Shown here in pieces: positions 1 through 64,000 of a stretch of 64,000 nt of DNA. The DNA lies in NCBI GenBank assembly GCA_030141605.1, contig JAQGDQ010000946.1, positions 1 through 64,000 of the forward strand. The letters run 5' to 3'. Every line of letters starts with the position of its first letter. Within the stretch, counting starts at the first letter, position 1. Position numbers and translations under genes: made by a program. The notes below the pieces were generated by a model. That model searched no databases. It was not told the origin of the DNA and saw nothing but the letters and a program-made list of their open reading frames with translations. This DNA comes from Tubiluchus corallicola (lineage: Eukaryota; Animalia; Priapulida).

Positions 1-440
1 GGGTGACACGCTTAGATGTATCAATATATTATTTGTGCAATGACTCATTAGTCGAAGAATCGCTGACCACAATCGCAAAGCATTGAATGCGGCCACATCT
101 CTCGACCCACAAAACGCCTATGGTCTATTTTTAGTAACAGTATCCTTGCGTGGACGCTGTGGATCTAAGATAAATAATTCTCAATGGCTCATGCGCAACA
201 CTCGCTGCAGAGGCGAGGCGTAGCTAAGGAAATAATCAATAATATTTGCATCATCAGCAGACTTTGTCATACGGTGTCATTTCCAAGAATTCTTGTTATC
301 CGCTGTGATGTTCATAGTTTACTTTACATTGTCAATAAACGATTTTTATCATGGCCGCAACGTTTGTCACTTAGAATTATTGGTCAGAGCCGATTTTGAA
401 TCGAAAATTAGGGGCGCGCATTATACTCGAATGAATACGG
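1..440. mobile_element. Right end of a Tc1/mariner-pogo-like MITE
   Basis: Ends in GCGCATTATACTCGAATGAATACGG followed by TA, a typical mariner/pogo MITE terminus. The other end is not visible. Confidence 0.4.
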
Positions 441-962
441 TACATTTTGAAAAGAAAAGATGACTTTTGCTATTTTTATGCAACATGTTTTGCCTTTCCG
501 GTTGCTTTTGCGGTACTGTTTTTAATTTGCACTGTTTGAAATCTAATTTATTTCTGTTATGTTGTGAATTAAGTCTGTCATAGCTTCGAAAAGTGGTATA
601 CAAGACCATACGTGTTTCATTGCATTCAAACAATAAGGTTTTACATTTTCAGTAACGATTCTTGGTCACAAATAGTGATTTTTTTTTTTATGAGATACTA
701 AATGCTATAGACAGAAAAAGTACAAGTGTTCCAATTCCGCTAAATAGTATAGAGTTTAGACACCCGCATATTTTTGTACCTTTCAGTTTTCCAAGTAGAA
801 ACTAAAGCTGTCTATGGGAAACTAGTCTTTAACTAATATGCTCACTTGTTGCACATTTCATTTGCAATTCTTAATTTAAAGTACTACAATAAGAATTTAA
901 TGTGTGCTGCCACCTACATTTAAAATTATTTATTATCGAAGTGAGTCAAGTTTAATCCAGGT

Positions 963-1209
963 TGTGGCCTTGGTCAGTGCTGCTCGGTCACCTGTACCTG
1001 TTGCGCTTACCATATATGGTAGCGTTGATTGTTAGTGTGTTTTACTAGCCAATCAGGTAAGCTCAGTGGGTGCATGTGACTTGGGTAGCTCTGCCAAGGC
1101 CAGACCTTCCCTTTTTCCCCTTCTTGAGCATTACTGTTGAATGTTCACCATGTGTTTTCTCTCCTGTAAATAATGTTGTAATATGTAAATAGAAATAAAG
1201 TCTTCCACA
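963..1209 (+). mobile_element. Possible solo LTR
   Basis: TGTGG...CCACA termini, internal CCAAT and an AATAAA just before the 3' end. No convincing TSD. Confidence 0.3.
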
Positions 1210-1337
1210 GTTCAACACAATTTCATAGTTTCGTTTCGACCACCAGAGTGGCCAGTCTACACTAACTTCAGTCTAATACACTTCAAGCTCTCTACAAATT
1301 CAGTCCTTTTATGCATAACGCTACAAAGTTTCTAAAA

Positions 1338-1809
1338 CAGGGGTGTGCAAATTATCTGACTAGCCGGGCCACTTTAAACTTTCCCGCAATTCCTGCAGGC
1401 CACAGGCAATTTGATCAAGGAGCCAAGTACAGAAGGGCCTAATAACGATTTTTTGCATCCGATATGCGTATATCATTATTACTACACTCAAGAAACTATT
1501 TTAGAAGTTATTAAAATTTATATTACAAACCATATTTCTACTTTCAGGACAATAGTGGTATTTCATTACAATGCATATTAGTAATGTGTATCACACAGTC
1601 TTGTAGTACAGTGACATTAAGCTACAACCGTCTTGTAAGGGTTAAAGGCATCCGATCTAGTAGAAAAAACTACCCGCACTGTCTTTGGAATCGTGGCACG
1701 GACTTCAGCTGGATACACTCAATTAATCGCCCGGGCCGCACTTTCATTAGGTTGACAATTCTCTTGGCGGGCCGTAAGTGGCCCGCGGGCCGCAATTTGC
1801 ACACCCCTG
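1338..1809. mobile_element. hAT (Charlie-like) MITE
   Basis: TIRs CAGGGGTGTGCAAATT / AATTTGCACACCCCTG; 8-bp TSD TTCTAAAA / TTCTACAA; GGCCCGCGGGCC subterminal motifs. Confidence 0.85.
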
Positions 1810-1970
1810 TTCTACAAGGTCCCTGGTTCAGTCCCGGGTTTGCACTATGTTATGCTTGAATTCAACTATCCGAATCTTGAATAATATTTCAGGTTGTGAA
1901 TAATGTTGAAGAATAGCAATAATTGTTTTCAACATAAAAATGTCAGCATAAAAATTGTGTCACTTCTTAG

Positions 1971-4900
1971 GTGACTCAACTACGTGGCGAGAAACAAGAA
2001 GCGACAATCGTCGCCGCCTCACCTGACAAACGCCACATTGCAGTCGGTTACAGCGATGGATCCATTGCAGTGTTTAATGCCTTGACTGGTGAGAAGAGTC
2101 TGGCATTCAGTGGACATAAATCTGCTGTGTCAGCTCTCGTTTACGATCACAATGGAATGAGACTCGTTTCAGGATCAAAGGTACCTGAAGAAGGCATTGT
2201 GTGTTTTGTAGTAAGGCTTAAAAATGTGCCTAGTTTCATGTTGGTGCTGTGATGTATCTTTCTCTCTGTAATTATTTATTAATTCGGCATTGTAGTTAGT
2301 TAAAGTACAAGAGCACAAGAAAACCCTCCAATTACATGAAGCATAAAAAATTCGTCTTGAAATTTTAAATCATTTATGTGCTGCCTTTTTGCATACAGGG
2401 CTTGCATCGGCAGTAACGCTGTATAAAACTTGTAAATTTAAACTCCCGCGATGACCGTTAGGCGCAGCCATTTTGACGATAGGTCATTTGAAACAAGTTT
2501 AGATAACACTGAGTAAAGTTTGAAAAAATAATCAGAGCATTCATAGGACACATTTCACTAACTAAGTAAAATTTTAAATTACTGTATCTTGTTAATAAGA
2601 TTAAAAACAGTTTTTTGGGTAGCGAGTGGTGCACCCTGGATGGTGAGTCAGCTACATTTTACCAATTGGTGAAAACATTTTAAATAAATGATAATTTTCT
2701 TTTCTGGTTACATAATCTTTCAAGCAGGAGCAGGTAAGTGAAATGCTAACTAATATAACTTTACATGGAAAGTTTTTTGAGACATGGTTTAACATTTCCT
2801 TTTCTTCCCCTGATTTACTATATGGCGTCATACAATGGCACTGTCAAGAGTTAATAAATGAATTGAATTGAATTAAATCTACTGATTAATTTCTTTCTGC
2901 TTGCTTGAAAACCACCTATATACCTTACTTACCTGGGCAGCAGTTTATCTTCGGTTAATGTTTAAGCCTAGGCAGCCAAAACAATAAACACTCCAGAGTC
3001 AAAACCAAGCACTGAGCAACCTTGAGAATTTCATCTAGATACTTAGTCTGGTTGCTATAGCAACAGGTTGCATCCATGAAGTTTGCTCACTGGTCTCACT
3101 TGATATAAACTTTTAGCACTTAGTAGTCAGTCAGGAAACAAAATGTATATAATAATTACACTGTTTACGTTAGTGTACCTACTGTTTTAATGCATCAACT
3201 TAGATAAAAATGTTGTTGATAAAATAAAAAATTGCCTTGAGCTAAGTAAATAAATCGTCATTAAATTGAAACATACGCCGTTAAGTAGAAAATGGTGTGA
3301 AAAGTTCAGCGTCGTTGAAACGAAACGTCGCTAAATTGGGAGTCGTAAAGTGCAGACTTTCTGTATCACAGTAGCTGAAGTACAAAGATTATTATTGTTT
3401 GAAAGCAAGTTGATGTTTGTATAATACTTTTCAGGACACAGAAGTAATGTTGTGGGATACCGTCAACGAATCTGGTTTATTTCGACTGCGCGGCCACAAG
3501 GGACAGATTACTGGATGCTGTTTCTTTACACAGCACAACGTTCTTATAACTAGGTAACATTTACAACTTATATTATGTAAGTGAGTGAGATAAAGTAGAA
3601 AAAATTATTTCCTCGTGATAATAACAGCTCAGGTATTTTCAGTGTATACATTTATATGCAATATACGATCGTATCTCGCTTTGCGGGACTTCGCTTTTTC
3701 CGATATCGGAAGAATCAGAGAAAATCTACACCGTTAAAAAGTCCCGCTTATTACGGACATGGTCCGTTGTTTCGAGACTGACAGCTAGTTGTTGGGACGT
3801 CACTTTGTTTACATTGTGACATCAGTGTAACCACGTGTATATCTATGTGTAAAAATATAGAGTCAATTATGCAGAGTTATTTGTCCCCTCAATTGCTAAC
3901 AGTTTTCATATACTTTTGCATAGGAGCGGGCCGTACTTAATGTTTTTGAGACAGTTAGGTGATTGATTCTACATTACCACGCGTTTAATACGCTGCGCTT
4001 ACTATATTAGCTTAGTATTGGCAAATTCGGACCGACGTCTCCCCGCTTTTGTCCGGCAAACCCTGATATGTGTGTATATATACAGTTCTAGAATTAAGTA
4101 CTTGAGGAGCTTCAAGTTATTTGGCTGTGTGACTGTGGAAAAGTACGTGATTGGATGATTCTTAGAACCATTGCAGCTGATCTAAGTAAAATATAATCGA
4201 AGAGGCACCTGTTACTTACTCTAAGTTTTTTTGTAAACAATTTTCAACAGAATCATCTTATGAAGCAGCTAGGCCATTGTTTGCCTGTCGAAAGGTTTTT
4301 TTATTGTTGCTTGACTGTTTCAGCTCCAAAGATGGTCTTATCAAATTTTGGGATCTTACAACCCAGCACTGTTTTAAAACACTTACGGGTCACAGGAACG
4401 AGGTAATTTGTGATTTTTTGTCGATAGTTATATTATCCTTATTGATTTTTTAGCTGTTGTATATCTTGCAACACATTTGTTGCAAAATGCTTTTCGTCTG
4501 GGCGGTCGTGAGTTCAATGCAGAACAATCAACTAAACATACATTTCATCAACGATCTACAAGTGATTTTGCATGGGAACGTACCATACAGTACAGTATTT
4601 TGGAATGCACCTGGCTTCAGATGCTGGTTGGCTGCTTAGCGTTACTTGTTGCAAAGCAACCCCAATCCTATGGCTGTTAAACTTTTCCACAATGTTTCGC
4701 ATGGCCATAACAGTGAAATAAACAGGCCTGGGTGACTGCGTTTAGTGCTGAGCTTGGGTGGCAGACTACCGCCTTCCGTCCCTTGCATGAAAAAACATAG
4801 ACGGCCTTGTGCTGTCTTCCACAGTGAAAGGGTTAAAGTCTGTACCCTTGATTTATTTGTTTCTGTATATTAACATACAACGTATTAGATGTTCATTTTG

Positions 4901-7900
4901 ATTTTTTTTACCGCTGGTTAGGTTTGGAATCTGGTGTTGGTAAAAGATGAAACTGGTTTAATTACCGGCGCCGGGGACAACGAACTGAGAGTTTGGAATT
5001 TACATTTTGCTACAGCGGAATCACAAGAGAGTGAAGAAGTCGAACCAGAACAGAAGAAGTCTAGAATCACAAGCGACAAAGGCGAGAGCGGCGACGACGA
5101 CGATGGTGATGAAGAGGATGATGTACGTTTTTCAGTTTGTGTTAATTCTTAATCTCTACTAAGTCCTTCATTGGTGAGTGTACGTTAAAGTTTATTTTAA
5201 AGTCTATTTTTTCGAGTATTTGCCGTAAATGTATCTAAGGTGGCGCCATAGGCTAGCCACTATAGTTTTTGAGTGTTTGCTTTTATGATTAATTGTTTCA
5301 GTACTATCTGATGATGGACAGAATTACCAAAAAATTCTGTGCTGATAATTATTTGCAGCATGTTTTAGTCACCTTGAAGAGGAATTACACTCATACAGTA
5401 GGTGCCTCCTTAATAGAATCGACTTATTCGCTTAATTGATTCAAAAATGCCTGGTACTGGCTGCTTCTACACATACATAAAAATTGTCAGTAATTGACTA
5501 AAATAACTCCACATAATTGACTCAATACATTTTATCTGCCCAGAGAGCCTTTCCTACTTTTATGTCATATATAAAAACTGTTGGTAATTGACTCAAATAA
5601 CTCCACATAATTGACTCAATACATTTTATCTGCCCAGAGAGCCTTTCCTACTTTTATGTCATATATAAAAACTGTCAGTAATTGACTCAAATAACTCCAC
5701 ATAATTGACTCAATACATTGTATGTGCCCAGAGAGCATTTACTACTTTTATTCATCTTTACTTCGCTTTTGTGCTCTATAATGTGTGTACAGTGGAAACA
5801 TTCATGTTAGGCGCCATTTTGTTTGTACGCAGGTACGTTTATCATGCGCTAATAGGCTTGCGTAGCGGTTTTGCTTTGAATCTGTTACCTTCTCATTCAC
5901 TACGTTACCCAAGAATTTCTGGAAGCTAAACACTTAATCACTTGCGGTTTCCTTTTGATGCTCTCGTTGCAAATCACACTTTCAGGCTTAATCTGTTAAC
6001 AGTCAAAGACACAGGTACAGTATCTTGTGCAAATAAACGGACTAGTGTGATTCAGAAAAGTATACTTTTTAATTTATAGCTAATTCACTTATATAAATTA
6101 ATATTTTAAAATATTTAAAAAAAAAATTTAACTGCACAGAGGAATTTAGGCATTACTTCGTTTCTAAAATTCATTAAAACCTTTGCAGCTCATACTAAGC
6201 TGATGCCTCATACTTCTACACCAGTAATACTACACCCATCGGTTAATAGGTTCAGTTGGTTAATTGGGTCAAAACACGTCAGTCCCAAAGTGATTCTATT
6301 AAGCAGCGCCTGCTGTATCTCGGTTTACCAGACCTCACTTTTACGCATATCGGAAAAATCGTACAAAATCTGGACCGTTAAGAAGTCACGCTACTACGGG
6401 CACCGTCTGTTGTTTCGCGAGCTGACCGCTAATTGGCGTGCTGTCACTTTGTTTACATCATTACGTCAGTGTAACCAAGCAGCGTGTAATGACTGTACTT
6501 AACGTGATTGTTTATACGTATATTACAGTGCACCAAAGCGAACTAAGACATCATAATAACAGTGAAAGCTCATTGGTCACTCAAAAGTATCTTATTTAAG
6601 CATGTGCAGAAAAAATATAGAGTCAATTATGCGGAGTTATTTGAGTCACTTGCCGACAGTTTTTACATACTTTTGCATAGCAGCGACCCATACTAGACGA
6701 TTTTGAGCCAATTAGGTGATTGATTCTACATTACCGTGAGTCTAATACACGGCGCCTACTCTATCTATCTTAGTATTGGTAAATATGGACAATCGGCAAA
6801 TTTGGGCCGACATCTCCCTGCTTTTGTCCGGCAAACCGAGAGATGAGTGTACTGTTATCATTTGATGTTCTACAGCGTGTGGAATATCAAGTTAATTAGT
6901 TTCGTAACAATCAGACGCATTTGTAAACAATTTTGTTAACTAATTCAGTGTGAAGTTAAAATAATGCTATTACGTTTCTTACAGAGTCGATTAAAATGTA
7001 AATTTGCTGGAGTAATAGTACGGCGTGGAAAAGACAGAGCGCTGACACTGGCTGTTGATTCGAGTGGTACAGTTCTAGGTTGTCATGTATGTATTAACAT
7101 TTGACCACGTTTAGAAAAATTACAAAGTTGGCTGGTGTTTGCTTTTTGCATGGATATTTCAGAGGATAGGCGTTTCATTGAAGAAATATAGGTGACACGC
7201 CTTTCTAAAGCGGGCCACTAAAAAAAGTTTCTGTCAAACCTCTAAAGATGTCAGTAGGGAGGAAGGAAAATTTTTTTCCAAAATTTTTTTTAAGGCTTTG
7301 TGAATGCTTTAAAACTGAATCGTAGAATACTTACAATCAGTTGAAATCAAAGTTTGTTTATTTCTCACGGGTCAGCTGTGTTGTTTTAATTTTTTTCAGT
7401 GCTTATTTTTTCACGCTTTGTTTTTCAGTTTTTTGTTTCGCATTTCTAAATCATCGTATAATTATTGATTATGGTGTAGTTTCTTTTTTGTATGGTGTGA
7501 ATGTAGTTCTAATAATTATGGTTAGGCGCCGACACTATTTGGCTGTTAATACTATGATTTGGTTGAAAATACTACACTGTTTAAGTAATCGGCATCATAC
7601 GATACAATATGATATGATAAGTTTATGATATGATATGATATAATTGAACCAGACAGATTTAGTCTAGTGGTAATGTGTCTGCTTTCCATCTGGGAGGTCG
7701 TGAGTTCGAACCAGCGGCCGGGTCATATCAAAGACTTTAAAAATGATACCTGCTGTTGCCCTGCCTGACGCGTGATATTTAGGGTAAAAGTGGGGTAATG
7801 ATAGTCTCTGTTATGTAGTTGTAGGTTGTTATTTACAGTCGGCGATAATAGCTCTGTGAGCTAATGTTATTTGTTGACCCAAAAGCCGACTTTAAATAAA

Positions 7901-7901
7901 G

Positions 7902-7952
<51 letters not shown>

Positions 7953-10900
7953 GCCATCATAATTTTGTATAAATTTTGTCGCCGTAGAAAAACATGGCTG
8001 CGATCTCCCCGAAACAGCAGTGTTATAGCAATTATTGCATTTACGTTGTAAGTTGAAAAATTACGCTTTTATATGACTGAGTCAGATAAGTGTATGAACA
8101 TGCGAAAAAATTATGACATTCCTGGCTGTGTGTGCGATAAAAAAATATTAGACGGAAACGGAAATATTTTTATTTGCTGCCCTAGTCTAGCTGATACATT
8201 AATAACTATTAAGGTTACTAACGTATGTAAGTGTAGAATGTGTTTAGCCATAATACTGAGAGTGATGAATGAAAACAAAAAACTTAAGTAGGCGAGACAA
8301 TTTTTTTAATGATTTTGTGAGCAAGAGTCTCTTTGTCACATCATTATTCTGTGTAACCAGTGTGGACCAGTGCAGCATGCTCACTGACTCCGGCAGCTCC
8401 TGCAGCCAACCTGGTGCCAAACGTATCGCTCCGCTTTCCTATGGACTACACCAGGGAGGAAGAGAGGGGGTTCCTGTTGTCTGGGCAACTCAGGATCTCC
8501 ATACACCTTGCCCAGGCAGTGCGCACTGGAGACGTTCAAGGATCGCACTGCTCAGCCACAGTCGGCGCTGCAGCTCCATCAATGTGATCAATAACTGACT
8601 CTCTTGGCGCATGCTCCATTGTCTTCCGAGACAGAAGGATGCCAACCAACCAACAACAACCATTCTGCATAACCTAGGTGTTGGCTAAGCGTTCTGGTTT
8701 TCGCGATTTTAAAGTTACGGCTACCAGAAAAGTAAAATGCGATTTTTTTCCTTGCAGGGCAATGATCACCTTCTAGAACTTTTCAAAATATGCAGCCAAG
8801 ATGAGGTTAGAAAACGCGTAAGGCATCGTCAGAAGAAAGCCCGAAAGAAGCTGATGTAAGTTGTTTGAAATTTAACTTGTATGACAAGAATTGTGTTTTA
8901 AAATCGAAATATCTCAGATACTGTACATTTAGTTTATAAGAGTAAGTAAATATTTTGTAGTATTTTTGCTGCATTAAAGGAAAACCGGACGATTGTTTAG
9001 ACTCAATCTCATTTTAATATACTGTCCAAAATATACATTTTCTTGCCTATTAAAGTTAACAATTGTTCTTTATATTTGAATAATTAGCTTAGAAAGTTAA
9101 TTAATGGCAACCGAATACAGCTATTGCTTTCGTCAGAAACTAAGCACAGTTTGTGCAATGACAGGCATCTTCCCTTGCGCATCAAGCACGTTTGCATAAG
9201 TGTTGCAGTACTGTTCAAATGCATGATGTCATGAAAATGGGCTCTATATCACATGACGTCAGAAACTTACACTGGAGCTCTTGATCATGCTTATCACTGT
9301 AGCGCCTTCTATTTGTCGGCAACACGAATGTGACAAAAAGCGCCGCTACCAATCTTAGTAGACTCACTGAGCCGCGCGTAGCTTTGAAAGTTTAACAAAA
9401 TCCGAGGTAATTATTATTTAATCTAAGCTTTGATTTAAAAAAAAACTATTGTAGTTTTCAATATTTTAGAGCATTCTTTATTCTCAACTCTTGTTTACAC
9501 AATCATCCGAGTTTCCTTTATAGTAGAACTAAATGTTTTTCTTTGATCAACGTATCCAAACATGTTTGACCCGTTACTTCATTCGCTATACATCATCTTA
9601 TCTCATTCTCTATAATTATTGTAATTATCATAATAAGAACAAACGTCTCTTGCAACAGCAACAAATTATACAATCCTTAGTTTTCCTTTTTTTTTGCTTT
9701 CATAAATGTAGGAACTTGGTATTGTGGCTCGAACGACGTAACGTGCTAAATAGTTTAGTTTCGTAAAAAGTGGGTCATTTAGTGATTGTAATCATTTGTT
9801 GTTCAAATTGCAAGGGCAAAATTTATAAAGAAGCATTTTCGCTTGTCACATGACAAACTGCTCTCACACAAGAGGACAAAAGCAAAACATTTTAACTTTT
9901 ATCAGTTTTCTATTATGTCTGTTGGCAGTATGACAAGAATTATGTTTTAAAATCGAAATATTTCAGTCCCTTTATATTTAGTTTGCAAGAATAAGTAAAC
10001 AGAATTTGGATTGTTTTGTAGTATTTTTGCTGTTTCAATGTAAAATGAAATGTTTTTGCTTGGGAAACACATCCAAATGTGTTTGACAAATTACTTTATT
10101 TCCTATGATTATCTCATTTACTCATTAAAAATAATTATATACATAATTTATAATATGTATATATAATATATATACATTATAGTATATATATTATAATTAT
10201 ATACATTATAATTTATATACATAATTTTAATTATATAACATAAACATTTACTCATTAAACATAATTAATATAATTAGCATAATGTCAAATAAGAACAAAC
10301 ATTTCACAATTGCAACAAGTTAAATAATTCTTATTTTTCTCTTTTCTTGCTTGCATAAATATAGAAACTTTGCGTTGTAGCCTCGTACAAGGTAATGCGC
10401 TTAATAGTTTAATATCGCCACGTGTCGGCTGTTAATGATCGTAATGGTTTGTTGTTTAAACTGTAAAGGTGAAATTCATTAAGTAACATTTTTAATTATT
10501 GGGTGTGAAAAGAACTGAAGCAAAGGCTTTTAGCTTTGGTACTTGGCTGTTATGTCTGTTGTCAATTAGTTTGTGTAGCTGTAGCACATTACATTGTTCC
10601 CTCGTTACTTTGCGGTTCGTTTATCGTGGACTCAGTGTTTTGCGGGTTTTCAAAAATATTAATGTAAAATATTTATCGCGGTATTATCGCTGTTTCGCGG
10701 GTTTTTGCGGTACTCCGTCTAAAGTGTTTTTTGCACATGCATAGTACGTATTGTACAGTAATGTATAGATTTGATGAATTTTGCACTAAATGTATAAAAA
10801 TATATTACAAATATTAATTCTAACATTAAAAGAATATTATAAATCATAAAAAATTACCATTTACAGTAGATAGTGTATTTATTCGGTGGATGAATACACG

Positions 10901-13900
10901 CCAAAAGCGAAATGTAGTACTTGCGCCCACTTGAGATGCTACTTGCCGATGTGAAATTGTACACAACACATGATCTAGGTTTAAGAGTTTGAAACATTTT
11001 TATGAACATTTAATTAAAGTTTTTTTAAAGGTACATGTACAGTATGGGAAAAGTTATTAAGGGAATGGGAAAGGGTTATGTATAAGAGTGTGGGGAGGGT
11101 TTATAAAGACTTAAAATAATGTATAACTACTAAAATAAGTATAGCGTCCCTACTTCACGGATATTGCGGGTGGGCCTGGAACAGAACACAGGGAAGTCAG
11201 GGAACACTGTATATTTATTAATAACTAATTTGCTCTGTTTGTTTTTATGTAGTCCAGCATGTTTAGTTGTGGTGCTGTTGCGGTTCTATACACATTTATG
11301 GTGAATTTTTTTTTTAAAAAAAGCAGAAAAGAACAACAGATGGATTCTATGGAGACTGACACCATTGAGCAGTCGATTACTGTGAGCGTTGAAGATGAGA
11401 TAACAAGGATAGCATCGTTAAGAATGTCTGCCAAAGTTCATGGCTTCGATGTTGTGCTAATGAAATCAGAAATTAAGGTTTGGTCGATTTCTAATTCCAA
11501 ATTATACTTTTTTGGCTACATAAGAAAGACAGGATGATTTGTAATATACTACTCCATTTTTAAGTACAATAAAAAGTACACATTTTAACCCAATTAACAC
11601 TGCAAAAGCGTTTCTGATAATTAAATAATAGATTAAGAACTTAGCAGTGGGCGAGCCCAACTATTGATGACATCACAAACTAACATACTTTTCAACAGCA
11701 AAAATATTCCATGAGCATATGGAGTGAGGTAATTTGTCATTTTTTGCCGATAGTTATATTATCCTTATTATTGTTTAGCTGCTGTTTAATTTGCAACATA
11801 TTTTCATGTTTCGTTTTTTCTCAATTAGTTTGATCTTAAACGTATAATGTTGAGTGTGCTGTGATGAACTCCAGAAATAACATTAAACAAGATGATTTTT
11901 CATATACTACCCCATCTTCAAGTCAGCTAAAAAGTACATTTTGACACAGTTAGTACTGCAAAAGCGTTTCTGATAATTAAATAATAGATTTAAAACTTTA
12001 ATTAACGGCGGGCGAGCCCAACTATTGATGACATCACCAACTTACATAATTTTCAACAGCAAAAATATTTCACGAGATGACATCACAAACTAACATAATT
12101 TTCAACAGAAAAAATATTCCACAAACGTGTTGCATATGTTTGCGGCAGCGAATTGAAGTACAGTGCTACTGCAAGATATCCAGTGTGTTGTACTAAAACT
12201 AGGCAAGTCCTGAGTTAAAAATTCAAATTTCAAATTTACCGCTGTGCTCACCAATGAACTGTCAAAGGTGTGTAGTTCGTCACAAACTAACACAGAAGCT
12301 GTTTTGCTTCTTTTTTATAAATTTAGCCGAGAGTGAGCTGACTAATAGACTGTTTAATCAACAGCAGCAGAAGTGCTAATTATTAATCTTCATTGATGAA
12401 ACAAGGTTTATTTCTCATCAGGTTGTGGTGCTGTTGAATAACAACACAATTGAACAGCATTCTGTACATTTGGAGAGTAAGACAGATGCAGGCTGCTTGA
12501 ATAAAGTAGCCCTATGTGGCCATCGGTCAGATGTTCGTGCAGTGAGCTTTAGTTCGGACAATGCGGCGATACTGTCTGCCAGTGGTGAAAGTTTGAAAGT
12601 ATGGAACAGGTTAGTGACGAAAAATGGGAGATTTTTTTGGTTTTATCAAATAATGTGCCATGTAATAATATTGTACTAATGTTCTTGTAATGTTGTGCTT
12701 AAGGGACAAAAAATGGTACCTAAAGTAGGTTTCAGAAAAATTGGCTTAAAAATATTACTTTATAGCAATTTTATGCATTTGTCGTAATACCGTTGAAGGG
12801 ATTTTTTCTTTGTTTTCATTTTAAATCTCCCGCCAAATTGATCCGACCGCGCCATTACATGACCTCATATACACACAACGTAAATCAAGGGAAGAAAATG
12901 AAATGTTAAACTATGTCCCAAAGAACTTTCCATGCAAAGTTATATTACTTAGCATTCTGCTTACCTGCTTGAAAGACTTATGTAACTAGAAAAGAAAATT
13001 ATTAATTATTTAAAATGTTTTCACCAATTGGTAAAATTTCGTTGTCTCATGTCCAGGGTGCACCACTCACTAACCAAAAAATGCATTTTAATCTTATTGA
13101 GAAGATACAGTGATTTAAAATTTTATTTAGTTAGTGACATGTGCGGTACGAATGTTCTGATTATTTTTTCAAACTTTGCAAAATGTTATCAAAACTTGCC
13201 TCAAATGACTTACCGTCAAAATGGTTGCATCTAACTGTCACCACGGGAGTTTAAATTTATAAGTGTTATACAGCGATGCAGACCTGTACGCAAAAAAAGC
13301 AGTATGTAAGTTGTATAAAATTTCAAGACGAATTTTTTAAGATGTATACAAGTGGAGGGTTTTCTTGTGCTTTAATGCTAGCAGTATATAGGATGTTCTT
13401 ATTTTGTAAATAGTAGTTTGGAAATTTTATTTTGCAGAGTTAGTCAAGAATGTATTCGAACCATGAACTGTGGATATGCGCTCTGCGCGTTGTTTACTCC
13501 TGGAGACAGACATGTATTAGTTGCTACAAAGGTGAAATTTCTCTAAGTGCTTGCTCAATAAATTGCATTTCTGCTCTAAGGTGTTATAAAAATAGACTTT
13601 TGAAGGTACTTTTACCTAATATGGACGTATTAAAACAAAGTAGTTGTTCTTGCTTCTCATTAGTAGCGTGAGTTTGTTGAAGTGACCATCATCTTTTGCT
13701 TGCTCGGTTAAATATCCTTATATTTAATAATATAATAATAAGCCTTTTCAGCATAGGCTACAAGGCATTGTCGAATGTACATAAAAGCGCATTGTCCTGG
13801 TACACGTAACTTTTGACCCCTTTATGATCGGCACTGTGAGAGACTACTACTTCATGATCCCCAAAGTCAAAAAATTCATGTTTGAGTAGCTTTATTATGT

Positions 13901-16900
13901 TTTATCTGTAAGAAAAATCATAACAAAATATAACAAACTAATTTTACTAAAGAAACAAGGAAATTAATAATAAAGTCAGACTGAATAAACTTACATCATG
14001 GCTCTACTACTCTTGACAAATAAATGGTTTAACTGAGACAAACAACAACAACAACAACTCTCTTAGCCAAGAACAGACTGCCAACTAGCCAGGTAAACTA
14101 GCTGTGTCAGTAGAGCATGACAGAAAGAAGCCAAGTCAAGACATACATACGAATGCAGTTAAAGGACAGCATAGGGGGGTTTACAGAATGAGAGAACACT
14201 GAAGTAATAAAATAACCTAAAATCCTTCACAGTCACCAATCGCTGGAACTGTGAAAAGGCTTAATCGCTTAGTGCAACAAATAAAACATTCCAAGATTTA
14301 TTTTACTCTTTGATTAATCAATAACTGGGATGCTGTGTAGCCATAGATGTTACATGTTGATGTTATCATAGCTCTACTGCCGTTTGGCATACACCAAGCA
14401 AAACAGTGACACGTCTGTCTGTGACTGTTTATGGGGAAATCTTTGTATAACCGTTTTTCTTGCAGTAATTATAAATGACTATCTGAACTAACTATGGCTG
14501 TTCCTTATTTTCAGGCAGGAAAAATCCAGGTATTTGACATAGCTTCCGCAGTGTTGCTGGAGACAGTAGATGCTCACGAAGGTGCAGTGTGGTCTATCTG
14601 TTTGACACCTGACAATGTAAGACTTATTAGCTTATAAATTTCACAGAAATATGCGCTTAGATCATTATTGTTGTGGTTACGGCAATATTGCATATTGACA
14701 AATGTCGAAATTTGCTCAGATATGATGTATAGATACATAATTTTCTGGATGATTTGGACAATGTATATTTTACTTCTTTTAATCATGTCAATTCCCTTTA
14801 TTTAGACTCTGTCAGTGGATGCTTATGTTTTGGCATGATTTAGTTGATACACTAAGGCATTTTGTTCAAAGATCTCAAAATATGATCTTAAGATAGATTT
14901 TTGTAAACAATAATAATAATAATATTAGTATATTTATCATTTTAATGTAAACAATGACCGATTCCTATGTCTTAACAACATATGGACAAAGTTTTATGTA
15001 TATTAGTTATGAATTAATAACGAGTGAAAGAGCTCAATATCGTTATCATATATTTCAATAGCTGATATATTTCATTATACTTCGGAAGCTGTTGTGCCAT
15101 CTGGATTACCATAATCTGTTTTGCATTTTTTGATTTCGAAACGAAGGATGTATTACGTCATAACACTTAGTGAATGCAATACTAATTAGTCACTTCATTT
15201 AACGACAGTCTGTTAGCGTGTCCTGCTCTAGGTGTTTAAACTTTTTTGTTTTGCAAGCAAACGTAAATTCAATAATGAGGGAATAATGTACTGAGTACAG
15301 TGTGGTGTGTGATATTGACCAATCAGATTTGCTGTTGAGATTGTTTGTGTGTTAAGTTATCACGTGTGTTTGTTTGATGCCGTGCTTGGTCAACTTGTGC
15401 ACAAGCTTTGGTAAAATACGATGTAAGATGACTGTGTTGCTAATGTTGTGAATTGTTACATAATTCTTACATTATATGTTCATGTGGCTTAGAAACTAAT
15501 TCTTTATCGTTTTTTAGACAGATAATTTTACGTCTAGTTTACTTGGCAGTTTTTTCGGGGCAAATAAACTGTGATGAAAATCATGAATGACATTAGCTCA
15601 GAGCTGTTTGAATTTTAAATTTCTGAACAAACACATTTTATAAACAATTTGTTCATTTGTTCTTGCTTATGCCTTATTTTTTTATAACCGTATTTTTACT
15701 TATTGTCAAAAAGAGAGACAAAATAAAACCTCTGGCCGCAGTTATTGCTGATAAAGAGGCCCCAGGAAGAAGAAACGGTACACAGGTAATGTGGCTGTTG
15801 AAGATGAAATACATAAAAATAGATTGTGATTTAATACCCTATGAAATACATTCAATAGTATAATTCTACTTACTAATAAAATGTACCACACTGGCAAGCG
15901 AATTGACGAGTATTTTTTATATATGTTTAAACAATATATAAATGATATTGTTTAAACATATATAAAAAAATGATATTGTTTAAACATATATAAAAAATGA
16001 TATTGTTTAAACATATATAAAAAAATGATATTGTTTAAACATATATAAAAAATGATATTGTTTAAACATGTATAAAAAATACTCGTCAATTCGCGTGCCA
16101 GTGTGGTACATTTTATTAGTAAGTAGAATTCTACTATTGAACGTATTTCATAGTATATTAAATCACAATCTATTTTCATGTATTTCATCTTCAACAGCCA
16201 CATTACCTGTGAACTGTTTCTTCTTCCTGAGGCCTCTTTATTGCTTAAATTTGTGCATTTGATTTTACAGCGAGGAATTGTATCTGGTAGCGCCGATAAG
16301 CAGATCAAGTTCTGGAATTTTGAGATGATCTCGCATGAACAAGCTACGACATCAAGGTAGGGTTTTCAAATGCTAGTTTCACAAGTGCACTTATGTTAGA
16401 AATTGTTCTTTTTGATAAATACTATTATTTAGATGTCGCCAGTGCTTAAAAGATTGTTTTGTTTTTCCAGCAAACGGTTAAGCTTGATTCACACTCGCAC
16501 ACTACAGATGTCAGAAGATGTTCTATGTGTGAAGTGCAGCCATGATGGTCGATTGTTAGCTGTTTCATTATTAGACAATACAATTAAGGTGTTTTTTTTG
16601 GATACACTGAAGGTATGTGATTGTGACTTGAAAAATTTTTTAAATTTTCCATAAACTTTATTGACCATTTTTTATATTTGCATCACACTAAGCATGACTT
16701 AGAGAACACAATATTTGCTGATTTGAAAAACTCACATATAGATTGTCCTTATCACATTTTATTACCAATAGATAAGCTTCTTACTGTAAGCTGTTCTGCT
16801 TGAAAATTACTTCTTGTGTGTAAGCATGCGAGTAACATCTTAATTGTTAAAAACCAGATTTGATAACGACAAAACATAAACTTCTATCTTGCACGGTTTC

Positions 16901-19900
16901 AAAAATTTAAATTTTATTTAACCCAAAAATGTTTACTAAAAATTTATCCCCGTGATGTTTGCATGGTACTGCAAAAATAAACGTTAAAAAAAGGAGTTGG
17001 AGTGTTGACTTGAATTGTTTTTTAAAGTACATACACAGTTTTCAATGTAAGCATACTGGAATGTTGCAAAGTAGGTACTTTGTTTTTATTGCTTAGCATG
17101 TTAATAATATTCAGATAGTAATAAGTTGCAAGCCATTTGTAATGCAACTTCCTTTTAATGTAAATAGTAATAAATTGCAAGCCATTTATAATGCAACTTC
17201 ATTTTAATGTAAATAGTAATAAGTTGCAAGCCATTTGTAATGCAACTTCTTTTTAATGTAAATATTAGCAAGTTGCAAGCCATTTGTAATGCAACTTACT
17301 TTTAATGTAAACAATAATAAGTTGCAAGCCATTTGTTAAGCAACTTACTTTTAATGTAAATACTAATAAGTTGCAAGCCATTTGTTATGCAACTTACTTT
17401 TAATGTAAATAGTAATAAGTTGCAAGCCATTTGTAATGCAACTTACTTTTAGTGTAAATAATAATAAGTTGCAAGCCATTTGTAATGCAACTTAATTTTA
17501 GTGTAAATAATAATAAGTTGCAAGCCATTTGTAATGCAACTTTTAATGTAAATAGTAATAAATTGCAAGCCTTTTGTAATGCAACTTCCTTTTAATGTAA
17601 ATACTAATAAGTTGCAAGCCATTTGTAATGCAACTTGCTTTTAAAGGAAATGCTTGTAGCTGGCCAAGAATCTATCTGATTTTTAGCAAGTCATCTAAGT
17701 TAAAAAGACTGTAAATTGAAATATCTTTTGCCTGAAATTACTTACGTAATTCAAACGAGGATTTCCTCACAATTTCCCGCAGTACTGCCTGCGTATTATT
17801 ACGCATTCATCCAACTATAAACGATTTCTCTTAGTTGCTAATAATGTGCGATTTTTCTCTTTCTAGTTTTTCTTATCTCTGTACGGTCATAAGTTGCCTG
17901 TGTTGTCTCTGGACATTTCAACTGATAATACATTGTTGGTTAGCGGGTCAGCTGATCGCAATGTTAAATTGTGGGGCATGGATTTCGGTGATTGCCACAA
18001 GTCAATATTTGCTCATGATGATAGGTAAGTTCACATTTTACTTGTTACTAAAGTTTTACTTCCGTACTTGCAATTATTTATGTTATCAAACATGCGTTTT
18101 TCTGTTTTAATGACATTTTAATAGCAGACATGCAAGGTTAATAATAATCATTCTTATGTTGATAAAATGTTACTAGCCATCAATGATGAATAAATGAAGT
18201 CTTTTTTACGTATTTTATTACCCATTATCAGTATTCTCTCTCTGTACTGAAAATTGAGATAAGCAGTCAATGAATATTTAATGTAACGTACTCATTTTGT
18301 ACGCAAATATATGTCAGTAAGCCTTTTCGCAGTTTCGTTTTGCACACGCGCAGTTCCTGTAGGTCAAAAGTTAAATGTACCGCAGCAATACATCTGAACT
18401 ACAACTGTTACGCAATATGTGGATAAAGCAAAGCCATCTGCTGTATTAGTTCAGTAACCTGAACTTTACTTAATTATGAATTAGTCTGTGCATAGAGTGA
18501 TTTACTAGCAGGATCTTGTTTGGAAACAAGAAAAAATGATATAGGTAAAGTTCTAGCTAGCTGTTAAAACTGTTACTATTACAGTAGCATGGGCTGTGAG
18601 GCGTTGCCAAGTGTACATAAATGCGCTGTCACGCACACTTTAACTTTTGACCTATTCACGATCATCATCAATCGCTGGAACTGTGACAATGTTTTGAATG
18701 CAAAACTTAACTTAAACATAACTTAACAGAACGTAAAAGAATGCAAAACTTTTGTATTAAGCATATTAAATTTTACAAAACTATCTGTACGTTTTGTAAT
18801 TTAATGTGGCCTAAATGTATTACAAATATATTAATAAAAGTAATGCATTTTGTTTAATATGAGACCATTGATATGCTTTAACCTGAGCTATGATTTTGTA
18901 ATAACATTTGTTAGATTAATTACAATTATAATGATATTAAATTAGAAAAAAAGGTTCACGTTGCTTTCAAAATTTAAGAACCGGCGTTTTCCATGTGATA
19001 TCCTCCGCCTAGTTTCGAGATACAGTGTGAGCATCCCCACAAGTCTACAGCACCTGGTATTCCTAGGCGGTCACTCATCAAAGTACTAACCAGACTCTAC
19101 GTTGCTTAACTTCGGTGATCAGACGGAACTGGTGTTTTCAACGTGATTTGGCCGTAGATTTGGATAATGTGTACACAGTCTTTATCACACAATGACGTTC
19201 ATAACAAATTTAGAATCCGGTTTGATACTAAAGTGGATAGCAGCAAAGCTTCGTCCGAGTTTGCCTCAGGCTGCTTAAGCTTTGCACATCATTATTGTGT
19301 ATTTTTCCAATCATATAAATCACTTCATGTTTTCTCGGATTTATTTTACTAAGTTGTGAAAGTTGAAAAAGGAAAAATGCTATGAACACATTTTCTAAGA
19401 TTATTATTTCAAAGGCAATGCTAAAACAGGTCTTATCAGTTTTAACAATCAGGCTTAAAGCAGTTCTTTCAATATATTGTTGTTTACTGTATGTTGTATG
19501 ATAGTTATTAATTTTGACCAAACAGCATGCAGAAAAAAACGTTGTAGCGGCGCCTGGTGGGACTCTCGGAAGGAGATATATAGCTCTTTAGAAAGAGGAG
19601 GAACAGGGCTACACGATGATGTGGGCCATACTTTAGTACACGTCCACTAAGAGGAGTATCGACGAGTTAATTAGATGTTCTATTTTCTGCAATTTTCGCT
19701 TAGAAAACTCTAATAATTTGCATTATTTTTCAGTTGTCCTGTAAACGTTTTTTTTAAATTTCTTTTTTTAGTATCATGTGTGTGCAGTTTATACCAAACA
19801 CGCACATGTTTGTCTCTTGCGGGAAGGATAAAAATGTGAAGCAATGGGACGGCGACACTTTTGAGAAAATCTTGACGTTGCAGGTATTGCTTTCCTGTGT

Positions 19901-22900
19901 TTGTGTTATTTTGAGTTTTTGTACTTACTACAGATGTGGGGGTTGCAAACCTAAACTGTTCATAAGTGGGCATAGTTAAAACTACGTTATGATGCTTCAA
20001 AGTAGAATGACCCAAAAACTTGCTCAAATGTGAATTTTTGTTTTTTATAAAAACAAATGCAATATATATTGCATTTTTATATTCTAGCATCAAGAAAATG
20101 ACCAAAAAATACTAAAAACTTAATTTTAAAACACTTTACCCACTTTTCTGGCTAAAAACTAGTCATGCAATTGTAAAAAGCTTGCATTTTCAAACTCCAA
20201 TAGTAGCTTACGGAAGCAATCATTTTGCTTTAGGTTTTTTCTACTGCCAAGCCCAGATCTTCGTCGGGAACAGCCATCTGCTGGCCTTAAATAGAACTTC
20301 AATGTGTTCTTGTAAAGTCCGTAGTAACTAATATTTGTGCGGTTGTTAAGTGTTTTGCAGAAATGCGACAAAAAAACAATGGCCAACTTTAACAGTGATT
20401 TTCTCAAGATTATGTTCTTCACTGCATAGCCTGCACCTCAACTTCAACGTGGATTATCTCAGCTTACAAATAACATAGAGCCATGAAGTTGGTATCAAAA
20501 TGATCCTCATGGAATGGAGAGTTAGGCTGTGTGAATAGCTAGAACAGCTTAACTGCTGACCATAACTACGCATATTACATTTGAGCAGTAAGCCTGTAAG
20601 GACAGTAAAGACTTGATAATCTGTTCGCACTTTTTTGAACAATTTTTTATTTCATTGCATTGCTACTACCATGAGATTAATTTTGGATTACTCACTTATA
20701 AGATAGGTTTGGCCTTTAGGCTGGTCTTTTCTCTTTGTTTTTCGTGTAATACGTTTTAGCCACTTTTTATCTTGTGAAAACTTAATAGAGCAACAAACGA
20801 CGTAGACAGACAGTTGGACAGAAAAACCCAATAACCAGTAACCCAGTTCTTTGCATTCCAAACCAGTTTATTTGTGCCAATATGATAGCATGAATGTAAA
20901 ATTTTTAAAAAGCAGTCTTCAAGCTGTATTAGTTGTTTTTTTTGGCTAGATTTGTAATGATTGTTTGTTTAACGAGTTACCTATGCTGGATACAATCAAT
21001 TCAGTGAAATTGTTTTAAAGAAGTTAAGAATTTAGTTGGTAGGCTATTGTTTGCAATTTGTGTTTGCATAGCCAAATTAAGTTAGCTTTTAATTAGTTAG
21101 TTTTCCCTATAGAATTCTGCTTTACTAATTTTGTTTTCACTTTGTTTTGCGTAAATTGGCATGACTTTATTTGCCATAATTTGCTATTAATTTAATTTTG
21201 ATCTGTTTTTCGTATTCTATTCTTTATTTTTTTCTAATAATATTTGCTCGCCATGCTGAAATTAGTACTCACTATTTAGGGATGGCAGACTAGATGACCT
21301 TTTGGTCTTTCACCATCCCGTCCTTCTCTAAACTTTGTAACTCGTTGTTATATACTATCTATGATTGTTATACTGAAGGCAAAAAATAAGTTATTGTTAT
21401 TGTTGTTGTTGTTGTTGTTGTTGCTGCTGTTGTTGCTGTTGTTGTTGTTGTTGTTGTTGTTGTGGTGGTGGTTGTGGTGGCGGTGGCGGTGGTTGTTGCT
21501 GTTGTTATACCCATGAGCATAATGGGTACAGTGCACTATTTTGGTGAATGTTTGTTATTATGAATGCTGATAGTTTGCACTAAACTCATACAGAACTCTT
21601 CTCTCTTCTGTCACAAAATTATTTGGTTTTGAAAACGTTTCCTTTGGCTGGCAAACTAATCTGCTACGCGCTCTCTATTACACGAAAACTTAATGGCAGT
21701 AAGCTTACACCATTAGTAATTTAGCATAGATGTTCAAGTAGATCTTTTTCTTACTAGGGTCACCATGCAGAGGTGTGGTGTGTAGCTGTTAGTCCTAGTG
21801 GTAACTACATTGTGTCAGCCTCCCATGACAAGTCACTGAGGTTGTGGGAGAAATCACAGGAACCACTAGTACTGCAGGAAGAGCAGGAAGAGGAACGGGA
21901 AATGGAATATGAAGCCAGTGTGGTACAGACCAGAGATACAGTGGTATGTAGAAATTTGTTGCCTTACTGTATCTTTTAGCTTTGCACTAAAAAAAATATC
22001 TGATGCCTATACAGTAGGCATCGTTTATTTGATTCACATTTCATAGAATCAGTTGCTTAATTGACTCAAGAACGGCTGGAACTGGCTGCCCCGATTCAAA
22101 TGTGTATAAAACTGTTAGTAATTGACTCAAATAACTCTGCATCTTTTGAAGTAATCACAAAAACTTTTATTTTAAATTCAATATTACAGAAAAAGTAAAA
22201 TATGTGGCAGTTTCTTCGCTTCCAATGAGTAGACTAAAAAACGTGCTCAATTCTGATTGGCTGACCTACTAAATGCACATAACGAAGCCATGTTTTACAG
22301 GCAATTCTAAATAAGTACAACTTTAGATTAAAGAGCAAGCAGAGAAAAATCTTACGAACACTGCATGATTGACTCAATATTTTTACTTCACGTACTTAAA
22401 ATAAGATACTTGTGTGTGACAAAGAGCTTTTACTGATTTTACATCATTTTTATGTCGCTTTTATGTGTTTGTGTCACTGCGTATAATATACGTAGAAGTA
22501 GCCATGTTAAATACAGTTTGTATATAAGAAGGTACAGTACATTTATTATATGCGCTAATATGTTAGCGTAGCGGGTTTGCTTTCAATCTGTCACCCTGCT
22601 GTAGTAACCTCGTTGTTTCTGGTAGCTAAACATTTGACCTTAAACTTGACCAGCGGTTTGCTTTTGAAGTTCCGGCTGCTTTTCGCAAGGTCATCACCAA
22701 CTGCAGTTCAAGCACTATACGTACAATATGTACACTATACAGCAACAGATTTTCAACTTTTTTTATCAACATGAGAATTTCATAAACCAACTTCTTTGTG
22801 AAGAAATGAAGCAGCCGACCTTGCGTGTAATTTTTTAGTTTTAATAATTAGATTTGTGCATTTTTTTCTTTCTTTATTAATTCACTTATGTAAAGTATGT

Positions 22901-25900
22901 TTCTTAAATAATTGCACATAGGAATTTTGACGTTAATTCGTTTCTAAAATTCATTTAAAGCCTTTGCAATGCATTCTAAAGTGGTAAGTCATGACTCATA
23001 CTTCTATAGTAATAGGCAACAACCATCGGCATCCGTTAATTGAATCAGTCGGTTAATCGGGTCAGAACACTTCCATCCCAAGTGAGTCTATTAAACGGCG
23101 TCTAGCGTAAGTGCATCCAAGAATTCCAAATGTGCAAATTAGAACCTTGTGCCAGAGTTTAAATTTTCAAGTTTTATTCAATATCTCAACAATAATACAA
23201 GCCTTGTATGCAGCAAGACGGCATGTAGGTGATACGTACAACTTTAAGAATATATTTTTAGCTTTATATAACAATGGTGTTTCGTTGTGCTTTAACGAAT
23301 TGCAGGCTGTCTTATTGCAACCCGTGTTTTATCATGTTTATTTTGATATTATTTTCTCACCTCGAAGTTGTTTTCCATAGCGCACATTCTCTTATTCACG
23401 CCTGTTGTCTAGTCCTTTGTGATACTTGCCTCTGTTTTCTTATCATGTGGGAATTGTGCATTTTTTGAACTCCTCTTCTGAACTCTTATTTCATTTTCTC
23501 TATCTTTGTCTATTATTTTATCTTAACTATCTATCAATCTTTTATATCATCTCACATATGAGCTTCATTCATTACACCATTCCATTCTGTAGCACTAATG
23601 TTTTGTTTATCATACGATTCACTTCAAATTTTCAGATTATTTTCATTATTATTTTTTCTTTCACAGTATGGGACGATCTAACCCCAAGCCCTGCTTTTTC
23701 ATTGCCCGCAACACATTTACATTTGTATATATAGCAAACCTAAACTATGGTATTTCTAAACTAGTTATGTGCTCAAAGTAAACTGTATACGCATTTACTA
23801 AGCAACATACAACAGTGATAATTCTCTTGTTTATCTTTCAACCCCACAGTGTTTTGAGAGTCTAGTTAGTATATTTGTAATGATGCTGTACATAACGTTG
23901 TTTAGACACCAGTATTAAAGGACGTAGCGATATCACTATCTTTGTTTACCATAGGTCTAAAGACGATTTAAATCATTTTTTTCGAAATTTGCTTCCTATT
24001 ATGTATCTTACTGTTTGTTATTCATCGAATTATTGATAACTTTTTGTTTCTTTTAATGTATTAATTGTGTATTTGTGTTGATGTGAAATAAGTAAATAAT
24101 AAAAATAAAAATTTGTTCTAGATTCCTGGTGAGGCTTCGGTTAAGGAAGCTGCTTTGGCAGGAAAGAAGACCATTGAGACTTACAAAGCGGTTTGTAATT
24201 AGTTTGTGCTTACATAGTTAACATGTAGGCAGGTTATGGCATGATATTTGTAATGGACATTCAACGTACACTCACATCTCGGTTTGCCAGACAAAAGAGG
24301 GGAGACGTCCGTCCGAATTTGCGGATTGTCTGTGTTTTCCGATACTAAACAATACAGTAAGTGTATTAGATTCATGGTAATGTAGAATTAATTCACCTAA
24401 CTGTCTCAAAAACATCAAGTACGGGCCGCTCCTATGCAAAACTGTATAAAAACTGTCGCAATTGACTCAAATAACTCTGCATAATTGACTCTATATTTTT
24501 ATGCATAGATATGTACACATGGTTATGCTGATGTAAGGTATGTAAACAAAGTGACGCCCCGTCATTTAGTGGTCCACCTGCCAAATAACAGACTGTTTTC
24601 ATAGTATGTGGGACTTTTAATGGACTAGATTTTGTCCAAATTTTCCGATAACCGTAAAAGCGAGGTCCGGCAAACCGAGATATGAAAATATAAATTTCAT
24701 AGTGGCCTAGTGTATTTAAAGGTAGACCGGACGATTGTTTAGACTCAATCTCATTTTAATTTACTGTCCTAAATATACATTTTCTTGCCTATAAAAGTTA
24801 ACAGTTTTTCCTTATATTTGAATAATTAGCTTAGAAAGTTAATTAACAGCAACCGAACACAGCTATTGCTTACGTCAGAAACTAACCACAGTTTGTGGAA
24901 TGGCAGGCATATTCCCTTGTGCTTCAAGCACATTTGCATAAGTGTTACAGTACTGCTTAAATGCATGATGTCACGAAAAATGGGCTTTGCATCATATGAC
25001 TTCAGAAACTAACACTGTAGTTCATGATCATACTTATCACGGCACCGCCTTCTATTTGTCGGCCACACGCACGTGACAAAAAGGCTCCACTGCCAATCTT
25101 AGTAGATTCACTGAGATGCGCGTAGCTTTGAAAGTTTAACAAAATTTGAATAGCCGAGGAATTATTGTTTAATCTGAGCTTTGATTTGAGAAAAAACTAT
25201 TGCAGTTTTCAATATTTTAGAGCATTCTTAATTTTGAACTAAGAACTAAGGCTTGTGAATGAGTAGCAAAAGAACAAAGAAGTCATCTTGGTCACCCATC
25301 CATCCTACATGTTCTATTATTAACAACATATAGGTACTCTCTAGGTGGCATCTGGGCAATTGAAATATTACAATTGCTTACTAGATAGTTAATTTATATT
25401 TATGTCACATTTGATGAATTACAATTACTTTAGAAAATAATTTATTTATATATTTATATATTAATTGTTTAAACTAATTGTAACTTATCAAAGGAATATA
25501 AACATAAATTAATTATTTCCTGTAACTGTAATATTTCAATTGCCAAATTCTGTCTAACAGATTGACTATATTTTATTAGTAATAGCCCATATTTTCCTAT
25601 ATAAGTCATCACTAACTCTTGCATTTAATTATGATATTATTATGTATCTTGTGATTAGGGGTGAGCATTCTCTACCAGAAAGCGAATTCGAATCGAACTG
25701 AATTTGTGACTTTCGAATTCGAATCGAACCGAACTTCAGTGTTTCGAATTCGAATCGAACCGAACTTCAGTGTTTCGAACCGAATTCGAATTGAGATTGA
25801 ACGATTTTCGAACCACCAGGAAAAATTAGTCTTACAAAGATCATGTGTATCACTAGATTTTGTTCTGCAATAAAACGACTAGTAATTTGCTTAGAGTTGT

Positions 25901-28900
25901 GCGCAGAAATAACAACTAAATTATGTTAATTGCATGATGTTTCAATCGTTTTAATGATCAGGAACATATGTGATTGAAGTGCTGAATTATTCGAATCTAG
26001 TTTTGGATTCGAATCGAGTTCGAACTAAAAAAACTCGTTCGAATCGAATTCGAGCGTTCGATGCTCACCCCTACTACTGTTACTAGTTCTGTAATAAAGT
26101 TCTCAAGTATGAAAAAAATGTATATGTTTGAAATTTAGTTTTTCAAAACACACACTGCCTTGTCACACAGTTTGTAGACAGCTCTTGTTACTCATTGTTG
26201 GCTTCAGTGGAATTTGCATCTTTTCTACATGCTCAGACAATATTTCGTTCATCTTTGAAGACAAATATTCGTGGCAGATGGAATACTAATTGTGAAACAG
26301 GGGGATTCTATGCGAATGTTCAATCAGAGTCTGTACTAAATACTTAACACTTTCAGTCCCAAATTATTTTTAAAAAAAAAAAATTTTTTTTGGCTTGTTA
26401 CTTTTGTTCAGTATGTCCATCTTTGTTTACACATAGTAATTATGCTATGCTGATCTGTACAAAGTCATCTCTAAAGTACTGTACCTTGCGCAGTTTTTTA
26501 TGCTATGTAGATTTTCTAGTTTGCCATTTTATCACCATTTTTAGTCTTTTGTTATTGGCTTAACTAAAAATAACTATTAACAGATCAAATAACTGTCAGT
26601 TTTAAACTTTTATTCATTTTAAAGGCAGAAAATATTCTCGTATCCCACGGGATACAACGGGTATGAAAGGGTTAAAGAAGCCACATAATGCATTTTGGCA
26701 GTAGACGTAAAATATGAGCTGTGTGGAGTATGAAAGTGTGTTTTCCTGGCAGAATGAGACGTTTCATCATGCAACTGTGGCCAGTGTAATTGCAATAATT
26801 AAACTTGTATAATCAATTTTATTTTAGGCTGAAAGATTAATGGAAGCAGTAAACGTTTATCGAGAGGATATCCAGAAGAGGACAATGCGTGAGCAGGAGC
26901 ATCTAGGACCGGATGAAAAAGTAAGTTGCAAAACAGTGGTGTTAGCTTAATCAAGTTATCTTAATTTTACATACTATTAACATATAATAGTCTTTCTATC
27001 TTTTATATCATCCCATATATGAGCTTCATTCATTACATCATTCCATTTTAAGCACTAAATTTTTTTTATCATACGATTCACTTTAAATTTTCGGATTATT
27101 TCCATTACTTTTTTTTTCTTTCACTGTGTGGGACAATCTAACAAGCCCTGCTTTTTGATTACCCGCAACACATTTACCTTTGTATATAGGTGAACAGTGT
27201 TTGAGGCTTTTCCTGTGCAGTATTTCTTATTTGTATTATGTTCATTGTAGGCCCTTTCACTTGATATTGTACATGAAACTATTGTAAATGTGTAATATGA
27301 AATAAATGACTTATCACTTAATTTCGTGTTAACATGTAATTATAATTGAGTTAGTGTAAATTGCAATGGTGAATAAAATGTTACTTTATATAGATTGACA
27401 TTAGATAATTTATAGTGAGGAATAAGGAAGTTTTATAGAATTTGCACCTGTAGATGGTACCCTAGCGTCAGGTAGCATTCACTTTTATGTTGTCATGTGT
27501 CAAAGTTTTTTTTTTGGATAGAATTTAATGGCACATTTCGATGTGTTTTTAACGGTATCTCTGAGTTTTTTGTGATGGCGTTGTTTTTTGTGTGTTCTTT
27601 TTGGCTGAACTTCCTTTTTTCTGCAAAAGTTCACTAACAAAAGTCCACTGAAACAGTTGTAGGAAATTTTGTTTTTCATATAAATTCTGTTAAAATAAGT
27701 TCGTGCAACCTAGTTAATAATATCGTTTGACTTTTGTAAATGAGAATTTTTTGTAATTTATTATTACATTTATCTAAATTTTAGATGTTAATCAACTATT
27801 TCGCTTTACAGCAAACAGGAGATCTTCCTTTACATCCTCTGTGTGTAGCATACGGCAGTATTTCAGCAGAGAGGCTTGTCTTGGAGATTTTACGTAAAAT
27901 CAGATCAAGGTTTGTGCATTGGTCATAGTGAAATTTGTAGGCAGTGTGTTTTATGATTGTTGCAACTTGTAATTTTTCGGGTAAAGAGCCAATTATCCTC
28001 GTTTCATGAACTATTGCAATGATGGTTGCACGTGGCATAAGCCATGGACGATTATTGAAGCCAGTTAGATAGTCGGCCATTATTATTTTGGACATCTGTT
28101 AGAGTGTGCACAGATGCAGACATTGTTACTAAGCTTTGCAAAATTTAAAATAAAAGATTTCTCATGCTGTACATTTGTACACAAACACTAAATTGATGTC
28201 ATTGTTTTTAATTGTAATGCAGTAGTGTTTGGCTCTCTTAATTCTGTTCCATTTGTCTATGAAATGACCATTATTGACAAACATGCAATGTTTTGTACTT
28301 AGCACTCAGTATTGGCTATATTGGACAAAGTTAGGCATCTAAATCAAATTGATTCGTGTTTATTATATAGTCCAGGAATGGTTTAAATGTGTATTTATTA
28401 AACAGTCAGAACACATATGTATTTACAGCATATTGAAACGTAAAATGCACAATCTATGAAACAGAAGGCAAGGCAGCCTATTTAAACTTGTCTGCACGGC
28501 TAATTAACAAATTCTATTATAAATGTGACTCAATCAATTACAAATGAATAGAAATGATAAATCACAAGCAATTGGAAAATACAATATTACACCAATAATA
28601 GGTAAACACTATTAATAAACAAGCAAAGAATAAACGACCACCATTGTAAGATTATAATATTAATCAATAATAAAACAAATGCAAAAAGTATATTTGACAA
28701 TAACTTCTTGTGGTGTGCTAGTAAAACAGAATCTTGTAAATAAACAAATTATGAAAGTCATGTTTGAAGTTGTAGATAACTCACTTTGTAGAACAAGAAT
28801 AAACAACTATACGACATGTTTGCACAAAACTGAAAAGTGTTTATTAGACTACATACACATATGTAGAATGACTGCTACACTGAGAACAATAGTGTCCTGC

Positions 28901-31900
28901 ACTGAACACTGAGAGTTAGACAGTGACTAGAAAGTAAATCCAGTCAGTATATATAGGTATAGGTGATTATGCAAATTTGGCTTCACAAAAACCATTACTG
29001 TAAAATAGGGAGAGATATTCACTGGACCGTACAATTATACTGGGGGTGAGTTTAGCTAGTAAAATGTAAAAGGATTAGTTCATAGATGGCAGCACCTAAA
29101 AATGTACAATTACAACTTCCACATAAATGGCCATTTCTTATTGAACACCAATAATGAATATTAGTTTTATTTATGCACATCCACACACATCCACACACAC
29201 ATACATGCACTCATGCATGCATGCATGCGCACACCCACACAAATGAGCATATACTTATATTTAGAAGCCAATTTACACGAAAGTCCATATTACTAGTCCA
29301 TAATACGCAATTATTTTATAAGAATGCAGACCAAGCGACTAAACACACATTTCACCAACTATCAACAAGCAATTTTGCATGAGAACATACTATACAGTAC
29401 AGTATTGTGGAATGCACCTGGCTTCAGATGCTGGTTGGCTGGTCAGCGTTACTTGTTGCGAAGCAACCCCAATCCCACGGCTGTTAAACTTTTCTACAAT
29501 GTTTCTGCATAGCCATAGCAGTGAAATAAACAAACCTGGGTAACCGAGCTTACTGCTGAGCTTGGGTGACAGTCTGCCGCCTTCCGTCGCTTAACAAGAA
29601 AAATATAGGTGGCAGTGTGCCGGCTTCCATAGTGAAAAGGTTAAAAGTAAATTTACAGTAGGCTGATAATCAGTGTTCTACCTAGTTAGTTAATTAGTTA
29701 GTTAGTTAGTTAGTTTTAGTTAAAGTTAACTAGTTGCTTTTTTCACAGTGAACTTGAGGAAGCTTTGCTGGTGCTGCCATTCGATTACGTGTCGGATTTG
29801 ATTAAACTGTTTGACGTTTTCTTCCGTAATGGATGGGATGCGGAACTTTGTTCCAGGTGTCTTTTCTTCATGCTCAGGTTTGTTCCGTTTACTCTGCAGA
29901 CTTGAAGATATTTTTCTCTTATTACAGTTAAAAACACCATATAACTTATCCTCTATTCCTAGAACAGGTTGTCTTAGCTTTGATGATAGGGCATTTGCTA
30001 TTTCTGCGCCAGTATACATGCGTGTTGTTAGTGTTATCAACTTTATCCCTTTTGCAAAGTTGCCCTTTTGTTTTCAACTTCTTCGTTTTTCCGTTGCACT
30101 CATCTTCCTAGTTATAACCTCGTTGCTTTGCGAGTTGCAATAAAGTTGTTAAATTTATTCTTTTCGTCTTGGTGTTGGAGACAAAGCTCTTACATTCTTC
30201 AATTAAACTGCTGACGCAAAGCCATTGTTCTGACGTCATCCATTACACTCTGTCTATAAGCTTATAGAATTAATTCAGTAAAAGCTGCTGCTGCTGGCTT
30301 TGCGTTAGATAAACAAACAAACACTAGGTATAATGTTCGCGTGTTTTTGATTGTACGTGTATTTATAAGCAAAATTTTTTGCGGGGCCTTTTCTAGTTCT
30401 TTAATTAATTTCACGATGATCCATGTGTATTGTAAGCTATAAGTTGCTCGTGCATTTGCGTTACGTTACGGACACTTACATAGGATGATATTCTTTTGTT
30501 AAAAAGTTTTTCTTTATAAAGTTATGGTGTTTGTGTCTTTCCAGGGTGCATCATGCTCAGGTTACAGCCAATCAGTCGTTATTGCCGATTGTTGATTCTC
30601 TAAGGCAAAATGTATTGGTGAAATTGACTGAGTTTAAGGTATGTGAGAGTACTGGATTATTTTACAGGCTCCAGCCTAGTTTGCCTTAAGCTTTGAAAAA
30701 CTGTTTTTTTTTCAATGCAGTGTGTTGAAATGTGGGCTAATTTGGTTTACAATAAATAGTAAATGAGTGAAATTTCTTAAAGGAAAACCGGATGATTGTG
30801 TAAACATTAGTTCAGAATAACGAATGCTCTAAAATATTGAAAACTACCAAAGCTTTTTTTAAATCAAAGCTTAGAATAAATAATAATTTCCTCGGACACC
30901 TAGCGTTAAACTTTCAAAGCTAAATTCAAACTCAGTGAATCTACTAAGATTGGCAGCGGTGCCTTTTTGTCACATTCGCTTGGCTGACAAATAGAAGGCG
31001 GTACCGTGATAAGCAGGATCATGAATTGCCGTGTTAGTTTCTGACGTCATATAATGTAGAGCCCATTTTTGTGATATCATGCTTTTAAACAGTACCGTAA
31101 CACTTATGCAAATGTGCTTGATGCGCAATGAAAGACGCCTGCCATTGCACAAACTGTGGTTAGTTTCTGACGTAAGCAATAGTTGTATTCGGTTGCTGTT
31201 AATTAACTTTCTAAGCTAATTATTCAAATATAAGGAAAAACTGTTAATTTTTGTAGGCAAGAAAATGTATATTTTGGACAGTAAATTAAAATGAGATTGT
31301 GTCAAACAATCGTCCGGTCTTCCTTTAATGAGTATTTTTATTCACAAATAAAAGAAAGCTATTCTAGTTTATTTTAGGAATTTGGAATAAATTTACTTCA
31401 TACTGTGCAAATATTGCTAAGATATATCACAAGTAAAGATATTCAAGATTTGTGCGAGTAGCTCCATCTGAGGGGCTTATAATTTCATTAGCCTAAGTTC
31501 CACAAAAGGTCATAATCCAGCCCTGTTCAATGTTATTAGTAAACCTGTCTTTTAAGCAATCCATCAGTCCAAGCACTTGCAGTATGTGTTGTTGTTTTTA
31601 GTACTGTGTTATAGTAGGGAGCAAGGGATAAAATCAGGAATAGTAATATTAGAGGAACAGTGAAAGTAGTGGAAGCCTCGAAAAAGATACAAGAGGCAAG
31701 ATTGCGATGGTATGGGCACCTGAAAAGGAGAGTCGGGGAAGATGACGTGGGAAGGGAGGTCATGGAAATGGAAGTGCTGGGAAATAGAAGAATAGGACGA
31801 CCCAAGCTGAGATGGTTTGAATGTATTAACGGAGACCTTAGAGAGAAGAACATAAATGAAGAGAGGGTCAACAACAGGAATATGTGGAGGAGACTTATTC

Positions 31901-34016
31901 ACAACGGCGACCCCGCATAGGGAAAAGCTGTGAAGAAGAAGAAGAAGTTATAGTAGGGAGCACTTCTGTATTTCTGTGGTTCGGTAATAAACAGAGTTGG
32001 CAGTTTGCATAACAAATTTTTAAGGAGGCATTCTTTTAGCCTGAGAGTGATTGTGATGATGCCCGGGGATTGGGAACTTCGTAATCTTTGCAGCGCTTCT
32101 TAGTGAATATTATTAAAGCATTTTTGGAAGTAATCAGTCGTAATTGAAAAGTCCACGGATGCTTTATTATGATTAGCTCGATGGTTTTCATGATTGGGGT
32201 CAAAGCTTTTTCTACTTGGACTGTCGTTGAGGAATTGCTATTCAATAAGCCTTTTCACAGTTCCAGCGATTGATGTTGATCCTGAAAAGGTCAAAGGTTA
32301 AGTGTACCAGACAACGCATTTGTGCACACTTGAGAACTCCTCACAGCCCATGCTATTGTAATAGTAACAGTTTTAACAGCAAGCTAAATCCTTACCTAGT
32401 TCATTTGTGTACACTTGAGAACTCCTCACAGCCCACACTATTGTAATAGTAACGGTTTTAACAGCTAGCCTGATCCTTGCCTTGTTCATTTTTTCTTGTT
32501 CTCAAGCAAGATCCTGCTAGTAAATCGCTTTATGCATAGACTGAAGCATGACTAAGTAAACTTCATTTAAAGCAACTAAAGTTACTGAAGTGATGTGGCA
32601 GACGGCTTTGCTTTACTCACATGTCTGGTGATGGTTGTATTTAACACGCTGCGATGGTACACCTAACCTTTGACTTACAGCAACTGCACATGTGCACAAC
32701 GAAACTGTGAGAAGGCTTGTTGTGGGCTGAAATGTTAAAATGTGCTAAAACTCTGAATTAAATTACTTTAAAAAAATTATTTAAATAATAATTGTGTTTG
32801 ATTATTGGAATTTGTGCTGTCCTTGATTCATTTGTCTTGTGGCCTCGTAAATGTAATTGTGAACATTTGACGTTTATTTCTTTTTGTTTTGAAAACTGTT
32901 GAAACAATTAAAACACTTGTGAACGAAACATCTAGATCATTCATTCAAACTCGTCTAAGATCAATCACATTATTAAATGAACATTATGAAGCTGATCATA
33001 GTCCATTAAAATGTGCAATAAGGCAGTTCTTTCCTTTGTGGATGCCTTGCATAATTCAAAAAAAAAATAGTAAACCAAGTATAATTCGATTGCATAATAG
33101 CAAATAATGATGATTTTTGAAAATGCCTTGAAACCAGATTTGACTGCTGCCATGCCAGTGGCTTCCAGTTTCAGTTTTAAATTTAAAATTACTGTACAGT
33201 CTAACCTCGTTATCTCGCCCCTCGTTATGCCGCCAAACTCATCTCGCGCCATAGAAAGTACCTGGAATTTACCTCGTTAAGTCGCCACCCTCGCTTCTCG
33301 CCCTCGCCACGTCATGCTATTATGAGTGCTTATATAAACTATATTCATTATGTCGCCAAACAGACAAACTCAGAGGTGAATCGATCAATACATATACCGC
33401 GTGTCGATCAATATAACTGCGGTATGTAGACAATGCTGCTGTACTCGATAGACAGACATAATTAATCTAGTGTGTGTCTCACCAGGATTAGATTAGGAGT
33501 GCTGTGGTTGGTTAATGCGCAGAGAAACTAAAGCGTCACCGATATCCTAACTCTATAACACCAAAACTGCGTTTAAGTTTGAGTTTCCACAAAGTGTGAG
33601 CAACTTTACATGTCTCTGAATGTATTATGTCTACATGATGTCTCAACTATTATGTATATACATATAGACTAACTTCGTTATATTCCCGTTATCTCGCCAT
33701 ACTCGCCTCTCGCCAAAAATTTGCCCTAGACAGACAGTGGCGAGATAACGAGACTAGATGGTATATTGAATTGGATTTTTATATTTGCCTACATTTTGAA
33801 ATTATTGCTTTGTGCACTAGAGCTCCCATGCACACTGTATAGTAACCTGTTTGTTTCTTACAGGATACTATAGGGTTTAACTTGGCAGGGCTGTCATTTC
33901 TACAACAGATGTATGAGGAAAGAGAACAAGTGACGTTCTTTGCTGATGCCACCCAGAAAAGACAGGAAAGAAAGAAAAAATTAAAGAAAAGTGAACGGGT
34001 GATACTTACATTGTAG
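1971..34016 (+). CDS. WDR3: WD repeat-containing protein 3 (UTP12/DIP2, SSU processome UTP-B subunit), 5'-partial, 21 exons in window
   Basis: Exons read by eye, all AG/GT-bounded and phase-compatible: 1971-2180, 3435-3553, 4324-4402, 4922-5122, 6985-7086, 8758-8855, 11327-11477, 12422-12609, 13438-13531, 14515-14616, 16271-16356, 16471-16612, 17867-18024, 19772-19883, 21758-21943, 24122-24190, 26828-26920, 27812-27909, 29749-29877, 30545-30638, 33864-34016 (TAG). Total 2664 nt = 887 aa + stop. Recognisable WDR3 motifs: [81 protein letters not shown]. The start exon lies upstream of the window. Confidence 0.95.
2301..2830 (-). mobile_element. Dispersed repeat, partial inverted copy of the element at 12700-13374
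   Basis: GCACAAGAAAACCCTCCA...AATTCGTCTTGAAATTTTA matches the reverse complement of about 13315-13372. Boundaries approximate. Confidence 0.6.
3665..4075. mobile_element. TA-flanked MITE family A (pogo/Tigger-like)
   Basis: Degenerate TIRs (GTATCTCGCTTTGCGGGAC / GTCCGGCAAACCCTGATATG). Body homologous to 6318-6849 and 24269-24687. Confidence 0.7.
4440..4833. mobile_element. piggyBac-like MITE fragment (one end)
   Basis: Ends GTGAAAGGG|TTAA; homologous to about 29330-29640 (shared [11 protein letters not shown] translation in the ORF track). Left boundary approximate. Confidence 0.6.
5388..6849. mobile_element. Nested MITEs: family B (5396-6315) inserted in the left TIR of family A
   Basis: Outer element TA|CACTCATA...TCTCGGTTTACCAGAC to GTCCGGCAAACCGAGAGATGAGTG|TA. 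Inner element TA|CAGTAGGTGCCTCCTTAATAGAATC...GATTCTATTAAGCAGCGCCTGCTG|TA, with an internal ~94-bp triplication. Confidence 0.8.
7650..7952 (+). mobile_element. tRNA-derived SINE with (ATT)n tail
   Basis: A-box TAGTCTAGTGG 7660-7670, B-box GAGTTCGAACC 7702-7712, non-tRNA body, AATAAA, then (ATT)n 7902-7952. Confidence 0.8.
8359..8661 (+). mobile_element. Non-autonomous retroelement fragment, probably RTE-related
   Basis: GC-rich body ending TCCATTGTCTTCCGAGACAGAAGGATGCC plus a (CAA)-like tail. Degenerate TSD ATTCTGTGTAACC 8346-8358 / ATTCTGCATAACC 8662-8674. Second copy inverted at about 38199-38407. Confidence 0.65.
8978..9517. mobile_element. Kolobok-like MITE (TTAA target, AGG...CCT ends)
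   Basis: TTAA|AGGAAAACCGGACGATTGT...ACAATCATCCGAGTTTCCT|TTAT; homologous to 24720-25235 and 30781-31324. Confidence 0.75.
10592..11209. mobile_element. Tigger/pogo-like MITE
   Basis: TA|CATTGTTCCCT...AGGGAACACTG|TA termini. Confidence 0.65.
12700..13374. mobile_element. TTAA-flanked (Kolobok-like) non-autonomous element
   Basis: TTAAGGGACAAAAAA...TTTTCTTGTGCTTTAA; related copy at about 2301-2830. Confidence 0.55.
13741..14261. mobile_element. MITE family C (AGCCTTTTCA TIR; PIF/Harbinger-like)
   Basis: AGCCTTTTCA...ATCGCTGGAACTGTGAAAAGGCT termini shared with 18320-18690 and 32248-32717. Confidence 0.6.
15751..16241. repeat. Local intronic inverted repeat (~185-bp arms) around a 27-29-bp GTTTAAAC-containing tandem repeat; mirror at 62122-62612
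   Basis: ATAAAGAGGCCCCAGGAAGAAGAAAC... at 15751 is the reverse complement of ...GTTTCTTCTTCCTGAGGCCTCTTTAT ending at 16241. Confidence 0.92.
17117..17645. repeat. 49-bp minisatellite, ~11 units; mirror at about 60721-61249
   Basis: Unit AATAAGTTGCAAGCCATTTGTAATGCAACTTACTTTTAATGTAAATAGT with an internal AAGTTGCA/TGCAACTT inverted repeat. Confidence 0.93.
18320..18690. mobile_element. MITE family C copy
   Basis: AGCCTTTTCGCAGTTTCGTT...ATCGCTGGAACTGTGA; inverted homologue of 32248-32717. Confidence 0.65.
19041..19159 (-). pseudogene. 5S rRNA pseudogene / 5S-derived (SINE3-like) head
   Basis: Reverse complement reads ATCTACGGCCAAATCACGTTGAAAACACCAGTTCCGTCTGATCACCGAAGTTAAGCAACGT...TTAGTACTTTGATGAGTGACCGCCTAGGAATACCAGGTGCTGTAGACTT. 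Full 5S length, many transitions, no oligo-T terminator directly after. Confidence 0.85.
19995..20585. repeat. Dispersed repeat homologous to about 35351-35925
   Basis: Shared blocks AAAGTAGAATG, ATAGCCTGCACCTCAACTTCAACGTGGATTAT and TTGGTATCAAAATGATCCTCA. Confidence 0.75.
21391..21506. repeat. (TTG)n/(GGT)n compound microsatellite, possibly the tail of a CR1/L2-type 3' fragment
   Basis: Trinucleotide runs. The mirror copy at about 56865-56968 is about 12 bp shorter. Upstream GACTAGATGACC stem-loop-like motif at about 21288. Confidence 0.85.
22012..23107. mobile_element. MITE family B (pogo/Tigger-like); mirror at 55264-56359
   Basis: TA|CAGTAGGCATCG...GAGTCTATTAAACGGCGTCTAGCG|TA; homologous to 5396-6315. 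Confidence 0.7.
24269..24687. mobile_element. MITE family A copy
   Basis: CACTCACATCTCGGTTTGCCAGAC...GTCCGGCAAACCGAGATATG TIRs. Confidence 0.75.
24720..25235. mobile_element. Kolobok-like MITE, one end truncated
   Basis: TTAA|AGGTAGACCGGACGATTGTTTAGACTC, collinear with 8978-9517. Confidence 0.7.
25656..26073. mobile_element. hAT-like MITE with TTCGAA-rich subtermini; mirror at 52299-52716
   Basis: Perfect 13-bp TIR TAGGGGTGAGCAT / ATGCTCACCCCTA; repeated GAATTCGAATCGAAC motifs. Confidence 0.75.
26348..26671. mobile_element. piggyBac-like MITE; mirror at about 51706-52027
   Basis: TTAA|CACTTTCAGTCCC...GGGTATGAAAGGG|TTAA. The mirror copy has the canonical CCC terminus at both ends. Confidence 0.75.
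30781..31324. mobile_element. Kolobok-like MITE, complete; mirror at 47069-47612
   Basis: TTAA|AGGAAAACCGGATGATTGT...ACAATCGTCCGGTCTTCCT|TTAA. Confidence 0.82.
31624..31946 (+). mobile_element. 5'-truncated RTE-clade LINE (C-terminal ORF end)
   Basis: Encodes RDKIRN...[11 protein letters not shown]...GRPKLRW...[12 protein letters not shown], followed by a (GAA)n tail. Perfect 16-bp TSD GTTATAGTAGGGAGCA at 31608-31623 and 31947-31962. Confidence 0.92.
32248..32717. mobile_element. MITE family C copy with internal ~80-bp duplication
   Basis: AGCCTTTTCACAGTT...AACTGTGAGAAGGCT TIRs. Confidence 0.7.
33197..33761. mobile_element. Tigger/pogo-like MITE; mirror at 44632-45196
   Basis: TA|CAGTCTAACCTCGTTATCTCGCC...GGCGAGATAACGAGACTAGATGG|TA. 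Confidence 0.78.
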
Positions 34017-34354
34017 CAACAATACGTCTGTGGGATACATTGTAGCAACAATACGTCTGTGAGATACATTGTAGCAACAATACGTCTGTGGGATACATTG
34101 TAGCAACAATACGTCTGTGAGATACATTGTAGCAACAATACGTCTGTGAGATACATTGTAGCAACAATACGTCTGTGAGATACATTGTAGCAACAATACG
34201 TCTGTGGGATACATTGTAGCGACAATACGTCTGTGAGATACATTGTAGCAACAATACGTCTGTGAGATACATTGTAGCAACAATACGTCTGTGAGATACA
34301 TTGTAGCGACAATACGTCTGTGAGATACATTGTAGCAACAATACGTCTGTGAGA
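34007..34354 (+). repeat. 29-bp tandem repeat x12 starting in the last WDR3 codons
   Basis: Unit TACATTGTAGCAACAATACGTCTGTG(A/G)GA; 348 bp = 12 units. Unit 1 contains ACA TTG TAG of WDR3. Confidence 0.95.
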
Positions 34355-34508
34355 ATTTTCTGTGAATTTCACTTTATTACCAAGTTTAAACACTTAACAA
34401 GAGGATGAAGATAGTGAATTTTGTACAATTGTTGTAAATAATCAGACAGTCTAGATATAGATTATTAATTTTGAATAGTTTATTTTTGATGATAAAACTA
34501 TGATACTG

Positions 34509-34518
34509 AATAAATAAA
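34509..34518 (+). promoter_or_regulatory. Candidate WDR3 polyadenylation signal (overlapping AATAAA x2)
   Basis: First AATAAA hexamers downstream of the stop codon and the 29-bp array. Confidence 0.5.
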
Positions 34519-34540
34519 AACAACCAAATATCTTTAAGCT

Positions 34541-35348
34541 GAAATACATGTTTTATCTCACAAAATACGTGTTTTATCTCAGAAAATACGTGTTTTATTT
34601 CACAAAATGTGTTTTATCTCATGAAATACGTGTTTTATCTCACGAAATACGTGTTTTATCTCACAAAATACGTGCTTTATCTCATGAAATACGTGCTTTA
34701 TTTCACAAAATACCTGTTTTATCTCACAAAATACGTGCTTTATCTCACAAAATACGTGCTTTATCTCATGAAATACGTGCTTTATTTCACAAAATACGTG
34801 TTTTATCTCACAAAATACGTGTTTTATCTCACAAAATACGTGCTTTATCTCATGAAATACGTGCTTTATTTCACAAAATACGTGTTTTATCTCACAAAAT
34901 ACGTGCTTTATTTCACAAAATACGTGTTTTATCTCACAAAATACGTGCTTTATCTCACAAAATACGTGCTTTATCTCATGAAATACGTGCTTTATTTCAC
35001 AAAATACGTGTTTTATCTCACAAAATACGTGCTTTATCTCATGAAATAGGTGCTTTATTTCACAAAATACGTGTTTTATCTCACAAAATACGTGTTTTAT
35101 CTCACAAAATACGTGCTTTATTTCACAAAATACGTGCTTTATTTCACAAAATACGTGTTTTATCTCACAAAATACGTGCTTTATCTCACAAAATACGTGC
35201 TTTATCTCATGAAATACGTGCTTTATTTCACAAAATACGTGTTTTATCTCACAAAATACGTGCTTTATCTCACAAAATACGTGCTTTATTTCACAAAATA
35301 CGTGCTTTATTTCACAAAATACTTGTTTTATCTCACGAAATACGTGCT
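34541..35348. repeat. 21-bp minisatellite, ~38 units
   Basis: Unit TACGTG(C/T)TTTAT(C/T)TCA(CA/TG)AAA with recurring variant order. Confidence 0.95.
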
Positions 35349-36354
35349 GTTTGAAAGTAGAATGCTCCAAAAATTGGGTCAAATGTCAATTTTTTGTTTT
35401 TTATAAAAATAAATGGTAAAAATATTGTACTTTTATATTCTAGTTTCAAATTATCAAGAAAATGTTCAAGAAATACTAAAAATCTAATTTTATAACCCTG
35501 TAACTCTGGCTAGAAACTAGTACTACTATTCTGAGTACTACAAACTCTGATAGTAACTCTTGGAAGTTGTCATTTTGCTTCGGGTTTTTTATGCTGCTGA
35601 GCCGAGATTTTCGTTAGAAAGATTTATCTACTGAATTTATTATTAATATGTTCTTGTAAAGTCCACAGCAACCAATATTTGTGCGGTTGCTAAGTGTTTT
35701 CCACAAAAAACAATATCTAACTTTAACAGTGATTTTCTTGAGGTTAAGTTTCTCAGTTTATAGCCTGCACCTCAACTTCAACGTGGATTATTTCAGCTTA
35801 GAAATAACATAGAGCAATGAGCTTGGTATCAAAATGATCCTCACGAAATGGAGATTCGGAATATGGGAATAACTAGAAAAGTATAATTGCTGACTTATGG
35901 ACGATTTTGCTACGCGAGCACACATTTAAATATATAAGATTCTCCTACTTTGCAATATCAATGAACGTTTATTCATGCAAAAGCAATAACTAAGCTCAAA
36001 AATTTGAAAGTGTAAAATGTCACTTATAAAACAACTGATTTAACATACTCGCAAGTCATTCTTGTGACACAGCGGTGCACAGGAAGAGCAACCGATGCCT
36101 CGTTAGATACAACGACAAGTCGCTCGTCCTGCCGCCCGTCTGCTCCTGTCTGTCGGTACATGTGCAGATTCGTGATGACGCTGTTTGTTCCCCTCGATTT
36201 CTCCAGAACTTGTAGTTCTTCGATTATGACCGGCTCAATTTGACCGTTCGAATGCCGAATATGAATTAATAACTTGAAAAGCTTAATTACCGACTTATGG
36301 ACGATTTCGATATGCAAGCAGACATATAATGTACGCGGTCTAAGTGTAGTTATG

Positions 36355-38806
<2,452 letters not shown>

Positions 38807-39245
38807 ATTAATTAATCTCTATTCATTGAGAAAAAGTGGCACAGAGTTCACATCATTTACATAAGAGGTACACACTACGCGCACCGCGGCATCTACTGAC
38901 TAAATGACTCGTTTTCTGAGCAAAAAGTTTCAAGACTCGAACGTGATTAGTTGCAACTAATCAGGCCTTGGGCATAATGGACATTGACGAAGCATGAAAC
39001 ACTTCCTGTATAATTACAACTAGAAAATGTCTGAAGACTAGTTGAGCCAGTACCGGAATGTTGCGCAATTATTAAACTGGTTTTAATAAAGTAATTATAA
39101 CAACCAGCATAGCTTACTGCATATTGGGTGGAATAAAAACAATCATAGCAGATGTCTGTACATTCGCATGAACTTAGATTACAAGTCAAGTTTATCGATT
39201 CGAATCAGAGGCTTATTTGTTTTTTTCTTGTACAACCAGTGGCGT

Positions 39246-39583
39246 AAGTAAGTAAGTAAGTAAGTTTATTAGTTTATCACCATTTTTAAAGTAGCAAAAT
39301 ACATAACTAAGAGATTTATAAATCTATACAACATACAATATTATTACAAAGTGCAAAAGTAATTATTGATTAGTGGTGAAAGGGTGGGGCGAAAGAACTA
39401 TAAGTTATCGAGGTCAGCCACCCCTCTCAGGATTGTTACTAATATAATTAATTAGTTAATGCGCATGTACCAGGTAATTAAAAATTAACAGATTTTGCAT
39501 TTAAGACGAATGAAAATTGAATTATTATACGAATGTGTTAGTTTATAATAAAATAATGTTCAATAATGGGAAAGAAGAGACAC
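39246..39583 (-). mobile_element. Non-LTR retroelement 3' fragment with (TTAC)n tail, inserted in a CAGTGGCGTAGC-type (hAT-like) terminus
   Basis: The - strand ends AATAAAC(TTAC)n. GCGTA occurs on both sides (39242-39246 and 39584-39588), and removing the insert restores CAGTGGCGTAGCAAG...GCCCGGGG. Confidence 0.5.
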
Positions 39584-39919
39584 GCGTAGCAAGATGAGTC
39601 GCCCGGGGGGGGGGGGCAAAAAACAAATTGTGCTCGTTTTTGCGTCCCTGAGCCCGACTCCTTTTTCGACCTAATAGGATAAAGGTAAACGATTTTTTCT
39701 TACAATCACACTGAGTTTCATTTGCAGTACTACACTAGAATATCTCTTTTCTATGTATTGGTTGCTCGTAACACGACAGTCCTTAAATTTAGCTCCAGCA
39801 TTAAAACATACAAAGATATGGAAGATACAGAATGTTACGGGTTTTCACAATAGTACGATCGGCATTTATCCCAAAATGTTTCTCCCAAAATTATCGATTT
39901 GCTAAACCACACGACGCCC

Positions 39920-40464
39920 TACGGTGCCCGGTAAGTTTGGTACTAACAAGTTTGGCACAGGTAAGTTGGGGTACTGGTAATTTTGGTACGAGGAAATTTT
40001 TGTACATTGAAAATTTGGTATTAGGAATTTTTGCTACGCGGTAATTTTGGTACTGGAAAGATATGGTACAGAGAGAATATGGTACTGGTAGATATGGTAC
40101 AAACGAAGTTTTGTCAGGCATTTTTAGTACAAGTAAATATGATACAAGGTAAAAATGGTTCGGAAGAAATTTGGTACTGGGAAAGTTTAGTACTCGGAGA
40201 GTTTGGTACTAGGAAAATTCTGAACAGAGAAAGTTTGGTACTATAAGGTACAAGGTAAAATGGTACGGAACAAATTTGGTACTAGGAAAGTTTAGTACTG
40301 GGAAAGTTTGGTACTAGGAAAATTCTGTGCAGAGAAAATTTGGTACAAGGAAAGTTTGGTACTATAAGGTACAAGGTGAAAATGGAACGGAACAAGTTTG
40401 GTACTAGAAAAGTTTAGTACTCGGAGAGTTGGTACTAGGAAAATTCATAGCAGAGAAAGTTTGG
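39920..40464 (+). repeat. Degenerate TTTGGTACT-rich tandem repeat with ~105-120-bp higher-order units, truncated at the palindrome junction
   Basis: TACAAGGT(A/G)AAA...TTTGGTACT blocks start at about 40143, 40249 and 40370. The third is cut after GAGAAAGTTTGG. Confidence 0.85.
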
Positions 40465-40610
40465 AAAAATATTTTAATATGGTGTTTGTAAATATGTTCA
40501 TTTATTGTATATAATTAGGCCTTAGTTTTGCATTTTAATTTTCTTTAGTATGCACTTGACGCATTTGTCTTGAGACAGTGTCTGTCTGTCTGTCTGTCTC
40601 TTTGTCTGAT

Positions 40611-40666
<56 letters not shown>

Positions 40667-40672
40667 CTCTCT

Positions 40673-40773
<101 letters not shown>

Positions 40774-41095
40774 GGCTGCGCACCGTTTGCCATACAACTT
40801 ACAACACGATCCACAATGGTCGCACATTCTTTTTGATTGCGAATATAAATACCATTAATGGTTATGCCAAAGTTATTTCTTGCACTGTGATTTCACTTGT
40901 TGCAAATTCTCTTTCACCATACAATCAACGGCTACAGAAAAACTTTGCATTTTTGCTAATTTTCCATATCAAATTTAGGAGTCTTTTTTCAAAAATGAAC
41001 GTGTGTATTCAGATCTTAAAAATTAAAGACTCCCTACAGTCAATCACATCTATACACTCTACAATGTCTTTTTAACACTATTCTTTCTTTCACAG

Positions 41096-42039
41096 AGCAG
41101 CAAGGTGAAAATAAGAAACTTCTCCCCCTCTCTGCTGAATTTCAACGACAAATAGAAAGAGAAAACAGGAAGCGGCTAAAACAAATAAAATCTTATTGCT
41201 CTAGACATAAATTTAAAAACTCGCTTATAAAATCTGACATGTCAGCTCTGATAGTGGATGACCTACATCAGGTCATCTGGTGCTGCGTACCCAAAGTTGG
41301 AAGCAGCAACTGGAGGCGCATGTTGTACTCGCTTGTCGTTGCCAACAAGACGGGACAGAGTGCCAGCGAGTTGGTGCGAGAAACACTAAAAAATGTGGAA
41401 ACACGGATAGCGGGTAACCTTGACAAAAACGAAGAGCACTTCTACATGATGTCGCACATAAAAGAAATGAAAGAACTGGTGACAAAACTGAAACAATACA
41501 AGAAGTTTCTCTTCGTACGCGATCCATTAGAAAGACTCGTGTCGGCATACAGGAACAAAATGTTGTACCGTGGAGTGAATAACCATCTAAAATCAGTCAG
41601 TCAGCACGTGCATCAATATTACACTCACACAAACAACAAAACGACTCAGGCTAGCTTTCCGGAGTTCATCAGCTTCCTGACAGACGACCTTGAAGACTTT
41701 GTCGACGACGATTTACTGCTCACGCACAAGGACAACAAACACTGGCGCAGCGTTTTTGACTTGTGCCATCCATGTGAAGTGCACTACAACTTTGTGGGAA
41801 AGTTAGAGAACGTCCGGGATGAATCCAGATACATTTTGCATAAGTTTTTCCACGTGCAAGACCAGACGGGATTATTTCCCAAGTCGGAAAGACGCGCAGA
41901 GTCGCGTACGACCAGCAACTTATCGAAAGTTTTGTATTCAAAGATTCCGCTGACTCTTGGTGAAAAATTACATCGGAAATATAAGCCAGATTTTCTCATG
42001 TTCAACTACTCCTTCCCGGCTGACATGTTTTACACTTAA
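41096..42039 (+). pseudogene. Duplicated sulfotransferase catalytic exon without a sense-oriented exon 1 (intact 266-aa ORF from internal ATG 41239)
   Basis: Mirror of 36355-37298 with acceptor AG at 41094-41095 and AATAAA at 42421-42426. One synonymous difference noticed (GCG vs GCA, 36847/41547). No copy of exon 1 on the + strand upstream. Confidence 0.7.
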
Positions 42040-43045
42040 CATAACTACACTTAGACCGCGTACATTATATGTCTGCTTGCATATCGAAATCGTCCATAAG
42101 TCGGTAATTAAGCTTTTCAAGTTATTAATTCATATTCGGCATTCGAACGGTCAAATTGAGCCGGTCATAATCGAAGAACTACAAGTTCTGGAGAAATCGA
42201 GGGGAACAAACAGCGTCATCACGAATCTGCACATGTACCGACAGACAGGAGCAGACGGGCGGCAGGACGAGCGACTTGTCGTTGTATCTAACGAGGCATC
42301 GGTTGCTCTTCCTGTGCACCGCTGTGTCACAAGAATGACTTGCGAGTATGTTAAATCAGTTGTTTTATAAGTGACATTTTACACTTTCAAATTTTTGAGC
42401 TTAGTTATTGCTTTTGCATGAATAAACGTTCATTGATATTGCAAAGTAGGAGAATCTTATATATTTAAATGTGTGCTCGCGTAGCAAAATCGTCCATAAG
42501 TCAGCAATTATACTTTTCTAGTTATTCCCATATTCCGAATCTCCATTTCGTGAGGATCATTTTGATACCAAGCTCATTGCTCTATGTTATTTCTAAGCTG
42601 AAATAATCCACGTTGAAGTTGAGGTGCAGGCTATAAACTGAGAAACTTAACCTCAAGAAAATCACTGTTAAAGTTAGATATTGTTTTTTGTGGAAAACAC
42701 TTAGCAACCGCACAAATATTGGTTGCTGTGGACTTTACAAGAACATATTAATAATAAATTCAGTAGATAAATCTTTCTAACGAAAATCTCGGCTCAGCAG
42801 CATAAAAAACCCGAAGCAAAATGACAACTTCCAAGAGTTACTATCAGAGTTTGTAGTACTCAGAATAGTAGTACTAGTTTCTAGCCAGAGTTACAGGGTT
42901 ATAAAATTAGATTTTTAGTATTTCTTGAACATTTTCTTGATAATTTGAAACTAGAATATAAAAGTACAATATTTTTACCATTTATTTTTATAAAAAACAA
43001 AAAATTGACATTTGACCCAATTTTTGGAGCATTCTACTTTCAAAC

Positions 43046-43852
43046 AGCACGTATTTCGTGAGATAAAACAAGTATTTTGTGAAATAAAGCACGTATTTTG
43101 TGAAATAAAGCACGTATTTTGTGAGATAAAGCACGTATTTTGTGAGATAAAACACGTATTTTGTGAAATAAAGCACGTATTTCATGAGATAAAGCACGTA
43201 TTTTGTGAGATAAAGCACGTATTTTGTGAGATAAAACACGTATTTTGTGAAATAAAGCACGTATTTCATGAGATAAAGCACGTATTTTGTGAGATAAAAC
43301 ACGTATTTTGTGAGATAAAACACGTATTTTGTGAAATAAAGCACCTATTTCATGAGATAAAGCACGTATTTTGTGAGATAAAACACGTATTTTGTGAAAT
43401 AAAGCACGTATTTCATGAGATAAAGCACGTATTTTGTGAGATAAAGCACGTATTTTGTGAGATAAAACACGTATTTGTGAAATAAAGCACGTATTTTGTG
43501 AGATAAAACACGTATTTTGTGAAATAAAGCACGTATTTCATGAGATAAAGCACGTATTTTGTGAGATAAAACACGTATTTTGTGAGATAAAACACGTATT
43601 TTGTGAAATAAAGCACGTATTTCATGAGATAAAGCACGTATTTTGTGAGATAAAGCACGTATTTTGTGAGATAAAACACGTATTTTGTGAAATAAAGCAC
43701 GTATTTCATGAGATAAAGCACGTATTTTGTGAGATAAAACACGTATTTCGTGAGATAAAACACGTATTTCATGAGATAACACACATTTTGTGAAATAAAA
43801 CACGTATTTTCTGAGATAAAACACGTATTTTGTGAGATAAAACATGTATTTC
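43046..43852. repeat. 21-bp minisatellite (mirror copy)
   Basis: Mirror array with a 1-bp deletion near 43476 and a unit-variant swap. Confidence 0.93.
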
Positions 43853-44038
43853 AGCTTAAAGATATTTGGTTGTTTTTATTTATTCAGTATCATAGTTTTA
43901 TCATCAAAAATAAACTATTCAAAATTAATAATCTATATCTAGACTGTCTGATTATTTACAACAATTGTACAAAATTCACTATCTTCATCCTCTTGTTAAG
44001 TGTTTAAACTTGGTAATAAAGTGAAATTCACAGAAAAT

Positions 44039-44386
44039 TCTCACAGACGTATTGTCGCTACAATGTATCCCACAGACGTATTGTTGCTACAATGTATCTC
44101 ACAGACGTATTGTTGCTACAATGTATCTCACAGACGTATTGTTGCTACAATGTATCTCACAGACGTATTGTCGCTACAATGTATCCCACAGACGTATTGT
44201 TGCTACAATGTATCTCACAGACGTATTGTTGCTACAATGTATCTCACAGACGTATTGTTGCTACAATGTATCTCACAGACGTATTGTTGCTACAATGTAT
44301 CCCACAGACGTATTGTTGCTACAATGTATCTCACAGACGTATTGTTGCTACAATGTATCCCACAGACGTATTGTTGCTACAATGTA
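44039..44386 (-). repeat. 29-bp tandem repeat x12 (mirror copy)
   Basis: Same unit number; variant order differs in units 11-12. Confidence 0.93.
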
Positions 44387-47300
44387 AGTATCACCCGTTC
44401 ACTTTTCTTTAATTTTTTCTTTCTTTCCTGTCTTTTCTGGGTGGCATCAGCAAAGAACGTCACTTGTTCTCTTTCCTCATACATCTGTTGTAGAAATGAC
44501 AGCCCTGCCAAGTTAAACCCTATAGTATCCTGTAAGAAAAAAACAGGTTACTATACAGCGTGCATGGGAGCTCTAGTGCACAAAGCAGTAATTTCAAAAT
44601 GTAGGCAAATATAAAAATCCAATTCAATATACCGTCTAGTCTCGTTATCTCGCCACTGTCCGTCTAGGGCAAATTTTTGGCGAGAGGCGAGTATGGCGAG
44701 ATAACGGGAATATAACGAAGTTAGTCTATATGTATATACATAATAGTTGAGACATCATGTAGACATAATACATTCAGAGACATGTAAAGTTGCTCACACT
44801 TTGTGGAAACTCAAACTTAAACGCAGTTTTGGTGTTATAGAGTTAGGATATCGGTGACGCTTTAGTTTCTCTGCGCATTAACCAACCACAGCACTCCTAA
44901 TCTAATCCTGGAGAGACACACACTAGATTAATTATGTCTGTCTATCGAGTACAGCAGCATTGTCTACATACCGCAGTTATATTGATCGACACGCGGTATA
45001 TGTATTGATCGATTCACCTCTGAGTTTGTCTGTTTGGCGACATAATGAATATAGTTTATATAAGCACTCATAATAGCATGACGTGGCGAGGGCGAGAAGC
45101 GAGGGTGGCGACTTAACGAGGTAAATTCCAGGTACTTTCTATGGCGCGAGATGAGTTTGGCGGCATAACGAGGGGCGAGATAACGAGGTTAGACTGTACA
45201 GTAATTTTAAATTTAAAACTGAAACTGGAAGCCACTGGCATGGCAGCAGTCAAATCTGGTTTCAAGGCATTTTCAAAAATCGTCATTATTTGCTATTATG
45301 CAATCGAATTATACTTGGTTTACTATTTTTTTTTTGAATTATGCAAGGCATCCACAAAGGAAAGAACTGCCTTATTGCACATTTTAATGGACTATGATCA
45401 GCTTCATAATGTTCATTTAATAATGTGATTGATCTTAGACGAGTTTGAATGAATGATCTAGATGTTTCGTTCACAAGTGTTTTAATTGTTTCAACAGTTT
45501 TCAAAACAAAAAGAAATAAACGTCAAATGTTCACAATTACATTTACGAGGCCACAAGACAAATGAATCAAGGACAGCACAAATTCCAATAATCAAACACA
45601 ATTATTATTTAAATAATTTTTTTAAAGTAATTTAATTCAGAGTTTTAGCACATTTTAACATTTCAGCCCACAACAAGCCTTCTCACAGTTTCGTTGTGCA
45701 CATGTGCAGTTGCTGTAAGTCAAAGGTTAGGTGTACCATCGCAGCGTGTTAAATACAACCATCACCAGACATGTGAGTAAAGCAAAGCCGTCTGCCACAT
45801 CACTTCAGTAACTTTAGTTGCTTTAAATGAAGTTTACTTAGTCATGCTTCAGTCTATGCATAAAGCGATTTACTAGCAGGATCTTGCTTGAGAACAAGAA
45901 AAAATGAACAAGGCAAGGATCAGGCTAGCTGTTAAAACCGTTACTATTACAATAGTGTGGGCTGTGAGGAGTTCTCAAGTGTACACAAATGAACTAGGTA
46001 AGGATTTAGCTTGCTGTTAAAACTGTTACTATTACAATAGCATGGGCTGTGAGGAGTTCTCAAGTGTACACAAATGCGTTGTCTGGTACACTTAACCTTT
46101 GACCTTTTCAGGATCAACATCAATCGCTGGAACTGTGAAAAGGCTTATTGAATAGCAATTCCTCAACGACAGTCCAAGTAGAAAAAGCTTTGACCCCAAT
46201 CATGAAAACCATCGAGCTAATCATAATAAAGCATCCGTGGACTTTTCAATTACGACTGATTACTTCCAAAAATGCTTTAATAATATTCACTAAGAAGCGC
46301 TGCAAAGATTACGAAGTTCCCAATCCCCGGGCATCATCACAATCACTCTCAGGCTAAAAGAATGCCTCCTTAAAAATTTGTTATGCAAACTGCCAACTCT
46401 GTTTATTACCGAACCACAGAAATACAGAAGTGCTCCCTACTATAACTTCTTCTTCTTCTTCACAGCTTTTCCCTATGCGGGGTCGCCGTTGTGAATAAGT
46501 CTCCTCCACATATTCCTGTTGTTGACCCTCTCTTCATTTATGTTCTTCTCTCTAAGGTCTCCGTTAATACATTCAAACCATCTCAGCTTGGGTCGTCCTA
46601 TTCTTCTATTTCCCAGCACTTCCATTTCCATGACCTCCCTTCCCACGTCATCTTCCCCGACTCTCCTTTTCAGGTGCCCATACCATCGCAATCTTGCCTC
46701 TTGTATCTTTTTCGAGGCTTCCACTACTTTCACTGTTCCTCTAATATTACTATTCCTGATTTTATCCCTTGCTCCCTACTATAACACAGTACTAAAAACA
46801 ACAACACATACTGCAAGTGCTTGGACTGATGGATTGCTTAAAAGACAGGTTTACTAATAACATTGAACAGGGCTGGATTATGACCTTTTGTGGAACTTAG
46901 GCTAATGAAATTATAAGCCCCTCAGATGGAGCTACTCGCACAAATCTTGAATATCTTTACTTGTGATATATCTTAGCAATATTTGCACAGTATGAAGTAA
47001 ATTTATTCCAAATTCCTAAAATAAACTAGAATAGCTTTCTTTTATTTGTGAATAAAAATACTCATTAAAGGAAGACCGGACGATTGTTTGACACAATCTC
47101 ATTTTAATTTACTGTCCAAAATATACATTTTCTTGCCTACAAAAATTAACAGTTTTTCCTTATATTTGAATAATTAGCTTAGAAAGTTAATTAACAGCAA
47201 CCGAATACAACTATTGCTTACGTCAGAAACTAACCACAGTTTGTGCAATGGCAGGCGTCTTTCATTGCGCATCAAGCACATTTGCATAAGTGTTACGGTA

Positions 47301-50300
47301 CTGTTTAAAAGCATGATATCACAAAAATGGGCTCTACATTATATGACGTCAGAAACTAACACGGCAATTCATGATCCTGCTTATCACGGTACCGCCTTCT
47401 ATTTGTCAGCCAAGCGAATGTGACAAAAAGGCACCGCTGCCAATCTTAGTAGATTCACTGAGTTTGAATTTAGCTTTGAAAGTTTAACGCTAGGTGTCCG
47501 AGGAAATTATTATTTATTCTAAGCTTTGATTTAAAAAAAGCTTTGGTAGTTTTCAATATTTTAGAGCATTCGTTATTCTGAACTAATGTTTACACAATCA
47601 TCCGGTTTTCCTTTAAGAAATTTCACTCATTTACTATTTATTGTAAACCAAATTAGCCCACATTTCAACACACTGCATTGAAAAAAAACAGTTTTTCAAA
47701 GCTTAAGGCAAACTAGGCTGGAGCCTGTAAAATAATCCAGTACTCTCACATACCTTAAACTCAGTCAATTTCACCAATACATTTTGCCTTAGAGAATCAA
47801 CAATCGGCAATAACGACTGATTGGCTGTAACCTGAGCATGATGCACCCTGGAAAGACACAAACACCATAACTTTATAAAGAAAAACGTTTTAACAAAAGA
47901 ATATCATCCTATGTAAGTGTCCGTAACGTAACGCAAATGCACGAGCAACTTATAGCTTACAATACACATGGATCATCGTGAAATTAATTAAAGAACTAGA
48001 AAAGGCCCCGCAAAAAATTTTGCTTATAAATACACGTACAATCAAAAACACGCGAACATTATACCTAGTGTTTGTTTGTTTATCTAACGCAAAGCCAGCA
48101 GCAGCAGCTTTTACTGAATTAATTCTATAAGCTTATAGACAGAGTGTAATTGATGACGTCAGAACAATGGCTTTGCGTCAGCAGTTTAATTAAAGAATGT
48201 ACCAGCTTTGTCTCCAACACCAAGACGAAAAGAATAAATTTAACAACTTTATTGCAACTCGCAAAGCAACGAGGTTATAACTAGGAAGATGAGTGCAACG
48301 GAAAAACGAAGAAGTTGAAAACAAAAGGGCAACTTTGCAAAAGGGATAAAGTTGATAACACTAACAACACGCATGTATACTGGCGCAGAAATAGCAAATG
48401 CCCTATCATCAAAGCTAAGACAACCTGTTCTAGGAATAGAGGATAAGTTATATGGTGTTTTTAACTGTAATAAGAGAAAAATATCTTCAAGTCTGCAGAG
48501 TAAACGGAACAAACCTGAGCATGAAGAAAAGACACCTGGAACAAAGTTCCGCATCCCATCCATTACGGAAGAAAACGTCAAACAGTTTAATCAAATCCGA
48601 CACGTAATCGAATGGCAGCACCAGCAAAGCTTCCTCAAGTTCACTGTGAAAAAAGCAACTAGTTAACTTTAACTAAAACTAACTAACTAACTAATTAACT
48701 AACTAGGTAGAACACTGATTATCAGCCTACTGTAAATTTACTTTTAACCTTTTCACTATGGAAGCCGGCACACTGCCACCTATATTTTTCTTGTTAAGCG
48801 ACGGAAGGCGGCAGACTGTCACCCAAGCTCAGCAGTAAGCTCGGTTACCCAGGTTTGTTTATTTCACTGCTATGGCTATGCAGAAACATTGTAGAAAAGT
48901 TTAACAGCCGTGGGATTGGGGTTGCTTCGCAACAAGTAACGCTGACCAGCCAACCAGCATCTGAAGCCAGGTGCATTCCACAATACTGTACTGTATAGTA
49001 TGTTCTCATGCAAAATTGCTTGTTGATAGTTGGTGAAATGTGTGTTTAGTCGCTTGGTCTGCATTCTTATAAAATAATTGCGTATTATGGACTAGTAATA
49101 TGGACTTTCGTGTAAATTGGCTTCTAAATATAAGTATATGCTCATTTGTGTGGGTGTGCGCATGCATGCATGCATGAGTGCATGTATGTGTGTGTGGATG
49201 TGTGTGGATGTGCATAAATAAAACTAATATTCATTATTGGTGTTCAATAAGAAATGGCCATTTATGTGGAAGTTGTAATTGTACATTTTTAGGTGCTGCC
49301 ATCTATGAACTAATCCTTTTACATTTTACTAGCTAAACTCACCCCCAGTATAATTGTACGGTCCAGTGAATATCTCTCCCTATTTTACAGTAATGGTTTT
49401 TGTGAAGCCAAATTTGCATAATCACCTATACCTATATATACTGACTGGATTTACTTTCTAGTCACTGTCTAACTCTCAGTGTTCAGTGCAGGACACTATT
49501 GTTCTCAGTGTAGCAGTCATTCTACATATGTTTGTGTAGGCTAATGAACGCTTTTCAGTTTTGTGCAAACATGTCGTATAGTTGTTTATTCTTGTTCTAC
49601 AAAGTGAGTTATCTACAACTTCAAACATGACTTTCATAATTTGTTTATTTACAAGATTCTGTTTTACTAGCACACCACAAGAAGTTATTGTCAAATATAC
49701 TTTTTGCATTTGTTTTATTATTGATTAATATTATAATCTTACAATGGTGGTCGTTTATTCTTGGCATGTATATTAATAGTGTTTACCTATTATTGGTGTA
49801 ATATTGTATTTTCCAATTGCTTGTGATTTATCATTTCTATTCATTTGTAATTGATTGAGTCACATTTATAATAGAATTTGTTAATTAGCCGTGCAGACAA
49901 GTTTAAATAGGCTGCCTTGCCTTCTGTTTCATAGATTGTGCATTTTACGTTTCAATATGCTGTAAATACATATGTGTTCTGACTGTTTAATAAATACACA
50001 TTTAAACCATTCCTGGACTATATAATAAACACGAATCAATTTGATTTAGATGCCTAACTTTGTCCAATATAGCCAATACTGAGTGCTAAGTACAAAACAT
50101 TGCATGTTTGTCAATAATGGTCATTTCATAGACAAATGGAACAGAATTAAGAGAGCCAAACACTACTGCATTACAATTAAAAACAATGACATCAATTTAG
50201 TGTTTGTGTACAAATGTACAGCATGAGAAATCTTTTATTTTAAATTTTGCAAAGCTTAGTAACAATGTCTGCATCTGTGCACACTCTAACAGATGTCCAA

Positions 50301-53300
50301 AATAATAATGGCCGACTATCTAACTGGCTTCAATAATCGTCCATGGCTTATGCCACGTGCAACCATCATTGCAATAGTTCATGAAACGAGGATAATTGGC
50401 TCTTTACCCGAAAAATTACAAGTTGCAACAATCATAAAACACACTGCCTACAAATTTCACTATGACCAATGCACAAACCTTGATCTGATTTTACGTAAAA
50501 TCTCCAAGACAAGCCTCTCTGCTGAAATACTGCCGTATGCTACACACAGAGGATGTAAAGGAAGATCTCCTGTTTGCTGTAAAGCGAAATAGATGATTAA
50601 CATTTAAAAATAATAATAAATTACAAAAAATTCTCATTTAAAAAAGTCGAACGATATCATTAACTGGGTTGCACGAACTCATTTTAACAGAATTTATATG
50701 AAAAACAAAATTTCCTACAACTGTTTCAGTGGACTTTTGTTAGTGAACTTTTGCAGAAAAAAGGAAGTTCAGCCAAAAAGAACACACAAAAAACAACGCC
50801 ATCACAAAAAACTCAGAGATACCGTTAAAAACACATCGAAATGTGCCATTAAATTCTATCCAAAAAAAAAACTTTGACACATGACAACATAAAAGTGAAT
50901 GCTACCTGACGCTAGGGTACCATCTACAGGTGCAAATTCTATAAAACTTCCTTATTCCTCACTATAAATTATCTAATGTCAATCTATATAAAGTAACATT
51001 TTATTCACCATTGCAATTTACACTAACTCAATTATAATTACATGTTAACACGAAATTAAGTGATAAGTCATTTATTTCATATTACACATTTACAATAGTT
51101 TCATGTACAATATCAAGTGAAAGGGCCTACAATGAACATAATACAAATAAGAAATACTGCACAGGAAAAGCCTCAAACACTGTTCACCTATATACAAAGG
51201 TAAATGTGTTGCGGGTAATCAAAAAGCAGGGCTTGTTAGATTGTCCCACACAGTGAAAGAAAAAAAAAGTAATGGAAATAATCCGAAAATTTAAAGTGAA
51301 TCGTATGATAAAAAAAATTTAGTGCTTAAAATGGAATGATGTAATGAATGAAGCTCATATATGGGATGATATAAAAGATAGAAAGACTATTATATGTTAA
51401 TAGTATGTAAAATTAAGATAACTTGATTAAGCTAACACCACTGTTTTGCAACTTACTTTTTCATCCGGTCCTAGATGCTCCTGCTCACGCATTGTCCTCT
51501 TCTGGATATCCTCTCGATAAACGTTTACTGCTTCCATTAATCTTTCAGCCTAAAATAAAATTGATTATACAAGTTTAATTATTGCAATTACACTGGCCAC
51601 AGTTGCATGATGAAACGTCTCATTCTGCCAGGAAAACACACTTTCATACTCCACACAGCTCATATTTTACGTCTACTGCCAAAATGCATTATGTGGCTTC
51701 TTTAACCCTTTCATACCCGTTGTATCCCGTGGGATACGAGAATATTTTCTGCCTTTAAAATGAATAAAAGTTTAAAACTGACAGTTATTTGATCTGTTAA
51801 TAGTTATTTTTAGTTAAGCCAATAACAAAAGACTAAAAATGGTGATAAAATGGCAAACTAGAAAATCTACATAGCATAAAAACTGCGCAAGGTACAGTAC
51901 TTTAGAGATGACTTTGTACAGATCAGCATAGCATAATTAGTATGTGTAAACAAAGATGGACATACTGAACAAAAGTAACAAGCCAAAAAATTTTTCTTTT
52001 TAAAAAAATAATTTGGGACTGAAAGGGTTAAGTATTTAGTACAGACTCTGATTGAACATTCGCATAGAATCCCCCTGTTTCACAATTAGTATTCCATCTG
52101 CCACGAATATTTGTCTTCAAAGATGAACGAAATATTGTCTGAGCATGTAGAAAAGATGCAAATTCCACTGAAGCCAACAATGAGTAACAAGAGCTGTCTA
52201 CAAACTGTGTGACAAGGCAGTGTGTTTTGAATAACTAAATTTCAAACATATACATTTTTTCATACTTGAGAACTTTATTACAGAACTAGTAACAGTAGTA
52301 GGGGTGAGCATCGAACGCTCGAATTCGATTCGAACGAGTTTTTTTAGTTCGAACTCGATTCGAATCCAAAACTAGATTCGAATAATTCAGCACTTCAATC
52401 ACATATGTTCCTGATCATTAAAACGATTGAAACATCATGCAATTAACATAATTTAGTTGTTATTTCTGCGCACAACTCTAAGCAAATTACTAGTCGTTTT
52501 ATTGCAGAACAAAATCTAGTGATACACATGATCTTTGTAAGACTAATTTTTCCTGGTGGTTCGAAAATCGTTCAATCTCAATTCGAATTCGGTTCGAAAC
52601 ACTGAAGTTCGGTTCGATTCGAATTCGAAACACTGAAGTTCGGTTCGATTCGAATTCGAAAGTCACAAATTCAGTTCGATTCGAATTCGCTTTCTGGTAG
52701 AGAATGCTCACCCCTAATCACAAGATACATAATAATATCATAATTAAATGCAAGAGTTAGTGATGATTTATATAGAGGAAAATATGGGCTATTACTAATA
52801 AAATATAGTCAATCTGTTAGACAGAATTTGGCAATTGAAATATTACAGTTACAGGAAATAATTAATTTATGTTTATATTCCTTTGATAAGTTACAATTAG
52901 TTTAAACAATTAATATATAAATATATAAATAAATTATTTTCTAAAGTAATTGTAATTCATCAAATGTGACATAAATATAAATTAACTATCTAGTAAGCAA
53001 TTGTAATATTTCAATTGCCCAGATGCCACCTAGAGAGTACCTATATGTTGTTAATAATAGAACATGTAGGATGGATGGGTGACCAAGATGACTTCTTTGT
53101 TCTTTTGCTACTCATTCACAAGCCTTAGTTCTTAGTTCAAAATTAAGAATGCTCTAAAATATTGAAAACTGCAATAGTTTTTTCTCAAATCAAAGCTCAG
53201 ATTAAACAATAATTCCTCGGCTATTCAAATTTTGTTAAACTTTCAAAGCTACGCGCATCTCAGTGAATCTACTAAGATTGGCAGTGGAGCCTTTTTGTCA

Positions 53301-56300
53301 CGTGCGTGTGGCCGACAAATAGAAGGCGGTGCCGTGATAAGTATGATCATGAACTACAGTGTTAGTTTCTGAAGTCATATGATGCAAAGCCCATTTTTCG
53401 TGACATCATGCATTTAAGCAGTACTGTAACACTTATGCAAATGTGCTTGAAGCACAAGGGAATATGCCTGCCATTCCACAAACTGTGGTTAGTTTCTGAC
53501 GTAAGCAATAGCTGTGTTCGGTTGCTGTTAATTAACTTTCTAAGCTAATTATTCAAATATAAGGAAAAACTGTTAACTTTTATAGGCAAGAAAATGTATA
53601 TTTAGGACAGTAAATTAAAATGAGATTGAGTCTAAACAATCGTCCGGTCTACCTTTAAATACACTAGGCCACTATGAAATTTATATTTTCATATCTCGGT
53701 TTGCCGGACCTCGCTTTTACGGTTATCGGAAAATTTGGACAAAATCTAGTCCATTAAAAGTCCCACATACTATGAAAACAGTCTGTTATTTGGCAGGTGG
53801 ACCACTAAATGACGGGGCGTCACTTTGTTTACATACCTTACATCAGCATAACCATGTGTACATATCTATGCATAAAAATATAGAGTCAATTATGCAGAGT
53901 TATTTGAGTCAATTGCGACAGTTTTTATACAGTTTTGCATAGGAGCGGCCCGTACTTGATGTTTTTGAGACAGTTAGGTGAATTAATTCTACATTACCAT
54001 GAATCTAATACACTTACTGTATTGTTTAGTATCGGAAAACACAGACAATCCGCAAATTCGGACGGACGTCTCCCCTCTTTTGTCTGGCAAACCGAGATGT
54101 GAGTGTACGTTGAATGTCCATTACAAATATCATGCCATAACCTGCCTACATGTTAACTATGTAAGCACAAACTAATTACAAACCGCTTTGTAAGTCTCAA
54201 TGGTCTTCTTTCCTGCCAAAGCAGCTTCCTTAACCGAAGCCTCACCAGGAATCTAGAACAAATTTTTATTTTTATTATTTACTTATTTCACATCAACACA
54301 AATACACAATTAATACATTAAAAGAAACAAAAAGTTATCAATAATTCGATGAATAACAAACAGTAAGATACATAATAGGAAGCAAATTTCGAAAAAAATG
54401 ATTTAAATCGTCTTTAGACCTATGGTAAACAAAGATAGTGATATCGCTACGTCCTTTAATACTGGTGTCTAAACAACGTTATGTACAGCATCATTACAAA
54501 TATACTAACTAGACTCTCAAAACACTGTGGGGTTGAAAGATAAACAAGAGAATTATCACTGTTGTATGTTGCTTAGTAAATGCGTATACAGTTTACTTTG
54601 AGCACATAACTAGTTTAGAAATACCATAGTTTAGGTTTGCTATATATACAAATGTAAATGTGTTGCGGGCAATCAAAAAGCAGAGCTTGTTAGATCGTCC
54701 CATACTGTGAAAGAAAAAATAATAATGAAAATAATCTGAAAATTTGAAGTGAATCGTATGATAAACAAAACATTAGTGCTACAGAATGGAATGGTGTAAT
54801 GAATGAAGCTCATATATGAGATGATATAAAAGATTGATAGATAGTTAAGATAAAATAATAGACAAAGATAGAGAAAATGAAATAAGAGTTCAGAAGAGGA
54901 GTTCAAAAAATGCACAATTCCCACATGATAAGAAAACAGAGGCAAGTATCACAAAGGACTAGACAACAGGCGTGAATAAGAGAATGTGCGCTATGGAAAA
55001 CAACTTCGAGGTGAGAAAATAATATCAAAATAAACATGATAAAACACGGGTTGCAATAAGACAGCCTGCAATTCGTTAAAGCACAACGAAACACCATTGT
55101 TATATAAAGCTAAAAATATATTCTTAAAGTTGTACGTATCACCTACATGCCGTCTTGCTGCATACAAGGCTTGTATTATTGTTGAGATATTGAATAAAAC
55201 TTGAAAATTTAAACTCTGGCACAAGGTTCTAATTTGCACATTTGGAATTCTTGGATGCACTTACGCTAGACGCCGTTTAATAGACTCACTTGGGATGGAA
55301 GTGTTCTGACCCGATTAACCGACTGATTCAATTAACGGATGCCGATGGTTGTTGCCTATTACTATAGAAGTATGAGTCATGACTTACCACTTTAGAATGC
55401 ATTGCAAAGGCTTTAAATGAATTTTAGAAACGAATTAACGTCAAAATTCCTATGTGCAATTATTTAAGAAACATACTTTACATAAGTGAATTAATAAAGA
55501 AAGAAAAAAATGCACAAATCTAATTATTAAAACTAAAAAATTACACGCAAGGTCGGCTGCTTCATTTCTTCACAAAGAAGTTGGTTTATGAAATTCTCAT
55601 GTTGATAAAAAAAGTTGAAAATCTGTTGCTGTATAGTGTACATATTGTACGTATAGTGCTTGAACTGCAGTTGGTGATGACCTTGCGAAAAGCAGCCGGA
55701 ACTTCAAAAGCAAACCGCTGGTCAAGTTTAAGGTCAAATGTTTAGCTACCAGAAACAACGAGGTTACTACAGCAGGGTGACAGATTGAAAGCAAACCCGC
55801 TACGCTAACATATTAGCGCATATAATAAATGTACTGTACCTTCTTATATACAAACTGTATTTAACATGGCTACTTCTACGTATATTATACGCAGTGACAC
55901 AAACACATAAAAGCGACATAAAAATGATGTAAAATCAGTAAAAGCTCTTTGTCACACACAAGTATCTTATTTTAAGTACGTGAAGTAAAAATATTGAGTC
56001 AATCATGCAGTGTTCGTAAGATTTTTCTCTGCTTGCTCTTTAATCTAAAGTTGTACTTATTTAGAATTGCCTGTAAAACATGGCTTCGTTATGTGCATTT
56101 AGTAGGTCAGCCAATCAGAATTGAGCACGTTTTTTAGTCTACTCATTGGAAGCGAAGAAACTGCCACATATTTTACTTTTTCTGTAATATTGAATTTAAA
56201 ATAAAAGTTTTTGTGATTACTTCAAAAGATGCAGAGTTATTTGAGTCAATTACTAACAGTTTTATACACATTTGAATCGGGGCAGCCAGTTCCAGCCGTT

Positions 56301-59300
56301 CTTGAGTCAATTAAGCAACTGATTCTATGAAATGTGAATCAAATAAACGATGCCTACTGTATAGGCATCAGATATTTTTTTTAGTGCAAAGCTAAAAGAT
56401 ACAGTAAGGCAACAAATTTCTACATACCACTGTATCTCTGGTCTGTACCACACTGGCTTCATATTCCATTTCCCGTTCCTCTTCCTGCTCTTCCTGCAGT
56501 ACTAGTGGTTCCTGTGATTTCTCCCACAACCTCAGTGACTTGTCATGGGAGGCTGACACAATGTAGTTACCACTAGGACTAACAGCTACAGACCACACCT
56601 CTCCATGGTGACCCTAGTAAGAAAAAGATTTACTTGAACATCTATGCTAAATTACTAATGGTGTAAGCTTACTGCCATTAAGTTTTCGTGTAATAGAGAG
56701 CGCGTAGCAGATTAGTTTGCCAGCCAAAGGAAACGTTTTCAAAACCAAATAATTTTGTGACAGAAGAGAGAAGAGTTCTGTATGAGTTTAGTGCAAACTA
56801 TCAGCATTCATAATAACAAACATTCACCAAAATAGTGCACTGTACCCATTATGCTCATGGGTATAACAACAGCAACAACCACCGCCACCGCCACCACAAC
56901 CACCACCACAACAACAACAACAGCAACAACAGCAGCAACAACAACAACAACAACAACAATAACAATAACTTATTTTTTGCCTTCAGTATAACAATCATAG
57001 ATAGTATATAACAACGAGTTACAAAGTTTAGAGAAGGACGGGATGGTGAAAGACCAAAAGGTCATCTAGTCTGCCATCCCTAAATAGTGAGTACTAATTT
57101 CAGCATGGCGAGCAAATATTATTAGAAAAAAATAAAGAATAGAATACGAAAAACAGATCAAAATTAAATTAATAGCAAATTATGGCAAATAAAGTCATGC
57201 CAATTTACGCAAAACAAAGTGAAAACAAAATTAGTAAAGCAGAATTCTATAGGGAAAACTAACTAATTAAAAGCTAACTTAATTTGGCTATGCAAACACA
57301 AATTGCAAACAATAGCCTACCAACTAAATTCTTAACTTCTTTAAAACAATTTCACTGAATTGATTGTATCCAGCATAGGTAACTCGTTAAACAAACAATC
57401 ATTACAAATCTAGCCAAAAAAAACAACTAATACAGCTTGAAGACTGCTTTTTAAAAATTTTACATTCATGCTATCATATTGGCACAAATAAACTGGTTTG
57501 GAATGCAAAGAACTGGGTTACTTGTTATTGGGTTTTTCTGCCCAACTGTCTATCTACGTCGTTTGTTGCTCTATTAAGTTTTCACAAGATAAAAAGTGGC
57601 TAAAACGTATTACACGAAAAACAAAGAGAAAAGACCAGCCTAAAGGCCAAACCTATCTTATAAGTGAGTAATCCAAAATTAATCTCATGGTAGTAGCAAT
57701 GCAATGAAATAAAAAATTGTTCAAAAAAGTGCGAACAGATTATCAAGTCTTTACTGTCCTTACAGGCTTACTGCTCAAATGTAATATGTGTAGTTATGGT
57801 CAGCAGTTAAGGTGTTCTAGCTATTCACACAGCCTAACTCTCCATTCCATGAGGATCATTTTGATACCAACTTCATGGCTCTATGTTATTTGTAAGCTGA
57901 GATAATCCACGTTGAAGTTGAGGTGCAGGCTATGCAGTGAAGAACATAATCTTGAGAAAATCACTGTTAAAGTTGGCCATTGTTTTTTTGTCGCATTTCT
58001 GCAAAACACTTAACAACCGCACAAATATTAGTTACTACGGACTTTACAAGAACACATTGAAGTTCTATTTAAGGCCAGCAGATGGCTGTTCCCGACGAAG
58101 ATCTGGGCTTGGCAGTAGAAAAAACCTAAAGCAAAATGATTGCTTCCGTAAGCTACTATTGGAGTTTGAAAATGCAAGCTTTTTACAATTGCATGACTAG
58201 TTTTTAGCCAGAAAAGTGGGTAAAGTGTTTTAAAATTAAGTTTTTAGTATTTTTTGGTCATTTTCTTGATGCTAGAATATAAAAATGCAATATATATTGC
58301 ATTTGTTTTTATAAAAAACAAAAATTCACATTTGAGCAAGTTTTTGGGTCATTCTACTTTGAAGCATCATAACGTAGTTTTAACTATGCCCACTTATGAA
58401 CAGTTTAGGTTTGCAACCCCCACATCTGTAGTAAGTACAAAAACTCAAAATAACACAAACACAGGAAAGCAATACCTGCAACGTCAAGATTTTCTCAAAA
58501 GTGTCGCCGTCCCATTGCTTCACATTTTTATCCTTCCCGCAAGAGACAAACATGTGCGTGTTTGGTATAAACTGCACACACATGATACTAAAAAAAGAAA
58601 TTTAAAAAAAACGTTTACAGGACAACTGAAAAATAATGCAAATTATTAGAGTTTTCTAAGCGAAAATTGCAGAAAATAGAACATCTAATTAACTCGTCGA
58701 TACTCCTCTTAGTGGACGTGTACTAAAGTATGGCCCACATCATCGTGTAGCCCTGTTCCTCCTCTTTCTAAAGAGCTATATATCTCCTTCCGAGAGTCCC
58801 ACCAGGCGCCGCTACAACGTTTTTTTCTGCATGCTGTTTGGTCAAAATTAATAACTATCATACAACATACAGTAAACAACAATATATTGAAAGAACTGCT
58901 TTAAGCCTGATTGTTAAAACTGATAAGACCTGTTTTAGCATTGCCTTTGAAATAATAATCTTAGAAAATGTGTTCATAGCATTTTTCCTTTTTCAACTTT
59001 CACAACTTAGTAAAATAAATCCGAGAAAACATGAAGTGATTTATATGATTGGAAAAATACACAATAATGATGTGCAAAGCTTAAGCAGCCTGAGGCAAAC
59101 TCGGACGAAGCTTTGCTGCTATCCACTTTAGTATCAAACCGGATTCTAAATTTGTTATGAACGTCATTGTGTGATAAAGACTGTGTACACATTATCCAAA
59201 TCTACGGCCAAATCACGTTGAAAACACCAGTTCCGTCTGATCACCGAAGTTAAGCAACGTAGAGTCTGGTTAGTACTTTGATGAGTGACCGCCTAGGAAT

Positions 59301-62300
59301 ACCAGGTGCTGTAGACTTGTGGGGATGCTCACACTGTATCTCGAAACTAGGCGGAGGATATCACATGGAAAACGCCGGTTCTTAAATTTTGAAAGCAACG
59401 TGAACCTTTTTTTCTAATTTAATATCATTATAATTGTAATTAATCTAACAAATGTTATTACAAAATCATAGCTCAGGTTAAAGCATATCAATGGTCTCAT
59501 ATTAAACAAAATGCATTACTTTTATTAATATATTTGTAATACATTTAGGCCACATTAAATTACAAAACGTACAGATAGTTTTGTAAAATTTAATATGCTT
59601 AATACAAAAGTTTTGCATTCTTTTACGTTCTGTTAAGTTATGTTTAAGTTAAGTTTTGCATTCAAAACATTGTCACAGTTCCAGCGATTGATGATGATCG
59701 TGAATAGGTCAAAAGTTAAAGTGTGCGTGACAGCGCATTTATGTACACTTGGCAACGCCTCACAGCCCATGCTACTGTAATAGTAACAGTTTTAACAGCT
59801 AGCTAGAACTTTACCTATATCATTTTTTCTTGTTTCCAAACAAGATCCTGCTAGTAAATCACTCTATGCACAGACTAATTCATAATTAAGTAAAGTTCAG
59901 GTTACTGAACTAATACAGCAGATGGCTTTGCTTTATCCACATATTGCGTAACAGTTGTAGTTCAGATGTATTGCTGCGGTACATTTAACTTTTGACCTAC
60001 AGGAACTGCGCGTGTGCAAAACGAAACTGCGAAAAGGCTTACTGACATATATTTGCGTACAAAATGAGTACGTTACATTAAATATTCATTGACTGCTTAT
60101 CTCAATTTTCAGTACAGAGAGAGAATACTGATAATGGGTAATAAAATACGTAAAAAAGACTTCATTTATTCATCATTGATGGCTAGTAACATTTTATCAA
60201 CATAAGAATGATATTAAGTTATTATTAACCTCGCATGTCTGCTATTAAAATGTCATTAAAACAGAAAAACGCATGTTTGATAACATAAATAATTGCAAGT
60301 ACGGAAGTAAAACTTTAGTAACAAGTAAAATGTGAACTTACCTATCATCATGAGCAAATATTGACTTGTGGCAATCACCGAAATCCATGCCCCACAATTT
60401 AACATTGCGATCAGCTGACCCGCTAACCAACAATGTATTATCAGTTGAAATGTCCAGAGACAACACAGGCAACTTATGACCGTACAGAGATAAGAAAAAC
60501 TAGAAAGAGAAAAATCGCACATTATTAGCAACTAAGAGAAATCGTTTATAGTTGGATGAATGCGTAATAATACGCAGGCAGTACTGCGGGAAATTGTGAG
60601 GAAATCCTCGTTTGAATTACGTAAGTAATTTCAGGCAAAAGATATTTCAATTTACAGTCTTTTTAACTTAGATGACTTGCTAAAAATCAGATAGATTCTT
60701 GGCCAGCTACAAGCATTTCCTTTAAAAGCAAGTTGCATTACAAATGGCTTGCAACTTATTAGTATTTACATTAAAAGGAAGTTGCATTACAAAAGGCTTG
60801 CAATTTATTACTATTTACATTAAAAGTTGCATTACAAATGGCTTGCAACTTATTATTATTTACACTAAAATTAAGTTGCATTACAAATGGCTTGCAACTT
60901 ATTATTATTTACACTAAAAGTAAGTTGCATTACAAATGGCTTGCAACTTATTACTATTTACATTAAAAGTAAGTTACATAAGAAATGGCTTGCAACTTAT
61001 TACTATTTACATTAAAAGTAAGTTGCTTAACAAATGGCTTGCAACTTATTATTGTTTACATTAAAAGTAAGTTGCATTACAAATGGCTTGCAACTTGCTA
61101 ATATTTACATAAAAAGAAGTTGCATTACAAATGGCTTGCAACTTATTACTATTTACATTAAAAAGAAGTTGCATTATAAATGGCTTGCAATTTATTACTA
61201 TTTACATTAAAAGGAAGTTGCATTACAAATGGCTTGCAACTTATTACTATCTGAATATTATTAACATGCTAAGCAATAAAAACAAAGTAACTACTTTGCA
61301 ACATTCCTTATGCTTACATTGAAAACTGTGCATGTACTTTAAAAAACAATTCAAGTTCACACTCCAACAACATTTTTAAAGTTTATTTTTGCAGTTCCAT
61401 GCAAACATCGCAGGGATAAATTTTTAGTAAACATTTTTGGGTTAAATAAAATTTAAATTTTTGAAACCGTGCAAGATAGAAGTTTATGTTTTGTCGTTAT
61501 CAAATCTGGTTTTTAACAATTAAGATGTTACTCGCATGCTTACACACAAGAAGTAATTTTCAAGCAGAACAGCTTACAGTAAGAAGCTTATCTATTGGTA
61601 ATAAAATGTGATAAGGACAATCTATATGTGAGTTTTTCAAATCAGCAAATATTGTGTTCTCTAAGTCATGCTTAGTGTGATGCAAATATAAAAAATGGTC
61701 AATAAAGTTTATGGAAAATTTAAAAAATTTTTCAAGTCACAATCACATACCTTCAGTGTATCCAAAAAAAACACCTTAATTGTATTGTCTAATAATGAAA
61801 CAGCTAACAATCGACCATCATGGCTGCACTTCACACATAGAACATCTTCTGACATCTGTAGTGTGCGAGTGTGAATCAAGCTTAACCGTTTGCTGGAAAA
61901 ACAAAACAATCTTTTAAGCACTGGCGACATCTAAATAATAGTATTTATCAAAAAGAACATTTTCTAACATAAGTGCACTTGTGAAACTAGCATTTGAAAA
62001 CCCTACCTTGATGTCGTAGCTTGTTCATGCGAGATCATCTCAAAATTCCAGAACTTGATCTGCTTATCGGCGCTACCAGATACAATTCCTCGCTGTAAAA
62101 TCAAATGCACAAATTTAAGCAATAAAGAGGCCTCAGGAAGAAGAAACAGTTCACAGGTAATGTGGCTGTTGAAGATGAAATACATGAAAATAGATTGTGA
62201 TTTAATATACTATGAAATACGTTCAATAGTAGAATTCTACTTACTAATAAAATGTACCACACTGGCACGCGAATTGACGAGTATTTTTTATACATGTTTA

Positions 62301-63848
62301 AACAATATCATTTTTTATATATGTTTAAACAATATCATTTTTTATATATGTTTAAACAATATCATTTTTTTATATATGTTTAAACAATATCATTTTTTTA
62401 TATATGTTTAAACAATATCATTTATATATTGTTTAAACATATATAAAAAAAACTCGTCAATTCGCTTGCCAGTGTGGTACATTTTATTAGTAAGTAGAAT
62501 TATACTATTGAATGTATTTCATAGTATATTAAATCACAATCTATTTTTATGTATTTCATCTTCAACAGCCACATTACCTGTGACCCGTTTCTTCTTCCTG
62601 GGGCCTCTTTATCAGCAATAACTGCGGCCAGAGGTTTTATTTTGTCTCTCTTTTTGACAATAAGTAAAAATACGGTTATAAAAAAATAAGGCATAAGCAA
62701 GAACAAATGAACAAATTGTTTATAAAATGTGTTTGTTCAGAAATTTAAAATTCAAACAGCTCTGAGCTAATGTCATTCATGATTTTCATCACAGTTTATT
62801 TGCCCCGAAAAAACTGCCAAGTAAACTAGACGTAAAATTATCTGTCTAAAAAACGATAAAGAATTAGTTTCTAAGCCACATGAACATATAATGTAAGAAT
62901 TATGTAACAATTCACAACATTAGCAACACAGTCATCTTACATCGTATTTTACCAAAGCTTGTGCACAAGTTGACCAAGCACGGCATCAAACAAACACACG
63001 TGATAACTTAACACACAAACAATCTCAACAGCAAATCTGATTGGTCAATATCACACACCACACTGTACTCAGTACATTATTCCCTCATTATTGAATTTAC
63101 GTTTGCTTGCAAAACAAAAAAGTTTAAACACCTAGAGCAGGACACGCTAACAGACTGTCGTTAAATGAAGTGACTAATTAGTATTGCATTCACTAAGTGT
63201 TATGACGTAATACATCCTTCGTTTCGAAATCAAAAAATGCAAAACAGATTATGGTAATCCAGATGGCACAACAGCTTCCGAAGTATAATGAAATATATCA
63301 GCTATTGAAATATATGATAACGATATTGAGCTCTTTCACTCGTTATTAATTCATAACTAATATACATAAAACTTTGTCCATATGTTGTTAAGACATAGGA
63401 ATCGGTCATTGTTTACATTAAAATGATAAATATACTAATATTATTATTATTATTGTTTACAAAAATCTATCTTAAGATCATATTTTGAGATCTTTGAACA
63501 AAATGCCTTAGTGTATCAACTAAATCATGCCAAAACATAAGCATCCACTGACAGAGTCTAAATAAAGGGAATTGACATGATTAAAAGAAGTAAAATATAC
63601 ATTGTCCAAATCATCCAGAAAATTATGTATCTATACATCATATCTGAGCAAATTTCGACATTTGTCAATATGCAATATTGCCGTAACCACAACAATAATG
63701 ATCTAAGCGCATATTTCTGTGAAATTTATAAGCTAATAAGTCTTACATTGTCAGGTGTCAAACAGATAGACCACACTGCACCTTCGTGAGCATCTACTGT
63801 CTCCAGCAACACTGCGGAAGCTATGTCAAATACCTGGATTTTTCCTGC
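44377..63848 (-). CDS. WDR3: Second WDR3 copy in the right palindrome arm (last 12 exons visible; 5' part beyond the window, completeness unknown)
   Basis: Mirror exons with intact splice sites and frame: 63848-63747, 62092-62007, 61892-61751, 60499-60342, 58587-58476, 56613-56428, 54252-54184, 51549-51457, 50576-50479, 48643-48515, 47847-47754, 44529-44377 (stop). Two amino-acid differences seen in exon 56428-56613. Confidence 0.85.
46447..46769 (-). mobile_element. 5'-truncated RTE-clade LINE (mirror copy)
   Basis: Mirror of 31624-31946 with an identical 86-aa translation in the ORF track. Confidence 0.9.
59200..59318 (+). pseudogene. 5S rRNA pseudogene (mirror copy)
   Basis: Mirror of 19041-19159. 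Confidence 0.85.
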
Positions 63849-64000
63849 CTGAAAATAAGGAACAGCCATAGTTAGTTCAGATAGTCATTTATAATTACTG
63901 CAAGAAAAACGGTTATACAAAGATTTCCCCATAAACAGTCACAGACAGACGTGTCACTGTTTTGCTTGGTGTATGCCAAACGGCAGTAGAGCTATGATAA

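What the first reader, a model, noticed from the sequence alone, without database searches (positions are those of the whole stretch)
14363..64000. Gene-bearing palindrome of at least 49.6 kb with a 2.5-kb spacer
Seen: 14363-37929 and 40465-64000 are near-identical reverse complements, and the right arm runs to the window edge, so the structure is larger. It duplicates at least 12 WDR3 exons and a sulfotransferase catalytic exon. Established: long, spacer-containing gene palindromes are known from mammalian sex chromosomes and from fold-back/inv-dup rearrangements, and WDR3/UTP12 is usually a single-copy ribosome-biogenesis gene. Inference: a recent inverted segmental duplication, possibly maintained by arm-to-arm gene conversion.
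Basis: partly seen in the sequence, partly recalled or inferred. Interest (0 to 1): 0.85.

Follow-up and report, generated by a model that had tools for sequence, protein, structure and literature searches.

The report
Mirror-image WDR3 locus, likely false duplication
The assembled sequence holds two mirror-image 23.6-kb copies of one animal gene region, but the copies differ only about as much as alleles of this region do and the second sulfotransferase copy lacks its first exon, so it is likely an assembly join of two alleles, or else an ordinary recent inverted duplication, rather than a maintained palindrome.

Summary
Observation confirmed in the assembly: 14363-37929 and 40465-64000 are reverse complements (99.44%; 80 substitutions, 17 indels), the spacer is 2,535 bp and the window has no N. 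The arms hold 12 WDR3 exons, a 5S rRNA gene and CHST exon 2. New: the CHST first coding exon lies in the spacer, so the left copy is whole, the right copy is headless, and 40464/40465 is the derived join. Arm divergence (0.41%) falls inside the interval for allelic differences that public contigs show in the spacer (3-4 in 1,616 bp). The only long GA tract ends 148 bp from the fold point, and no exact microhomology is visible. Against an artefact: the join is gapless and the GA tract is identical in both arms. Arm depth and read support for the join stayed untested. Best reading: false duplication of two alleles (0.48), as shown for Adineta palindromes. Rivals: real fold-back duplication 0.35, heterozygous spacer inversion 0.10, conversion-maintained palindrome 0.07. 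The scan noted a similar unresolved case in a fish (e1-9202929).

The parts
14363..37929 (+). Left arm; the native orientation, continuous with the 5' part of WDR3 on its left and with CHST exon 1 on its right
37930..40464 (.). Spacer, 2,535 bp, present once; holds CHST exon 1, repeats and a 16-bp-unit array
40465..64000 (-). Right arm, reverse complement of the left arm, open at the window edge
40464..40465 (.). Derived join: cuts the 16-bp array inside a unit; 0 bp exact inverted microhomology on the side that can be tested
   Evidence: sequence
1971..34016 (+). WDR3/UTP12 gene, residues 58-937 of a 939-aa hemichordate homologue; 9 exon hits left of the arm and 12 exons inside it; the first ~57 residues were not found in 1-1975
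44377..63848 (-). Mirror copy of the last 12 WDR3 exons; two amino-acid differences (A/G, C/S) in one exon; whether the 5' exons follow beyond the window is unknown
38629..38806 (-). Predicted first coding exon of the CHST11-like sulfotransferase (start codon, transmembrane anchor, phase-1 GT donor), inside the spacer
   Evidence: spliced model 373 aa, hydropathy peak 2.04 at residue 21
36355..37298 (-). CHST11-like catalytic exon 2, left copy; predicted to splice to exon 1
41096..42039 (+). CHST exon 2, right copy; intact frame, one synonymous difference, no first exon in its orientation
37621..37781 (+). (GA)n tract with runs of 44, 5 and 25 units, ending 148 bp from the fold point; identical mirror at 40613-40773
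39929..40464 (+). Degenerate 16-bp-unit array of a middle-repetitive element, truncated at the derived join
19042..19159 (-). 5S rRNA gene in a WDR3 intron; identical mirror at 59200-59317

Best explanation
The palindrome is likely a false duplication, in which the two alleles of one ordinary WDR3-CHST locus would have been written head-to-head, joined at 40464/40465. Shown: the left arm plus spacer is a complete native locus (WDR3 on +, a two-exon CHST on -), the right arm starts abruptly inside a repeat array, and it carries a headless CHST exon. Inferred: one allele's contig ended at 40464, the other ended 2.5 kb earlier, just past a long GA tract where long-read contigs tend to break; the two ends were then joined in opposite orientation without a gap. 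The 'spacer' would simply be the extra reach of the first contig, and the 97 differences would be heterozygous sites.
For: Arm divergence is 0.41% (97 events in 23,567 bp); differences between the window and contigs of sample S1 in the spacer are 3-4 in 1,616 bp, 0.19-0.25%, 95% interval 0.04-0.63% (small n). Contig ends fall exactly before 38729 (X2) and 39149 (X1), which I read as two alleles in S1, and two of these sites lie 5 bp apart, clustered like the arm differences. Differences look biological and are shared evenly: 9 vs 10 of 20 polarisable substitutions. Coding sequence has 3 substitutions in about 2,392 bp against 8.7 at the non-coding rate, and the headless CHST exon is still intact. 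The only purine tract of 40 bp or more in 1-40464 ends 148 bp from the fold point, chance about 2-4%, post hoc; 10 of 15 filled HiFi gaps in HG002 held GA-rich repeats (PMC9668749, passage). No exact microhomology at the join. Precedent: Adineta vaga palindromes vanished in a chromosome-level assembly (PMC8494291, passage); false duplications are among the commonest assembly errors (10.1101/2020.05.22.110833).
Against: The window has no N, whereas scaffolded false duplications are often separated by gaps (Box 1). The GA tract with a 44-unit run is letter-identical in both arms, which is unlikely for two independent alleles. The 2,802 bp next to the fold have 1 difference, fewer than any equal window further out (minimum 2). 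The 2.5-kb spacer is typical of real fold-back duplications (median 3,428 bp, PMC3907307). The coding deficit is not significant if only one copy drifts (P 0.37) or if clusters are counted (2 seen, 3.2 expected). Allele-level divergence is also expected in a real duplication that has recombined with normal chromosomes (inference).
Confidence: 0.48

Rival explanations
1. A real, fairly recent fold-back inverted duplication. A broken or stalled strand at 40464 would have turned back and primed at 37929, copying the WDR3 3' part and CHST exon 2 in reverse. Later recombination or conversion with normal chromosomes would have brought allele-level differences into the arms. The extra CHST copy is headless; the extra WDR3 copy is whole only if the arm runs on beyond the window.
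For: Gapless, single clean join; spacer within the 766-70,466 bp range of human inverted duplications (PMC3907307); identical GA tract and the most homogeneous stretch next to the fold; long tandem arrays are resolved almost identically in both arms, which suggests accurate long reads (inference).
Against: Exact inverted microhomology is 0 on the testable side and the imperfect match is not above chance (8-11% of random end points); no identity gradient along the arm (Spearman -0.21, P 0.52); divergence matches the allelic level.
Confidence: 0.35
2. A heterozygous 2.5-kb inversion of the spacer. One haplotype would carry the spacer flipped, so the 40464/40465 join is real, but the assembler switched from one haplotype to the reverse of the other inside the spacer. 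The arms are alleles and no palindrome exists.
For: Explains both a gapless join and allele-level arm divergence; the spacer appears to have two alleles in sample S1.
Against: Long reads should span 2.5 kb (inference); the inverted allele would separate CHST exon 1 from exon 2; the identical GA tract is not expected.
Confidence: 0.1
3. An older, true palindrome kept similar by arm-to-arm gene conversion, as on mammalian Y chromosomes. The long identical tracts would be conversion tracts and the dense islands would be unconverted remnants.
For: Differences are strongly clustered: median spacing 23 bp against 168 expected, dispersion 4.72 against a maximum of 1.67 in 5,000 shuffles, and 17,993 of 23,567 bp lie in identical tracts of 500 bp or more.
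Against: Two of the three spacer substitutions seen in reads are clustered too, and 31 of 32 clusters span 151 bp or less, which short-read polishing could also give (inference). No weak-to-strong skew between arms (29 vs 27; unpolarised). The right CHST copy is headless. No sign of a non-recombining region was testable.
Confidence: 0.07

Closest known systems
Allelic 'palindromes' of the Adineta vaga 2013 assembly (PMC5916493, PMC8494291; passages read)
   Same: Form g1A g2A ... g2B g1B: homologous gene runs head-to-head on one scaffold; later judged likely scaffolding artefacts of phased haplotypes.
   Different: Those came from a short-read assembly with scaffold gaps; this join has no N and lies in sequence with resolved tandem arrays.
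False heterotype duplication (VGP, 10.1101/2020.05.22.110833, Box 1 read; PMC9668749, passages)
   Same: Two haplotype copies of one locus side by side in a primary assembly, differing at allele level; chimeric joins without a gap are also listed in PMC9668749.
   Different: Described mostly as tandem and often with a gap; half coverage per copy, the defining test, was not obtained here.
Human fold-back inverted duplications with a disomic spacer (Hermetz 2014, PMC3907307; passages read)
   Same: Arm-spacer-arm anatomy, one derived join, spacer of a few kb.
   Different: Those are de novo, megabase-scale, read- or PCR-validated and mostly carry 2-8 bp inverted microhomology; here none is visible and the arms differ by 0.41%.
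Conversion-maintained palindromes of mammalian Y chromosomes (Rozen 2003, as summarised in PMC7953838, passages) and of the willow W (PMC7023750, search listing only)
   Same: Long gene-bearing arms around a short spacer.
   Different: Those lie in non-recombining regions, and human Y arms are about 99.97% identical (recalled); here 99.44%, with housekeeping genes and one gene cut by the fold.

Membership tests
False heterotype duplication | Copies differ at the organism's allelic level | tested here: met
   0.41% between arms vs 0.19-0.25% (95% interval 0.04-0.63%) in the spacer; only 3-4 sites, and S1 may not be the assembled animal
False heterotype duplication | Combined read depth of the two copies equals single-locus depth | not tested
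   Spacer depth was obtained (161-185 in X1); no depth was obtained for unique arm sequence
False heterotype duplication | Gap or contig end at the join (usual, not obligatory) | tested here: not met
   No N in 64,000 bases
False heterotype duplication | Join absent from independent reads | tested here: inconclusive
   No bridging piece among 32 shown of 13,402; both junctions lie in high-copy repeats
Fold-back inverted duplication | Unduplicated spacer of about 0.8-70 kb between the inverted copies | tested here: met
   2,535 bp, present once in the window; range from PMC3907307
Fold-back inverted duplication | 2-8 bp inverted microhomology, or a homologous repeat pair, at the join | tested here: inconclusive
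   0 bp exact on the testable side, imperfect match reached by 8-11% of random ends; the native sequence beyond 40464 is unknown
Fold-back inverted duplication | Arm copy number above spacer copy number; a second, outer breakpoint | not tested
   No arm depth obtained; the arm runs off the window and no genome is held
Conversion-maintained (Y-type) palindrome | Arm identity of about 99.9% or more (threshold recalled) | tested here: not met
   99.44%
Conversion-maintained (Y-type) palindrome | Junctions older than the arm divergence (shared across individuals or species); non-recombining setting | not testable with these tools
   The one other sample (X3) holds spacer pieces but shows no bridging piece
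Conversion-maintained (Y-type) palindrome | Whole genes in both arms | tested here: inconclusive
   The right CHST copy lacks exon 1; the WDR3 5' mirror would lie outside the window
Amplification or single-read fold-back chimera | Second arm is an error-laden copy of the same molecule | tested here: inconclusive
   Substitutions are shared evenly (9 vs 10 of 20), but 14 of 17 indels shorten the right arm (P 0.013, post hoc); library type is not on record

The most novel reading that the evidence does not exclude
A true palindrome of 50 kb or more in a non-arthropod invertebrate that carries a second complete copy of the essential ribosome-biogenesis gene WDR3, is shared across the population and is homogenised by arm-to-arm conversion, leaving short unconverted islands: a Y-type palindrome around housekeeping genes, possibly marking a non-recombining region.
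Probability: 0.07. Interest if true: 0.5.

Novelty: not a real feature. Interest (0 to 1): 0.15.

Why it matters
If it is a false duplication, it matters as a warning: the assembly would report a spurious second WDR3 and sequence beyond the join would be misplaced. If it is a real fold-back duplication, it is one more member of a well-known class, with a headless CHST copy and an extra WDR3 copy of unknown completeness. Only a population-wide, conversion-maintained palindrome around WDR3 would surprise a specialist, and that reading has little support.

Tried and rejected
Whole genome: none held, so the outer breakpoint and the genome-wide rate of such palindromes could not be checked. Read support for the join: among 32 pieces shown of 13,402 none bridges 40464/40465; both junctions are swamped by high-copy repeats at 90% likeness, and a hole proves nothing. 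Depth of unique arm sequence was not obtained, which leaves the copy-number question open. A 37-base pattern across the join found 0 matches in metagenome contigs, which is no evidence, as the animal need not be in that collection. Transposon-end (alternative transposition) origin: rejected because the join cuts the 16-bp array inside a unit and the spacer has no terminal inverted repeats. Raw sequencing error in one arm as the source of all differences: rejected for substitutions. A first exon for the right CHST copy on the + strand: only the TC-repeat frame passed the hydrophobicity filter. Identity gradient: none. Earlier notes near this window: none; a word search found none with all words. 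Literature searches were for precedents; none was aimed at WDR3 duplications, so I make no claim about that literature. Supplementary figures S6-S7 of PMC8494291 were not seen.
Full report
Observation. Self-BLAST of the window gives one long inverted alignment, 14363-37934 against 64000-40460, 23,582 columns at 99.44%. Without the last five columns the arms are 14363-37929 and 40465-64000 and differ by 97 events, 80 substitutions and 17 indels of 1-12 bp. The spacer is 2,535 bp. The window has no N. No whole genome is held, so the outer end of the right arm is unknown.

Genes. A hemichordate WDR3-like protein (P0121, 939 aa) maps from residue 58 to 937 on the + strand between 1971 and 34013; Pfam WDR3 and Utp12 models hit the exon frames. 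Nine exon hits lie left of the arm. Eleven exons were placed inside it, several with boundaries approximate to a few bases, and a twelfth short candidate scored 62.5 against 2 or less for unrelated ones. Of the 11 compared, only one differs between arms, by two amino-acid changes. The sulfotransferase is CHST11-like (PF03567, E 1.4e-40; best hits 31-35% identical). Its predicted first coding exon, with start codon and membrane anchor, lies in the spacer at 38806-38629 and joins exon 2 (37298-36355) in phase to give 373 aa. The right copy of exon 2 (41096-42039) has no such exon in its orientation and differs by one synonymous base. So left arm plus spacer is the native locus and 40464/40465 is the derived join. 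This agrees with a high-copy repeat that appears to run across the left junction (summed depth 253,509 at 37935-38024 and 480,691 at 40455-40544 in X1; inference) and with the 16-bp array being cut inside a unit at 40464. The organism was not identified; earlier unchecked notes on this genome point to a non-arthropod invertebrate.

Pattern of differences. They are strongly clustered: median spacing 23 bp against 168 expected, dispersion 4.72 against a maximum of 1.67 in 5,000 shuffles, 17,993 of 23,567 bp in identical tracts of 500 bp or more, and 31 of 32 clusters spanning 151 bp or less. Of 80 substitutions, 20 could be compared with other repeat copies in the window: the left letter was the majority in 9, the right in 10, with one tie. 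So neither arm is simply an error-laden copy. However, 14 of 17 indels shorten the right arm (P 0.013, post hoc). Coding sequence has 3 substitutions in about 2,392 bp against 8.7 at the non-coding rate (P 0.026; P 0.37 if only one copy drifts; 2 clusters seen against 3.2 expected). There is no gradient along the arm, but the 2,802 bp next to the fold have one difference, against a minimum of two elsewhere, and the GA tract is identical in both arms.

Public reads. Six runs were listed and four hold part of 35400-40610; X1, X2 and X4 are one sample and X3 is another study. Laid on 37935-40610, X1 has spacer contigs of 802, 442 and 284 bp at depths 183, 161 and 185, with 2, 0 and 0 other letters. 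An X2 contig ends at 38728, just before the X1 differences at 38729 and 38734; the X1 contig ends at 39148, just before an X2 difference at 39149. I read these as two alleles in that sample, which would make about 185 the two-copy depth (inference). Three or four differences in 1,616 covered bases give 0.19-0.25% (95% interval 0.04-0.63%), against 0.41% between arms. None of the 32 pieces shown, of 13,402, bridges the join, which proves nothing. Depth of unique arm sequence was not obtained, so the decisive comparison is open.

The join. Exact inverted microhomology is 0 on the side that can be tested, and the imperfect match is reached by 8-11% of random end points. Human fold-back duplications have spacers of 766-70,466 bp (median 3,428), and 13 of 21 sequenced junctions had 2-8 bp microhomology (PMC3907307, passages): the spacer size fits, the microhomology is not seen. 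The only purine tract of 40 bp or more in 1-40464 ends 148 bp from the fold point (chance about 2-4%, post hoc). GA-rich repeats are a known site of HiFi contig gaps (10 of 15 filled gaps, PMC9668749, passage). They may also be fragile in vivo (recalled), so this clue does not point one way only.

How it most likely arose. I commit to a false duplication (0.48): two allelic contigs ending 2.5 kb apart near the GA tract were joined head-to-head. The gene anatomy and the divergence figures are shown; the assembly history is inferred. The gapless join and the identical GA tract count against it and keep a real fold-back duplication close behind (0.35). A heterozygous inversion of the spacer with a haplotype switch (0.10) would make the join real and the palindrome false. 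A conversion-maintained palindrome (0.07) rests only on the clustering, which alleles or short-read polishing could also give. The two readings without a palindrome sum to 0.58.

Comparison with known cases. Palindromes of allelic genes in the Adineta vaga 2013 assembly (23 blocks; PMC5916493, passages) were not found in the chromosome-level assembly and were judged likely artefacts of scaffolding phased haplotypes (PMC8494291, passages; its figures S6-S7 not seen). A survey of parthenogenetic animals warns that erroneous scaffolding creates artificial palindromes (PMC7953838, passages). False heterotype duplications are among the commonest assembly errors and are diagnosed by half coverage (10.1101/2020.05.22.110833, passages and Box 1). 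Amplification-made palindromes are known too (10.1101/173872, search listing). Membership in the false-duplication class is not proven, because the coverage test is missing; the Y-type class fails on arm identity (threshold recalled).

Verdict. The sequence observation is right, but it is most likely an assembly product and otherwise an ordinary young inverted duplication. Interest 0.15. One depth comparison and a count of reads across 40464/40465 would settle it.

Noticed in passing
window 19042-19159 (-), mirror 59200-59317: A single 5S rRNA gene (Rfam RF00001, 91 bits) inside a WDR3 intron, identical in both arms.
   Followed up: partly
window 38211-38407, second copy 8435-8638: A short interspersed element, 89% alike between the two copies; summed contig depth 1.1-1.6 million in X1 against about 185 for unique sequence, so a very abundant family. 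'SINE-like' is a recalled resemblance.
   Followed up: no
window 38729 and 38734: X1 contigs carry other letters in CHST exon 1: one synonymous, one Met-to-Val change in the predicted membrane anchor.
   Followed up: partly
window 21768 and 21780: The only WDR3 coding differences between the arms are two amino-acid changes 12 bp apart; each arm matches the hemichordate homologue at one of them.
   Followed up: partly
window 15751-16241 and 25314-25585: Self-palindromic elements of about 490 and 270 bp (88% and 74% self-complementary) in WDR3 introns; the first surrounds a 27-bp tandem array.
   Followed up: no
window 39558-40464: A middle-repetitive element ending in a degenerate 16-bp-unit array with 105/121-bp higher-order periods; no other copy in the window.
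   Followed up: partly
window 31618-31917 (+): A 100-aa open frame that resembles the C-terminal end of a LINE ORF2 (recalled resemblance; Pfam gave only a weak unrelated hit).
   Followed up: no
window 34007-34354 and 34542-35348: A 29-bp x 12 array starts at the WDR3 stop region and a 21-bp x 38 array lies between the convergent WDR3 and CHST genes; copy numbers are equal in both arms.
   Followed up: no
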